From: Nanobdellati archaeon
GTDB lineage: Archaea > B1Sed10-29 > JAGVWA01
DNA: 58,213 nt
NCBI GenBank assembly: GCA_018304505.1
Contig: JAGVWA010000003.1
Coordinates: forward strand, 1-58,213
Direction: 5' to 3'
Made by a program: the position numbers and the translations under genes. The notes beneath the pieces were generated by a model. That model was not told the DNA's origin and searched no databases. It worked only from the letters and a program-made list of their open reading frames with translations. Every line of letters begins with the position of its first letter. The stretch's first letter is position 1. Positions 1-58,213 of this stretch are shown in pieces.

Positions 1-1
1 C

Positions 2-103
2 GCCGCAATATACAAATACGAAGACCACGCCGGAGTACCCCCAGACGAAAAAAGAAACAACACCAAACGCGACGAAACAGAACTAGACATAATACTCGTG
101 TAA
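2..103 (+). CDS. 3' end of a hypothetical protein truncated by the window edge
   Basis: Open frame AAIYKYEDHAGVPPDEKRNNTKRDETELDIILV ending TAA at 101-103. Confidence 0.5.
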   Translation, partial: AAIYKYEDHAGVPPDEKRNNTKRDETELDIILV

Positions 104-122
104 AAAAACGCATACAAAGGCT

Positions 123-446
123 TTAGACGCCCCAAAAGTAGTCCTTCAAGTCTAGCTCAGAAAACATCAATCTATGGTTGCCCCAGAGCTCCCTGAGCTG
201 CTCTGTGGCCTGCTCGGCCTTCCACCTAGCGTTTTCATATCCCTCTGTGTCAGACTGAAATGAACCAAGGCCATACCTTTGCCTGACGCCAATGTCCAAA
301 AGCGCATCACTACCCAATGAAACTTCTTCAACAAGCCTTCCTTCAAGCGACCTCGCGAGTTCACGGCCCTTGCCAAAATCGCGCTCTGCACGGGCTGTGT
401 TGATTTCACCCATCTTCCGCTCAAAAACTTCTTGATCAAGCCACAT
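123..446 (-). CDS. Small orphan protein, MW-start group (MWLDQEVF..., 107 aa)
   Basis: ATG-TGG at 446, 5 nt after the stop of the upstream ORF; the track start at 455 is a GTG three codons earlier. Confidence 0.65.
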   Translation of the reverse strand: MWLDQEVFERKMGEINTARAERDFGKGRELARSLEGRLVEEVSLGSDALLDIGVRQRYGLGSFQSDTEGYENARWKAEQATEQLRELWGNHRLMFSELDLKDYFWGV

Positions 447-451
447 TTTTT

Positions 452-781
452 TCACTCGCCTGAAATCGCTTCTAAGAAAGCTCGGTCATTAACAGACACC
501 GGGTCGTCATTGCCAAGTGCCGCGATTCTTTTTTCAAGCTTTCCCATTAACTCATCTTTAAGTCCTTCTGCATCTCGGTTTTTTTCGCCGTCGGTAACGT
601 GCGTCCACTTCCCGTCCGCGTCATACGTCAGCAGCGACCCACCGTCAAGGGCGAAAATTTTGATGGCGCTTCTAAAGTCCCGCTTGATTTCAAGTGTGGC
701 TGTGTTTACGCACGCCAGGGACACGTCTTTCAGTTCCCTCAATTTCGGCGATCCTGACTCTACTGTTTCTCTGTCCCACAT
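452..781 (-). CDS. Small orphan protein, MW-start group (MWDRETVE..., 109 aa)
   Basis: ATG-TGG start; charged soluble composition; tandem with 123..446. Confidence 0.7.
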   Translation of the reverse strand: MWDRETVESGSPKLRELKDVSLACVNTATLEIKRDFRSAIKIFALDGGSLLTYDADGKWTHVTDGEKNRDAEGLKDELMGKLEKRIAALGNDDPVSVNDRAFLEAISGE

Positions 782-868
782 ACTAACTTCACATTATGGT
801 TTTTCAATTCAGGGAAATAAAAACATTTGCATATATCTTTAAATACATCTCGTTGCATAAATGAACAT

Positions 869-1129
869 ATGTGGAACATAACGACCGCATATCGGGGAGA
901 TAACGACTTCGACACCATTATACAACGACTAGGCGGCTTAACGCGGCTGGAAGAAACAGTGATTCCAGCTATCTGTGACCCTATTCCAGAACGCTTCGCA
1001 CTAGTAAACGGCCAGAGGCGAGAGGTCGCAGACCTGGCAATCAACCAGCGCAGGGGCCAAATCCAAGAAATCGTTCTCTATACTGGCGAGGATTTCGAAA
1101 CCGGTCTGTTGAATACGGGGCAAGCATAA
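869..1129 (+). CDS. Small orphan protein, MW-start group (MWNITTAY..., 86 aa)
   Basis: First in-frame ATG is ATG-TGG at 869, about 25-30 nt after a TTTAAATA box at 838-845. Confidence 0.6.
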   Translation: MWNITTAYRGDNDFDTIIQRLGGLTRLEETVIPAICDPIPERFALVNGQRREVADLAINQRRGQIQEIVLYTGEDFETGLLNTGQA

Positions 1130-1174
1130 GCGCTACAAACAAAGATACTTATTCTCCAAGATCCTTGATAGTGC

Positions 1175-1363
1175 ATGGAAGTGGAATTCGACCCAAACTT
1201 AAAGTGCTACATGGACACCTTTGGGGGGAAAATCAATCACCTGAACCCTGAATTCATTGCAGAGCTAAAAAAACTCGACGCACAGGCTGAAGCAGGCATA
1301 AAAAGCGGCAAGCTCAAGCCCATGGCGCGCGCGGAACGCAGAAAGGCCTTCGGGTTGGAGTGA
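1175..1363 (+). CDS. Small protein resembling an antitoxin C-terminal region (orphan antitoxin-like)
   Basis: LNPEFIAELKKL resembles VRPEYLKKLAEI of the RHH antitoxin at 25629..25877. Confidence 0.5.
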   Translation: MEVEFDPNLKCYMDTFGGKINHLNPEFIAELKKLDAQAEAGIKSGKLKPMARAERRKAFGLE

Positions 1364-1381
1364 CTCGAAAAAGGGCCGCGC

Positions 1382-1416
1382 GTAGTGTAAGACGCTGCAG
1401 TGTGTAGTGTAAGACG
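1382..1416 (+). repeat. Direct repeat GTAGTGTAAGACG x2 (1382-1394, 1404-1416)
   Basis: Two exact 13-nt copies 9 nt apart, just upstream of the cdc6 TATA-like box; same motif at 25613 and 26290. Confidence 0.9.
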
Positions 1417-1460
1417 GCCCAAAAGCTTTATATTCTCGGAAAGCTTATGCTTCCATGATT

Positions 1461-2483
1461 ACAATGACGCAAAACTTGTTCTATCAGAAGGAAAAAATCG
1501 TTATCAAGAACGAGATGCCCCTGCTAGAGGCCTTCGTGCCCGAGGAAATCCAGCACCGGGACGGGCAAAAACAGTTTGTGGCCCAAGCGCTGCAGCCAGC
1601 GATACAGAACATGAAGACCAGGAACGTGTTTATACACGGGCCAACAGGCACTGGCAAGACCCTGCTGACGCAGTGGATCATGAATGAGCTGAAACAGCAC
1701 TGCGATGTAAAGACAGCATATGTCAATTGTTGGAAAAAGAACACGCCACACGCCGTGCTGCAAGATGTGTTTTCACAGATCAACATATTTACCAATTACA
1801 GGCACTCGATTTCAGAACTGATGGACAAGCTAGACAAGTTCCAGCAGGACAACCGCTTGATTCTGTGCCTTGACGAAGTAGACGCCATGACTGACGATTC
1901 CCTGCTGTACGACCTCGCGCGCTCGAAAACTGGGCTGATAATGATTTCCAACGACCAGTACGCACTCATGAATCTGGACTCGCGAATCAAGAGCTCGCTG
2001 GCCAGCGAGACTATCGAGTTTCCGGCATACAGGGCCTCAGAGATCGCGGACATACTAAAGCAGCGCATCGACTATGCCTTAATGCGGGGCGCGATAAAGC
2101 AAAAGGAAATCGACACGATTGCGCGAATCAGCAGCGGCGACGTCAGAATCGCTATAGAAACCCTAAGAAAGGCCGCGCTGTTCGCAGAACAACAGGATGT
2201 GGTACAGATCACGCAGGAGCACATCGAAAAGAGCTTCGGCACAACAAGGTACTACCGTAAAACCGAGGCCTTGAAGAGGCTGAATCCTCATGAGAAATCG
2301 CTTTACCTGATTTTGGAAAAGCACGGCGAGCTGAAGACGCAGGAGCTGTACGAACGGTACTTGGAAGACGTCGATAAACCCACAACTGACAGGTCATACC
2401 GGAATTACATGAACAACATGACAAAGTTAAACCTGGTTGAGGCAGAGGGCGAATTAACTGGGCGAAGGTACAGAATCATTTAA
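1461..2483 (+). CDS. cdc6: Cdc6/Orc1 replication initiator paralog (AAA+ plus winged helix)
   Basis: FVPEEIQHRD N-terminus, Walker A GPTGTGKT, YVNC, Walker B LDEVD, FPAY, GDVRIAIETLRKA; start may be 1455 or 1461. Confidence 0.92.
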   Translation, partial: TMTQNLFYQKEKIVIKNEMPLLEAFVPEEIQHRDGQKQFVAQALQPAIQNMKTRNVFIHGPTGTGKTLLTQWIMNELKQHCDVKTAYVNCWKKNTPHAVLQDVFSQINIFTNYRHSISELMDKLDKFQQDNRLILCLDEVDAMTDDSLLYDLARSKTGLIMISNDQYALMNLDSRIKSSLASETIEFPAYRASEIADILKQRIDYALMRGAIKQKEIDTIARISSGDVRIAIETLRKAALFAEQQDVVQITQEHIEKSFGTTRYYRKTEALKRLNPHEKSLYLILEKHGELKTQELYERYLEDVDKPTTDRSYRNYMNNMTKLNLVEAEGELTGRRYRII

Positions 2484-2509
2484 TACCCCAAAGTACACAA
2501 TGAAGATGC

Positions 2510-3706
2510 ATGGGTGCGCCGCGACTTATTGGGTCACTGTTTTTCACCTTACTCATAGTACTGACGCTGCCAACGCTTATTCTTATCGGGAGTGCAAAGC
2601 AAACCCTGCTAACGCCAGACATTTATGTGCAGACGATAGACCAGATAGAAATAACAACAATTCTCGAACAGGCAGTTGGCGCTTTTGAAGATGGGGAACC
2701 AGGGGCAGAAAAAGCGGGTCAACAACTCATAGATGCGATAAGCAACGAGCTAAAGAGCAATCCAGAAATTGAAACCGACCTGAAGGGCCAACTCAAAAAC
2801 ATCACCATTAACTTATTCTCATATGTTAACGGCGAAACGCAAGAGTTGAATACCAACATCTCACTAGTTGAAATAAAACCAGCTCTCTTGGACACCCTCA
2901 CAAATGTGATGATAGAATCAGTGCCTGATTGCGAACCAGGACAGGAACAGCAACAGGTGGAGGGTGAATCTGGTCCGTCGTGCATGACCCCTGAAGCAAA
3001 GGTGCTGTTGCCAAAAATACTGGCTGGCGAGGAAATCTCAAACGAGGACGTTGTAAGTGCCATTCCTGCGTGCGGTTTGTTCGAGCTACCTCAGCTCGAG
3101 GGGCCGTTGCCAAGCTGCGTGACCGAACAAAGCCGACAGAAGCTGCTGCAGCAACTAAATGAACAGGGCTTCGACATCCGGGAAATGATCAGTGGAACCG
3201 ATGGAATCGGCAGGCCAGGCGAAACTGCTGATCTCGGTAGCGGTTTCGGCCAGGGACTTCCGGATTCTGTTGAATTGATTCCCAATGGGCCCCAAATTCA
3301 GCAAGTAAGGGAAGTCGTTGCAATGATCAACACAGCCATAGTTGGCTCACTCATTACGATATTAGTATTGCTAGCATTACTCTTTTTCATCAACCGCAAG
3401 TCGAAGAAACTCAAGTTGCGCTGGGTAGGTTTACCCTTGCTGATTTCGTCATTGCTGCTCGGCGGTTTGTTGTTCAGCGCATCAATGCTCACCCCCCAGC
3501 TCTTCAGCCAACTCGAGAAACAGCTAAGCGGCGCGCCTGCCTTCGCAACCACCATGCTTACAGGAATTCTAAACTCGCTTATAACCCGGATCTTCATAAA
3601 CCTGGAAATTGCCGCCGGCGTGTTGTTCGTAATTGGGCTCGCGCTGGTTGCTTACTCATTCCTTGCTGCCAAAAAGGTGGGAAAGGAGGGGAACCGCGAC
3701 AAGTAA
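2510..3706 (+). CDS. Membrane protein: N-terminal TM, large Cys-containing extracellular loop, three C-terminal TMs
   Basis: Hydrophobic segments at both ends of a 398-aa ORF. Confidence 0.75.
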   Translation: MGAPRLIGSLFFTLLIVLTLPTLILIGSAKQTLLTPDIYVQTIDQIEITTILEQAVGAFEDGEPGAEKAGQQLIDAISNELKSNPEIETDLKGQLKNITINLFSYVNGETQELNTNISLVEIKPALLDTLTNVMIESVPDCEPGQEQQQVEGESGPSCMTPEAKVLLPKILAGEEISNEDVVSAIPACGLFELPQLEGPLPSCVTEQSRQKLLQQLNEQGFDIREMISGTDGIGRPGETADLGSGFGQGLPDSVELIPNGPQIQQVREVVAMINTAIVGSLITILVLLALLFFINRKSKKLKLRWVGLPLLISSLLLGGLLFSASMLTPQLFSQLEKQLSGAPAFATTMLTGILNSLITRIFINLEIAAGVLFVIGLALVAYSFLAAKKVGKEGNRDK

Positions 3707-3904
3707 TTCCCATTGGCTGGGTGAGCCTGTTCCCCCTTATCCCTTTTTTACGAGATCGGGTTTTTCGTAGCCATTTGGTCTTCTCCTTCACTTAGGTTAC
3801 AATTAGTTTATACCACTGGTATATATATAACTTAGGTGTATTTAGATATCATAATATGATAGACAAAGGCATTTGGCTTAAATATTCTGACAATTGGTGC
3901 TCAA

Positions 3905-4498
3905 ATGGCGCAGAGGAAAAAAGTCGAAAAAAAACGGATTGACGACGATGTACGCCTTGACGTACTAGCGTGCCTGTTCGAAAAGGGCTGCCTTGTACCG
4001 AATTTGGAGAAAATACAGAAACTTACCGGGTACCATAAAAGCACGATCAAGGCCAGCATCAACTTCCTGGCTGAAAAGGAGGTCCTAACTAGCTTCCAGC
4101 CCATGATCAACCACAAAAAATACGGTTTAAACGTAATTGCCTATACCTTAATGAAGACCGACATGAGCCAAAAGGACACCATAAAAAAGATCGAGGAAAA
4201 CGTTGACAGGGACAAAAATTTAATTTTCCTGAGTTCCGTAATCGGTGGTGGCAACTGGAACATGATCTCAACGCATTTATACCCTAGTGTGGAGGAATTC
4301 AGCCTGGGCCTGCAAAACAGGTACTATGCAAAGATCCCAGAACTTAGCAATTTCATCCAAGACAGAATGATATTCTACAAGACGGCGCCGATTTTGCACA
4401 GCAAAACCTACTCAAAGGCCGCCATCGAGATACTGAAAAAACAGCGCGCTCCGGGGAAGTTAAATAAACGGGGCAAAGTCATGGCCCCACTGCTTTAG
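3905..4498 (+). CDS. Lrp/AsnC-family transcriptional regulator
   Basis: N-terminal HTH (IQKLTGYHKSTIKASINFLAEKEVL), linker INHKKYGL, RAM-like domain with GGGNWNM. Confidence 0.7.
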   Translation: MAQRKKVEKKRIDDDVRLDVLACLFEKGCLVPNLEKIQKLTGYHKSTIKASINFLAEKEVLTSFQPMINHKKYGLNVIAYTLMKTDMSQKDTIKKIEENVDRDKNLIFLSSVIGGGNWNMISTHLYPSVEEFSLGLQNRYYAKIPELSNFIQDRMIFYKTAPILHSKTYSKAAIEILKKQRAPGKLNKRGKVMAPLL

Positions 4499-5416
4499 CA
4501 TTTCACTGTACACGAGTACAGACCGCGTTTTCTTTATGGCGTCGCATGTGTAAACATTGCGCATGAAATCATATGCCCCTGCAACGTCCTTGTGCCGAAG
4601 GATACCGAGCAAATCGTGGCCAGCGGAGATTGTTGTCACTAAATGAATGTCCGGAAACCCACTGAGGTATTCAGCCGCCTCTGCAGTCCTGCCGGTCTCG
4701 GCATCAATGAGCAAAACAAGGGATATGCCCGCATTCAACTGCGGCAGATAGACGGGGTTCACGTCAATGCCTTTCTTCATTATTACCCGCTCATCAAGCA
4801 GGCGGTTCCACCTTTGGGCCACGGTGTTCCGGTGCGCGCCTAGCATTTCAGAAATCTCCTTGAAATTCAGCAACGGCTTTTCGAACCGGGCCCTGATGAG
4901 GTCCTTATCGAGCTTGCTCAGCCTGGTTTTCGTGAAATACTTCTCATCATCCAACCGCGTGCGGTGCATCTTGTACCTGTCAAGCACTATGGACAAAGAC
5001 CTGTGGTCGATCTCCTTCTTGTACGTGGTTTCCATCCACAACAGGAAAGCCGACAGGGCCCTGTCATCCTCATAAAAGATCTTCACAAGCAAGTCATTGC
5101 CCCCGGCTATCGCTTTTATCGAAAAGACATTCCTATGTTCCAGCAGGCCTTTTTTCAGCACGCCGAAGTGCGCGTTCCGGTTCAACTTGATGAAGAGCCA
5201 CGCCATGCCAGGCAAGCCGAACTTCAAAGGATTGAGCCTATAATAAGTGCCAGTAATGACGTGCTTGTCCCACAAGTTCCTGAGCTTGTAATTGATCGTG
5301 GTCTGGTTCAACTTCAGCTTCTCGGCAATGTGGCTCTCAGACAAATGCGCGCCCTCTATCAACAATAAGTTAAGTATTCGACGATCAACGTCAGACAATG
5401 CATAATTTTCAGGCAT
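4460..5416 (-). CDS. Tandem double-domain Lrp/AsnC regulator
   Basis: Two repeats of LSxxDxxI/L, HTH and GxxDLL RAM domain; probable ATG at 5416 (MPENYALSDVDRRIL). Confidence 0.85.
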   Translation of the reverse strand: MPENYALSDVDRRILNLLLIEGAHLSESHIAEKLKLNQTTINYKLRNLWDKHVITGTYYRLNPLKFGLPGMAWLFIKLNRNAHFGVLKKGLLEHRNVFSIKAIAGGNDLLVKIFYEDDRALSAFLLWMETTYKKEIDHRSLSIVLDRYKMHRTRLDDEKYFTKTRLSKLDKDLIRARFEKPLLNFKEISEMLGAHRNTVAQRWNRLLDERVIMKKGIDVNPVYLPQLNAGISLVLLIDAETGRTAEAAEYLSGFPDIHLVTTISAGHDLLGILRHKDVAGAYDFMRNVYTCDAIKKTRSVLVYSEMLKQWGHDFAPFI

Positions 5417-5572
5417 GCATACATTATGTTCTAACAAATATTTATCGATTCCCGCGCAGATGTCCAAATCCCATGAATTTGGGCACAATTTTTCATGATT
5501 TTTTAGTGCATTTTCTAGCGAGATCTTAATAATCCGCGATGCGGAATACTATATATGAGAAGGTGATGCACA

Positions 5573-5800
5573 GTGTCGGTATCAGCGTCAGTATTCATGA
5601 GAAGGTTGCCGTGGGGCACAGGGGTCATTGAGTCAGTCGCCAGCCTGTACCTGATGCTGCGCAGCGGCCTGCAGGTCATGGACATAGTTGTACTGGCAAT
5701 CCTGTCAGCCATCCTCCTCTCTGCAGGACTGAGAATACAACGCGTCAGGAAGAGATGCTCATCAATCAAGAACAAATTCAAAAAAAATCCCCACACATAA
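5573..5800 (+). CDS. Possible small membrane protein
   Basis: One hydrophobic segment followed by a basic tail; start uncertain. Confidence 0.35.
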   Translation: MSVSASVFMRRLPWGTGVIESVASLYLMLRSGLQVMDIVVLAILSAILLSAGLRIQRVRKRCSSIKNKFKKNPHT

Positions 5801-6082
5801 CATACGGGTGAGTCAGTCCACACATATCCAAGAGGGAGGGGCCAACAAAACCGCATGTGGGAAAGGCACTAATGCATTAAACGCAAGCCCCCTCCCCCAA
5901 CAAAAAAAACACACAAGGCATTCGCGGCCGGGCCACTTAGACCCGGAAAGAGAACCGCTAGAGGACAGGGAGTTCACAGAACGCCACCTTGGCGACTAAG
6001 AAAAAAACTAATCAAACAAACTCAAATTAACCCGGCCGGGTTCTGTACATTTTATATAAAACAACGTCTACAAAAAGCAAAC

Positions 6083-7456
6083 ATGAAAATAATGGAATCC
6101 GAAACAACAGAATTGAAAAAATCAACATCCGAACTAAAAGAAGCAATAATTTCCATCACATCCATACTAAACAAACACCCCTCAGGAGAAATCTATTTTG
6201 GCATTAAAAATGACGGTGGGGTAATTGGACAGCAATTTAGTGGAAAAACAATACGAAACATAAGCAAGTCTATTTCTGACCACATAGAACCCAAAATATT
6301 CCCAGAAATCCAAGAGATATGTACAAACAACAAGAAATGTATCCGCATCAGATTTTCGGGAACTGACTCCCCATACTATGCTTACGGCAGGCCTTATATC
6401 CGTGTTGGAGACGAAGACAGACAACTTAGTGCAAAGGAACTTGAGAACATTATCCTAGAGAAAAACATGCACAGAATGCAATGGGACAATGAACCCCATA
6501 AAAACGCAACAGTGAAAGATATAAGTACAATAAAACTAAAAAAATTCCTTAAAAAGGCAGGTTTAAAATACACTTCAACATATACCTCCCTTGAAAAACT
6601 AGGTCTCCTAAAAGGCAAGAAATTACGAAACGCGTCCCTTGCTCTATTTGCCAAAAAACCAGAAAGATTCTTTTCAAACACAAGCTTGCAGTGTGCTGTT
6701 TTTGCTACCGAAACAACCTCCGTAATTATTGACCGGCAAGAATTCACAGGCGATCTCTTTCAACTCATAGATAAAGCGGAGGAGTACATCTTAAAAAACA
6801 CTCATATTGGAATGAAAATCAGTGGCCTTCGCAGAATAGATATACCTGAAATCAATCAAGAAGCCTTTAGGGAGGCAATCATCAATGCATTTTACCACAG
6901 GGATTATAGAGAGAATGGCGGCGTTAGCATCGCTGTTTTCATGGATAGATTAGAAATACGGAGTCCGGGGGGTCTTTATGGCGGACTAACAATAGAAAAG
7001 ATCAGAGAAGAGATGGTCTCGCGAAGAAGAAACGAACTCCTTGCTGATATGTTCCGTAATGTGCATTACGTGGAAAAATGGGGTCGCGGCATTAGCCTAA
7101 TGCTTTCAAAAGAACCAAAAACACGATTCAAGGAAGTTGCCAACACTTTCATCACAATTTTCCCGAGAAAGCACGCAGCGAAAACTAGGGTAAAAACTAG
7201 GATAAAAACTAGGGTAAACGCCAAAGAGAAAATAATTGCACTCATGGAGAAACACCCCTCAATAACACGAAAAGAATTAGCCCAACGTATGGGTTTAACG
7301 ATTAAAGGCATCGATTGGAACATAAAAAATCTAAAAGGAGGAGGAATCTTAAAAAGAATCGGTTCCAGAAAAATCGGTCACTGGCATGTTATAAAACGCA
7401 AAAGCAAACAATCAACAAAATCGAAAACCCCACCTAAGAAAAAAATTCCTCGTTGA
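6083..7456 (+). CDS. AlbA_2 (Schlafen) domain plus RecG-C/HATPase_c_4 plus HTH protein (putative regulator or defence)
   Basis: ESETTELKKS, GEIYFGIKNDG, REAIINAFYHRDY, EIRSPGGL, RNELLA, EKWGRGI, C-terminal HTH with GHW; AT-rich relative to neighbours. Confidence 0.85.
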   Translation: MKIMESETTELKKSTSELKEAIISITSILNKHPSGEIYFGIKNDGGVIGQQFSGKTIRNISKSISDHIEPKIFPEIQEICTNNKKCIRIRFSGTDSPYYAYGRPYIRVGDEDRQLSAKELENIILEKNMHRMQWDNEPHKNATVKDISTIKLKKFLKKAGLKYTSTYTSLEKLGLLKGKKLRNASLALFAKKPERFFSNTSLQCAVFATETTSVIIDRQEFTGDLFQLIDKAEEYILKNTHIGMKISGLRRIDIPEINQEAFREAIINAFYHRDYRENGGVSIAVFMDRLEIRSPGGLYGGLTIEKIREEMVSRRRNELLADMFRNVHYVEKWGRGISLMLSKEPKTRFKEVANTFITIFPRKHAAKTRVKTRIKTRVNAKEKIIALMEKHPSITRKELAQRMGLTIKGIDWNIKNLKGGGILKRIGSRKIGHWHVIKRKSKQSTKSKTPPKKKIPR

Positions 7457-8183
7457 CTACTGTCACGTTGGGGTCGACTTCTATGCCCTCAAGGTAATCA
7501 TACCAGTAAACCACTATGCCTCTGCCGAACAAATTGACGTAGGGCTGCAGCTGCTTCTTGTAGTGCTTCCGCAACTCATCCCTATCGCCGAAACTCGCCT
7601 TGCTCTCGATCCAATTCGCGGTAATGCCATTGATCCTCTCAGGCTTCTGGAAAAGAAAATCAGGGGTTTTCTCATGCAGACCGCGCTCGATAATCTGCGC
7701 CTGTGTCAAAAACCGATAGCCTCTGCGGGTTAGCCACTGCTCAAGCCGGTGCTCTGCGTTCTCGCCGTTCTTTGTCTGAATATCGGCAGCCCACGGCGCA
7801 TACACAAAATCAGTATCCACAACTTCCTTGATCTCCTTCTTGAGGCTCGAATCCTTAATTGAATCCGGGTTCAGCAGAAGCCCCCTGACCTCCGTTTTCG
7901 TGAACCCCTCATGCAGTAAAATGAAACCCGCCATCAGCACTGGCGAGAATTTTTCCTTCTCCGCGATCTTCTTAATCGTCATGCCACGCTTCCATTCCTT
8001 ATAGAAATACTCGCTCTTTTTCTTAAGCCTGTGAAAATTCTTTAGCACAAGCTTTACCTGCTTTCTCCCCAGAATGTTGTAAAGCATGTCTTTTCGATAG
8101 CCTGCACGCTTGTGCAAATCCTCAAGATCCTTCAAAGAATTCAAGCGGTCGAGAATAAATTGGTATTCCTCTTGCTGCATCAC
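7434..8183 (-). CDS. TPD-domain (C15orf41/CDIN1-like) PD-(D/E)xK nuclease-fold protein
   Basis: KTPDFLF...WIESKASFGD...KQLQPYVNLFGRGIVVYW. Confidence 0.85.
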   Translation of the reverse strand: MMQQEEYQFILDRLNSLKDLEDLHKRAGYRKDMLYNILGRKQVKLVLKNFHRLKKKSEYFYKEWKRGMTIKKIAEKEKFSPVLMAGFILLHEGFTKTEVRGLLLNPDSIKDSSLKKEIKEVVDTDFVYAPWAADIQTKNGENAEHRLEQWLTRRGYRFLTQAQIIERGLHEKTPDFLFQKPERINGITANWIESKASFGDRDELRKHYKKQLQPYVNLFGRGIVVYWYDYLEGIEVDPNVTVVNEEFFS

Positions 8184-8235
8184 CAGAGTTTAGCAGTCAC
8201 AAGGTATAATAACATATGCGTCCCAAAATTAAAAC

Positions 8236-8838
8236 ATGAAACAAGCCGGGTTAATGTACCGGGGCGCTGAAGCAGAGCTATACAAAACTTCATACATGGG
8301 CATTGAATGCGTTTTGAAAAAGCGTGTTCCTAAAAGCTTTCGCCTAAAGGATATTGACGAAAAAATCAGGCAGCAGCGCACACGCACAGAGATAAAGAGC
8401 CTCATCAGCGCGAGAAAAATCGTGAATGCGCCACGCGTTCTGCAAGTTGATCTGAATAATGCTGCCTTCACAATTGAGTACATCGACGGGGAGAAACTAA
8501 AAGACATCATAGATGAAAAACAAATTGACGTTGAGGCTATCGAAAAAACGGCTGAGGCCATAAAGGCGATGCACGACAACAACCTGATCCACGGCGACCT
8601 GACGACTTCCAACATCATCAGGAAGGGCAATGAGATTTACTTCATTGATTTCGGCCTTTCAACCAACTCAGACAAAAATGAAGACCAGGCTGTCGATTTG
8701 CTTGTGTTGAAGAAAATGCTGAGGACGTCCCACCCCCGCCAGTTTGAAGAAATCTGGGGCCTCATCGAAAAAACATACGGCTCAAAACCAATATCAGAAA
8801 AGATAATCGAGATAGAAAAACGCGCCCGATATTTCTAA
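8236..8838 (+). CDS. bud32: KEOPS complex kinase Bud32
   Basis: RGAEA, KxRVPK, IHGDLTTSNI, FIDFGL, EDQAVDL, IEKRARY. Confidence 0.95.
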   Translation: MKQAGLMYRGAEAELYKTSYMGIECVLKKRVPKSFRLKDIDEKIRQQRTRTEIKSLISARKIVNAPRVLQVDLNNAAFTIEYIDGEKLKDIIDEKQIDVEAIEKTAEAIKAMHDNNLIHGDLTTSNIIRKGNEIYFIDFGLSTNSDKNEDQAVDLLVLKKMLRTSHPRQFEEIWGLIEKTYGSKPISEKIIEIEKRARYF

Positions 8839-8888
8839 AAACAAAACATTTATAAACCAAAGGCGGTTTCCTTTTCGTAGTGATCGTT

Positions 8889-9032
8889 ATGGTGGCAAGA
8901 AAAAAACCAACTACCAAAAGGAAAGCAACAACAGCAAAGAGAAAACCTGCAGCAAAGAAAAAAACAACAGCAAAGAGAAAACCTGCAGCAAAGAAAAAAA
9001 CAACAGCAAAGAGAAAGACTGCCAAGAAATAA
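8889..9032 (+). CDS. 47-aa Lys/Ala/Thr-rich histone H1-like basic protein (not in ORF track)
   Basis: MVARKKPTTKRKATTAKRKPAAKKKTTAKRKPAAKKKTTAKRKTAKK*; TTTATAAA box at 8849-8856; 36-nt tandem repeat from 8928. Confidence 0.8.
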   Translation: MVARKKPTTKRKATTAKRKPAAKKKTTAKRKPAAKKKTTAKRKTAKK

Positions 9033-9143
9033 GGCGTCTTTCACACAATCAACTAGAACGTTGCGAAACCTTTTTAAACCCTTTAATTTACAATTATCAA
9101 CAACCTGATAATTCAACTAGTTTTCAGGCCAAATACAAAGGAG

Positions 9144-9212
9144 AATGTTTCGAATTGCTTGTCGAACATTGCTTATGAGGTAGAACCAGAAACAGGTTCT
9201 AACCTGTCGTAA
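9144..9212 (+). promoter_or_regulatory. Two hairpins in the probable 5' leader of rps15
   Basis: AATGTTTCGA/TCGAACATT (9144-9170) and TTATGA-GGTAGAACC/GGTTCTAACC-TG-TCGTAA (9173-9212). Confidence 0.4.
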
Positions 9213-9224
9213 TGAGGAACGAGT

Positions 9225-9683
9225 ATGGCAAGAATGCATACATCTAGAAAAGGAAAGTCTGGATCAGCCAGGCCAATTAAAAAGGAAATTCCAAAGTGGG
9301 TGCAGTACTCTAAAGAGGAAGTTGAAGAGCTAGTCACACAACTCCACAAAAACGGGCACCAGCCAAGCATAATCGGCATAACCCTGAGGGACCAGCACGG
9401 AATCCCGAGCGTTAAAAACATTACTGGTGAGTCCATTTCCCAAATTCTAAAAAGAAACCAGCTTTACCCACAGTATCCTGAAGACTTAATGAACCTCATG
9501 AGGAAAGCTGTGCGCCTCAGGAAGCACCAAGGCAACAATAAAATGGACGTGCACAACAAACGCTCACTCCACTTGACAGAATCAAAAATCAGGCGGCTCG
9601 TGAGGTATTACAAAACCACAAACTTGCTCGCAGGCAACTGGTACTACCAACCAGAAGACGCCGCATTAATAATAAAGGGATAA
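9225..9683 (+). CDS. rps15: 30S ribosomal protein S15 (uS15)
   Basis: MARMHTSRKGKSGS, LRDQHGIP, PEDL, ESKIRRLVRYYK. Confidence 0.98.
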   Translation: MARMHTSRKGKSGSARPIKKEIPKWVQYSKEEVEELVTQLHKNGHQPSIIGITLRDQHGIPSVKNITGESISQILKRNQLYPQYPEDLMNLMRKAVRLRKHQGNNKMDVHNKRSLHLTESKIRRLVRYYKTTNLLAGNWYYQPEDAALIIKG

Positions 9684-9684
9684 C

Positions 9685-10386
9685 ATGGCAAACGCTAAAA
9701 TCAAAAGGAAAAAAACCACCGACATGTGGAAGAAAAAGGAATGGTACGCCATAAAGTCCCCACGCGAGTTTGAAGAAAAAACCGTTGCAAGCACGCCCAC
9801 CGACAACCCGAAGAAGCTCGTAAACAGGATCGTCACCATTCCGTTGAGCGACATAACAGGCAATCTGAGACACCAGCCGTTAAAACTCTCGTTTAAGATC
9901 AGGGACGTGCGCGGAAAAACTGCAACTACAAAATTCCACATGTTCGAACTGGCGAGGGAATTCCTAAGAAGAAACGTTGCAAGAAACAGGTCAATGATAA
10001 CCGCAATTGAAAACCTCAGGACAAAGGATAATATCCGTGTGCAAGTGAGCGCGTATGCCTTCACTTATTCGAAGATTGACACATCAAAAAAGAACGACAT
10101 AAGAAAATTAATGATTACGAAACTCAACGAGCTGGCGTCTGAAAACAACCTAAACGCATTCATAGAGAAATCACTGCAGGGGGGAATCGCGAGCGAACTT
10201 TTCAAGGAAGCCAAAACCGTTGCACGCTTAAGGCGGCTGGAAATCGGAAAGCTTGAACTTGTTCCTGAAAAGGCAAAGAAGGAAGAAGAATTTACCGTAC
10301 ACGCAGAAGAGGAAAACCCCCCGGAGACTTCGGACGAAGCACAAGAAACACAAGAAGAGCAAGACGTAACCGCTGAGGCACAATAA
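9685..10386 (+). CDS. rps3ae: 30S ribosomal protein S3Ae (eS1)
   Basis: DMWKKKEWYAIKSP, LSDITG, LSFKI; adjacent to rps15. Confidence 0.93.
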   Translation: MANAKIKRKKTTDMWKKKEWYAIKSPREFEEKTVASTPTDNPKKLVNRIVTIPLSDITGNLRHQPLKLSFKIRDVRGKTATTKFHMFELAREFLRRNVARNRSMITAIENLRTKDNIRVQVSAYAFTYSKIDTSKKNDIRKLMITKLNELASENNLNAFIEKSLQGGIASELFKEAKTVARLRRLEIGKLELVPEKAKKEEEFTVHAEEENPPETSDEAQETQEEQDVTAEAQ

Positions 10387-11039
10387 TGATCGAGTTATTG
10401 TTACCAATAGCACTTGCAGGCATAATTCTAAAAGTACGGGCACTGGACCTAAGCGGCGCGATAGGCGTCATCATCCTTTCTTACTTAGTGATTGTGCCAC
10501 AAAACGTGACGTGGCTCTATCCCATCTTGTTCAGCTTCCTTATTATCACAATAGCCACAAAAATCAGGTACCGCGGGCAAGAACGGCACGAAGTAAGGAC
10601 TATAGAGAACGTTCTGGCCAACGGCGGCGTTGCAGTGGCCATGGCCTTTTTCGGGCACTTCTACGGTTTCCTCGGTGCATTATCAACGGCGACCGCAGAC
10701 TCAATAAGCAGCGAAGTCGGCAAACTCGGGAAGGAAAAGCCGCGCATGATAACAGACCTCCGCAAGTTCGTACAAAAAGGAACCAACGGCGGCGTCACCT
10801 TCTTCGGTACAACAGTGGGCTTAATAGCAGCAGGCCTCATAGGCATCATGGCAACCATTATCCTAAACGAGCCCAAGACCATCATTATAGCTGCACTCGC
10901 CGGGACCCTCGGAAACCTCGCTGATTCCTGGTTCGGCGCGGTGTTTGAAAACAAGCGATACCTAGACAACGCGGGCACGAACTTCCTCGCAACAAGCGCA
11001 GGAAGCCTTGCTGGCATCATATTGGGAAGCTTTTTATAA
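10386..11039 (+). CDS. DUF92/TMEM19 membrane protein
   Basis: NVLANGG, ATADSISSEVG, GTNGGVT, DSWFGA, TNF. Confidence 0.92.
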   Translation: MIELLLPIALAGIILKVRALDLSGAIGVIILSYLVIVPQNVTWLYPILFSFLIITIATKIRYRGQERHEVRTIENVLANGGVAVAMAFFGHFYGFLGALSTATADSISSEVGKLGKEKPRMITDLRKFVQKGTNGGVTFFGTTVGLIAAGLIGIMATIILNEPKTIIIAALAGTLGNLADSWFGAVFENKRYLDNAGTNFLATSAGSLAGIILGSFL

Positions 11040-11087
11040 ACCAAACTACACATTCAATAACGCAAACAAAAAACGCCAAATAAACGC

Positions 11088-11338
11088 AGTGCCGTAGTCT
11101 AGTGGCCATATTGCCATCGCAAGATGCAATGCCATAAAAGGATGCGGGGCTTTGAACCCCGTGACGGCGGTTCGAAACAAGGGACTTCGCCTACAACAAA
11201 ACATGATTTTGTTGAGGCCTCAAAGAACTACGTTCTTTGCAGACCCTCTTGACACCTGAAGCACTGCACTCGCCTTCGGCGAGGCAGAGCAAAAGCAAGA
11301 ACAAGACGGGGTCTTTTGCGAATGTCCGCCCGGCACTA
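11088..11338 (+). tRNA. tRNA-Gln(UUG) with two introns: D-loop 11108-11137 (30 nt) and T-loop 59/60 11177-11324 (148 nt)
   Basis: Acceptor AGTGCCG/CGGCACT+A, D stem GTCT/GGAT, anticodon arm CGGGG-CT-TTG-AA-CCCCG, T arm GGCGG-TTCGAA|T-CCGCC; BHB motifs at both junctions; CCA not encoded. Confidence 0.92.
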
Positions 11339-11364
11339 TGCCATTTTTTTTGCTTGTGGCCTTT

Positions 11365-11736
11365 TTATTCTAGCCCTTTTAAAAATGTGCTTAGGGCATC
11401 GCGGCTTTCTGCTTCGTGCCGCGCGACAGACGCGGCAAAGTCCATGCTCAAACACGAAACCACAGGCGTGTCCCTGAGCGCGCTTATCACTGCCCGATTT
11501 GCATCTAAACCGGTGTGCCTCAACATCCTGCAATTGGGGAATAACTCAAAGGCCACCATACCAGGGACATGACACCTTCCTTCAACTGCCCCTCTCGTGG
11601 CGACAACTAACCTCTTAGAATCGACACTCGCGTCCGCGTGCAGTACGGTGAGCTCCTTGCTCGAAACACCCATGCGTATTTCATTAGCAATCTCCATGCG
11701 CGCATTGCTCGACTCTGCTTCTATCGTTTTCCACAC
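11365..11736 (-). CDS. Small orphan protein, probable MW-start group (GTG-TGG; MWKTIEAE..., 123 aa)
   Basis: GTG-TGG at 11736 preceded by AAGGGGG; the track start at 11766 lies inside a tandem repeat. Confidence 0.55.
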   Translation of the reverse strand: MWKTIEAESSNARMEIANEIRMGVSSKELTVLHADASVDSKRLVVATRGAVEGRCHVPGMVAFELFPNCRMLRHTGLDANRAVISALRDTPVVSCLSMDFAASVARHEAESRDALSTFLKGLE

Positions 11737-11751
11737 ATTCCATTCCCCCTT

Positions 11752-11802
11752 ATTGATTTCAGTCATTGATTTCAGTCATTAATTTCAATCATTGATTTCA
11801 GT
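11752..11802. repeat. 13-nt tandem repeat ATTGATTTCAGTC, about 4 copies
   Basis: Units at 11752, 11765, 11778 (2 mismatches) and 11791; last unit overlaps the KaiC-like stop codon. Confidence 0.9.
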
Positions 11803-12487
11803 AGTAATACGGCAGCACCCGCACCCCTGATTTTCCAACCTCAAGCCGATGCAACTTCGCGGAGTGGCTTGTGCCAAGCATTTTCTTTACCCGCAGTGAT
11901 GGCTTGTTTTCGCTGTCCTCTTTTTCAAAGAAGGTCTCAATGATGCCGTCCATGACGAACTCTTCGACGTGTTCAACAATTTTTTCGTCTGATTCCTCGG
12001 CAATAAACAACGTCGTGACGCCTTTTTCTTTCATGAGTTTTGAAATGGTAAACATGATGGTTCTGAATTCACTCTGGTCCTTGATCTCTAGCGCTATCGG
12101 GGTTATTGCGTCAAAAACAACGCGCTTGATTCCAGTCGAGTCAATGAGCTTTATCAGGTTTATGACGATGTCGCTTCGCAGCGTTTTCATTGCAAACTTG
12201 GGCAGCTCAACAGGGTCGTACACCGTGAAAAGAAGCTTGTCCTGGTCCTGCAAGGCCTGGATGTCCCACCCGAACTTCTCAGCATCCCACTGCAGTTCAG
12301 TGTCAAAGGCCTCGATTGAAATGTACAGCCCCGGCTGGTCGTGCTCTGCGCCGTAAACCAGGTACTGCAGGCCTATGAGGCTCTTCATGGCACCAGCTGG
12401 CCCACTAATGAGTATTGACGCGGATTCAGGAAATCCACCCTCAACTAATTCGTCTAGGCCTTCAATGCCTGTGCTAATGCGTTCCAT
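11798..12487 (-). CDS. KaiC/RAD55-like single-domain RecA-family ATPase
   Basis: RISTGIEGLDELVEGGFP, variant Walker A GPAGAMKS, RVVFD, EEFVMDGII, LRVKKM. Confidence 0.9.
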   Translation of the reverse strand: MERISTGIEGLDELVEGGFPESASILISGPAGAMKSLIGLQYLVYGAEHDQPGLYISIEAFDTELQWDAEKFGWDIQALQDQDKLLFTVYDPVELPKFAMKTLRSDIVINLIKLIDSTGIKRVVFDAITPIALEIKDQSEFRTIMFTISKLMKEKGVTTLFIAEESDEKIVEHVEEFVMDGIIETFFEKEDSENKPSLRVKKMLGTSHSAKLHRLEVGKSGVRVLPYYY

Positions 12488-12562
12488 TGTTATGAAATAA
12501 CGAATCCGGGGTTTTTAAACTCTTTCCAAGAATTCACAGGAGGCTCTTCCAGAATTCAGAAT

Positions 12563-14104
12563 TCAGAGCAGCTTGTTTATCACTTGGCCGTAAGCCGGCC
12601 GCGCGATGCCGACACCGATTAAGGATCCGATGATGGTAGTGATGGCAAAGCCTTTCAAGACGCCAAGGCCCACAAACAAGAGGGGAAGCATAGCGAAAAT
12701 AGTTGTTGCGGCCGCCATCATGATGACGCCGAATGCCTTCTTGATCTTCCCTACAAGCGAGACGCCGGTTGCTTCGCCCTCTTTTCTAAGCGCCTCGTCA
12801 GTAATCAAAATCAGGTGGTCAACGCCAGTACCGACAGCAGCAATGATTCCAGCTACCGCAGCCAGGTCAATTTGCCACCGTATCAGCGACGCAAGGCCCA
12901 AAATTAGGATTAACTCTGACACCACAGTGGCTATAATCGGGACCGTCAAAACAAGGCGCCTGTACCTAAGGAATATCACCAACGCGACTGCAACAATAGC
13001 TGCCAGGCCCGCCAACAGGGAATAGTACAAGAATTCGCCGCCAAGGATTGGGGAAATGGTTGAAACGCCGCCGACCGCTACTGAAACCGGCAGCTTTCCT
13101 GACTTGAGGAGGATCGCGACCTTTTCAAGTTCCTGCTGTGCCTCTTTCTGCGTTGGCGCGCTGCCTGTTATGGTTGGCTCGAGAACCGGTGTTCCTGCCG
13201 TAATGCTCGGCGTAACGTGAACAATGTTCTCGATGTTCAAGGCCCCAGTTATCCAATACGGCCCTATCTGGTCTTTCTCAATGACCTTGGCTGCCGATTC
13301 CGCAAGGAGGGTTGCGTTAAAAGTGCCTGGCTTTACGACGACAGTCTTGTTCGCGACCCTGTCGATTACCGAGGCGTCTATCAAATCTGTCACGATGAGT
13401 TCGGCTTGCGAAAACTGCACCAGTTCTTCAAGCGAAATTAATGTTGACGAGAAGGCAAAGTCCTCGGGTATCTGCGACTCATTTTGCGCCATCTCGCTTG
13501 TCATAATAACTACGGCGTCTTCTGGCCTGTCGATGAACATGTACAGCTGCTCTTGGCACGTCTGCCCGCCGATGCTCAGGGTGCACTGCCCCTCGATGGC
13601 GTCTGCGAACTTGTCTGCCGCGCCAGTGGAAAGCAGGAACGGGACGACCCATTCTGCGTAGCCGCCGCCAACACTGCCGCGGACTCCGTAGCCCCTCTGC
13701 GGGTTCGTTGTCACTGAAACAATTCCAGACCCAGTGAGCACTATGTTGCCCTTGAACAGGGTCTCGAATTTACCCTGCTGGCTCAGGATGTTCTGAAGCT
13801 GGTTTATCGCTTCCTGGTCCGTCTCGGCTATCTCTATTAAAACAAAATCCTTGCCAAAAGGCACTACGCGGACGTCTTTCAGGCCAAACGTGTTGAGCCT
13901 TGACTGCATTACATTAATGACAGATTGCTGTTCTTCAACAGTCAGCTGCCGTTCCAGCTTAACGCTAAGAACCGTGCCACCTGTGAAGTCCCTGCCGAAT
14001 TCTAAGCCGAAGAAAACCAAGGGCAGGATGCCGAAAACCAAGATTGCTACTGCGAGCAACTGCACGCGACGTATCTTCATTATCCCATTAATGTCCACTA
14101 CCAT
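12563..14104 (-). CDS. secD: Protein translocase subunit SecD
   Basis: FGRDFTGG, RLNTFGL, LKSGKLPV, ISPILG, GTGVDH, LKGFAITTIIG. Confidence 0.95.
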   Translation of the reverse strand: MVVDINGIMKIRRVQLLAVAILVFGILPLVFFGLEFGRDFTGGTVLSVKLERQLTVEEQQSVINVMQSRLNTFGLKDVRVVPFGKDFVLIEIAETDQEAINQLQNILSQQGKFETLFKGNIVLTGSGIVSVTTNPQRGYGVRGSVGGGYAEWVVPFLLSTGAADKFADAIEGQCTLSIGGQTCQEQLYMFIDRPEDAVVIMTSEMAQNESQIPEDFAFSSTLISLEELVQFSQAELIVTDLIDASVIDRVANKTVVVKPGTFNATLLAESAAKVIEKDQIGPYWITGALNIENIVHVTPSITAGTPVLEPTITGSAPTQKEAQQELEKVAILLKSGKLPVSVAVGGVSTISPILGGEFLYYSLLAGLAAIVAVALVIFLRYRRLVLTVPIIATVVSELILILGLASLIRWQIDLAAVAGIIAAVGTGVDHLILITDEALRKEGEATGVSLVGKIKKAFGVIMMAAATTIFAMLPLLFVGLGVLKGFAITTIIGSLIGVGIARPAYGQVINKLL

Positions 14105-14105
14105 T

Positions 14106-15101
14106 TCAAATCACTTTCCTCGTTTTCTTTTCCGACAGCCAGATGACTATCGGTGCGTTCACTAGCCACGTCGCCAGCAGGTCGCCGATGAGGCCTATAA
14201 ATATTATTAGTGAAATGTTCGCCAGCACCGCGATGCTCGTCAGCGATGACACAACATACATCGCGAGGACTGCTGCCAGCGTCGTTCCAGTCATTGTTAA
14301 ACCAGTGTGCATTGCCCACATGGCCCGCTCGCTGGCCTTTCCGGCCTTTCTCTTCATCACCCTCTCAGTTAGCATTATGTCCGTGTCTACTGAATAACCG
14401 ATCAGCATCAACAGAGGCGCGATGGTCGGCAGTGATAGAGGAATGCCCAGGATGCTCATTGCCCCCAGGGAGAATAGAACGTCGAAAAACGCGGCCTGGA
14501 TCACCGCAAACGAAACCATGATGCGCCTAAAGAAGATGAATACCAGGAGGATTATAAGTATGAATGAGAAAATAAGCGCGTTCTGCCCCTGCTGCCAAAA
14601 GAAGCTCCCAAGGCTCGGCCCTACGTCCTGGACGCTGAAATCAGTCTTGCCGACACCGGTTCTTGAGGCAATTGACGCTATGAGCTTGTTCTTGAAGCCC
14701 TCCCTCGCCTGGCTGTAGTAGGCTTCCGCATTCTCCTTTTTGTCTCCAGTTTCGACTATAGTAGTTGTGGGCCGCAGGGTTTCTATTACAGCGTCATAGT
14801 TCTCCGAATTTATGAAGCCCTCTGCCTTGAGCAGCGTCGATTCGCCGAGGAACTGGATCTGTATTCCGGGCGACACACCGCTCGTGGTGCGTACTTCGAG
14901 CTCTTCAATGGCGAATTCACTTAAGAGGGCTTGCGACAATTCATTCTGGTCAACTGGCTGATTCAGGGGCGCGTTAATCAAGACGCCTCCGCGCAGGTCG
15001 ATGCCGAGCTTCAGGCCGGGCAGCAAAAGCGCGCTGATTATGGCCACCACGAGAGGGATAATAATCAGCTTTTTATAATGCTTGTTATCATAAATGTTCA
15101 T
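14106..15101 (-). CDS. secF: Protein translocase subunit SecF
   Basis: LGIDLRGG, VGPSLG, LMLIGYSVDTDIML, TGLTMT. Confidence 0.95.
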   Translation of the reverse strand: MNIYDNKHYKKLIIIPLVVAIISALLLPGLKLGIDLRGGVLINAPLNQPVDQNELSQALLSEFAIEELEVRTTSGVSPGIQIQFLGESTLLKAEGFINSENYDAVIETLRPTTTIVETGDKKENAEAYYSQAREGFKNKLIASIASRTGVGKTDFSVQDVGPSLGSFFWQQGQNALIFSFILIILLVFIFFRRIMVSFAVIQAAFFDVLFSLGAMSILGIPLSLPTIAPLLMLIGYSVDTDIMLTERVMKRKAGKASERAMWAMHTGLTMTGTTLAAVLAMYVVSSLTSIAVLANISLIIFIGLIGDLLATWLVNAPIVIWLSEKKTRKVI

Positions 15102-15149
15102 AGGTACTTCACAAGCCGTTCATGTCGTGTTTCGTCGTTCAGGTTCCGG

Positions 15150-15180
15150 GTTTGGATTCCGTTGTTTGGATTCCGTTGTT
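15150..15180. repeat. 14-nt tandem duplication GTTTGGATTCCGTT x2
   Basis: Exact adjacent copies in the secF/trmI divergent spacer. Confidence 0.8.
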
Positions 15181-15202
15181 CGATCTGTCCTAGGTGTCTT
15201 TC

Positions 15203-15919
15203 ATGAAATTAATGCTGCTCCATTCGTCTGGAAACAAGGTCCTGTATGACCTAGATAAAGAGCAAATCCACACCAAATACGGCATACTTCTGAAAAGTGA
15301 GGTTAATAAACCTTATGGGTCTATCCTAAAAGCCCCTAATGGGGGCGAATTCGTTGTCCTTGAACCGAGCATCCTCGACTTGGTAGAGGGCATGAAGATG
15401 TCATCTAAGCCCATCTTTCCCTACGACTCAGGCATCATGGCGTCGCTGTTGAATATAAAGCCCGGTAAGCGCGTCCTGGAATCGGGTACGGGCTCTGGGG
15501 GCTTCACAACTTACCTCGCAGAACTCGGGGCAGTCGTTGTTACATACGAAAAGAACCCCGACTTTTTCAAGACCGCACAACTCAACCTACGCCAGTACAA
15601 GAACGTGAAGCTCCTCAATGATGACGTTTACAATGCACAGGAAAGCGGCTTTGATTCCATATTTCTCGACTTACAATACCCTGGCAAGGCCATCGAGGCA
15701 CTGCACTTGAAATTGAACCCTGGCGGCTTCCTTGGAGTATTTACCCCCATTTTGGATGACGTAAAACCCGTGTGGGAAACGCTTGCTGAACTTGGCTTCA
15801 GCGAAATCAGGGCCCTTCAATTTGATGTCAAGGAACTGCAGGTGAAAAAGTACCTGCGCGTCAAAGGCCCGCTGGGCTTCCCGGGCTTTTTCATCTGGGC
15901 CAGGAAGATCAAGAAATAA
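15203..15919 (+). CDS. trmI: tRNA (adenine-N1)-methyltransferase TrmI/Gcd14
   Basis: IHTKYG, VLESGTGSG, VTYEKNPDF, FLDL, PGG. Confidence 0.85.
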   Translation: MKLMLLHSSGNKVLYDLDKEQIHTKYGILLKSEVNKPYGSILKAPNGGEFVVLEPSILDLVEGMKMSSKPIFPYDSGIMASLLNIKPGKRVLESGTGSGGFTTYLAELGAVVVTYEKNPDFFKTAQLNLRQYKNVKLLNDDVYNAQESGFDSIFLDLQYPGKAIEALHLKLNPGGFLGVFTPILDDVKPVWETLAELGFSEIRALQFDVKELQVKKYLRVKGPLGFPGFFIWARKIKK

Positions 15920-15944
15920 AAACCCCAAGCGCATAGGAATAAAC

Positions 15945-16289
15945 ATGGCACGCTACGGAGTCGGCATCATTGAACAGCTCATCATTCTGGCGAGCGTCAT
16001 CGCGATAGTCAGCATGGTCATCCTTACTGCGCTTAGCATTTTCCTTCCAGCGAATTCGCTAAGCACTTACGACAGGTGCATTCTCAGCGCAACAAAGTGC
16101 GCGTCAAACCTCGCGAAAAACCGCAGCTATGAATGCGCGCCCGCGTGCGCAGAGGCTTGTACTGATCAGGGAACAGGAAGGGACTACTGGAACAACAACG
16201 AAAAAACGTATGACGTACCTTCAGCTGGATTCATAGACTGCCCGCCTGGAACGGCGTGCTACGCGTGCAGCAGAGGGACATTCAGGTAA
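15945..16289 (+). CDS. Small Cys-rich protein with a class III (type IV prepilin-like) signal peptide
   Basis: MARYG|VGIIE (Gly at -1, Glu at +5), then a hydrophobic helix; 8 Cys in the C-terminal part. Confidence 0.6.
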   Translation: MARYGVGIIEQLIILASVIAIVSMVILTALSIFLPANSLSTYDRCILSATKCASNLAKNRSYECAPACAEACTDQGTGRDYWNNNEKTYDVPSAGFIDCPPGTACYACSRGTFR

Positions 16290-16315
16290 AGGTTGTTGTG
16301 GTTTGGTGAAACGCA

Positions 16316-16951
16316 ATGGTTGAAAAAGTGTTCTGGCAGGACCCATACAAAACTGAACTTGACGCCGTTGTGACAAGGGCGCACGGCAACTCGATTTGGG
16401 TAGACAAGACAATCTTCTTCGCCTTCTCTGGGGGCCAGGCAAGCGACAAGGGCACGTTTAACAACATCAACGTTGTCGAGGCAGTAAAAGAGGAAGACAC
16501 GGACGATATTCATTATGTGCTCGAGAGCAACCCATTCAAACCAGGAGACAGGATACACATGACCATCGATGCAGAGCACAGAATGAGGATCATGCGGCTG
16601 CACGGTGCGGCGCATGTTGTCGATTATTTTGTCCTGCCAAAACTCGGAAATCCAGAAACCATTGGAAGCAACGTGCATGAAGACAAGGCCCGGCTGGACT
16701 TTGCGTACCCTGAAAGCATCGCGCCGATGATGGCAGAGCTCCAAAAGGAAATCGACGTGTTTTTGTCAGAACCGCATGCCATCAGTGTCAGGGAAGGTAC
16801 TGATGACCTGCGTCATTGGATTTGCGAAGAAATCGACCTGCCCTGTGGAGGAACCCACTTGAAAAACACAGCCGAGATCGGCGAAATCAAACTCAGGCGG
16901 AAGAACATCGGCGCGGGCAAGGAACGAATCGAGATTACCTTGCTGGCCTAG
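16316..16951 (+). CDS. alaX: AlaX trans-editing protein (alanyl-tRNA deacylase)
   Basis: TIFFAFSGGQASD, HGAAH, CGGTH, EIG. Confidence 0.92.
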   Translation: MVEKVFWQDPYKTELDAVVTRAHGNSIWVDKTIFFAFSGGQASDKGTFNNINVVEAVKEEDTDDIHYVLESNPFKPGDRIHMTIDAEHRMRIMRLHGAAHVVDYFVLPKLGNPETIGSNVHEDKARLDFAYPESIAPMMAELQKEIDVFLSEPHAISVREGTDDLRHWICEEIDLPCGGTHLKNTAEIGEIKLRRKNIGAGKERIEITLLA

Positions 16952-17006
16952 CCCCTGCGGGTTAACAAAAGCTTTTTATTCTAGAAGTGTATAATATTGT
17001 ATAAAT

Positions 17007-17489
17007 ATGTTGACGATTGTGTTTGATGCGGACGGTCTCATCAAGCTTGCACGGGCAGGCATCCTAGAGCGAGTTGCTTCACTTATACATTGTATCACGT
17101 CACAACAGGTATATAATGAAACAATGCGAGGAAAGGAAAAAATGTATGAAGATGCATTCATCATAGACGCGCTTGTAGAAAAAGGCTCGATTGAAGTTAA
17201 AAGGATCAAGCCAACTGAAGGGCTTCTGGGCCTTGGATTAGGGGAAAGGTCGGCACTTGCCCTGTTCAATAAAATACAGGGTGATGCTATCATCAGCGAT
17301 GACCGAAAATTCCTTGCAGTTTTAGAAACCGTTGATATTCCCTTCATCATCCCTACAGATTTGATTGCAATGCTTGCAGTACATAAAAAGCTTCAAAAAA
17401 CAGAAGCCATAAAAGCACTTGAAGTACTGCGGCCTTTTGTGCGCGAGGAGAATTATACGGCTGCTAGTGAACTTATTGGAGGTGACTAA
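17007..17489 (+). CDS. PIN-domain (VapC-like) toxin
   Basis: IVFDADGLIKL, VYNE, LGLGERSAL, IISDDRKF. Confidence 0.85.
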   Translation: MLTIVFDADGLIKLARAGILERVASLIHCITSQQVYNETMRGKEKMYEDAFIIDALVEKGSIEVKRIKPTEGLLGLGLGERSALALFNKIQGDAIISDDRKFLAVLETVDIPFIIPTDLIAMLAVHKKLQKTEAIKALEVLRPFVREENYTAASELIGGD

Positions 17490-17492
17490 AAT

Positions 17493-17807
17493 ATGGAAAC
17501 CGTTGCATATCCACTACGTGTACCAACAGAAATCATTGCTCTAGCTAAACTCCGGGCCAAAGAGGAATACGTGGACCAGTCTACTGCTCTGCGACAGCTA
17601 CTCTACCTTGGGGCAGAAGAATACATCCTAAGCCTCACAGAGACAGGACGGATCTCTGTTGGAAGGGGCGCTGAACTACTCAAGACCTCTGTACAGGACA
17701 TTTACAGACTTGCAGAAAAACATGGGGTACGGCTTGGCGCCACTCAAGAACAGCGCAAAAAGAGCTTAGCAACAACAAAAAAAATCGGTGAAAAACCACT
17801 GCCTTAA
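17493..17807 (+). CDS. UPF0175-family antitoxin
   Basis: DQSTALRQLL...GRISVGRGAELL...LAEKHGV, directly after the PIN gene. Confidence 0.8.
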   Translation: METVAYPLRVPTEIIALAKLRAKEEYVDQSTALRQLLYLGAEEYILSLTETGRISVGRGAELLKTSVQDIYRLAEKHGVRLGATQEQRKKSLATTKKIGEKPLP

Positions 17808-18180
17808 GTAACACCTGCTGGTTAAGAGCTAACGTTTTAACCCCCTTATCGTTAGTAAAAATCGGCATTGACCTGCTCTTAGCAACCGCAACAATACGCC
17901 GGTCTGGAATGTCTAATCTCTTGCCATAATCATCAAGGAAATTCTCCCACTGCCTAGCCATCTGCTTTTCTTGAACGGTTGTGATAATTCTTTCATAAGC
18001 CCCATAATGACCCTCAAGCTCAGAGAGCAGTGGCAAGATTTTATAAAATCGATAGTCTCTTTTACATTCTAAGAAAACTTCCCCAAGCACCCCGATCTTT
18101 AAATCACTGTTTTTGATGTCCCGAAAAAAGCGCACAGCATACTGCTTTCCTTCAGCACACTGGTTTAAACCCGCTGACGG
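17800..18180 (-). pseudogene. N-terminally truncated PIN-domain remnant
   Basis: LDIPDRRIVAVA...IFTNDKG PIN C-terminal motifs; no start or first Asp motif after the tgtA stop; frame runs on antisense into the UPF0175 gene; boundaries approximate. Confidence 0.55.
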
Positions 18181-19956
18181 TTAATTAACTCGCTGCTTGT
18201 ACCCACTGGTTTGGCTGCTCCTTTGCGCGGTTTTGCTTGTTTCCCTGTTCTCCCCGCTGGGGTTTGCCCAGCGAGTGTCCACGGCGACACCTGAATCAAA
18301 GTCGCGCATTTCCTTGCTGCTCATCTTGGCTTCCCCGGACGCAAGCAGCCTGTTGTTTTCGTCTACAACAAGAACCGGCATGCCATAAACGATTTTGTCG
18401 TCAACTTTCTTGACGTGCTTTGCAAACACCGATTTCCCTTCAAGAATGAATTCTGACACCTCGGTGTCTATCATGACCCGGGGGTACTTGGTCTTGTGCA
18501 GTTCAATTGAAGCAGCATGCGGCAGCATTAAATAATCAGTAGCCCGTACTGTCGCAAGGAGAGCATTGTTTTCATCCCTGACCTCGCGGATCTTCTTCGT
18601 TTTCGGCGAGAGTATTATGCTGATCTTTTTTGGAAAAACGTCAATGCCGAACCAGTACCTTGACACGTCCCTGATCATCTTTTCCTTGTCGCGTTCCCTT
18701 TCCAGTTTGAAATCTTCAGTTGTCACAAACTGCTGGAACGGAAAGCAGTTTGCTAAGGTTCTTGGAACCTCGCCGAGTTTTGGAATGAACGTCATTACGC
18801 CTTTTATGCTTTCAATTCTGGCCTTGGCGCGCTTTGCCTGCGGGGTGTATTGGGTAGATCGTGACAAGTCGAAGAAGTGCCGCTTCGTGTAGGGATCATA
18901 GTCGTCCATGTAATCCATTCTTCTCTCCATGGTGTTCTTCGCGGCATACAAGCTCGGGTGCGCCTTGGCCCTTTGCTCTATCAGCTCCCAGAGTGTCCCG
19001 TCAACAATGGCCTGTTTTATAGCGTTTATTTCGCCGAATGTGACGTAGAGGTTGTGTTCAGATAAGGCCAATTCGCGCTCCTTGTCCGGGAGCTGCCTGA
19101 GTTCCTTGGCGGTTGTTGAGACACAAACTGGACAGCTGCATGGCAGGTACTCAATATCGTGAATCTTCAGGGTTCCCTGCACCGTGATGTACCTGTCCTG
19201 TTTTGCGAACAGGGCATAAGCAGCTGAGTCAAACAGATCTATTCCCAAGCCCACGGCGAAGGCAAAGAACATCGGGTGGCCTGCCCCAAACAAGTGCACT
19301 GGCCGGTCGGCTGGCAAAATTCGCTTGGCCTCAATAATGAGGTTGACGTGCTCCTTGTACTTGTACCTCATCAGGTACGGAACCACGCTGCCCAGGGGAT
19401 GGATGTCGAAATTCAGTTTGCTCATTTCTGCTGCTGATTCTTTCAGCAAGTCAGTGTAAATTGACCCCTGCACTGGTCCGCACCAGAGCCGCTTATCGTT
19501 GATGTATTGCTGGGCTTCCTTGGCGCGTTCCGTCGTCAGTGCAACGTTTTGCCTTACCTTGTCGTAGTCCTCCTCCGCGGTTGGAATGTCCAAGATAACA
19601 CCGATGTCCACATCGATACTGTCCTGGAACTCGATAATCTCCTTGTTCGACACGTCAATGTCGCCGTAGCCCATCAACTGGAACGCTCCAGAGTCGGTCA
19701 TTATGGGGCCGTCGAAGCCAAGGAGTTTGTGTACCCCTTTTTTCAACACCTCGTCGCGGTAGTTCTTGTAAAGTATGTACGAGTTTGTAATGAGCTGCTG
19801 CGCCCCGTATTTCTGCAGGTTCTTTGGCTTGATTGTCTGAATATTGGGATTCACAACTGGAAATAATGTGGGGGTCTCGATCTTGCCGTGGTTTGTCTTT
19901 ATTGTCCCAATGCGCGCCGCTAGGTCCCTGTGCTTTATTTGAAAAACCGATGCCAT
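18181..19956 (-). CDS. tgtA: Archaeosine tRNA-guanine(15) transglycosylase with C-terminal PUA domain
   Basis: IETPTLFPVVNP, MTDSGAFQ, LDIPT, HLFGAGHP, DLFDSAAY, CSCPVC Zn site, GKSVFAKHV PUA. Confidence 0.96.
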   Translation of the reverse strand: MASVFQIKHRDLAARIGTIKTNHGKIETPTLFPVVNPNIQTIKPKNLQKYGAQQLITNSYILYKNYRDEVLKKGVHKLLGFDGPIMTDSGAFQLMGYGDIDVSNKEIIEFQDSIDVDIGVILDIPTAEEDYDKVRQNVALTTERAKEAQQYINDKRLWCGPVQGSIYTDLLKESAAEMSKLNFDIHPLGSVVPYLMRYKYKEHVNLIIEAKRILPADRPVHLFGAGHPMFFAFAVGLGIDLFDSAAYALFAKQDRYITVQGTLKIHDIEYLPCSCPVCVSTTAKELRQLPDKERELALSEHNLYVTFGEINAIKQAIVDGTLWELIEQRAKAHPSLYAAKNTMERRMDYMDDYDPYTKRHFFDLSRSTQYTPQAKRAKARIESIKGVMTFIPKLGEVPRTLANCFPFQQFVTTEDFKLERERDKEKMIRDVSRYWFGIDVFPKKISIILSPKTKKIREVRDENNALLATVRATDYLMLPHAASIELHKTKYPRVMIDTEVSEFILEGKSVFAKHVKKVDDKIVYGMPVLVVDENNRLLASGEAKMSSKEMRDFDSGVAVDTRWANPSGENRETSKTAQRSSQTSGYKQRVN

Positions 19957-20093
19957 TAGAAAACACTTTTAAGAATCGTTGTTTGGTTTCTTTTGCTTTT
20001 TATTTTTCTCTTTTTTTTTTTGTTTTTTGGTTTGTTGTTATTTGTTGTTGTTTGTTTTGCGTTGTGCGTTTTATGTTATTATGATTTTGGTTA

Positions 20094-20936
20094 TTAGGGC
20101 CTGTATTTGCCCCTGAGCTTCTTCGCCATTTTTTCGCGCGCCATTACAGAGCGGTCTACCTTGGGTTTCGCTTGCGGTGCTGGCCGCGGTCGCTCCATTG
20201 CCTTGGGGGCAAAGACTTCCGTTGTGTGTCTGTGTTTTCTGATTTCTGGCATCCTGGGCATACTCGGGCGCCCCTGCTTTCCTTTTTCCAGGAAAAACAC
20301 TATCAGGAATATGATTGGAACGATTGCTAAGATGCCGAGTATTACAATGAAGTTGGTTGCTGTTTCTTCCTTCATTGGCACAGGTGCTTGCGTCATTGCC
20401 GACAGCTTGCCCCGAACCCTGTTCTTGGCGTCCTGCGATTCATAATTTTCAATGGCGGTTTGGTAGAGGCTTACTGCGGTTTCCTGATCAAGGCCCCGAA
20501 TGGTGTCTGCAGCTTGCTCTGCCAGTTCTGCTTTTTGCTGCGTTGCGCCGATGACATTCAGGTTGTCTATTGCGCGGTTGTAATACTGCGCTGCCAGTTC
20601 TGTTTTTCCAAGTTTGGTGTTGGCAATTGCTGCCTGTTCATACGTCTGGGCTTTGAGACTGTAGTCTGTGCCTTCCGCGAGTGCATTGAGCGCGACTAAG
20701 TAGTGGTTGCTTGCGAGCTCGTAATTTATTGTAGCCACAGTTGATCCTGCTTTTTCAAAGCACTCTGCTCCGTGGAAGTATTCCTGGCCAATGGCAAAGT
20801 CGATCGGATACGGCAATTTCGCACGCATCGCGGGGTCTGTAATATATTGTTCGGCCTTGTCAACAAAGGCCTGGCACTCTGCCTGCGCCACTACGGTGAC
20901 CGAGAGCAGAATCAGCAATAAGATGAATTTCTTCAT
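20094..20936 (-). CDS. Secreted or surface TPR-like helical protein with a C-terminal TM anchor and basic tail
   Basis: Signal peptide MKKFILLLILLSVTVVAQA, TPR-like AxxYxxA repeats, TM NFIVILG...VFFL. Confidence 0.7.
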   Translation of the reverse strand: MKKFILLLILLSVTVVAQAECQAFVDKAEQYITDPAMRAKLPYPIDFAIGQEYFHGAECFEKAGSTVATINYELASNHYLVALNALAEGTDYSLKAQTYEQAAIANTKLGKTELAAQYYNRAIDNLNVIGATQQKAELAEQAADTIRGLDQETAVSLYQTAIENYESQDAKNRVRGKLSAMTQAPVPMKEETATNFIVILGILAIVPIIFLIVFFLEKGKQGRPSMPRMPEIRKHRHTTEVFAPKAMERPRPAPQAKPKVDRSVMAREKMAKKLRGKYRP

Positions 20937-21288
20937 GTGTTTTAATTATGATGGCAAGGCGTTTATAATGGTTTCTTCCATATCTAGTCCATGGCTTACT
21001 ATTATGGCAACATCTGCAAAAAGTATGATGGACAGCCTAAATCATAGTGGCGTTCCGGAAGTTCTTGAAGTGTTTGTCACCTGTCACGATTTTGGCCTTC
21101 AGCTTGTCAGCCGTGATTAGTCATGCGTATCTAACGTATCTCGCGCGAAGCTCTCGGAAAGCCATATCCCTGATGTTTTAAAAGCATTGGAAATGACAGC
21201 TTACGATGAGTTTAGCTATCATAACATGATAGATACATTTATATATACGTATAGACATATCCATATAAAACAGTATATACGTGTATAT

Positions 21289-21573
21289 ATGACTTTGATG
21301 GTTTCGCTGCTAAAAGACAAGGAAATAATTCACTATCCAAACCTAAAGACAGTCTTAATAGTAGAGGAAATCCTGAAAAAGCACGGCGGGCCAATCACGA
21401 GAGCTGAACTCAAAAGACGCTTGCGGGTCAGCATTATGCACCAGACACTAAACGTCATCATCCGGTACCTAGTGGAGAAAGGGATGGTTTACGACAGCAG
21501 AAAAGGCATAATCTGGCTAGAGCCACCAAGCAGAAAACTCAAAAAGCTCATGGATGAAGGCCTTGAAGTATGA
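21289..21573 (+). CDS. Winged-helix protein, putative antitoxin/regulator
   Basis: HYPNLKTVLIVEE...HQTLNVIIRYL...GIIW; overlaps the downstream RelE-like gene (ATGA). Confidence 0.7.
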   Translation: MTLMVSLLKDKEIIHYPNLKTVLIVEEILKKHGGPITRAELKRRLRVSIMHQTLNVIIRYLVEKGMVYDSRKGIIWLEPPSRKLKKLMDEGLEV

Positions 21574-21944
21574 CCAAAGAAAAGAGACTCAAATATGTTG
21601 GAGACGCGCTCGACGCTTATCTAAAATTAAACAAAGTCGTTACTGGGGAGAAAGAAAACGGCATCGAAAACTCGGACAACCAACGCTTACTAAAGTCGCT
21701 CAGAAACAAGGAGCAATTACTCAAAGCAAACCCCGAATCTGGGGACCACATACCTCGAAAGTACATAACCAAAAAAACCATTGAACGATATGGCACACAT
21801 CTATTATGGAGAATCGACCTGCAGGGATACTGGAGAGCTATCTACACAATAGTCGGAAACGAAATCGAAATACTAACCCTGATCCTCGACATCGTAGATC
21901 ACAAAAAGTACAACAAACTCTTTGTAAACTACAAAAAGAAGTGA
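21570..21944 (+). CDS. RelE/ParE-like toxin
   Basis: LKANPESGDHI, LWRIDLQGYWRAIYTI, DHKKYNKLF. Confidence 0.75.
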   Translation: MTKEKRLKYVGDALDAYLKLNKVVTGEKENGIENSDNQRLLKSLRNKEQLLKANPESGDHIPRKYITKKTIERYGTHLLWRIDLQGYWRAIYTIVGNEIEILTLILDIVDHKKYNKLFVNYKKK

Positions 21945-21958
21945 TGCAACATACTAAC

Positions 21959-23035
21959 TTACTTTTTCTTCTTTCCCTTTGAAGCCTCGTACAAAACGCG
22001 TTTCGGGTAAGGTATCTCGATGCCTGACTTGGCGAACTCTTTCAAAATGAGCTTCCTGGCCTCGCTCTGGCCAGCAAATGGGCTTCCCTGCTTGGTGTCT
22101 ACCCAGAACTTCAATGACAAGTCGACTGATGAGTCGCCAAAGTTCTGCACAATCACTTGCACCGATTTCTTCTCACTGCCGATAATCGCGCCCTTGATTT
22201 TCTTTGGAACATCGCTGAGGATTTTTATAGCCTTGTCTAAATCTGATTCATAAGCAATGCCCACATTAACCTCAGCCCTGCGCGTGCCTTTGATTGAATG
22301 ATTAATGACGACGGTGTTGCTGATTTTCGAGTTTGGCATTATGATCCGCTTGTTATCGAAAGTCTTAAGCTTCGTGAGCCTGAAACCGATCTCTTCTACC
22401 ACACCAATTTTACCATCGATTTCGACAACCTGGCCTAGCCTGAACGGCCTGTCGAACGTCATGAAAATACCGGAGATCATGTTGCTGAATGTGTCCTTGG
22501 CCGCGAAACCGACAGCGATACCGAATATTCCTGCGCCAGCAAGCGCTGCCGTGAAGACTTCGGTGTACCCCAGCACGCCGAGCGCGATCACGATCGTGGC
22601 GACGTACGTTGAATAAGTAATCCCGTTCTCAATCAGCTTGTGCGTGTCTTCTGAAAAATCAAATGAATCCATCCTGTCATCAAGCCTTCTAATGCTAGGC
22701 CGGACTATAGACAGGAAAACCTTCATGCCATAGAACAGTAACACGAGTTCATACACCTGGTTACCAAGTGGATCGTGCCCGAAAATTATGAACGCAATAC
22801 CAATAGACGCGGACCATATGAAGAAACGTATGATGTTGGCGATTTCCATGTGCGCTGTTTCCGGGAGATCCCAGCGCTTGATCGCATCGTCAATCCTGCG
22901 CGGAATAAATGGCAAGGTCTTCAGACCCAGGAAGGTGAAGAAAACCAAGACTAGGAGTTCTGTTATCTGCATTGTCAATAGCGCGTAATCAATTCTTGCC
23001 AAAAACTGCACGTCAAGCAATTGTTCAAGGCCCAT
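21959..23035 (-). CDS. mscS: Small-conductance mechanosensitive channel
   Basis: GIAVGFAAKDTFSNMISG, RPFRLG, MPNSKI, VGIAYESD, GIEIPYP. Confidence 0.95.
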   Translation of the reverse strand: MGLEQLLDVQFLARIDYALLTMQITELLVLVFFTFLGLKTLPFIPRRIDDAIKRWDLPETAHMEIANIIRFFIWSASIGIAFIIFGHDPLGNQVYELVLLFYGMKVFLSIVRPSIRRLDDRMDSFDFSEDTHKLIENGITYSTYVATIVIALGVLGYTEVFTAALAGAGIFGIAVGFAAKDTFSNMISGIFMTFDRPFRLGQVVEIDGKIGVVEEIGFRLTKLKTFDNKRIIMPNSKISNTVVINHSIKGTRRAEVNVGIAYESDLDKAIKILSDVPKKIKGAIIGSEKKSVQVIVQNFGDSSVDLSLKFWVDTKQGSPFAGQSEARKLILKEFAKSGIEIPYPKRVLYEASKGKKKK

Positions 23036-23095
23036 AGCATACCTTTCCCGGCCATACTATATATAGTTTTATACTCCGTCGCTCAATACAGTACC

Positions 23096-24034
23096 ATGAA
23101 GCCGGAAAAACTCCTCGACATAGCATTCAGGCAGGCCAACAGGTCTGGGCAACAAACCAAAAAATCGATGGCGGTGAGGAAGGAAAAACGCCACATATAC
23201 GCGGATTTAGAACGCCTCAAGGTAGCCTACGGCACGATCAACAGCTTCTTGATGAACCAGCTGGAGTCCTCAAATCTCGACAACCTGACAGAGTTCAACA
23301 AATCGCTAATGGAAACGCTCGTCGACAGTCCCAAGATGGAACGCGACAAGAAGAAAATCATGAACAGCATGCAGATAATCAAGCGGCTCAAAAACGAATT
23401 CGAAATGAAGATCAAGTTCTCAGACAACAAAATGCAGAGCAACGAATATAGAAAGGAGTTTTACGGCCGCCTCAGTTCGGTTGTGAAAAAACTAGACTTC
23501 GATACCATCGAGGGTTACACAAAGGAACTGCAGACCCTACCGAAAATCAAGCACATGGACACAATTCTCGTTGCGGGCTACCCGAACGTCGGCAAGTCAT
23601 ATCTTGTGAAGAACCTCTCGGGACACAAGATCAACATCCAGCCGTACCCGTTCACGACCAAGGAATTACTCATTGGATACATGCCGCACAGATTCGACAC
23701 AGTCCAGCTAATTGACACGCCCGGAATCCTCGACAGGCCGCTGGAAAAGCGAAACAAGATCGAACTCAAGGCGATGCTTGCGTTGAAGCACATTACGCGC
23801 AACGTGATCTTTATAATTGATCCAAGCGAAACATGTGGTTACTCATTAGAGGCGCAGGAAAACCTCCTAAAAGAAATCAAGCAAACCTTCAAGCCAAAAA
23901 TCATGGTGATCGCTACAAAGAAAGACATTCCTTCAGAAAAGAAAACTGAAAGCGACTTGAGCATTTCAAACCAATCCAAGGAAGACATCGAACTGGTACA
24001 TGATGAAATCATAAAATTCTTCTTCAAAGGGTAA
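23096..24034 (+). CDS. NOG1-family (Obg-like) GTPase
   Basis: GYPNVGKS, YPFTTK, DTPGILDR, DPSETCGY. Confidence 0.92.
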   Translation: MKPEKLLDIAFRQANRSGQQTKKSMAVRKEKRHIYADLERLKVAYGTINSFLMNQLESSNLDNLTEFNKSLMETLVDSPKMERDKKKIMNSMQIIKRLKNEFEMKIKFSDNKMQSNEYRKEFYGRLSSVVKKLDFDTIEGYTKELQTLPKIKHMDTILVAGYPNVGKSYLVKNLSGHKINIQPYPFTTKELLIGYMPHRFDTVQLIDTPGILDRPLEKRNKIELKAMLALKHITRNVIFIIDPSETCGYSLEAQENLLKEIKQTFKPKIMVIATKKDIPSEKKTESDLSISNQSKEDIELVHDEIIKFFFKG

Positions 24035-24087
24035 AACCATTATAAAGACTAAAAGAGCACAGATATCAAGAGCAAGGTGAAAAACCT

Positions 24088-24363
24088 ATGAACGAACAAG
24101 AAATAAAGCAGAAGCTCGAGGACATAAAATACATGATTGAACCAATCCTGGACGACAACGCCATACCACGAAACATCCGGCGCGCGGTCGACGAGGCCAA
24201 AAACAAAATATCAGAAATCAACGGTGACCTAGACGTGAAAATCGCCAGCGCAATATACTCGCTAGACGAGGTGGCGAATGACATCAACATGCCGTTCCAC
24301 GCCAGGACAGACATTTGGAACCTAGTCAAAGAACTCGAGAAACTCAAAGAGGAATTAAAGTAG
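24088..24363 (+). CDS. UPF0147 family protein
   Basis: IPRNIRRA...LDEVANDINMPFHARTDIW. Confidence 0.9.
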   Translation: MNEQEIKQKLEDIKYMIEPILDDNAIPRNIRRAVDEAKNKISEINGDLDVKIASAIYSLDEVANDINMPFHARTDIWNLVKELEKLKEELK

Positions 24364-24376
24364 GTACTGAGTTAAA

Positions 24377-25441
24377 ATGGACGTTGAGACCAAAGTTGAC
24401 CTTTTACTAAAAAGACCGACCGAAGAACTCATTACAGTAGCGGATGCTCGCTCACTTTTTGAAACAAAACAACATCCAAACCATTACATAGGTTATGAGA
24501 TTTCCGGAAAGCTGCACATGGGCAGCTTGATCATGGCAAGCTTCAAAATAAAAGACCTCATTGAAGCAGGTTGCAACACGTCCGTGTTCCTGGCAGACTG
24601 GCACGCGTGGATCAACAACAAGTTTGAAGGCGACATGGACAAGATGAAGTTGGCGGGAGAATATTACAGGGAAGCATTCCAGTTGATTGACAAAAAAGTG
24701 AAAATCGATCTAGGCAGCGACATTTATCACGACAACGACGAGTACTGGAAGCAAGTAATTCAAGTGTCAATGAACATGTCGCTTGGAAGAGCAGCAAAAT
24801 CAGTAACGATCATGGGCAGAAAAGAAGGCGAAGCAACTAATCTTGCCCAATACATTTATGCACCAATGCAAGCAGCAGACATCAAGGCAATGGACATTGA
24901 CATCGCACATGCTGGCATGGACCAGAGAAAAGTTCACATGCTCGCTCGCGACGTGTTTCCAAAACTAAATTGGCAAGCCCCAGTGGTGATGCACCACAAC
25001 CTGCTTCCGGGCTTGATAAAACCAGAAGGCCAAACCCAAGAAGAAATCGAAGAAAGCGCGAAGATGAGCAAATCTAAACCGTGGACCGCAATCTTCATTC
25101 ACGATTCACTCGACGAGATTAAGAAAAAACTAAACAAGGCGTGGTGCCCAGAAAAACAGGTCGAGACAAACGGCGTCCTGCAATACGTCCGAGACTTGGT
25201 GTTTCACGAGTTCAAGAGCTTCGACATCGAGCGCCCTGAAAAGTTCGGGGGCAATGCATCCTACGAGAATTACGAGGAAGTCGAGAAAGACTTTGTAAAC
25301 GGAAAAATACACCCTGCGGACTTGAAGAACAGCGTTGCAGGTTACCTGGACAAAATCATTGCGCCATACCGTGACCATTTTGAAAAACCAAAATACGCCA
25401 AGCTGCTTGACGTGTATAAGGACGTTGAAATCACGCGCTAG
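24377..25441 (+). CDS. tyrS: Tyrosyl-tRNA synthetase
   Basis: YIGYEISGKLHMG, ADWHAWIN, YAPMQAAD, GMDQRKVH, KMSKS, HPADLK. Confidence 0.97.
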   Translation: MDVETKVDLLLKRPTEELITVADARSLFETKQHPNHYIGYEISGKLHMGSLIMASFKIKDLIEAGCNTSVFLADWHAWINNKFEGDMDKMKLAGEYYREAFQLIDKKVKIDLGSDIYHDNDEYWKQVIQVSMNMSLGRAAKSVTIMGRKEGEATNLAQYIYAPMQAADIKAMDIDIAHAGMDQRKVHMLARDVFPKLNWQAPVVMHHNLLPGLIKPEGQTQEEIEESAKMSKSKPWTAIFIHDSLDEIKKKLNKAWCPEKQVETNGVLQYVRDLVFHEFKSFDIERPEKFGGNASYENYEEVEKDFVNGKIHPADLKNSVAGYLDKIIAPYRDHFEKPKYAKLLDVYKDVEITR

Positions 25442-25612
25442 AGAAAAACCAGAAATAACCCCGCGTTGCCCGTGGGCACTCGCTCCTAAGGCGAGCCCAA
25501 TACCTGACTATGGCACCTATACACTATCTTCTGTTTCTCGACAAATATAAGCGTTCCTTAACTCGATTTAGTGAATTTAAGTTTAAACCCGTTAAGGTTA
25601 ATAAGTTCACGC

Positions 25613-25634
25613 GTGGTGTAAGACGCACCTATTT
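25613..25634 (+). repeat. Left copy of 22-nt direct repeat GTGGTGTAAGACGCACCTATTT
   Basis: 21/22 identical to 26290-26311; contains the antitoxin stop codon. Confidence 0.9.
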
Positions 25635-25877
25635 CAAAAGCTTATCCAGTTCGCTGATTTTGTAACGATGTCTCTTAATGGCTTTACGATCCTGCTTTTC
25701 AATTTCGGCTAGCTTTTTCAGATACTCTGGCCTCACATACCTGGCTTCTTCTAGCAACTCAAGTTCCTCTAAAAACTGCGCCGCGCTCTTCCTGAAATAA
25801 GCAGACCAATTTACTTCATCATGCTCTTGCATCCTTTCCCTAAGTTTTTCCGGCAGTGTTATTGTAATTGTCCTCAT
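25629..25877 (-). CDS. Ribbon-helix-helix antitoxin
   Basis: MRTITITLPEKLRERM...EVNWSAYFRK. Confidence 0.8.
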   Translation of the reverse strand: MRTITITLPEKLRERMQEHDEVNWSAYFRKSAAQFLEELELLEEARYVRPEYLKKLAEIEKQDRKAIKRHRYKISELDKLLK

Positions 25878-25919
25878 TTAAATTCACCATTTTTGTTAAT
25901 GTATGCTAACACATCAGTA

Positions 25920-25937
25920 CACATTATTATTAATGTG
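25920..25937. promoter_or_regulatory. Palindrome CACATTA-TTAT-TAATGTG, candidate operator in the divergent TA promoter
   Basis: Perfect 7-bp inverted repeat next to TTTATTTAAATA. Confidence 0.5.
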
Positions 25938-25981
25938 GACTTTATTTAAATAGTTTGCCTAAAAAATAAAGCGAAGCTATA

Positions 25982-26254
25982 ATGACGAAAATAGAATACG
26001 TACTCGACATCTCAGATGAAAGGCAGAAAATGATCAGAAAATTTGTTAAACAGGACCCCCAAAGAAAAATCGCTGTTGATAAAGCCTTAAGAAAGATACT
26101 CCAAAATCCTTATGGCCCTAAACCATTACGGTATGACATGAAAAACAAACGCAGAATCCATCTTTTAGAGCATTTCGTCATGGTTTACAAAATAGACGGT
26201 AACTTAGTTATTCCCCTCGATATCGACCACCACGACAAAATTTATGGGCGATAA
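25982..26254 (+). CDS. RelE/YafQ-family mRNA interferase toxin
   Basis: ILQNPYGPKPLRYDMKNKRRIH, FVMVYKI, DHHDKIY. Confidence 0.85.
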   Translation: MTKIEYVLDISDERQKMIRKFVKQDPQRKIAVDKALRKILQNPYGPKPLRYDMKNKRRIHLLEHFVMVYKIDGNLVIPLDIDHHDKIYGR

Positions 26255-26289
26255 AATTTGAATCGGTGATATAAGAACCCCCCCTGCTT

Positions 26290-26311
26290 GTAGTGTAAGA
26301 CGCACCTATTT
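26290..26311 (+). repeat. Right copy of 22-nt direct repeat GTAGTGTAAGACGCACCTATTT
   Basis: Matches 25613-25634; 13-nt core identical to the copies at 1382 and 1404. Confidence 0.9.
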
Positions 26312-26403
26312 ATTGAACATCTGCGTAATGAACATGGCTCTTTCTATCTAGAGCTTCCATCACTTCAACCCATGGTTGGTTAAAGATGCTGGGGGATGAA
26401 TCA

Positions 26404-27990
26404 ATGAGCGCAGACGCGGTAATACACAGGCTACAGGAGAAAAACTACATTCTGACAAGCGAAGCCGTCAAATACATCCTTGATTCCATGAACCCGGAGG
26501 CACTCGAAAACAACGTTCTGACGCACTTCAAGGGCAACGTGTTCATTACGCCAAAAGAACTCAAAATACAAACGCCCAAATCAACAGCGCCACAACCAAT
26601 AACACTGCAACCAACAACACCACAACCAACAGCACCACAACCAACAACACCACAACCAACGGCACTAGAACCAACAACGCCGCAAGTAATCATTGAAGGA
26701 ACCAGGTTCAAGCCGCTTGCAAAAGAATACCCAAAACAGATAAAGGTCAAGAAAAGCCTGGAACAGACAAAATCCATATCCACAGGCACTGTACAGGACT
26801 TCACAGACTACTTCCTAAACAGATACGAGCAACTTTCGGCATTCCTCAAAACCAGGGGCAAATCGACACACTTGCCGATTTCCGAGGCAAGGAAACGACA
26901 GTACCAGGAATGCAAAATCATCGGCATGGTCACGGAGAAAAAAACAACAAAGAACGGGCATAAGCTCATCCATGTTGAAGACCCCAGTGCCTCAGCGCTC
27001 GTTTTCATTGGCAAGGACAACGAGGCCCTGGGAAAAATGATGGACCACATCATCCTTGATGAAGTTATTGCCATTGAGGGCAAGCAATCCAAGGACCTGT
27101 TCATTGCAAACAGCATCTTCCAGCCGGACATGCCCCAACGAGACGTTAAGACAATAGAAGACGACATCGCGATTGCAATGCTTTCAGACATTCACATCGG
27201 CTCAAAACTTTTTATGGGGCAACAGTTCGAGCATTTTATCAAGACGCTGAGGGGTGAAATCGGGACTGAAAAACAGCAACAACTCCTTGGCAAAGTCAAG
27301 TACATAACGATATGCGGCGACGCGGTAGACGGCGTCGGAGTCTATCCAACACAGGAAACCGAACTGGCGATTACAGACATCTACGAGCAATACGACAAGC
27401 TGCACAGCTACATCGAGATGCTGCCTGACTACATCCACGTGGTCATCGTGCCAGGAAACCACGACACGGTCGTAAAAGTCGCAGACCCACAGCCGAGGAT
27501 TCCTGAAAAAGCCATGCCCAAGACCTACAAAATGAGCAACGTCACCCTAACGAGCTCTCCGGCAATCTTAGACATACACGGGGTCAACACGCTGCTCTAT
27601 CATGGCTTCGCATTTGATGATGTCATTGCAGACCTGCCTAGCGCATCTTACGCGAAATCAGAGTCCCCGATGACAGAAATGCTCAAACGCCGCCACTTAC
27701 ACCCAAGGTACGGCGGTAAACCGATTACGCCTGAGAAACATGACCACCTAGTAATAAGCGAATCCCCGGATCTGTTCCACGGCGGACACCTCCATAATAA
27801 CGGCTATGCGAACTACAAGGGCACGCTAGTCGTCAATTCCGGAACATGGCAATCAATAACAGAGTTCCAGGCCAAAATGGGGCACAAACCGACGCCCTGC
27901 ATTCTACCGATATTCGAAGCCAAGCACGGCAGGGTAAACGCAATGCACTTTGACAGGAAAGATTACTATGAATATGAAAGAGTACTATGA
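26404..27990 (+). CDS. polB: DNA polymerase D small (exonuclease) subunit DP1
   Basis: OB fold (IIGMV...DEVIAIEG), SDIHIGS, GDAVDG, PGNHD, YHG, GHLH, NSGTWQ; start may be 26386 or 26404. Confidence 0.95.
   Translation: MSADAVIHRLQEKNYILTSEAVKYILDSMNPEALENNVLTHFKGNVFITPKELKIQTPKSTAPQPITLQPTTPQPTAPQPTTPQPTALEPTTPQVIIEGTRFKPLAKEYPKQIKVKKSLEQTKSISTGTVQDFTDYFLNRYEQLSAFLKTRGKSTHLPISEARKRQYQECKIIGMVTEKKTTKNGHKLIHVEDPSASALVFIGKDNEALGKMMDHIILDEVIAIEGKQSKDLFIANSIFQPDMPQRDVKTIEDDIAIAMLSDIHIGSKLFMGQQFEHFIKTLRGEIGTEKQQQLLGKVKYITICGDAVDGVGVYPTQETELAITDIYEQYDKLHSYIEMLPDYIHVVIVPGNHDTVVKVADPQPRIPEKAMPKTYKMSNVTLTSSPAILDIHGVNTLLYHGFAFDDVIADLPSASYAKSESPMTEMLKRRHLHPRYGGKPITPEKHDHLVISESPDLFHGGHLHNNGYANYKGTLVVNSGTWQSITEFQAKMGHKPTPCILPIFEAKHGRVNAMHFDRKDYYEYERVL
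26581..26685 (+). repeat. 15-nt coding tandem repeat (PTTPQ-like, about 7 copies) in the DP1 linker
   Basis: STAPQ PITLQ PTTPQ PTAPQ PTTPQ PTALE PTTPQ. Confidence 0.85.
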
Positions 27991-30900
27991 GCACTTGCAG
28001 ATCAAGGCAGACGAGGCCTACGAAATTGCAGCCGGGGCGCGCTCACTTGGAAAAGACCCCATAATGAAAATCGAAGCGCCGCAAGCCAAGGACCTTGCAG
28101 ACCGAGTTGAAGGAATCAGCGGCCCTGTTGGTGTTTCAGCCAGGCTCAGGGAATTAATAGAGCAGATGGACAGGGAGGCCTCAACAAAGCTTATCATGCA
28201 GGAAATCATCGACGGGAAGTTCGGGAAATTAAATACAGAGCAAGAAAAAATCGAGCAGGCAGTGCGAACTGGACTGACGATTTTGACAGAAGCAATCGTT
28301 GTTGCGGGCACAGAAGGCATTGACAGAATCACCATTAATGAAAACCCGGACAAGTCAAAGTATCTGACAATGTACTTCGCAGGCCCAATCAGAAGCGCAG
28401 GCGGCGGCGGCCAAGCGCAAGCGGTGATACTATGCGACTATGCCAGAACCCTCATGAACATAGGCCCATACAAACCAACAAATGATGAGATCGAGCGGTG
28501 TGTAGAAGAAATGGGAATTTATCACAACGCGGTGTCCAGACTACAATACTTTCCGCCAGACGATGACACAAGATACATTCTAAAACACTGCCCAATCTGC
28601 ATAAGCGGGGACCAAACAACAGATGTTGAAGTGGCTGTAAACAAAAACATACCAAGGGTAGAGACAAACCGCATACGCGGGGGCATGTGCCTCGTTGTCG
28701 GCGAAGGAATAGCCCAAAAAGCGGCGAAGGAGGTCAAGTTCGCCAAAAAATTCGGGTTGGATTGGTCGTGGCTCGGGAAGCTCGTGAAAACCGTAAAGAA
28801 AGATGACGCGGACGAAAAAACCGAGGTCGAGATAAAGCCCCTGCCAAAATACCTCGACGACATTGTTGGCGGCCGCCCGATTTTCGCGTACCCGATGAGG
28901 AAAGGCGCCTTCCGGTTGCGATACGGCAGGGCACGCAACACGGGCATCGCGGCAAAGGCCATTCATCCGGCCACAATGATCCTGCTCGATGAGTTTCCAG
29001 CAGTCGGCACACAACTGCGCGTCGAGCGGCCGGGAAAGGGAACCGTGTGCTGCCCATGCGATTCGATAGAAGGCCCCATCGTGAAACTGAAAAACGGCAC
29101 GGTAGTCCGGGTAGAGAGTGCTGCAAAAGCAGAAGACATCAAACACGACATCGGCGAAATCCTGTTCCTCGGGGACATGCTAATAAGCTACGGCGATTTT
29201 TCAAAAGCAAACCACCCATTAGTACCGCCCGGTTTTTGCGAAGAATGGTGGAGCCTCATCCTGGAAAACAAGGACATCAAAGTCGGCGATGCGTACAAAA
29301 TAACTTCAGAGCAGGCACTCGAACTCTCGGAGAAACACAAAGTGCCCCTGCATCCGAAATACACGTACTACTACAATGACATAACAAGAGAAGAACTGAT
29401 AAAAATCATCATGTCCCTATCAGAGGCCACTATTGTGGAAAACAAAACCCTTGGTGGGGAGACAGCGCACATAATTGAAATGCCGCTGACGAAAGACAAA
29501 CGGATTCTCGAAATGCTCGGAATACTGCACAGGGTTGAGGAAGACCGAGTCATAATTCAAGACGCCCTGCCGCTAATCAGGACACTTGGCTTGCCAAACA
29601 AGGACATCGGTGAGAGCTTCGGTGAGGGGCAATCGGTGTTGCAGATCATCAATTCTATCGCGCCTTTCCCGATTTACGACAAATCAGGAACGTACATTGG
29701 CGCAAGAATGGGCCGGCCTGAAAAGGCAAAGGAAAGGGCAATGGCCCGCTCTCCGAACGGCCTGTTTCCAATTGGCGAATCGGGAGGCAGAATGACATTG
29801 GTTGACAAGGCGCGCGAGGCAAACAAAATCGAGATACAAAAAATCCGCTTGGTCTGCCCACAATGCAAACAGGAAAAGCTCAACTATACGTGTGAAAAAT
29901 GCGGGCAGAGAAACGTAATCATGAGATCCTGCGTCAAATGCGGAAAAAACACCATGAATGAGAAATGCGACCGCTGCAACAATTACACCTCCCCGTATCA
30001 TTCCACAACTGTTGACTTCAGGCAATTCATGAACGACACCGAGGCGCAGTTAAAAGAGCGCGCCCCGGATAAATTCAAGGCCATTGTTGGCACAATTAAC
30101 AAGGACAAGTACTTTGAGCCGATGGAAAAAGGCCTCCTTAGGGCGAAACACGGCGTGTACCCGTACCGCGACGGCACAATCCGATTCGACAGCACAGACA
30201 TGCCGCTGACTTACTTCAAGCCAAAGGAAATCGGCGTCAGCTTGTCAATGCTCAAAGACCTAGGATACGAAAAAGATTATCAAGGCAATGAAATCACAAG
30301 CAACACGCAGATATGCGAACTGAAACCACAGGACTTGCTGCTGTCAGAATTCGGCGTTGACTACATGCTTTCAGTCACGCGATTTCTTGATGACTTGCTG
30401 GAAAAGTTCTACGGTTTACCGAGGTACTACAACGCCACGAAACGTGAAGACCTGCTTGGGCACCTCGTAGTTGGTTTGGCGCCGCACATCTCAGCCGCGA
30501 CAATGGCGCGCATAATCGGCTTCACTAAAGCCCGCGTTGGATATGCACACCCGTATTTCCACTGCGCGAAGAGAAGAAATTGCTTCAGCGGTGACACAAA
30601 AACATTCCTTTGGGACGACAACAAAAAGAAAACCATCCGTGAACCAATCGGGGACATAGTTGATGATCTTGAAAAAAAATATCCGAACAACAAAAAACCG
30701 ATAGACGGCTTTGGCACTATAAAAATCGATAATCCATATAATTGGTATGCATACTCAATTGACAAGAATTCCGGGAAGTTTGTAAAAAAGAAGGTTAAGA
30801 CTTTCGTTAAAGGTAAACATCAAAACTGGGTCGCGTTAAAAACATCAACTGGAAAAGAAATGTGCGTCACGGCTGACCATGACATTTTAACAAATAGCGG

Positions 30901-31888
30901 CACTAACAGATTCTCCCATAAGAAAGCAGAAGACGTCAAGGTTGGAGAAAAGATCCCATATGCAACAAGGTTCCCTGGAACCAACCAACAAAACGTGAAC
31001 CAGGACTACACCTTCGATACCATTACAGAACTAAAAACAATAACGCAGGAAAAAAATTCTTACTGCCTCGATATAGATATCGACTCAGACGACCTGACAG
31101 AAAAAAATGTCTTGTGGGATAACCAACTAATCCAAATCAGGTGCGACTCCGACGAGGATGCGATAATGCTTTTACTCGACGTGCTTTTGAACTTCTCCAG
31201 GAAGTACCTGCCGGCGTCGCACGGCGGCACCATGGACTCGCCGCTGGTTGTCACGACAAAAATCAATCCGCAGGAAATCGACGATGAAGTTCACGAAATG
31301 GAAACCGTTTTCAGATTCCCGCTATCCTTCTACGAGGCCGCAGTGCAGAAAAAGAGCCCTGGGGAAGTTGACGTGGAGACCGTTGCTGACAGGCTTGGCA
31401 AAGATGAGCAATACGAAAACCTCGGATTCATGTTTGACTGCACAAGCATTGACGAGGGCCCCATCATTACACAGTACGCAAAGATCACTAAGATGGCGGA
31501 CAAGGTAAACCACCAGCTAGAACTGGGCAAGCGCATCAGGGCTGTTGACGAAAAGGACGTTGCCGAGCGCGTATTATCATCACACTTCCTAAGGGACATT
31601 TACGGAAACCTCAGGGCATTCGGGCAACAGATAATGCGCTGCGTTGACTGCAACGAGAAATACCGCAGGGTTCCGCTTGTTGGAAAATGCACGAAGTGCG
31701 GGGGCAAGCTGCTTTTGACAATAAACCGCGGCGGCATAGAAAAGTACTTGAAGATTTCGATGGACATCGCCAACAATTATGGCCTGAGCGATTACATGAA
31801 GCAGCGCCTAAGCCTGGTTAAAGAGGACATTGACACCATTTTCGAAAGTGAGGCGGTGAGGCAGAGTTCCTTAGCCGACTTTATCTAG
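27968..31888 (+). CDS. polC: DNA polymerase D large subunit DP2, intein-containing
   Basis: AGPIRSAGG, RIRGG, GRPIF, RMGRPEK, DGTIRFD, KRRN/CDSDED, CxxC Zn fingers; start may be 27968 or 27974. Confidence 0.97.
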   Translation: MNMKEYYEHLQIKADEAYEIAAGARSLGKDPIMKIEAPQAKDLADRVEGISGPVGVSARLRELIEQMDREASTKLIMQEIIDGKFGKLNTEQEKIEQAVRTGLTILTEAIVVAGTEGIDRITINENPDKSKYLTMYFAGPIRSAGGGGQAQAVILCDYARTLMNIGPYKPTNDEIERCVEEMGIYHNAVSRLQYFPPDDDTRYILKHCPICISGDQTTDVEVAVNKNIPRVETNRIRGGMCLVVGEGIAQKAAKEVKFAKKFGLDWSWLGKLVKTVKKDDADEKTEVEIKPLPKYLDDIVGGRPIFAYPMRKGAFRLRYGRARNTGIAAKAIHPATMILLDEFPAVGTQLRVERPGKGTVCCPCDSIEGPIVKLKNGTVVRVESAAKAEDIKHDIGEILFLGDMLISYGDFSKANHPLVPPGFCEEWWSLILENKDIKVGDAYKITSEQALELSEKHKVPLHPKYTYYYNDITREELIKIIMSLSEATIVENKTLGGETAHIIEMPLTKDKRILEMLGILHRVEEDRVIIQDALPLIRTLGLPNKDIGESFGEGQSVLQIINSIAPFPIYDKSGTYIGARMGRPEKAKERAMARSPNGLFPIGESGGRMTLVDKAREANKIEIQKIRLVCPQCKQEKLNYTCEKCGQRNVIMRSCVKCGKNTMNEKCDRCNNYTSPYHSTTVDFRQFMNDTEAQLKERAPDKFKAIVGTINKDKYFEPMEKGLLRAKHGVYPYRDGTIRFDSTDMPLTYFKPKEIGVSLSMLKDLGYEKDYQGNEITSNTQICELKPQDLLLSEFGVDYMLSVTRFLDDLLEKFYGLPRYYNATKREDLLGHLVVGLAPHISAATMARIIGFTKARVGYAHPYFHCAKRRNCFSGDTKTFLWDDNKKKTIREPIGDIVDDLEKKYPNNKKPIDGFGTIKIDNPYNWYAYSIDKNSGKFVKKKVKTFVKGKHQNWVALKTSTGKEMCVTADHDILTNSGTNRFSHKKAEDVKVGEKIPYATRFPGTNQQNVNQDYTFDTITELKTITQEKNSYCLDIDIDSDDLTEKNVLWDNQLIQIRCDSDEDAIMLLLDVLLNFSRKYLPASHGGTMDSPLVVTTKINPQEIDDEVHEMETVFRFPLSFYEAAVQKKSPGEVDVETVADRLGKDEQYENLGFMFDCTSIDEGPIITQYAKITKMADKVNHQLELGKRIRAVDEKDVAERVLSSHFLRDIYGNLRAFGQQIMRCVDCNEKYRRVPLVGKCTKCGGKLLLTINRGGIEKYLKISMDIANNYGLSDYMKQRLSLVKEDIDTIFESEAVRQSSLADFI
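30581..31141 (+). mobile_element. Mini-intein (187 aa, no homing endonuclease) in DP2, ending in Arg
   Basis: Begins CFSGDT after KRRN; block B VTADH; block F YCLDI; ends LWDNQLIQIR before the +1 Cys of CDSDED; A-rich relative to flanks. Confidence 0.9.
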
Positions 31889-31902
31889 GCCCAGTGTAAA
31901 AT

Positions 31903-32094
31903 TTAGGCCCTGCGTAAAATATCCAGGGTTTCCTCGATGCTCGGCACCGGCGAATCATTTACCCTGTTAGGACTATCTAATGATTCAAGAAACATTAGGT
32001 CCGAAGATAGCTTTTCTGCTTCGGTTACACTATTCGTTTTGTCAGCCGCGCCTGCGCCTTCCGTCCTGCAATATGTCCCGTTCGTATTCGTCAT
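31903..32094 (-). CDS. Possible small hypothetical protein
   Basis: 63-aa ORF overlapping the end of 32042..32341. Confidence 0.3.
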   Translation of the reverse strand: MTNTNGTYCRTEGAGAADKTNSVTEAEKLSSDLMFLESLDSPNRVNDSPVPSIEETLDILRRA

Positions 32095-32341
32095 CTATAT
32101 CACTCAGGGATTCCGCAAGTTTATGGTTAATTCTGTAGTTATCGCCGCGTGACCTGATCCTGTCCGGGTCTTCGCCCAGCTCCCTGAGTGCGTCCATAGC
32201 ATCCCTTTCCCTGCGCAATGCTACCTCCTCTTCTGGCGAACCAGCTTCCGAATTTACGAACTTGTCGTATGCCCATACCAATCGCCTTGAGGCATTATCC
32301 ACATCGTCTCTATGTTTAGCGCTTCCTTGCCTTGACCACAT
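32042..32341 (-). CDS. Small orphan protein, MW-start group (MWSRQGSA..., 99 aa)
   Basis: ATG-TGG start preceded by GGGGATGA. Confidence 0.65.
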   Translation of the reverse strand: MWSRQGSAKHRDDVDNASRRLVWAYDKFVNSEAGSPEEEVALRRERDAMDALRELGEDPDRIRSRGDNYRINHKLAESLSDIDDEYERDILQDGRRRRG

Positions 32342-32427
32342 TATAATTTCATCCCCAATTAATTATGCAATTCTTTTGCAAGCCAATGAATATAATGCTT
32401 TCGCTAGTTTAATTCTTTTGGCGCGAA

Positions 32428-33207
32428 TTATGTAAGCAGCAAGAATAAAATCAGGATAAGGATTGCGATGAGAACGTACTGCCCTGTCTTGGTCTTGAGC
32501 AGCCAGTCGAGGCTGGCTCCAGAAGTGGCCTTTGCTTCGCCTGTTTTTGCCTTGGCCTTGCCGCTTAGGCGCGAAAACGCATTGCTCAGGACCTTCATGA
32601 AGCCTGACGGCGTCATCATTTGGTGCAGCGTCTCGCTGAAAGACTCATTCCAGTTTTTTTCCCGGGTAGGCACTTCGTCCATGTTCAGGGTGATTCCGAC
32701 AACAGCGTCGACATTCATTTTTTGTACCTGCCTGCCAAGTTGAACAAACACGCGCCAGATGGGCCAGTAGATCTGCCTGAAGCCCGACACATTGACGGCC
32801 TTTGATGCGATGCCGAACTGGCTGGCGATTTTTACCTGCGCTGTCCTTTTGATTTCCTCGAGGCTGAATGACGGCTTAAGAAGATCGTAGCTGATGTCGT
32901 GTTTGATTTCGCGCTGGTAGTTGATGGGCTGCTGTTCAAGGACGCCTGACAGGGTTTGTTCAAGTTCGCCGGAAACCCCGTTGATCATCATCTGGCCCCC
33001 GCCAAAACCCTGACTCATCGCCTGGCCCTCGACTTCATGCTCTACCAGCGTGTCGTACGTAAAAACAAAATACGGAACGTACAATAGCTTTAGGTTGGCG
33101 ATCTCGAACTCGTGCCAGTTTTTTTCCTTGAGGGTGTCTTCAAGAACTTCCAGAATGTCTTCTACGCCAATGTTTAAAGCTACTGCCGGATTTTCTAAGA
33201 GGACCAT
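32428..33207 (-). CDS. Hypothetical protein with a C-terminal TM anchor, in an operon with sepF
   Basis: Two related LxYxP motifs (LLYVPYF, QIYWPIW); C-terminal hydrophobic helix. Confidence 0.75.
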   Translation of the reverse strand: MVLLENPAVALNIGVEDILEVLEDTLKEKNWHEFEIANLKLLYVPYFVFTYDTLVEHEVEGQAMSQGFGGGQMMINGVSGELEQTLSGVLEQQPINYQREIKHDISYDLLKPSFSLEEIKRTAQVKIASQFGIASKAVNVSGFRQIYWPIWRVFVQLGRQVQKMNVDAVVGITLNMDEVPTREKNWNESFSETLHQMMTPSGFMKVLSNAFSRLSGKAKAKTGEAKATSGASLDWLLKTKTGQYVLIAILILILFLLLT

Positions 33208-33220
33208 GCCCTAAACACTT

Positions 33221-33577
33221 TTACTGTCGTCTTACCTTGACGTTTGATGGCGTTAGGATTACCTGCTCCTGATTTAGCGCAACAATGTCCCCGTTCAGGT
33301 CGTGCACAGCGCCCTTTAGCTCTGAAATCGCCTGCCTGACCTTGACCTTGTTTTTCTTCTTTAACGGCTCGATGTTCAACACCACTTGGTTGCCTTTCTT
33401 CAATTCGCCAAGAATGCCGTCAATGTCGCTCAAATCCTCAAGAGTCTGTGATATGACCCACATGTCCGCTTGTTCTTCGAGCAAGTCGCCCTCTTCGAGG
33501 CCCAGCTGTTCCAGGTATTCCTCGATCTCCATGTGCTCGTCTTTTCTCCCACTTAATTTGCCCAAAAGTCCTGCCAT
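33221..33577 (-). CDS. sepF: Cell division protein SepF
   Basis: MAGLLGKL amphipathic start, GNQVVLNIEPL, GDIVAL, VILTPSNVKV. Confidence 0.88.
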   Translation of the reverse strand: MAGLLGKLSGRKDEHMEIEEYLEQLGLEEGDLLEEQADMWVISQTLEDLSDIDGILGELKKGNQVVLNIEPLKKKNKVKVRQAISELKGAVHDLNGDIVALNQEQVILTPSNVKVRRQ

Positions 33578-33693
33578 TGTTATACCTCCAAAAACATCTT
33601 CATTCGCTATTATCTTATTATCCTATGGGTGATATAATTATAAGGGAAGTTGAATAAAAAGATATCCTCTGAAAGCGCTGTGAAAGTGATTGC

Positions 33694-34899
33694 ATGGACG
33701 ATATTTTCGAATCTGAGCTTAAAAAGGCTACTGTTTTTCAGGACCGCAATGTATTGTCGCAGTCATACATCCCGGAGACCTTGCCTCATCGCGAGAAGGA
33801 AATCGAGCGAATGATGAAGACCCTGGCCCCAATGCTCAGCAAGAAGATAATCCACAACCTTTTCATTTATGGGAAAACCGGCACGGGGAAGTCCAGCAGC
33901 ACGCGGCACATCCTGAACCGCCTCGGGGACGTGAGGGAAAAATACGATGCGTCTGTCGATTTTATTTATGTAAATTGCCATAACTGCAACACGAAGTATC
34001 AGGTGATGCTGAAGTGCGCGGAGTACTGTGCCCCGGGCAAGCCGTTTATTGGGTATCCGTTTTCGCACCTGTTTGAAGAAGTGAAGAAGAAGGTCCAGGA
34101 CAATGACACAAGTTTCCTGATTGTTCTCGATGAGGTGGACAAGGTCAAGGACATCGACGAGTTAATGTACACGCTGACAAGGGCCAATGATGAATTAGAC
34201 CATGGCCGCATATCGCTGATAGGGATCACGAATTCTGTGGGATTTAAAGAACAGCTGGATCCGCGGTCTAAGTCAACGCTCTGCGAGGAGGAAATGGTTT
34301 TTCCGCCATACAACGCAACTGAACTTGAGAGCATTCTGCGCCAACGCGGAGAATTAGGCTTCAAGCAGGGGGCGATTGATGAGTCTGCAATCAACCTCGC
34401 GGCAGCACTGGCTGCCCAGGAATCAGGAGACGCAAGGTATGCCCTGAAGCTCATTCTCAAGGCAGGGCAGATCGCAGATGATCTGAAGGAAAAACGCGTT
34501 ACAGATTCGCATGTGCAAATTGCCTCAGAGGGTGTCGAGGAGGAAATTGTTTACGAAATCATCAACACGTTGCCTGAGCACCAAAAAATAGTGCTTTACG
34601 CCATCACGCTTTTGACAGAAGATGGCTCCCGGATGTCGAAACTTGACGGCTCCATGGATGAAGACGCGGTGCTTTATTCTGGGGAGGTGTACGACAAATA
34701 CCGCGGCTTGTGCAAGGTGTACGGGAAAAAAGCGAGAACGGCGCGCTGGTGCCGCGATTACTTGAACGACCTGGACATGATGGGCTTAATTACCACAAGC
34801 ATTTCTGGAAAAGGAATTCGCGGCAACACAACACTAATTCAGTTGGCATATCCGCAAGAAAAGGTAAAACGCGTTTTAGAGAAACACTTTAATGCGTAG
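33694..34899 (+). CDS. cdc6: Cdc6/Orc1 replication initiator
   Basis: YIPETLPHRE, YGKTGTGKS, LDEVD, LDPRSKS, FPPYNA, GDARYAL, winged-helix GKGIRGNT. Confidence 0.96.
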   Translation: MDDIFESELKKATVFQDRNVLSQSYIPETLPHREKEIERMMKTLAPMLSKKIIHNLFIYGKTGTGKSSSTRHILNRLGDVREKYDASVDFIYVNCHNCNTKYQVMLKCAEYCAPGKPFIGYPFSHLFEEVKKKVQDNDTSFLIVLDEVDKVKDIDELMYTLTRANDELDHGRISLIGITNSVGFKEQLDPRSKSTLCEEEMVFPPYNATELESILRQRGELGFKQGAIDESAINLAAALAAQESGDARYALKLILKAGQIADDLKEKRVTDSHVQIASEGVEEEIVYEIINTLPEHQKIVLYAITLLTEDGSRMSKLDGSMDEDAVLYSGEVYDKYRGLCKVYGKKARTARWCRDYLNDLDMMGLITTSISGKGIRGNTTLIQLAYPQEKVKRVLEKHFNA

Positions 34900-34969
34900 T
34901 TTCAGTTCGTCGATCCTTCGAACTTCCTCATGGCTTTTGGTTCGGCTTTTGGTTTTCCAGTACATCAGA

Positions 34970-35236
34970 TTATCGCCTGTTGATTTCGCTCCAGACGTCT
35001 GCGAGGTGCTGCGTGATTTCTTTTCCTGTTTTAAATTCGCCGTTGCGTATTCGATCCCTCTCGCGGGCTGCATCTGCGGGGAGGAGGTACTTTAATGTGC
35101 GCGTCTCGTGTTTTGATAGTAAAACGGCACGGGGAATGTCCATTACAGGTATGACCTCCTGCCCTGCAAGGTGCTGATAACTGCGTGGGTCTGATGGATC
35201 CTTGTTACTTAAACATTGTATGTACGTCGCCCACAT
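34970..35236 (-). CDS. Orphan protein, MWATY paralog 3 (88 aa)
   Basis: Starts MWATYIQ; GAGGA upstream. Confidence 0.65.
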   Translation of the reverse strand: MWATYIQCLSNKDPSDPRSYQHLAGQEVIPVMDIPRAVLLSKHETRTLKYLLPADAARERDRIRNGEFKTGKEITQHLADVWSEINRR

Positions 35237-35241
35237 GGTCC

Positions 35242-35601
35242 TCAGTTGCTCCTTGTTCTGTCATTAAGCTGCATCGCATACGAGTCTGGAATTTTTTCCC
35301 CTGACTCCCACAGCACTGTCGCCAGATCCTTTAACATTTTAGTCACTGTCTCCGCGCCCTTTTCGCTTGGCGCCTGTGATTTCACTGCCAAACGAACGTT
35401 GTCTGCCATTTCATCAGGCAATGAGTCTATCAAATCGACTTCCGGTTTCCAGAGCTTGAATGCACCATGGCCATTGCCTAATCGATACACTGCTTGGCCT
35501 TTCTTCATGTTATATCCATTCATGATGGGCGTTGGGCTGCCGTAATGTGCATCAGCACGCCCATTTTCCAGTTTCTCTTGTGGAATATACGTTGCCCACA
35601 T
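35242..35601 (-). CDS. Orphan protein, MWATY paralog 2 (119 aa)
   Basis: Starts MWATYIPQEKL; TAATG coupling with paralog 1. Confidence 0.75.
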   Translation of the reverse strand: MWATYIPQEKLENGRADAHYGSPTPIMNGYNMKKGQAVYRLGNGHGAFKLWKPEVDLIDSLPDEMADNVRLAVKSQAPSEKGAETVTKMLKDLATVLWESGEKIPDSYAMQLNDRTRSN

Positions 35602-35966
35602 TATTTCATGCCCCCATTTTCAATAGGTTCATGTCTAACAAATTCATTCTGGTACTGTGTCGGGAGCTGATCAAAGTGGCCGTGTGCTATTGATTTAATT
35701 GCCATGTTGCGGAGGTCCTTTGTTAGTGCCGTGGCGCCCTCGTCGCTGGCATCGAATCTTCCTGAGCGTATCCGATTGATAAGGCCCCTTTCTGCCCTGT
35801 CATTAACTAAGTCTGATTCAATGAAATCGACTTCATGTTTCCATAGGCGCATTGCGCCCTGCGAGCCCCGTATTGAAATCATCATCTGCCCTGTTGCTTT
35901 TCGATAGCCGCCAGGGGTATTTTTTCCAACGTCGAGCTTTTCCTGCGGTACGTATGTCGCCCACAT
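35601..35966 (-). CDS. Orphan protein, MWATY paralog 1 (121 aa)
   Basis: First in-frame ATG at 35966 (MWATYVPQEKL); GGTG upstream; TTTAAATA about 33 nt upstream. Confidence 0.75.
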   Translation of the reverse strand: MWATYVPQEKLDVGKNTPGGYRKATGQMMISIRGSQGAMRLWKHEVDFIESDLVNDRAERGLINRIRSGRFDASDEGATALTKDLRNMAIKSIAHGHFDQLPTQYQNEFVRHEPIENGGMK

Positions 35967-36112
35967 AGTCACACCAACAAGATTTTGCACTATTCTGATA
36001 TTTAAAGGCCTCTGATAGTTGCCTGTCGAAAAAAATAAGGGGTTGTGGGGACTTAGGCCCCCACCTTGTTGTTTTTGGACGTGATTAATAATGTGGTTTA
36101 ATTTGTTTTGGT

Positions 36113-36907
36113 TTACGCGCCTAGCTGTGACAGAACTTGTTCGAATGCGCTCCACGGCTGTGCTCCAACTAAGACCTTGTCGTTGATGACGAATGTCGGT
36201 GTGCCTTCTACGCCTAACTGGACGCCGGCGTTGAAGTCATCCCTTACCTCATCTTGGTGCTTTCCTGAGTCGAGGCATTGGTCAAAGGTCTCTTGGTTTA
36301 GTCCGATGCTGCCCGCGTACTGCTTCAAACTCGATATTCCCATGCTTTGCTGGTTCTCGAATATCTTGTCATGCATGTCCCAGAACTTGCCCTGATCGTT
36401 TGCACATTGCCCTGCTTCTGCTGCTTTCTGCGCGTTCGGGTGTATGCTCAGCGGGAAGTCCCTGTACACTAACTTGATTCTGCCTTGCTCTGCGTATTCC
36501 CTCAGCTTAGGTATTGCGGCCTCCCAGTTCGGATCTTGGCTCTGGAACCTGTCGATTAGCGCCTGGTTTGTTCCTGCTGATGCGCCACAGAACGGGCACT
36601 CAAAGTCGCTGAACTCAATTACAACGATTTCAGCGTCTGCTGGTCCTAGGAATGGGTCGTCATCTACTAGGTCTGCTGCGTTTATTGTACTCCCGGATGT
36701 TGGCGTTGGTGCGGTTGCTGTGCTGCCTGATCCTGTTGAACCAGAACCAGAGCCTGAACCGCTGCCTGTAGTGGCTATTGCGGCCCCTGTCAGTTTTGAG
36801 CTTATGTTGCCGCCCACGTGCAACACTGACAAAGACATTATTAGCGCGGCTACCAATATTGCTACCGGCACGTACAAGTGCTGGTTGCTATTTCCTTCTT
36901 TAGTCAT
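36113..36907 (-). CDS. Membrane-anchored DsbA-like thioredoxin
   Basis: EFSDFECPFC, RDFPL, GVEGTPTF; Gly/Ser linker after the TM. Confidence 0.92.
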   Translation of the reverse strand: MTKEGNSNQHLYVPVAILVAALIMSLSVLHVGGNISSKLTGAAIATTGSGSGSGSGSTGSGSTATAPTPTSGSTINAADLVDDDPFLGPADAEIVVIEFSDFECPFCGASAGTNQALIDRFQSQDPNWEAAIPKLREYAEQGRIKLVYRDFPLSIHPNAQKAAEAGQCANDQGKFWDMHDKIFENQQSMGISSLKQYAGSIGLNQETFDQCLDSGKHQDEVRDDFNAGVQLGVEGTPTFVINDKVLVGAQPWSAFEQVLSQLGA

Positions 36908-36922
36908 ATTCCATAACCTCCT

Positions 36923-38113
36923 TTAATTACCCTTAGTGGTATTGCTTTTATTGCTTTTTAATCCAAGTAAATTTTCGATAGCAATCGCGATGGTTTCATA
37001 TTCATAGTTTGCCAGCTTCTTGTTTCCGACAACGAATGTCGGTGTGCCGGCGATGCCAAAATCTCTGGCTTCATCGTTGAGCCTTTCGATTTTCGCTGTG
37101 TACTTGCCTGATTCGAGGCACTGCTCAAACTCGTCTTGCGGAATGCCAACTTGCTGCGCGTACTTAATTAGGGCTTCCTTAGACAGGTCATTCTGGTTCG
37201 TGAATAGCACGTCGTGGTACGGCAGGAACTTGTCCTGCTCTGCTGCGCACTCTGCAGCTGTTGCCGCGTTTAACGAATTCTGGTGGCCGAGGATGTGGTA
37301 ATATCCGACCTTCACTTCAGGGTAAACCCCCAGGATCCGCTTCACTGTGGCTGTGGCTTGCGCGCAAAACGGGCACTCAAAGTCGCTGAACTCATACAAT
37401 GTGACGGTCGCATTTGAAACATTGAGGCCGAAGAACAGTAACTCATCGTGGCGCGGCAACTCGATGTAATCAACAGCCTCGCTCACCTGCGGATTTAGCT
37501 GGTACAATTCCTGCCTTTTCAAAAGTATGCTTCCCTTTAACGTGGCATTGAAATTCAGCTCCTGCTCGATTTGGCTTGTAAAGAAATATGCCGGCAGGAC
37601 TTTTACATTATTATCCCTGATGATGCCCTTGCCTTCTTTGGAATTTGAGTCAACGTACCTCGGCATGGTGTTGAAAAAGAACTTCTGCATGATAATGTTC
37701 TTAACCCTGTCCGCGTCGCATTCGGCGCACGCAAAGTCCGTCAAAATAAGGAAGTCTGATTGCTCAACTGACTGCACAACGTCTCCTGATATTTCGAGGT
37801 CCTGCACAATTGAGCCTGTCGAATTTGAGTTGTTGCCTAGGAGATACATGACTCCAGCTAGCGAAATTACTGCTGCTATGATAATGTACCACATGTAATC
37901 CCGGCCTGCAAGCGGTTGCTGCTGTTGTGGTTGCTGTTGCACTTGTTTCTGTTCTTGCTGTTGCGCTTGCCGCTGTGCTTCTTGTGCCTGCTGCAGGCTG
38001 TGATACTGCTGCGCTTCGCCAATCTTTGTTTCTGCCGTTTCTGATTTTGGTTTTGTTTCTTTTGTACGCTTGGCTGTCTTTCTACCTGCGCTTTTCTTAA
38101 CTTTTTTAGCCAC
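36923..38113 (-). CDS. Membrane-anchored two-domain DsbA-like protein with a Lys/Gln-rich N-terminus
   Basis: CAEC domain plus EFSDFECPFC...GIAGTPTF domain. Confidence 0.88.
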   Translation of the reverse strand: MAKKVKKSAGRKTAKRTKETKPKSETAETKIGEAQQYHSLQQAQEAQRQAQQQEQKQVQQQPQQQQPLAGRDYMWYIIIAAVISLAGVMYLLGNNSNSTGSIVQDLEISGDVVQSVEQSDFLILTDFACAECDADRVKNIIMQKFFFNTMPRYVDSNSKEGKGIIRDNNVKVLPAYFFTSQIEQELNFNATLKGSILLKRQELYQLNPQVSEAVDYIELPRHDELLFFGLNVSNATVTLYEFSDFECPFCAQATATVKRILGVYPEVKVGYYHILGHQNSLNAATAAECAAEQDKFLPYHDVLFTNQNDLSKEALIKYAQQVGIPQDEFEQCLESGKYTAKIERLNDEARDFGIAGTPTFVVGNKKLANYEYETIAIAIENLLGLKSNKSNTTKGN

Positions 38114-38203
38114 CTATATTCACCCAATGGTTGCGTTTCCTATTATGCATATTTTGTAGTATATAAAGGTTATTGTAATTACTTTATAAAGCCTGCGCGT
38201 TTT

Positions 38204-40357
38204 TTAGTAATCTGCCAAGGATTTCTGGGGGACTGATTCATTTTCAAAAATCTCGGAATCGCTGCTGAAGGCAGATACGTCCTGCCCAAGGTCTTTCTTT
38301 ATCTTGACTGCGGTTTTAGAACCAACAAGCTTTGCCAAGTCAACATATGATACCTTCATCAAGTCGGCCTGTGTTTTTAGGCCGTCATTGTAGATCCTGC
38401 GCGCCCTGATTCTGCCAATGAATTTGACTTCGGTTAACAGGAACAGCTCTTCCTTAATGCCATCATGGAGACGCTTCCTCATCTTCTGCAGCTCAGTAAC
38501 GCGGTTTTTGCTCACGATTTTTGCCAGCTCAACCGCTGAATAGGAAATCCAGTCCGCGTTTGACAGGTAGCTCCTTAAAATGCCGGGCTGCACGTTGAAT
38601 TCCTCCATAAGCTGCTGCTCTGTTTTCTCATTGATCCAAGCTTGCAGCATCAGAGACTGCCGATATTTATTTAGGAATGAGTAGTCGTCAAAGTCCCACG
38701 ATGTGATGCTGTGAAAGAATTCATCCTGGCGCTCGTACGCCTCGCTCCACAGTTGCCCCTCCTGATCGCGCTTTACGCTAAGGTACGGCCTCATTTCGAT
38801 GGTGTCATTAATCAGATACAGGTATGACATATCCGTGGCGCGCTTGTCTGATTCGAGAGCCCCGATGATCTTGTACGCACTGAACGGATCAATGTACAAA
38901 TCAGAGACCCGTATGCCAAGCTGCGTCGGAACCAGTGCGCTTGGTTGCTTTTTTACGAAGCCCCAGCTTTCTAGATCTGTGATGACCTCGTGGAGCAGCG
39001 ATTCGAGCTGCTCTATCGAGCCATATTGGGTTGCGTAGAAGGTTTTCGAGAAGAACTCCTTCAGCGATTCAAAGTCGCGCGTGAATGCAACGATGCTTGA
39101 CAGCACATGTGTCCTGAGCACTGCGGCGTTTCCAAGTTGAGAATAAACTGGCTCGATTTGCCCGTTGATGTACATGTCGGTGTACATCGCCTTTTCCGAG
39201 AGGTCCTTTGCAAGGATGATCCCTTCGCCAAAATCGTCATACTGTGGACGCCCCGCGCGACCGATTCGCTGCTTGTAATTCCGCACCTGAATCAATTCAG
39301 AACCGGCGCCTGTGTAATAGTACATCGAATTCATGACTACCCTGGTTGCGGGCAGGTTGACGCCAGCTGCCAGTGTAGGGGTTGCTGCTATCACTTTTAT
39401 GACTCCATTTCTGAAACCATCTTCTATTGCCTGCCTCTGCTTATTCACTAAACCAGAGTGATGAAACGCAATGCCCTGTTTCGCTAGGTCTGCGAGGCGC
39501 TTACATTGCTCCGTCGGTATTTCCAGCGCGTCGAGGATTTTGCTTGCAACCGCATTAGTGCGGCGCTCTTGAATCGCCACCTTGGTCAACATTGAAAGTT
39601 TTAGCGCCGCGGACTCTGCACTCCTCTTGGTATTGACGAACACGATGGCCTGCTTGTCGCCCTTCAACGTATCCTCAATAACTGCTGAGAGTGGGTCTTT
39701 CCTATCTGATTTAAGTTCATAAATTCCAGCATCGCCGTTGCTGAACTCGATTTTATTATCCAGCAGGGTGCCCTCGTGCAGCGGCACTGGTCTATAGTCA
39801 GATGATACAACCCTGGCGTTCAGCCATTTCGCGATTTCAATTGTGTTGGGAATCGTTGCGCTCAAGCCAAGGATTTGCACTTCCGGGAGAAAATGCTTAA
39901 TGCGTGAGATCATGACCTCCAAGGTCGGGCCGCGGTCGGAATCAATTTCGTGGATCTCGTCAACAATCAGCAAGCCACATTGCTTGATCCACGGCTCCTT
40001 TTTCCGCAGCATGGAATCGAGCTTTTCAAAGGTCGTGCAGACCCAGTCATACCTTCCAAGCTGCGAGTCGTGTGAGTCAAAGTCACCAATGCTGAGCGCG
40101 GTGCTTTCATGGCTGCTCTTGAAATTGTTGTACTGTTCGGTTGCCAGTGCCCTCAGTGGGCAGGTGTATATTACCTTCTTGCCCTGCCTAATGGTGTTCA
40201 GGGCTGCGATTTCAGCAATGAGGGTCTTGCCCGATCCTGTTGGAGAACTCACGACAATGTTGGCTCCATCAAGAAGCCCCTGCGACAATGCCTCCTCCTG
40301 CACCGGGTTCAGCTTGCCAAGACCCTTGCCCTTGAGATACTCGGACACGTGCTTCAT
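38204..40357 (-). CDS. hel308: Ski2-like helicase Hel308/Hjm
   Basis: SPTGSGKT, DEIH, LSATI, RPVPL, AFHHSGL, TPTLAAGVNLP, GRAGRP, HhH GRIRAR. Confidence 0.95.
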   Translation of the reverse strand: MKHVSEYLKGKGLGKLNPVQEEALSQGLLDGANIVVSSPTGSGKTLIAEIAALNTIRQGKKVIYTCPLRALATEQYNNFKSSHESTALSIGDFDSHDSQLGRYDWVCTTFEKLDSMLRKKEPWIKQCGLLIVDEIHEIDSDRGPTLEVMISRIKHFLPEVQILGLSATIPNTIEIAKWLNARVVSSDYRPVPLHEGTLLDNKIEFSNGDAGIYELKSDRKDPLSAVIEDTLKGDKQAIVFVNTKRSAESAALKLSMLTKVAIQERRTNAVASKILDALEIPTEQCKRLADLAKQGIAFHHSGLVNKQRQAIEDGFRNGVIKVIAATPTLAAGVNLPATRVVMNSMYYYTGAGSELIQVRNYKQRIGRAGRPQYDDFGEGIILAKDLSEKAMYTDMYINGQIEPVYSQLGNAAVLRTHVLSSIVAFTRDFESLKEFFSKTFYATQYGSIEQLESLLHEVITDLESWGFVKKQPSALVPTQLGIRVSDLYIDPFSAYKIIGALESDKRATDMSYLYLINDTIEMRPYLSVKRDQEGQLWSEAYERQDEFFHSITSWDFDDYSFLNKYRQSLMLQAWINEKTEQQLMEEFNVQPGILRSYLSNADWISYSAVELAKIVSKNRVTELQKMRKRLHDGIKEELFLLTEVKFIGRIRARRIYNDGLKTQADLMKVSYVDLAKLVGSKTAVKIKKDLGQDVSAFSSDSEIFENESVPQKSLADY

Positions 40358-40421
40358 TGCACAATTTCTGTGCTTTGGTGTACTTAAAGCTATTTAAACC
40401 AGAAGTAACCCAGTTAAGTTT

Positions 40422-41531
40422 ATGCAGGAAATGAAATTCAAAGCGGCTATCGATTTCTTGAAAAGCCTTGGCGAGAATGACACGATTGTCAACGCAATGG
40501 ACAGCGACGCCGATGGCGTAAGCGCAGGCACGCTGATTTCGCTGTACCTCGACGAGAAAAGCGTGCCGCACATAAATCATTTTCTCGGAGCCATCAGAAG
40601 GGGATACGACTGGCAGATTAAAAACGCTGTCGGGGCTGAGAATGCACCCCAAAATGTAACGCACATCATCGTGTCAGATGCAACGCTGGACAAGGGCACA
40701 TATGACTGGCTGGCTGAAAAGCACATTAAGATACTGACGATAGACCATCACGTGAGCAAGGCAGATCCAGCTACTGAGGGCAGCGTTTACGTGAACTTTC
40801 CCAAAAACCACAATGAAGGCATAACGACACCGTCTAGTTCTGCACTAGCATACTACCTCACGAGCAATGCGGGCTTAACCGGAAATGCCAAGTGGGTCGG
40901 CCTTATCGGCGCCTATTCAGACCTATGCCTTGAGGCGTCATTGAAATACTTAAACATGGATAAAGACGAAGAGGACTCATACTTGCCGAACAAGCAGCTT
41001 GCCTTCCCGATAGCGGAAATCGAGAGCATGATGTCGACAACGTACGTTGACCCAAATGTTTCTGAAACATTTCTCGGGATTCTGAAAGACTCTGTAAAGC
41101 AAAACAACCCGTTCCTCCTGGTGCTGGAAAAGGAAGGCCGTGCGAAGAAAATTTTCGAAACAGAGGCGGCTGCGACAGGGGAGCTGCGCGGGTGGACCAA
41201 AAAAATCGTTGCCCGTAAAGACCTTGACATCAACACAGAAAAGAAATTCGTCATGTTCAAGTTCAATCCAAAATTGAACATTAAGCGGTGGCTAGTCGGG
41301 CAGCTCAGAATGCTCTACCCCGGATACACGATTTGCGTCGCGCTTGACTCAGAAAAATACTGGAGCCTGAGTTTCCGCGGCGGGCGGGATCGCGACCTCT
41401 CAGTGCTTGTGCCGAAATCGATTGAGGGAATTCCTGATTCGCGCGGCGGGGGGCACCCTAAGGCCAGCGGCGCCACAGTGCCAAAGGAATACCTTGACAA
41501 GGTGATCGAGAACTTCCTGGCCTTAATTTAA
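40422..41531 (+). CDS. DHH/DHHA1 (RecJ-like) phosphoesterase
   Basis: DSDADG, IDHH, SLSFR, GGGHPKASG. Confidence 0.88.
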   Translation: MQEMKFKAAIDFLKSLGENDTIVNAMDSDADGVSAGTLISLYLDEKSVPHINHFLGAIRRGYDWQIKNAVGAENAPQNVTHIIVSDATLDKGTYDWLAEKHIKILTIDHHVSKADPATEGSVYVNFPKNHNEGITTPSSSALAYYLTSNAGLTGNAKWVGLIGAYSDLCLEASLKYLNMDKDEEDSYLPNKQLAFPIAEIESMMSTTYVDPNVSETFLGILKDSVKQNNPFLLVLEKEGRAKKIFETEAAATGELRGWTKKIVARKDLDINTEKKFVMFKFNPKLNIKRWLVGQLRMLYPGYTICVALDSEKYWSLSFRGGRDRDLSVLVPKSIEGIPDSRGGGHPKASGATVPKEYLDKVIENFLALI

Positions 41532-41537
41532 GACACA

Positions 41538-41579
41538 TACACATCGGGCACTACACATCGAGCACTACACATCTGGCAC
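41538..41579. repeat. 14-nt tandem repeat TACACATCGGGCAC x3 (degenerate)
   Basis: Units at 41538, 41552 and 41566, just after the DHH stop. Confidence 0.85.
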
Positions 41580-41619
41580 ACGCATAACTATTTATCACAG
41601 TAAAGCCTAACTTACTCAC

Positions 41620-42174
41620 ATGGAAATCCACGAACTCAAAAACTTCTACAAACTCATGTCACCAAAACTCACGGTCCTAGTTACAACCATGGACCGATCT
41701 GGCAAGGTCGACGTTTCGCCATTCAGCTTCGTTACACCACTGAGTTTCGATCCGCCGCTACTTGGCATAAGCGTGGGGCCAAACAAGCATAGTTACTGGA
41801 GCATCACGCAGAAAAAGGAATTTGTTGTCCATGTCCCGACAGAAGAGCTGGTCGAAAAAATCGTCATCGCTGGCCAGAACTGGGACCCGGAAACCTCAAA
41901 GCTGGAACGCGCTGGGCTTGAAACAATCCCCGGAACGAAGGTCGGGCCTCCGATTTTGAAAGATTGCCCTGTCTCGATTGAGTGCTATCTCGAGGACACA
42001 AAGAAAGTCGGGGATCATGTTTTAATAATCGGAAGGGTTGTTGCTATCAACGTCAAGGATGAGGGAATGCTGGACGACGAGGGCCGCCTCAAGGTTGACC
42101 TAGTTAGGCCGCCGCTGCACGTTTCAGAAAACGTCTTTGCGTTCCCGTACGTGACAAAGAACATTGGCGAATAG
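41620..42174 (+). CDS. Flavin reductase-like (flavoredoxin) protein
   Basis: VLVTT, SPFSF, SFDPP, CPVSIEC, GDHVLIIGRV. Confidence 0.9.
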   Translation: MEIHELKNFYKLMSPKLTVLVTTMDRSGKVDVSPFSFVTPLSFDPPLLGISVGPNKHSYWSITQKKEFVVHVPTEELVEKIVIAGQNWDPETSKLERAGLETIPGTKVGPPILKDCPVSIECYLEDTKKVGDHVLIIGRVVAINVKDEGMLDDEGRLKVDLVRPPLHVSENVFAFPYVTKNIGE

Positions 42175-42185
42175 GAAGAATAATA

Positions 42186-42464
42186 ATGAGCGCTGCAAAT
42201 TACATCATCAGTTTCCTGGCCAACATGGTCTTCCTAAGCCTGGTTTTGGTTTGGCTTGAAGGAAGGTTTAGAAAAAAATACGGCTTCAGGATTGAGGACC
42301 ACCCTGCTATTGCAGCCACTTACGTGTTGCTGCTGCCGTTTTTAACTGAACTGTTCTCATGGGCCTTCAACAAAGAAGCCTTCTTCTTCAGCATGGTGCA
42401 AGCTGAACTGTTTTCGCTGAGCACTGAAGAAATATTAAATCTGGTCTCACTGATGCTGATCTGA
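42186..42464 (+). CDS. Small membrane protein
   Basis: Two to three hydrophobic segments. Confidence 0.55.
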   Translation: MSAANYIISFLANMVFLSLVLVWLEGRFRKKYGFRIEDHPAIAATYVLLLPFLTELFSWAFNKEAFFFSMVQAELFSLSTEEILNLVSLMLI

Positions 42465-43097
42465 CTTTGCACCATCGCCGTTGAGCAAAATACTGAGGGC
42501 CCGCTGCCTGATTTCGAAAAACTTCTTCTCGCTCTTGAGCTTACTGATCCTGTTTTCTATCACGTTGGCCCTGAAGTTCGCCCTGCTGTCGGCCTCTGCC
42601 TTCATCGGTTCCCTGCGCTTGCCTAGGTCGCTCGTCCTGGCCTCAATCAGCCGCTCCCTGTACTCTGCATCATGAAGAAACAACTCGATCATTCGCCTAT
42701 ACTTCTTGTCCTTGACCCTCTCAATTGGCAAATCAACAATCTCAAAGGCGTCCTTGTAGGCCTTGTCAACCATCATCTTGTACTGATGCTCCCACAGCAG
42801 CGGGTCTGTGAACGACTTGGCTTTTTCCAGAATCGGGTTAGCGACGTTGCGCCTGTGCGTGTTTTCCCAGTACTTGATCTGATCGCCGAGGTATGCCGTC
42901 CTCTTGGTTGCCTCGCCCAGCTGGGCTGAAAGGCTTTTCTCTGTCGGATACACAAGGTGCTTTGCAGACTTCCCGCCATCGAATTTAACAAGTCCGCCAG
43001 TGGCTTCGTAAACCCCAATCGCGTCCTTGAACGTCAAGTCAGCCCCGGTTGGGGGAAGTTTCTCGAGCTCCTTTGAATAGTCCTTCATCATTCCCAT
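42447..43097 (-). CDS. Hypothetical protein
   Basis: 216-aa ORF; codon style matches the core genes. Confidence 0.7.
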   Translation of the reverse strand: MGMMKDYSKELEKLPPTGADLTFKDAIGVYEATGGLVKFDGGKSAKHLVYPTEKSLSAQLGEATKRTAYLGDQIKYWENTHRRNVANPILEKAKSFTDPLLWEHQYKMMVDKAYKDAFEIVDLPIERVKDKKYRRMIELFLHDAEYRERLIEARTSDLGKRREPMKAEADSRANFRANVIENRISKLKSEKKFFEIRQRALSILLNGDGAKSDQHQ

Positions 43098-43178
43098 AAA
43101 CTAGGTAAAACAACGGGAATTAAAAAGCGTTTGTACGCAAGCATTAAAAAGCAAAACAGCCAAATGAGAAATGATCAC

Positions 43179-43517
43179 ATGATACCAGGTGGCATGAACC
43201 CAGCGCAGATCAGCAGGATGATGAAGCAGCTCGGCATAAAACAGGAAGAGGTCGACGCAACAGAGGTCATCATCAAGACTCCGCAGGGGAATATCGTAGT
43301 CCGGCAGCCCTCTGTCATGGTCATTGAAGCGCAGGGCAAGAAGACGTTTCAGGTCATGGGCAACGTTACGGAAGAATCAGCAGAAGCTGGGCCACAATTT
43401 ACTGACGACGACGTGAAGCTCGTTATGGAGAAAACCGGAAAGTCAGAAACCGAGGCACGCAACGCCCTGGAATCAACCAACGGCGACCTGACCGAAGCCA
43501 TCATGAAGCTGACTTGA
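43179..43517 (+). CDS. nac: Nascent polypeptide-associated complex protein
   Basis: GGMNPAQISRMMKQLGI, FQVMG, DDVKLVME, GDLTEAIMKL. Confidence 0.93.
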   Translation: MIPGGMNPAQISRMMKQLGIKQEEVDATEVIIKTPQGNIVVRQPSVMVIEAQGKKTFQVMGNVTEESAEAGPQFTDDDVKLVMEKTGKSETEARNALESTNGDLTEAIMKLT

Positions 43518-43564
43518 GTTCGTTGACCCTTAGCCCGGGCCCAACAGGATGAAAATGCTCATTC

Positions 43565-44998
43565 TCATTGAGAGCCGATAACCAGCGGAACAGCGCCCTC
43601 GGGTATTATTGATGCCTGCGATTCGCCCTGGAATTCGCCTTCAGCAGCCGCCGCGTCCGCGTTGTTGAGCTCATCAACTTCTGAAACAGGGATCTGCTCA
43701 AAGCCGACGATTTCCTTGTATTTCGTGAACACGCTCAACGCAACCTGTTTTTCTCCAGTGCCCTCAGAGAAATCGAATGAAAATGTGAAGATTCTGAAGC
43801 GCTCTGTCAGCGTGTAATTGACCCCCGCGACTTCCAAAACCCCCGGCAGCTTGTGGGCATACAGCTTTTCACGCGCCTCTACGTTGAAGCTGTTGTTCAA
43901 CAGGTACTCTTCGTACAACGCGAGGCCTGTGTCATTAACGGCGCCGATGGTGATTTCGAACGTACCGTTTTCAAAATAATACTCTGTACCAGAGAGTTGC
44001 TGCTCGATTTCTTCAACAGCCAGTGACTTGTTGCTGAAAGAAACAACCGTGTCATTTCCGGCTTGCGCAGCCCTGGCCTCTGTGAAATTCAGCGTGCTGG
44101 CGTTGGCGCCTGGAATTGTAACGCGGTTGTCAGGCTCCATGATCTCGATTTCAGGATGCCTCTGGATCAGCTGCAGCAGATCGCCCCTGATTTCCGAAAC
44201 TGGTTTTATTTCAATGCCGCCCGGATAGGTGCCGGAGAACTTGAACTGCGTGAAGTTCAGCACATCGATATCCAACTTCTTTGAAATCGGTTGTATGAAA
44301 ATCACATCCCCTAGCTGCAGGCCGAGGTACTGCTGCGGCTCTGTTAATGACTTGTCGATGCACTTGCCCTGTATGTTCTGCAGAATGCTGCGGTTGTCCG
44401 TAACAACAACAGGACAGACTATTGTAATGCGGGTGCCGTTTATCTTTGAGTACAACAGGGTTACTGGCAGCGTTTCTGCCTTTGTGACGATTGTCTCGTT
44501 GCCGATGGTGATGTTCTGCAGCAGCTTCACCGACCCATCACTGATTGGATAGCCAGAGGACTTGTTGAAGAACCCCAGGAGGTTGTAGGCAAGCCGAAAA
44601 CCAGACTCGGTCAAGGTCGTGTTTGGCTGCTGCGGCAGGTTTATGTTGTACGCGTAAGTGCCGCTGCGCTGGCCAAGGCTCAGCCTGACGCTGTGATTTG
44701 AATAACCAAGGCTGTCAATGATGCCCACAACCTGGGCCTGGTCGTTCGTGCTTGATTCACCAATAAAGTTTATAAATGGCTTTATGTCCAATATGTCTGC
44801 AGAAATCTCCGCATTGGTGAATGTCTTGATGTTCGACACGGGTTCTGTGGCCTCAAGTTCATTAGACCCAATATCAAGTTGCGAGGAGCCCGTGAAAAAA
44901 TAACTCATAGGCCCAAGGGTCAGCACTAGAACAAACAACGCGACAAGGACTCCGAACTTGTTGACGCCCTTGGATACGCCCTTGGATTTTTCTGCCAT
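43565..44998 (-). CDS. Membrane-anchored extracellular protein with many N-glycosylation sequons
   Basis: N-terminal TM after a basic start; numerous NxS/T. Confidence 0.7.
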   Translation of the reverse strand: MAEKSKGVSKGVNKFGVLVALFVLVLTLGPMSYFFTGSSQLDIGSNELEATEPVSNIKTFTNAEISADILDIKPFINFIGESSTNDQAQVVGIIDSLGYSNHSVRLSLGQRSGTYAYNINLPQQPNTTLTESGFRLAYNLLGFFNKSSGYPISDGSVKLLQNITIGNETIVTKAETLPVTLLYSKINGTRITIVCPVVVTDNRSILQNIQGKCIDKSLTEPQQYLGLQLGDVIFIQPISKKLDIDVLNFTQFKFSGTYPGGIEIKPVSEIRGDLLQLIQRHPEIEIMEPDNRVTIPGANASTLNFTEARAAQAGNDTVVSFSNKSLAVEEIEQQLSGTEYYFENGTFEITIGAVNDTGLALYEEYLLNNSFNVEAREKLYAHKLPGVLEVAGVNYTLTERFRIFTFSFDFSEGTGEKQVALSVFTKYKEIVGFEQIPVSEVDELNNADAAAAEGEFQGESQASIIPEGAVPLVIGSQ

Positions 44999-45024
44999 AC
45001 AACATATTCGAAACAAAGTCATAT

Positions 45025-45064
45025 TAAAAGCATACGGTGAAAACTAAAAGCATACAGTGAAATC
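45025..45064. repeat. 20-nt tandem duplication TAAAAGCATAC(G/A)GTGAAA(A/T)C
   Basis: Two adjacent copies in a divergent promoter spacer. Confidence 0.8.
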
Positions 45065-45078
45065 AACACGGTGATTCA

Positions 45079-45819
45079 ATGAGCAAGATAATACGCGTAA
45101 ACTACACAGGCACGATAAAGGGCACTGGCGAAATATTCGACACCACGTACGAGGAAGTTGCGAAGAAAAACAACATGCACTCCATGCACCGGACTTACAA
45201 GCCCATGGTAATGATCCTTGGCGAAAACCGCATCATACAAGGCCTGGAGCACGAGCTGGAAAAAATGAAGCAAGGTGACGAGAAGACCATCGAGCTAAGC
45301 AAAGCAGATGCCTATGGCGAGCGCAAACAGGACCTCATACAGCTGGTTCCGCTGCAGACCTTCAGGAAGAACAACGTCAACCCAGTACCGGGCATGGTGC
45401 TGAACCTCGACAATGGCCTGCGCGCAAAGGTGCAGTCGGTGTCGGGCGGCAGGGTTAGGCTGGACATGAACCACGAACTCGCGGGCAAGGACCTGGTGTT
45501 CGAAGTCAGAATAGAGGAAATCCCGGAAACTGACGAGCAAAAAGCGCGTGCGGTGTTTGACTTGACCTTTCCAGGCATAGACAAGTCAGATCTCAAAATC
45601 AGCATCGGCGGTGCCAAAAAACCAGCAAAGCAGCAGGTAATGACCCCAGAACAGGCTGTAAAGGCCGAGGACAAAACCAACAAGGGCACATTCATAACGA
45701 TCAGGATGCCAAAATCCGCCCTGGGCTTGAACGACTACCAGGCGCGCAAGCTGGTGCTGTCCCAAGATTTAAAGAAATACCTCGAAGCCGACTCAGTCAA
45801 GATTGAGGAAGAGTACTGA
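45079..45819 (+). CDS. Long-type archaeal FKBP peptidyl-prolyl isomerase (SlyD-like)
   Basis: YTG..GEIFDTT, IIQGLE, AYGER, DMNHELAGKDL. Confidence 0.93.
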   Translation: MSKIIRVNYTGTIKGTGEIFDTTYEEVAKKNNMHSMHRTYKPMVMILGENRIIQGLEHELEKMKQGDEKTIELSKADAYGERKQDLIQLVPLQTFRKNNVNPVPGMVLNLDNGLRAKVQSVSGGRVRLDMNHELAGKDLVFEVRIEEIPETDEQKARAVFDLTFPGIDKSDLKISIGGAKKPAKQQVMTPEQAVKAEDKTNKGTFITIRMPKSALGLNDYQARKLVLSQDLKKYLEADSVKIEEEY

Positions 45820-45846
45820 CACCGGCACATAGACTGACACCGGCAC
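45815..45846. repeat. ACTGACACCGGCAC x2 spanning the FKBP stop codon
   Basis: Copies at 45815-45828 and 45833-45846. Confidence 0.8.
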
Positions 45847-46033
45847 GCAAAACCCGCACAGGGGAAAACTTTAAATACAACAATTGGGCAAATAAGTACA
45901 GCGGCATACTAATTATGCGAACTTCTCAAAACCTGACTTAAGCAAATTAGAAAACTCAATTAGAACTCAATAAAAAACTGAGTTAAAAAAATTAAAAAAA
46001 CTAAGTTACGGAAGGCATAAGGGGATATCCAGC

Positions 46034-46681
46034 ATGACACAACCACAAGACATAAAGACAACAGACACTGGTACAACAACACTCGGCATAAAGTGCTCCG
46101 ACGGCGTCATCCTCGGCGCGGACAACAGAACCACAATGGGCAACTTCGTTGCTGGAAAGGACAAACAAAAAGTCCGCCCTATTAATGACTACATCGGCTT
46201 CACGTGGGCCGGCGCAGTAGGCGACGCGCAAATGCTTGAACGCACAATCAAGGCTAACGTTGCCCTGTACGAAACACAGAGAAACAAGCGCATCAAACTG
46301 AGGTCATTGACAACGTTTCTGGCCAACATCTTCCAGGAGCGCTCGTACTTCCCGTACTGGGTACAAACCATCATCGGCGGATACGACTCAGAACCGCGCC
46401 TAATAGACATCGACGCCATCGGCGGATACAAGGAATTCACGGACTTCACCGTGTCAGGATCAGGGTCCATGATGGCAATTGGCGTGCTCGAGGCAGAATA
46501 TACAAAAGAAAAAACCATGAAGGAAAATGAACTCCTCGCGTTGCGCGCAATTCACGCGGCCATAGAGCGCGACATATACTCTGGAAACGGCGTCGACCTG
46601 CTCTTCATCGACAAACACAAATCAGAACTCAAACACTACACCCTTGATGAAGTAAAACAAATCATAGGCGCAAAGAAATAA
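46034..46681 (+). CDS. psmB: Proteasome beta subunit
   Basis: Propeptide-TG|TTTLG, ADNR, AGAVGDAQ, GSGS, RDIYSG. Confidence 0.96.
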   Translation: MTQPQDIKTTDTGTTTLGIKCSDGVILGADNRTTMGNFVAGKDKQKVRPINDYIGFTWAGAVGDAQMLERTIKANVALYETQRNKRIKLRSLTTFLANIFQERSYFPYWVQTIIGGYDSEPRLIDIDAIGGYKEFTDFTVSGSGSMMAIGVLEAEYTKEKTMKENELLALRAIHAAIERDIYSGNGVDLLFIDKHKSELKHYTLDEVKQIIGAKK

Positions 46682-46797
46682 ATCCAATTAAAAAACGGGA
46701 TCGCGGCACAACGATCTACAAGACAACATATAACAGCATAGCAACAGTGCTATAATAATTAGAATAATGATTAGAAAACACGGAGTGTGAACAGCCA

Positions 46798-48693
46798 ATG
46801 GCAGACTTTATCAAAGAACTAGCAAAGCAAGTGCATGAAATCCTGCCTAGCGAAGCAGAGATCACTAGTATTGAGGCAGAGGGACCAGAAATCGTAATTT
46901 ATACGAAGAACCTGAAACTTTTCCAGGATCAGGAGCGACTCATCAAAGGCCTTGCAGGACAACTCAAGAAGCGCTTCGTCGTCAGGAGCGACGCATCTCA
47001 ATTAATGACGCCAGAGGAAGCTGAAAAGAAAATCCGCGAAATACTGCCAGAAGAAGCAGGGCTAGAAACCATAATGTTTGACCCGGAATTCCACCAAGTG
47101 AACATCGAGGCACGCAAAATCGGCCTCGTCATCGGCCACCACGGGGACACGCTAAAGGAAATCGCGCGCCAGACCAACTGGGTTGCAAAGCCCCTGAGAA
47201 TGCCAACAATGCCAACCACAATGCTCAAGTCGATAAGACAGCTTCTAGTCAAAGAAGCAAAGACCAGGAAGGCACTGCTCAAGAAAGTCGGGAAACAGAT
47301 CTACAGGGAACAGACAAAACCGACCGACTGGATTCGATTCACGACACTCGGCGCCAGCAGGCAAGTCGGCAGGTCATGTTTCTTACTCGAAACCCCAGAG
47401 TCCAAGGTCTTCCTTGATTGCGGCCTCGGCACAGGCCCTGGGGACCAGAGGTTCCCATACCTATCCTCAGTAGACTTCTCGCTCGACGAACTCGACGCAG
47501 TAATACTAAGCCACGGCCACTTAGACCACAGCGGCATGATTCCATACCTCTTTGAATACGGCTATGATGGGCCACTTTACTGCACAACCCCAACACGGGA
47601 TGTGATTGCGCTGCTGCAGAAGGACATGCTCAACGTCTTCGTCAAAAACAACGAGGTGCCGCCATACGACGAAAAGGCCATCAAGAAGCAGATCCTACAC
47701 TGCATCACCCGAGAATATGGCGAAGTCACAGACATCTCTCCGGACATGAGAATGACATTCCAAAACGCAGGACACATTCTTGGCAGCGCCTTAACGCATT
47801 TGCACATCGGCGATGGCGCACACAACCTAGTTTACACGGGCGACCTGAAGTTCGGTTTCTCAGAACTTTTCGACCCCGCAGAATCACGATTTCCAAGGGT
47901 TGAGACGCTGGTAATAGAATCCACTTACGGGGGCAACGTCCACACTACGGCTCCAAGGTTCATGGCAGAGAAACAGTTAATGGACTACATCATCAACACC
48001 GTCGAGAAGAACAACGGAATCGTCCTTATTCCGAGTTTCGCAGTTGAAAGGGCACAAGAGGCGATGCTCGTCATTGAAGCCTACGCGCGGCAGCACCCTG
48101 AGTGGGACATACCAGTATACTTGGACGGAATGATAAAGGAAGCCTGTGCCATTCATACAGCGTATCCTGAGTATCTGAAACGCAATGTCCAGCGCCGGAT
48201 CTTGCACAACGACTCGCCGTTCAGCTCCCATATTTTCCAGTCAGTGGATCCTGTAAAAAGAGAGGAAATCGTGAACCAGGGACGCTGCGTTATTATAGCA
48301 CCCGCGGGCATGATGAACGGCGGCCCCGTGCTCGACTACTTCAAACGCACATGCGAAGACCCAAAGAACCAACTGATTTTCATGTCTTTCCAAGCAGAAG
48401 GAACGCTTGGCCAAAAAATCAAGGGCGGCGCCAGAAAAGTAGTCTTAGAAGACAAAGCAGGGGCAAGGGAATACGAAATCAAAATGAAGGTCAACGAAAT
48501 CCCGGGCTTCAGTGGGCACGCCGATTTCAACCAGCTCCTGGGCTTCTACAAAAAACTCTCGCCAAAACCAGAACGCGTCTTGACGATTCACGGCGAGGAA
48601 AAATCCTGTGTCAACCTTGCAAGGACGCTGGGATACAAATTCCGTGTAGAGGCCAGCGCGCCGCGTAACCTCGACGCGATACGGCTGAAGTAG
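46798..48693 (+). CDS. fttA: Beta-CASP ribonuclease aCPSF1 / termination factor FttA
   Basis: Tandem KH N-terminus (EGPEIVIY), VGRS, HGHLDH, AGHILGS, ESTYG, FSGHAD, HGE; follows psmB. Confidence 0.95.
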   Translation: MADFIKELAKQVHEILPSEAEITSIEAEGPEIVIYTKNLKLFQDQERLIKGLAGQLKKRFVVRSDASQLMTPEEAEKKIREILPEEAGLETIMFDPEFHQVNIEARKIGLVIGHHGDTLKEIARQTNWVAKPLRMPTMPTTMLKSIRQLLVKEAKTRKALLKKVGKQIYREQTKPTDWIRFTTLGASRQVGRSCFLLETPESKVFLDCGLGTGPGDQRFPYLSSVDFSLDELDAVILSHGHLDHSGMIPYLFEYGYDGPLYCTTPTRDVIALLQKDMLNVFVKNNEVPPYDEKAIKKQILHCITREYGEVTDISPDMRMTFQNAGHILGSALTHLHIGDGAHNLVYTGDLKFGFSELFDPAESRFPRVETLVIESTYGGNVHTTAPRFMAEKQLMDYIINTVEKNNGIVLIPSFAVERAQEAMLVIEAYARQHPEWDIPVYLDGMIKEACAIHTAYPEYLKRNVQRRILHNDSPFSSHIFQSVDPVKREEIVNQGRCVIIAPAGMMNGGPVLDYFKRTCEDPKNQLIFMSFQAEGTLGQKIKGGARKVVLEDKAGAREYEIKMKVNEIPGFSGHADFNQLLGFYKKLSPKPERVLTIHGEEKSCVNLARTLGYKFRVEASAPRNLDAIRLK

Positions 48694-48770
48694 CGCTTGG
48701 TGTAATTCTTGGTGCATCGTAGGCCCATTAAACAAATAGCCTTAAATATGTGGTCACCTATAATTTATGC

Positions 48771-49721
48771 ATGTTTATAGAAACGCGCAGGGTGGGCAAG
48801 AAACAGAAATTTTATCTCGTTCACTCCTTCCGGCGTGCGGGCAAAGTAGAAAAACTTCGCAGGTACTTGGGGGCAGACTTAACAAAAAAAGAGATTGAGG
48901 GGGCCAAAGAAATTGCGGAAAGGCAGCTTCTGCAACGGGCTGCAGTGTACAAAAAAATCCGGGATCCGCTAATGACGACCTTGTCGCAAGAGGAACTTGA
49001 ACAACTCAAATATCTTGAGAAAAAATCGCACTTCAAAATATTCCACTTGTCTGAAAAAGAATGGAAGGAATTTGCTGAAACCTTCACATACAACACCAAT
49101 GCAATCGAGGGTTCAGAACTGACAGAAAAAGAAGTAAAACAAATCGTCGAAAAAAATGAGTGGCCGGCATTCAAATCAAAAGAAGATATTTCTGAAGCAT
49201 ATGGGGTTATGGAAGCGATAGCCCACACTAGAAAAACAAAAACACACATCTCATTAGACTTACTCAAAGAGCTGCACAAGCTCGCCTTCAAGAACTCAAA
49301 AAGTTTTGCGGGGCAACTAAGAAAAAAAGGAATCGAGGTAGTCATTAGAGACGGGTTTGGAAACGTTGTCCATCAAGGGGCCCCTGCAGAAACCGTCCCG
49401 GGCCTGCTAAAAGAACTAGCGTCCTGGTACAACAAATACCGAAACAAATACCCCCCATTAGTATTAGCGTCTGTTGTTCACAATCAATTTGAAAATATCC
49501 ACCCATTCCAAGACGGCAACGGCAGAGTTGGCAGGTTGCTATTAAACAACATCCTGATAAAACACGGTTTGCCTCCTGTTAACATAGAGTTCACAAGAAG
49601 AAGAGAATACTACGCAGCATTACAAGCTTACGAGAACAACCACGACCTTAGACCAACGATAGAGCTTCTCCTCTCAGAATACAAAACCCTCAAAAAGAAA
49701 GGTGACCACAAAACTAGCTGA
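48771..49721 (+). CDS. Fic-domain protein (class II, internal inhibitory motif)
   Basis: HPFQDGNGRVGR catalytic motif; TNAIEGS inhibitory motif; N-terminal YLVHSFR...YLG domain. Confidence 0.92.
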   Translation: MFIETRRVGKKQKFYLVHSFRRAGKVEKLRRYLGADLTKKEIEGAKEIAERQLLQRAAVYKKIRDPLMTTLSQEELEQLKYLEKKSHFKIFHLSEKEWKEFAETFTYNTNAIEGSELTEKEVKQIVEKNEWPAFKSKEDISEAYGVMEAIAHTRKTKTHISLDLLKELHKLAFKNSKSFAGQLRKKGIEVVIRDGFGNVVHQGAPAETVPGLLKELASWYNKYRNKYPPLVLASVVHNQFENIHPFQDGNGRVGRLLLNNILIKHGLPPVNIEFTRRREYYAALQAYENNHDLRPTIELLLSEYKTLKKKGDHKTS

Positions 49722-49862
49722 GTACCAGGGGAACGTGGTCACCCAAATAGTTACTGCTCAACATTTGCACTGCGCATGCAAAAGCTTAAAAAACAAGCAG
49801 CGGGCCTACGAAGCAACGCCCCTGGGCAATTCTATTTATAGTATCTCGTCGTTTCGATAATC

Positions 49863-51116
49863 ATGCCGAACACCCATGGCCTTTCTGAGCTTGCGGACCA
49901 GATGCTCCATGAACCGAGGAAGCAAAAGGAACTGTTCCTAAAAGCCCCAGCTAACGAGCAAGGAGACCTGCTTCTGATGCTGCCTTCCAGGGTTCAGAAG
50001 GAGGTTTTGGACAAACTAGATGACGGCACAATCATAAGTATCTGCCACTATCTTGACCCCGACGACACAACAGACGTGATACAGAAACTCAACAAAGAAA
50101 AAAGAAAACCCATTACGGAAAGCCTAAACAAGGAAACCAAGGAAAAGGTGGACTTCCTGCTGCGCTTTAATCCGCGGACAGCAGCAGGCCTGATGAACCT
50201 CGACTTCATCATTGTAGATACGGAAAAAACCGTCGATGAAGTATCAGAGCTTATAAGGCGGCACGAAAAACGCACGGGGAAGGCTCCTGCAGTTCTAGTA
50301 ACCGAAAGTGGCATTCTGGCAGGCGAAGTGCCGGGCTATCAGCTAGTAATACACAAGCAGGGCGCGAAAATCGGGACAATCATGAAAAAAATCCCTAGCA
50401 TTGCGTATAACAGTAAACAGAATGAGGTCATCCACAAATTCAAAAGGCACAGACACGACAAGATCGCGGTGCTGGATAATGACAAAAGCATCATGGGAAT
50501 CATTTACTCCGATGACGTTCTCCAGCTGATGGAAGACCAGTCCACCAAGTCATTGTTCTCATTTGCTGGCGTCAGCAGGGAAGAAAGCGCACTAGACTCG
50601 ACAATGACCAAGGTCAAATACAGGTACAAGTGGCTCATTCTCAATCTTTTTACAGCGTTTATGGCAGCAGCCGTTGTAAGCCTTTTCGAAAAAACCATCT
50701 CATCATTTGTGCTCCTGGCTGTTTACATGCCCATTGTCGCAGGCATGGGCGGAAACGCGGGCACCCAGGCCCTTGCAGTCGCGGTGCGCGGCCTGACCCT
50801 GAAGGAAATCGATCTATCGACAGCCAAAAAAACAATAATAAACGAGGTGCTTGCCGGCCTTACTAATGGAGTAATTGTTGGCGTCATCATTACGTTTATT
50901 GCCGCGGCCCTGCACCAAAACCCCTTGTTCGGATTTATTGTCGGGGCATCAATGATAATAACGCTGATGGTCGCCGGTTTTTTCGGGGCACTGACCCCCC
51001 TGCTGATGAGCCGTCTTGGCAAGGACCCAGCATCGTCGTCAAGCATATTCATCACCACCGCGACGGACATGTTCGGCTTCTTCACATTCCTCGGTCTGGC
51101 AAGCGTTCTTCTCTGA
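49863..51116 (+). CDS. mgtE: Magnesium transporter MgtE
   Basis: AAGLM CBS pair, RYKWLILN, GMGGNAGTQ, DPA..FITTATD. Confidence 0.93.
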   Translation: MPNTHGLSELADQMLHEPRKQKELFLKAPANEQGDLLLMLPSRVQKEVLDKLDDGTIISICHYLDPDDTTDVIQKLNKEKRKPITESLNKETKEKVDFLLRFNPRTAAGLMNLDFIIVDTEKTVDEVSELIRRHEKRTGKAPAVLVTESGILAGEVPGYQLVIHKQGAKIGTIMKKIPSIAYNSKQNEVIHKFKRHRHDKIAVLDNDKSIMGIIYSDDVLQLMEDQSTKSLFSFAGVSREESALDSTMTKVKYRYKWLILNLFTAFMAAAVVSLFEKTISSFVLLAVYMPIVAGMGGNAGTQALAVAVRGLTLKEIDLSTAKKTIINEVLAGLTNGVIVGVIITFIAAALHQNPLFGFIVGASMIITLMVAGFFGALTPLLMSRLGKDPASSSSIFITTATDMFGFFTFLGLASVLL

Positions 51117-51224
51117 AGCAAAGGACCTAATTTTTTATAAATACGGTTATCTGCAAACCGCTAGGAAAAAAAGTCGATTAGTAATAAACTACGAAAAAAA
51201 AGCGAGATAAATGGGCCTTGCTGT

Positions 51225-51389
51225 TTACGCAACGTCGTGGGTAATTTTTCGGTGCTTCACTGCTTTTTCAATGTCTTTTAAATCCCCACAGTGCACTTTC
51301 CTATCCTCGAATTTATTGATTTTTTTCTTGAAGGATTTCGCGAATATCACATAATAGTCGCTTCTTTTAGCGTTTTTCCATATAGAATT
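51225..51389 (-). pseudogene. Possible remnant of an archaeal ATPase/DUF234 C-terminus
   Basis: Startless frame ...WKNAKRSDYYVIFAKSFKKKI...DLKDIEK; AT-rich; resemblance by recall only. Confidence 0.35.
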
Positions 51390-51497
51390 TCATATATACC
51401 TAATAGGTATAATCCCTAACAGGTATATAAATTTTTTGTGTTGCCGCGTGTTGTTCAACACCAAACGCTTTTAAACCACGTTTTCCCCAATCACATC

Positions 51498-52778
51498 ATG
51501 CAGTACAAACAAATCGCTGACGCTGAAACGCACGAAGGCAAGGCACTCAGGTTACGGGGCTGGATCCACAGAACCAGGCACAGCAACAAGCTCGGGTTTA
51601 TCGTGCTCAGGGACTCAAGCGGAATAATACAATGCGTCATCAATTCTGACCATCCAAAATTCCGGGAAGCAGTAAGCCTCGGAATCGAAAGCGCAATATC
51701 CCTTTCCGGAAAGGTGAAAAAAGATGAACGCGCACCCGGCGGATATGAACTCGCTGTTGAAGAATTCGAGACAATTCACCGCGCTGAAGTTTTCCCGATA
51801 ACAAAAGACCAGAGCGACGAGTTCTTGCTGGACATAAGGCACTTGACTGTGCGGAGCCAAAAAGTCACGAACGCGCTAAAGGTCCGTAGCACGGTTTTCG
51901 AAGCCATACACGAATACTTCAGGAAACTTGGGTACTTCGAGGTGCAGAGCCCGATCATCACGCCGACTGCCGGCGAATCAGGAAGTGACCAATTCAACGT
52001 CAAGTACTTTGATGAAGAAGCGTACCTGGCACAGACGTGGCAGCTGTACGCCGAAGCAGTCGTATTGGCCCTAGAAAAGATCTACTGCATCGCGCCGAGT
52101 TTCAGGGCCGAGAAGTCAAGAACAACAAGGCACTTGACAGAGTACTGGCACGCCGAAGTCGAAACGGCATGGCAGGATCTTGAGGGGCTCATTGCATTGG
52201 CAGAAGGCCTTATAGTTCACATCATCAAAACCGTTATACGTGAAAGAAAGCGCGAACTCGAATTCTTCGAGATCAACGTGAAGAAACTCCAAGAAATAAA
52301 GGCGCCGTTTAAGCGCATCACATACGACGAGGCCCTGATGATACTGAAAAAACGTGGCGTGGAAACCGCATGGGGCAAGGACCTCAGGACACTCGAGGAA
52401 AGGGAAATCCTCGACGAATTCGGAAACAAACCGGTCTTTGTTACGCATTTCCCAAAGCAAATCAAGGCATTCTACATGCCGCGAGACCCAGAAAAACCAG
52501 AGACTGCGCGCTGTTTCGACTTACTTGCCCCGGGTGTCGGCGAGATCATTGGAGCAAGCGAACGCGATCTCGACATTGATGAGATGAAGAAATCGCTAAC
52601 TGCTGCTGGCGAAAAGGTCGAGACGTACGACTGGTACTTCGACACCAGGCGCTATGGTTCAGTGCCGCACGCTGGTTTTGGCCTTGGCGTTGAGCGGGTT
52701 GTGCAGTGGCTAACTGGGCTGGAACACATAAGGGACACAATTGCCTTCCCAAGGACCTTGAACAGGTTCAGGCCATAG
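51498..52778 (+). CDS. asnS: Asparaginyl-tRNA synthetase
   Basis: LRGW..FIVLRDSSGIIQ OB fold, FRAEKSRTTRHLTEYW, YGSVPHAGFGLGVER. Confidence 0.92.
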   Translation: MQYKQIADAETHEGKALRLRGWIHRTRHSNKLGFIVLRDSSGIIQCVINSDHPKFREAVSLGIESAISLSGKVKKDERAPGGYELAVEEFETIHRAEVFPITKDQSDEFLLDIRHLTVRSQKVTNALKVRSTVFEAIHEYFRKLGYFEVQSPIITPTAGESGSDQFNVKYFDEEAYLAQTWQLYAEAVVLALEKIYCIAPSFRAEKSRTTRHLTEYWHAEVETAWQDLEGLIALAEGLIVHIIKTVIRERKRELEFFEINVKKLQEIKAPFKRITYDEALMILKKRGVETAWGKDLRTLEEREILDEFGNKPVFVTHFPKQIKAFYMPRDPEKPETARCFDLLAPGVGEIIGASERDLDIDEMKKSLTAAGEKVETYDWYFDTRRYGSVPHAGFGLGVERVVQWLTGLEHIRDTIAFPRTLNRFRP

Positions 52779-52821
52779 TTCTAGAGAAAATGATAAATTC
52801 ACCCTGCACGCCAATACACGT

Positions 52822-53127
52822 GTGTGGGACACAACAGAAGACGACTTGGGTTTTACGCCGAATGATGAGGAGATTGCTGCTACAAGACAGGCCGCGACCG
52901 AGTTCATTGACGGAAAACAGCGCGAACTCATTGAAGCAATGCAGCTGGCACGCGGGCTCTCATTTGGTGGCCGATTTCATGAAGAAAGGAATTTCGCCAC
53001 TTATGATGCAGAGAAAGATTTTTCTGGTCGCATAGCATTCACTGTTGACGATCATCTGCACGTCTCTGCTGCCGATGAGAATGAAGGCCCACAAACAACC
53101 CGGGAAGGGGCGCCAAAGGTAGAGTAA
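52822..53127 (+). CDS. Small orphan protein, MW-start group (GTG-TGG; MWDTTEDD..., 101 aa)
   Basis: Shares ATEFIDGKQR..LA..FGG with 53433..53723. Confidence 0.65.
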   Translation: MWDTTEDDLGFTPNDEEIAATRQAATEFIDGKQRELIEAMQLARGLSFGGRFHEERNFATYDAEKDFSGRIAFTVDDHLHVSAADENEGPQTTREGAPKVE

Positions 53128-53179
53128 CACACCAAAAGGTATAAATATCACTTTTTTGCAGAATTTTATGTGTTTTTAC

Positions 53180-53443
53180 ATGTGGGAAAACAACTTGAGT
53201 ACAGAGGACGTTGCATCCTGGGCTGAACGGCAGCGCGAACTTAAACGGGCCAAAGCGGCACTGGGAGAGCCAGGGATGACTGGCTGGACCGTTGGTGAAT
53301 TCAACACGTATTTTGCAGGCGTTGATACAGCTGGTGTGCTACACTTTCATGTTGGACACGAGGCGCTGAAGAAGATAAGCCAAGTCAAAAGCGCTCTTGG
53401 CGAAGATGATACAATCGCCATCGGTGATAACAATGTGGAATAA
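53180..53443 (+). CDS. Small orphan protein, MW-start group (MWENNLST..., 87 aa)
   Basis: ATG-TGG at 53180; TATAAATA at 53140-53147. Confidence 0.6.
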   Translation: MWENNLSTEDVASWAERQRELKRAKAALGEPGMTGWTVGEFNTYFAGVDTAGVLHFHVGHEALKKISQVKSALGEDDTIAIGDNNVE

Positions 53444-53723
53444 GGCAGAACAGCAATTGGCAGAGGCAGAAGCCACCAAGTTCGTTGACAACATGCAAAG
53501 AAGCGTAGCCTTGGCAGTTAAATTTGGCGGGACGCTGAGGCCTGGTGAATCTGTCCGAGGGAAAATTGGTGCTGTGCATGCATTCATTGAGCGCGGTTTT
53601 GATGGCAAGGTTGATGTATTAACAGCGCCCACGCCAAACGAATTGGAAAGCCAACTTAAAGATCGCGAAGATCAAACGTGGCTAAAAAGAACGTACCGCG
53701 ATACCTACGGCAGAGAGTACTGA
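53433..53723 (+). CDS. Small orphan protein, MW-start group (MWNKAEQQ..., 96 aa)
   Basis: ATG-TGG at 53433 with GGTGA 6 nt upstream; ATKFVDNMQR..LAVKFGG. Confidence 0.65.
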   Translation: MWNKAEQQLAEAEATKFVDNMQRSVALAVKFGGTLRPGESVRGKIGAVHAFIERGFDGKVDVLTAPTPNELESQLKDREDQTWLKRTYRDTYGREY

Positions 53724-54220
53724 TTTATCTGCTGCAACTCATTTTCACTCAACTTGTGGCAAATCGTGCTGCAGTGCACCAGAACCTTGTCATGCAGGTT
53801 TAGGCCATGCATCGCGATGTGCGGGAACACCTCAAGGCTCGATTTTTCAGTCTCGCCATTTCCATACTTAACCATCGCGGTCATCATCTTCTCCCCCTTA
53901 ATGCGTTCCGCCTTGAAACCAATGACTGAGGCAAGCATTATGGGGCAGCCCGCGCCGTTCTTGTTGTGCCCATTAAAAAAGTAATCCAAAACGTAATTCC
54001 TCCTCGACAGGAAGCCAAGAAACGGCTTCTCCTGAATTTTTTCCAAAACCCCGGCATACTCCTTGGGAAACGCGGCCTCAAGATCCTTCTCGCCCGGCCC
54101 GCCGTGCTTCAGGGCATAGTAAAGCCTGCCTTTTATGTCCTCACCCGCACTGGTTTTTATCATCGGCAGACACAGGCTCAAAAACAGGCTTGTTTCCTTT
54201 TTGTTTAGTTTCTTCATCAT
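53705..54220 (-). CDS. Hypothetical protein with a C-terminal OB-like DKVLVH...C..L motif (DUF6390-like)
   Basis: Probable ATG at 54220; HNxxxxxCP and VLVHCSTICHKL; family by recall only. Confidence 0.55.
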   Translation of the reverse strand: MMKKLNKKETSLFLSLCLPMIKTSAGEDIKGRLYYALKHGGPGEKDLEAAFPKEYAGVLEKIQEKPFLGFLSRRNYVLDYFFNGHNKNGAGCPIMLASVIGFKAERIKGEKMMTAMVKYGNGETEKSSLEVFPHIAMHGLNLHDKVLVHCSTICHKLSENELQQINQYSLP

Positions 54221-54263
54221 CCCAGTATTATGCCTTAAATAGAATAAAAAGCATAACCCTTCC

Positions 54264-55025
54264 ATGGATTTTTCACAGGCCCAACAAAGCATCTGCAGGG
54301 CTCTCGACAACAACGAAATGCTGCTCATCGCCGGAAACTGCAACGTGAAATACGACGGCCGCGCAGGCTCGCGATTAGACGAGGGTGAACGCCTCATCAT
54401 TGTCAAGGGCGACAAGAGCTTCGCCGTGCACCAGAACCAGAAGCTGACACCGGTGAATTACCAAAGCCCGGGATGCACCATAACAACCGAGATAACAGGC
54501 AACGACACACTCCTAATAAAATCGCTGCGTAGAAAGCCTGTAAAGGAACTGATACAAGTCGACTTTTCAGACATCTCGTTCCTTACCTCATTATCGCTCC
54601 AGGACAAGAACAAGCTCCGTTTGGGGGGCATGGAAACCGACATACACAAAGAGCTTGTTAAGGACTTGGGCGTTGTCGAGCAAGGGCTGGTGCCGGTTAA
54701 ACGCGAAAGCCACATGACGAGGGGCAGCATTGACATATACGCCATGGACAAAAACAGGATTCCAGTAGTCATTGAAGTAAAACGGCGCAAGGCGGGCCTG
54801 CTTGAGGCAACACAATTGAAGCGCTACGTCACTGAATTGCGGAAGCAGAAAAACCAGCGCATACGCGGCATCCTTCTTGCGCCGGACATCACCGACAAAG
54901 CCAAAGCAATGCTGGAAAACGATGGGCTTGAGTTCCGCAAATTGAATTACGAGATGCAGGAAACCGATGTGAAGTTAAAGGGCCTGCAGGCGAAACAAAG
55001 GGGCCTGGCCGAGTTTTTCAATTAA
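54264..55025 (+). CDS. nucS: Endonuclease NucS/EndoMS
   Basis: CNVKYDGRAGS, KGDKSFAVH, PVNYQ, GSIDI, IEVKRR, QLKRYV, RGILLAP. Confidence 0.95.
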   Translation: MDFSQAQQSICRALDNNEMLLIAGNCNVKYDGRAGSRLDEGERLIIVKGDKSFAVHQNQKLTPVNYQSPGCTITTEITGNDTLLIKSLRRKPVKELIQVDFSDISFLTSLSLQDKNKLRLGGMETDIHKELVKDLGVVEQGLVPVKRESHMTRGSIDIYAMDKNRIPVVIEVKRRKAGLLEATQLKRYVTELRKQKNQRIRGILLAPDITDKAKAMLENDGLEFRKLNYEMQETDVKLKGLQAKQRGLAEFFN

Positions 55026-55101
55026 CTTGGCGCGGTTTAAACCAGTTTAAACTAACTTCAGTGGCAAAATCGTTATAAGGAAAGCCGGCCACAACCATCG
55101 C

Positions 55102-55512
55102 ATGGTGAGGTACTACCTCGACAGTGATGTATGGATTTGTTATATGGATGAAACCGATGCGCGGCACGATGAAGCCTGCACGTTGTTCAGAAAGGTGTTG
55201 GGTGACAGGGGAGTTATTTTGGTTTCGCGTAGGCATGTTATGGAAATGAAGAGTACTGGTTATCTGAATGAATTCAAGCTATTGCGTGATGGGATGTGGA
55301 GAATTTGGGAGTGTGTGCAGGTGGCGGATGAAGAATTAGATAGACAGCTTGCCCTAAGGCACCAGGAATATTTCCAAGTTGGCTTTGGAGACTGCTTGCA
55401 TTTGGTCTTAGCAATGAAGAATGGGGCGACAGCGTGCTCTTATGATGGGCATTGGCACGTTGTTGGAAGAGAACTTGGAACTAGGGTGTGTTATCCAAGA
55501 GATCTTCTTTAG
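55102..55512 (+). CDS. PIN-domain (VapC-like) toxin, copy A
   Basis: YYLDSDVWI, GFGDCLHL, SYDGHW. Confidence 0.85.
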   Translation: MVRYYLDSDVWICYMDETDARHDEACTLFRKVLGDRGVILVSRRHVMEMKSTGYLNEFKLLRDGMWRIWECVQVADEELDRQLALRHQEYFQVGFGDCLHLVLAMKNGATACSYDGHWHVVGRELGTRVCYPRDLL

Positions 55513-55741
55513 TCGGGGGCTTAAAGTACTTTTTGTCCTCTTCTTGTTCTTTTAAAATGTCATCGAACATCAGGTTGAAGGCCTTTACGTGATCGCCGTT
55601 TGCCTTCCGTAGATATCCATCATCGATTTTTTTCTTTGCACGCCGCGCAATTAGGGTGCATTGTTCTACGTGCTCAATGTCATACAGTGGCGTGCCGTGA
55701 TTCCGTGTGCTGGCCGTGACTGCGTTGCCAATAACTCCCAT
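55481..55741 (-). CDS. Putative antitoxin, copy A (RHH helices missing)
   Basis: C-terminal half aligns with 56284..56592 (RRAKKKIDDGYLRKANGD vs REAKRDIWEHYMKLAKGD). Confidence 0.6.
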   Translation of the reverse strand: MGVIGNAVTASTRNHGTPLYDIEHVEQCTLIARRAKKKIDDGYLRKANGDHVKAFNLMFDDILKEQEEDKKYFKPPTKEDLLDNTP

Positions 55742-55875
55742 TATCTATAATAGTGAAGCAAAGTATTTAATGATTTTGTAAACTAGGTATAGTTAAAACC
55801 AGGCAATGGAATAAACGGGGTTAAACCAGCATCGGTTGCAAAAACATTATTAATACCGTTGTCCATAACATTGGC

Positions 55876-56289
55876 ATGGTGAAATACTACCTCGACACCT
55901 GCGTCTGGATTGCTTATTTCAATAAACATGAGAAACAACACGCTGAAGCAGCTGAATTATTTAGAAAGATTATTGAAACACCTGGAATGCAAATCATCAT
56001 AAGCCGGCGACATACGCACGAGATGGCAAACAAAAACTTCTTGGACAAATTCAACCGATTAAAAAATTTGCTTTACAAACGTGGGAAATGCCGTGGTGTT
56101 CAAACTACTGAATTTGACAGGCAGATCGCGCTGTACCATAATCAGTACTTCAGGCTAGGTTATGGAGATTGCCTGCATTTGCAAGTTGCCAAAAAGGGGA
56201 AAGCATTGCCTATAAGCTACGACAATGACTGGCATGAGATAGGTTCACGGATCCAAATTAGAGTATACCTACCAGAAGAATTACTATAA
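55876..56289 (+). CDS. PIN-domain (VapC-like) toxin, copy B
   Basis: YYLDTCVWI, GYGDCLHL, SYDNDW; clear paralog of copy A. Confidence 0.88.
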   Translation: MVKYYLDTCVWIAYFNKHEKQHAEAAELFRKIIETPGMQIIISRRHTHEMANKNFLDKFNRLKNLLYKRGKCRGVQTTEFDRQIALYHNQYFRLGYGDCLHLQVAKKGKALPISYDNDWHEIGSRIQIRVYLPEELL

Positions 56290-56592
56290 TACATAAAACC
56301 AGGGTTCTTCGGCTTCGCCTTTCTTAATGTCTGCTAATTCAAGCTTTGTGGCCAATTCAAGATCACCCTTCGCCAGCTTCATATAGTGTTCCCAGATGTC
56401 GCGCTTCGCCTCTCTCGATTGCGTTACTGCATCCTTATTTGACTCACGGATTTCAAGCCGAAGCCCAGATATTAAGAGGTCTGACATGTTTTTATAATGC
56501 CCACTCTTAATCATCTTGTCCGCGTCTTTCTTCAACGCCACTGGAATTCTGACGGTGGCAGTCACAGTTGCCGCAGTTTTCCCATTCGCCAT
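56284..56592 (-). CDS. RHH (CopG/ParD-like) antitoxin, copy B
   Basis: VTATVRIPVALKKDADKMIKSGHYKNMSDLLISGLR. Confidence 0.8.
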   Translation of the reverse strand: MANGKTAATVTATVRIPVALKKDADKMIKSGHYKNMSDLLISGLRLEIRESNKDAVTQSREAKRDIWEHYMKLAKGDLELATKLELADIKKGEAEEPWFYVL

Positions 56593-56738
56593 GCTAATAC
56601 ACCTGTAATACAAGTGTATTTTGTCATATTTATAACTTTGCCCCAGCTTTGCCCGCACCTTGCCCCTGCCAACGCGGCGGGTTGAAATCCACTGAAATCG
56701 TTGAAATCATTATATACCCGCGTGACTTATGCTAAGGC

Positions 56739-57728
56739 ATGCATTTGCGGAAACTCCTGCCTGTGCTTGCGCTGGCTGCGTTTTTATACCTCACATTGCC
56801 CCTGATAGATGGAATCATGCTGGGCGTTGCCCTGGCGTACATCAGCAGGCCTGCCTATGACAAGCTAAAAACCAGTGCCGGCAAGACGTTTACAGCAGCG
56901 GCCTTGATGACCATCATTGTCCTGCTGACGATCGTCATCACGCTCTTCACCGTGTCCAGCATCTCGACCGAGGTGAGGAACCTGGCACAGGTCGACTTCT
57001 TCCAAACACAAGTAGTGCGGGACGCGCAGGTGTTCCTCGACGAGAATCCAGTGCTCTTGAGCTATGTGAATGCAGCAATCCAAAACATAGACAGCGCCAT
57101 ATCAAACAAGCTCACAAACATAATCAATGAGCTCTACACGTACCTTGTCGCCGCCTCGGGGATCTTCTTCACCATGTTCATGGCCATCATCACCGGCTTC
57201 TATGCCCTTAGGGATTACGACAAAATCGAAAACGGGGTCAAAAAACTCGCAGGCAGGGGAGACAAGAAGTTCAACCGGGTGGTACATAATATAGTGCAGC
57301 GCGTCGACGGCATCCTATACTTCATGTTCGTAGGCTCTGGCATTACAGCCATCATTGTCGGCGTTGTCGTGACACTCACACTGTGGCTAATGAACATCCC
57401 ATACGCCGCACTAATAGGAATCCTGTCAGCGATAATTCAATTCTTGCCGCTGATCGGGCCCCCGGTGGTACTGCTGCCCATTGTGGTGTTTTTCTGGGCA
57501 ACCGGCAGCCTGGCAAACGCGGCCATCATGCTCGCCGTCACTATAATATTGTCAACAGTCCCAGACACGTACCTCAAGCCGAAAATCATCAGCTACAAGA
57601 CCACGCTGCACCCGTTTTTCGTCATCATCGCGTTCCTCGGGGGCACATTACTGTTTGGGTTACGCGGCTTTGTCCTAGGCCCAATTATCACAGCCCTGTT
57701 CGTGGCCATTGCTGAAGAACACGAATAG
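56739..57728 (+). CDS. AI-2E (PerM) family transporter
   Basis: LAYISRP, FYALRD, LPLIGP, LKPKI, LHPF, GFVLGP. Confidence 0.92.
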   Translation: MHLRKLLPVLALAAFLYLTLPLIDGIMLGVALAYISRPAYDKLKTSAGKTFTAAALMTIIVLLTIVITLFTVSSISTEVRNLAQVDFFQTQVVRDAQVFLDENPVLLSYVNAAIQNIDSAISNKLTNIINELYTYLVAASGIFFTMFMAIITGFYALRDYDKIENGVKKLAGRGDKKFNRVVHNIVQRVDGILYFMFVGSGITAIIVGVVVTLTLWLMNIPYAALIGILSAIIQFLPLIGPPVVLLPIVVFFWATGSLANAAIMLAVTIILSTVPDTYLKPKIISYKTTLHPFFVIIAFLGGTLLFGLRGFVLGPIITALFVAIAEEHE

Positions 57729-57771
57729 AAAACCTCAAAAACCTTATAAACACACACTGATTTTGTAAAAC

Positions 57772-58213
57772 ATGGCAGCAGCAAAAGAGCTCCTAGACTG
57801 GATCCGGAAAAACCTTGACCAAGGTAAGGATCCAGACGTGATAATTCAGGAGCTCAAGGACACGGGTTATACTACAGAGCAGGTCATCGAGGCCTTTGAA
57901 CAAGTAACGCAAGAAGAAGGCGTAGAAGAGCCTGCTGCAGCGCCAGAAGAGGCACCGGAAATCGGGTTCGCTGAAGAAATCATTGCAGCAGAACCCCTGC
58001 CCCAAATGCCGCAAGCACAGGCAGGCGGAATGATGCCAAGCCCAATGTCATTTGAGCCGCAGCCCTTTGGCGGCGAAGAAACAACAGCAGGGGAAGGCGC
58101 GTCAACCATGACGTACCTCATCATTGCTGCTGCGGTAATCATCATCGGCGCTGCCTTGTGGTTCTTTTTCCTTCAGCCAAAACCCGCAGAAGTTGGGCCA
58201 ATAATTGAAGAGG
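57772..58213 (+). CDS. Membrane protein, partial (runs off the window)
   Basis: MAAAKELLDWIRKNLDQGKDPDVIIQELKDTGY, acidic/Pro linker, then TM; TATA-like box at about 57744. Confidence 0.75.
   Translation, partial: MAAAKELLDWIRKNLDQGKDPDVIIQELKDTGYTTEQVIEAFEQVTQEEGVEEPAAAPEEAPEIGFAEEIIAAEPLPQMPQAQAGGMMPSPMSFEPQPFGGEETTAGEGASTMTYLIIAAAVIIIGAALWFFFLQPKPAEVGPIIEE

Follow-up and report, generated by a model that had tools for sequence, protein, structure and literature searches.

The eleven small genes that open with Met-Trp (MW) in the DNA analysed here, a stretch of 58,213 nt (the window), are part of a genome-wide class of ~90–105 members, which makes up about one in ten genes of this small and probably host-dependent archaeon. 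Judged from the sequences, Met-Trp looks like a two-residue tag that is apparently unreported. We tentatively prefer the reading in which this lineage-specific tag is read on the protein, and would mark a fast-evolving, effector-like repertoire that is sorted, or handed over, to a partner or to the cell surface.

Met-Trp starts in the window

A sequence-only reading of the window had listed 11 RTG-TGG starts. All are in frame, and each opens an ORF of 86–123 aa (Table 1), with ATG as the start codon in nine cases and GTG in two (11736 and 52822). The nine ATG-start proteins are letter-for-letter entries in a public protein collection, with identical starts, and public gene calls agree with the MW start at every site other than 11736 (10/11). 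Some gene callers place alternative starts upstream at 53180 (MCFYMW, P0017), 53433 (P0019/P0020) and 35966 (P0015). Trp is as rare as had been claimed (0.86% of residues), such that ~0.6 MW starts would be expected among the ~71 ORFs of the window, as compared to 11 (p=3e-11). The same reading had described the proteins as lacking recognisable domains and as unrelated apart from local paralogues. Indeed, Pfam gives no family for any of the 11, and BLAST links only local paralogues. Its statement that no housekeeping gene in the window starts with MW is largely correct, the MW at 9724 being internal to ribosomal protein S3Ae and that at 33463 lying inside SepF, but there is one possible exception: a DsbA-like membrane protein (36923–38113, minus strand) with TGG after its first ATG (37894).

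Table 1. Genes of the window with Met-Trp starts
Coordinates	Strand	Length (aa)	N-terminus	Public entry	Remarks
123–446	−	107	MWLDQEVFE...	P0001, exact public call	no Pfam family
452–781	−	109	MWDRETVES...	P0003	no Pfam family; first of pair
869–1129	+	86	MWNITTAYR...	P0006	no Pfam family; divergent from the 446/781 pair
11365–11736	−	123			orphan; GTG-TGG start chosen in the sequence-only reading; no Pfam family
32042–32341	−	99	MWSRQGSAK...	P0008	no Pfam family; singleton, GGGGATGA box upstream
34970–35236	−	88	MWATY	exact public call	third gene of MWATY trio; 31% identical to 35601 protein
35242–35601	−	119	MWATY	exact public call	second gene of MWATY trio
35601–35966	−	121	MWATY	exact public call	first gene of MWATY trio; no Pfam family
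52822–53127	+	101	MWDTTEDD...	P0028, public call	GTG start; no Pfam family
53180–53443	+	87	MWENNLSTE...	P0016 (alternative call P0017)	
53433–53723	+	96	MWNKAEQQL...	P0018	

The gene at 446 is the second of a co-directional pair and starts 5 nt past the stop codon of the gene at 781, which has a TATA-like TTTATTT ~35–40 nt upstream. In the ESM Atlas, the model of the 446 protein has helical hairpin/coiled-coil neighbours (pLDDT 0.70); that of the 781 protein is of low confidence, with beta-rich neighbours. The gene at 869 carries TTTAAATA at −30 to −23, and hence its mRNA may have little or no leader. The gene at 11736 lies downstream of a KaiC-like ATPase. In public calls it begins 10 codons earlier, at ATG 11766 (P0026, 133 aa), which makes the Trp residue 12 and its membership of the MW class uncertain; a AAGGGGGA box 8 nt before GTG 11736 means that the GTG-TGG start is still possible.

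In the MWATY trio, the ATG of the gene at 35601 shares 1 nt with the stop codon of the first gene (TAATG), and MWATY is invariant between the 35236 and 35601 proteins. The first gene, at 35966, has TTTAAATA 33–40 nt upstream, and its product has the sole relative that we found outside the genome (P0021, 52% identical, beginning MWANY). The AF2 model of the 35966 protein (pLDDT 87.4) has an ordered N-terminus (pLDDT 93) with a strand at residues 4–6, and no fold match in the PDB. The second trio, headed by the gene at 52822, follows the gene of a class II tRNA synthetase of the Asp/Asn type. A strain variant of the 52822 protein (P0025) begins MWDTTEDD, and the gene has an in-frame 9-nt insertion behind 53069 in other samples. 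The gene at 53180 has TATAAATA 33–40 nt upstream and an alternative in-frame ATG 4 codons upstream. That at 53433 has GGTGA 5 nt upstream and overlaps the end of the preceding gene by 11 nt; the AF2 model of its product shows a long N-terminal helix, at low confidence (pLDDT 63).

A genome-wide class of small acidic orphans

In the genome as a whole (917 kb, 92.8% complete), 83 of 1062 ORFs have TGG directly after their first in-frame ATG, as compared to 46 of 5651 internal ATGs (p=2e-52). Trp is enriched 9.1-fold at residue 2, and it is the only bulky hydrophobic residue to be enriched there: Phe (0.42x), Tyr (0.54x) and Leu (0.57x) are depleted. A test that does not depend on gene calling identified TGG as the commonest codon after GGTGA-N3-9-ATG (21/206). 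From residue 2 to residue 12 of small orphans, Trp counts are 91, 1, 0, 0, 1, 3, 1, 2, 2, 3 and 4. Among ORFs of 60–150 aa, MW starts occur in 91 of 242 orphans versus 3 of 151 conserved proteins. The enrichment anticipated by the sequence-only reading is therefore present across the genome, and is confined to orphans.

The set of predicted MW proteins comprises 104 members; gene calls are crude, in that 21 members have MW at a site other than the first ATG and a few entries are false (a start internal to SepF, a PRC-barrel-like ORF and one GTG case). The description of the window proteins as small, charged and soluble, with no Sec signal, extends to the class. MW proteins have a median length of 92 aa (interquartile range 80–108 aa) and are mostly 60–150 aa long; among ORFs of 80–100 aa, 44 of 115 have an MW start. 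A TM-like hydrophobic 19-residue window is found in 3/104 MW proteins versus 63/299 other small ORFs, and net charge per 100 aa is −4.7 versus +0.9 for non-MW soluble orphans, residues 3–12 being polar and acidic. No Pfam family was found for 87 of the 89 MW proteins scanned (E<=0.01), and NCBIfam, PHROGs and PADLOC added nothing beyond an RpoP match. BLAST divides the 104 proteins into 95 clusters. MW genes are adjacent to one another far more often than expected (38 pairs, including 12 trios, versus 11.0 +/- 3.0), and MW paralogues are 19–43% identical, aligning from residue 1.

The same gene caller finds MW starts no more often than background in two same-order genomes and five other DNA samples, seven controls in all. 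The two whole same-order genomes have 3 MW starts in 657 (G007) and 2 in 779 (G011); in further DNA there is 1 in 182 (G020), 0 in 63 (G029) and 6 in 1123 at 160 other loci. Trp2, or RTG-TGG, had been proposed as a lineage-specific tag, and the data agree in two respects: the dipeptide is kept while the protein bodies diverge, and it is absent above background in relatives. A search of the full-text literature, which covers a minority of subscription journals, found no published description of an MW-start class, and we know of no N-terminal-residue code described in archaea.

A proposed tag read on the protein

What could maintain two residues in otherwise unrelated proteins? MW genes spread through local tandem duplication, and the copies diverge until similarity is gone, with Met1-Trp2 invariant. 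This invariance, despite the diverged bodies, shows that Trp2 is selected independently of the remaining sequence and of the predicted fold. Methionine aminopeptidase leaves Met in place before a bulky residue, and hence the mature N-terminus should be Met-Trp. In the reading we prefer, a lineage-specific factor would then read the free N-terminal Met-Trp, in the manner of N-recognins, which recognise the first residue or two, and would thereby assign the class to a common fate. The likeliest fate is that this effector-like repertoire is sorted, or handed over, to a partner or the cell surface. A more specific version, in which a family-specific receptor for free Met-Trp passes ~100 fast-evolving, acidic proteins of effector-like type to the host or to the zone of cell-cell contact, would make Met-Trp a leaderless export or sorting signal; we consider this version doubtful. 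We identified no receptor, translocon or protease able to read Met-Trp, which counts against a tag, and found no transport machinery for the class. A two-residue signal is also very short, and the ordered N-terminus of the confident MWATY model looks more structural than a free tag. Strict Trp, with neither Phe nor Tyr, is equally compatible with a nucleotide motif and with a binding pocket. Since TGG is the sole Trp codon, selection on protein and on RNA cannot be separated through synonymous codons.

The MW class resembles effector repertoires that are defined by a motif, such as the oomycete RxLR proteins, Plasmodium PEXEL proteins, powdery-mildew Y/F/WxC candidates and phytoplasma proteins with the SVM signal. 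These are large, lineage-specific sets of fast-evolving small proteins with unrelated bodies, often encoded in tandem clusters, that conserve a short N-terminal sequence in an organism living on another cell. MW proteins, likewise, are diverging, clustered and small, and share the motif alone. However, the known motifs have several residues and either follow a Sec signal peptide or form part of one, whereas MW occupies the first two residues of proteins that have no Sec-type signal peptide or other hydrophobic leader. Moreover, the bearer of MW is an archaeon, and the effector role and translocation of its proteins are putative. WXG100/type VII substrates are similar to MW proteins in being soluble, acidic, ~100 aa long and encoded in clusters, with a conserved Trp, and some MW proteins are predicted helical hairpins. 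In contrast, the WXG100 Trp sits in the central WxG turn, and several MW proteins have predicted beta structure. Membership of the WXG100 substrates is not supported, given the enrichment of Trp at residue 2 only, and the lack of any WXG100 family among the Pfam matches of the 89 MW proteins (E<=0.01).

About one gene in ten in this genome bears a mark that is absent from relatives. Reading on the protein would make this mark the first report of an N-terminal-residue code in archaea, and would provide a one-line sequence rule for finding lineage-specific, possibly host-aimed proteins of an uncultured archaeon. Such proteins have so far been inaccessible in DPANN biology; if a receptor hands them over, they would be the first sequence-recognisable candidate effector repertoire in a DPANN-type archaeon. 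Reading on the mRNA would mean a new kind of regulon, one defined by the second codon. In both cases the tag, being one residue, is open to direct tests by mutation, with bait peptides and in N-terminal proteomics.

Alternative explanations

Met-Trp could be read on the protein and yet set stability or modification rather than location, as an N-degron or N-terminal acetylation signature that serves as a common half-life or activity switch. We consider this unlikely. N-degron/N-recognin systems (bacterial ClpS, and eukaryotic UBR with its Met-hydrophobic rule) and NatC are like the MW class in that the first one or two residues carry the information. According to PMC4692089, N-recognins recognise the first residue or two of a protein, and Met-Trp is a recognised NatC substrate class. 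The Met-Trp sequence combines a retained Met with a bulky hydrophobic residue, as in NatC substrates, and acetylation is putative. The strict position of Trp at residue 2, and the independence of the mark from predicted fold, also fit such a switch. However, NatC and the N-degron readers described so far act on several bulky hydrophobic residues, including Leu, Ile, Phe and Tyr, whereas these four are depleted here and Trp alone is enriched. A ClpS-type N-degron was rejected both for the depletion of Leu, Phe and Tyr at residue 2 and for the absence of ClpS: the 92.8%-complete genome yielded no PF02617 match, and a control run of the search gave hits in 5 of 14 reference genomes. GNAT (PF00583) matches number 8 in this genome (G000), an ordinary count beside the 1–11 of 17 same-order genomes without the MW class. 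Furthermore, a turnover signal leaves unexplained why the set is small, acidic and restricted to orphans.

Another explanation is common descent: one or a few ancestral genes may have undergone tandem duplication and very fast divergence, with Trp2 retained as a structural residue and not as a signal, for example in packing an N-terminal strand on the core. The narrow size range, the detectable paralogues inside tandem arrays, and the ordered N-terminus and early strand of the MWATY model are consistent with this, as is an excess of Thr, Ile or Val at residue 4 (44/104 versus ~20% expected). Nonetheless, we think it improbable. At E<=10, weak similarity is no more frequent for MW–MW pairs (0.0226) than for MW–nonMW (0.0209) or nonMW–nonMW pairs (0.0247), and comparison of the profiles of two MW trios with hhalign gave a probability of 0.1%. 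The structure predictions suggested by the sequence-only reading indicate that architectures differ, with three or four kinds (N-terminal strand, long N-terminal helix, helical hairpin and beta-rich), although only one model, that of the 35966 protein, is confident. Even under common descent, Trp2 outlasting all other residues would require selection specific to Trp2.

Selection could instead act on the codon: UGG in the A site at initiation could gate translation of ~100 genes, for example through how much charged tRNA-Trp is available to an archaeon unable to make tryptophan, or could tune the first elongation step. Strict identity and position are what a nucleotide motif would show. There is a single tRNA-Trp gene, and tryptophan synthase alpha was not found in the 92.8%-complete genome. 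MW starts occur in every initiation context (SD-led, TATA-proximal or TATA-like, and translationally coupled), which also argues mildly against an element tied to a single initiation mode. Against selection on the codon, which we regard as quite unlikely, there is no nucleotide conservation around MW starts beyond ATGTGG and a weak SD, no CCACAT complement in the part of the 16S region examined, and no enrichment of Trp beyond the tag in MW proteins (0.96% versus 0.84%). The motif is missing from relatives whose dependence is presumably just as strong, a gate on the codon would leave the restriction to acidic orphans unexplained, and no precedent was found in the full-text literature, within the journal coverage given above. 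Leader peptides of trp attenuation similarly have rare UGG codons near the start, which sense tryptophan supply, but those ORFs are tiny, contain Trp codons in tandem and lie ahead of genes for trp biosynthesis. Attenuation of this type was rejected, since MW genes are real ORFs of 60–150 aa with a single UGG, at codon 2, and there is no Trp_syntA match in the 92.8%-complete genome.

Lastly, 6 of the 11 window starts were internal choices of the sequence-only reading, and one contradicts the public calls, but chance or a start-calling artefact is refuted, to near certainty, by the sequence statistics: the first-ATG and SD-anchored tests are blind to the second codon when sites are chosen (both p<1e-15), the caller that found the class returns background rates in the controls, and public calls support the other ten starts.

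Met-Trp starts across the genome

The window belongs to a genome in which small proteins opening with Met-Trp (MW) are widespread. Its assembly measures 917 kb in 21 contigs and is 92.8% complete, the window being contig C14. Hexamer scores learned from ORFs of at least 300 aa, with greedy selection, gave a crude set of 1080 ORFs that together span 90.7% of the DNA. The first in-frame ATG of each ORF was taken blind to the next codon. TGG directly followed this ATG in 83 of 1062 ORFs (7.8%), compared with 46 of 5651 internal ATGs (0.81%; binomial p = 2e-52, Fisher odds ratio 10.3); Trp's share of all residues is 0.86%. The second-residue tabulation proposed in the sequence-only reading thus shows a clear MW enrichment. 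Other second residues are far behind Trp: Lys and Ala reach 1.6-fold, and Phe, Tyr and Leu are depleted. In a test free of gene calls, TGG was the commonest codon after GGTGA-N3-9-ATG (21 of 206 sites; p = 2e-16).

Our working set comprised 104 ORFs with ATG or GTG followed by TGG no more than 60 codons from the upstream stop, and with 40–200 aa remaining. This rule misses window gene 35966 (window MW genes are named by their starts) and, among the first-ATG cases, three longer ones of 370, 323 and 287 aa. It also admits three false members: a site internal to SepF, a PRC-barrel-like GTG case, and a GTG case whose Trp is internal according to a paralogue.

ORFs were called conserved if they had a tblastn match at E ≤ 1e-3 in two whole genomes of the same order (G007, 569 kb; G011, 695 kb) and about 1.2 Mb of other loci, and orphan otherwise. 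Among ORFs of 60–150 aa, MW starts open 91 of 242 orphans and 3 of 151 conserved ORFs (p = 3.6e-19), in line with the suggestion that the dipeptide marks orphan proteins; the three conserved cases are the doubtful members. MW starts open 89 of 199 soluble orphans and 44 of the 115 ORFs sized 80–100 aa. MW proteins have a median length of 92 aa (5–95%, 60–144 aa). A hydrophobic 19-residue window occurs in just 3 of 104, compared with 63 of 299 other small ORFs, indicating that they are soluble and agreeing with the lack of a Sec signal claimed for the window proteins. They are acidic: the net charge per 100 aa is -4.7, whereas soluble orphans without an MW start reach +0.9 and small conserved proteins +3.0. 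Pfam matched 2 of 89 ATG-start members scanned singly, namely an RpoP zinc ribbon and the SepF-internal case, and gave no family for three window members outside that scan. The MW set drew three PHROGs matches, all at E = 0.003 or weaker; from NCBIfam came RpoP, further zinc-ribbon models for the same protein and one match at 0.0088; PADLOC gave one match, at 0.008.

One 60.7-kb contig of the genome (C21) has 63 ORFs, including 16 small orphans, and no MW genes, for which the chance is ~5e-4 at the genome-wide orphan rate. It also encodes very large proteins from a 20-member paralogue family, and may be an island of different history.

MW starts in the window

An in-frame RTG-TGG is present at all 11 starts proposed in the window, nine with ATG and two with GTG, each opening an ORF of 86–123 aa. 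The nine ATG-start proteins match entries in the public protein collection letter for letter, with identical starts, and public calls likewise use the GTG start of 52822 (P0028); its strain variant P0025 reads MWDTTEDD... Gene 11736 differs: public calls begin it at ATG 11766 (P0026, 133 aa), which leaves its membership of the MW class in doubt. Some callers prefer upstream starts for 35966 (P0015), 53180 (P0017) and 53433 (P0019/20).

Lineage specificity

MW starts are concentrated in this genome. With a simple caller that takes the longest ORFs and their first ATG, they number 71 of 1104 ORFs here, 3 of 657 and 2 of 779 in whole genomes G007 and G011, 1 of 182 in 160 kb of G020, 0 of 63 in 48 kb of G029, 3 of 585 across 80 metagenome loci and 3 of 538 across 80 genome loci. 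GGTGA-N3-9-ATGTGG occurs 21 times in this genome (once in the reversed control) and 0–10 times in each of the 30 other genomes of the phylum, which holds 31 species genomes. The GTDB family contains no other species genome, and the closest named relatives are MAGs labelled Woesearchaeota or Nanoarchaeota. A scan of metagenome and genome contigs anchored on AsnRS/AspRS found no close relative above ~60% identity.

A profile of the window trio 35966, 35601 and 35236 (the MWATY trio), searched against 1.84 billion representatives, recovered one true relative, P0021; three long repetitive proteins that also matched were regarded as spurious. P0021 has 117 aa, comes from one 542-bp contig, begins MWANYIEQEKL and shares 52% identity with the 35966 protein; our genome does not encode it. 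For the window's MW proteins, no further relative was found beyond this genome. Word-index searches with two queries (A4 and A3) returned only the genome's own proteins and P0021, and a distant-homologue search of IMG/VR viral contigs gave no relative. The same strain is present nearly unchanged in other samples: contigs of four runs cover 33800–53799 with essentially identical MW genes. Gene 52822 has an in-frame 9-nt insertion in contigs of three other runs, adding three residues (P0025, 104 aa). This is the sole MW-gene difference among those listed over the 20 kb (36 more fall outside the listing), too little strain variation for pN/pS.

Sequence relations and genomic organisation

BLAST clustering at 1e-3 divides the 104 proteins into 95 clusters, of which nine are pairs and the other 86 single proteins. 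After trimming of residues 1–3, and with size-matched soluble non-MW ORFs as controls, match rates at E ≤ 10 were 0.0226 for MW-MW, 0.0209 for MW-nonMW and 0.0247 for nonMW-nonMW comparisons, so there is no MW excess. This agrees with the view that the protein bodies look unrelated apart from local paralogues. When profiles of the two window trios were compared, Trp2 alone aligned, with a probability of 0.1%. Past Met1-Trp2 the logo is nearly flat, with 0.3–0.45 bit at residues 3–6 over sampling noise that we calculate at ~0.13 bit. Position 3 is polar, position 4 holds Thr, Ile or Val in 44 of 104 proteins, and position 6 holds Glu or Asp in 31. Trp counts at residues 2–12 of small orphans are 91, 1, 0, 0, 1, 3, 1, 2, 2, 3 and 4, placing the enrichment at residue 2 only. 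We rejected a longer conserved N-terminus among paralogues, since their residues 3–14 are no better conserved than the rest (19% identity versus 27% elsewhere). A shared DNA cassette or recombination core was also rejected: DNA outside ATGTGG is unconserved save for a weak SD at -13 to -8. The MW set has no C-terminal motif, and its stop-codon usage is ordinary.

MW genes are clustered: adjacent MW-MW pairs number 38, whereas permuting the small genes 2000 times gave 11.0 ± 3.0 (maximum 24). They form 42 singletons, 11 pairs, 12 trios and one quartet. The two genes of an adjacent pair point the same way in 35 of 38 cases, often 0–8 nt apart. Upstream of the 104 starts, an SD match of at least 5 nt stands alone in 37 cases and a TATA-like box alone in 13; 5 starts have both and 49 neither. 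Array members are frequently weak paralogues, 19–43% identical and aligned from residue 1, which argues for growth by tandem duplication with fast divergence. Trios are as frequent as pairs, above a simple duplication series; hence, the three-gene unit may have meaning. No conserved partner emerged: no paralogue family recurs beside MW genes, except in one duplicated segment on contigs C15 and C17.

The AF2 model of the MWATY family (four sequences) is confident (pLDDT 87.4, pTM 0.77) and has an ordered N-terminus with a strand at residues 4–6, plus two strands and five helices. Of its 261 PDB matches listed, none attains E ≤ 0.001 (best E 1.5). The 53433 protein is modelled with a long helix first, at low confidence (pLDDT 63). 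ESM Atlas models liken the 446 protein to helical hairpins or coiled coils and give the 781 protein beta-rich neighbours at low confidence; the neighbours are uninformative in both cases. MW architectures look different from one another in these models, of which just one is trustworthy.

Interpretation

What is the functional significance of a Met-Trp start? Trp2 is kept in ~100 genes whose other sequence has diverged beyond recognition, in all detectable paralogues of credible members and in the sole outside relative, and it is limited to lineage-specific proteins that form a class of distinct composition. Such retention holds with or without common ancestry; therefore, selection acts on Trp2, or on its codon, in its own right. 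Its function is something we infer. We tentatively propose that the mark is read on the protein and could direct sorting or export of an effector-like repertoire. A protein-level reading is favoured because the mark is independent of initiation context and of predicted fold, and because the tagged set is coherent (small, acidic and soluble) and evolves like an effector-like repertoire. Met before Trp should be retained, given the specificity of methionine aminopeptidase. The organism has a 0.9-Mb genome, and tryptophan synthase alpha was not found in the 92.8%-complete assembly. However, strict Trp, with no Phe or Tyr, suits a nucleotide motif equally well, and the only reliable model has an N-terminus that looks structural. 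Neither a reader nor transport machinery was found.

Two groups of known systems come closest: effector repertoires that share a short motif at the N-terminus, and codes carried by N-terminal residues (N-degrons, NatC substrates). The former are defined by a signal peptide, which MW proteins lack (hydrophobic window in 3 of 104). WXG100 substrates are defined by a WXG100 domain, found in none of the scanned MW proteins, and Trp leader peptides by a leader-ORF arrangement that MW genes do not have. In full-text searching, judged from titles and abstracts, no account of a class of Met-Trp starts came up.

Descent from one hyper-diverged family, with Trp in a structural role, is rather unlikely: the ordered MWATY N-terminus would suit it, but MW proteins show no excess of weak similarity. 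It is similarly doubtful that Met-Trp governs stability or modification. According to PMC4692089, Met-Trp is a NatC substrate and Trp occupies residue 2 in 1.3% of human proteins. The GNAT count in this genome is ordinary, and ClpS, which defines the ClpS-type N-degron pathway, is absent. N-degron-type codes tolerate other hydrophobic residues, whereas the MW class does not (Phe, Tyr and Leu are depleted). Codon-level control by a second-codon UGG is quite improbable, although strict Trp would fit it. CCACAT, the complement of ATGTGG, was not found in the portion of the 16S region read. An artefact has next to no likelihood, with the excess seen both at first ATGs and free of gene calls.

Neighbouring features

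The window is otherwise an ordinary archaeal chromosome, with two Orc1/Cdc6 genes, the PolD large subunit with an intein-like insert, SecD/SecF, archaeosine tRNA-guanine transglycosylase, a Hel308-type helicase, FttA/aCPSF1, a KaiC-like ATPase, a class II Asp/Asn-type tRNA synthetase, SepF and ribosomal protein S3Ae.

Coordinates of MW genes and adjoining features (window positions unless contig C3 or C15 is named)
Feature	Position	Strand	Remark
MW cluster (446, 781, 869)	123-1129		directly beside Orc1/Cdc6
Orc1/Cdc6 paralogue	1455-2483	+
Tandem direct repeat	11740-11790	-	ATGACTGAAATCA x2; immediately upstream of gene 11736; includes publicly used start ATG
KaiC-like ATPase	11798-12487	-	one of nine paralogues across the genome; sole copy adjoining an MW-type gene
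MW gene	32341 (start)
PolD large subunit (DP2)	27950-31888	+	intein-splicing-domain match at residues 935-1043
Orc1/Cdc6 paralogue	33694-34899	+
MW cluster (MWATY trio)	34970-35966	-	directly beside Orc1/Cdc6
DsbA/thioredoxin-like protein	36923-38113	-	first ATG at 37894
Second window trio	52822, 53180, 53433 (starts)	+
9-nt insertion in gene 52822	53069
MW trio, C15	17692, 17989, 18303		directly upstream of 16S rRNA gene
16S rRNA gene, C15	18912-20352
16S-like fragment, C15	21162-21250		model positions 1349-1438; ~0.8 kb downstream
tRNA-Trp(CCA), C3	106320-106457		single, intron-containing; adjoins both MWNQQ genes
MWNQQ genes, C3	106158, 104264 (starts)	-

The usual CCUCC 16S 3ʹ end was not found in the C15 locus at 17412–21852 (L101). 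Aragorn predicts at least 33 tRNAs, including one intron-containing tRNA-Trp(CCA) and one tRNA-Met. The DP2 intein-splicing match scores 27.5 bits, under Pfam's own cut-off (35.8). In the DsbA/thioredoxin-like gene, the first ATG is preceded by 73 Gln/Pro-rich codons and followed by TGG and then a transmembrane-like segment (MWYIIIAAVISLAGV...); if this ATG were the true start, the product would be a membrane-anchored MW protein of 323 aa, atypical of the class.
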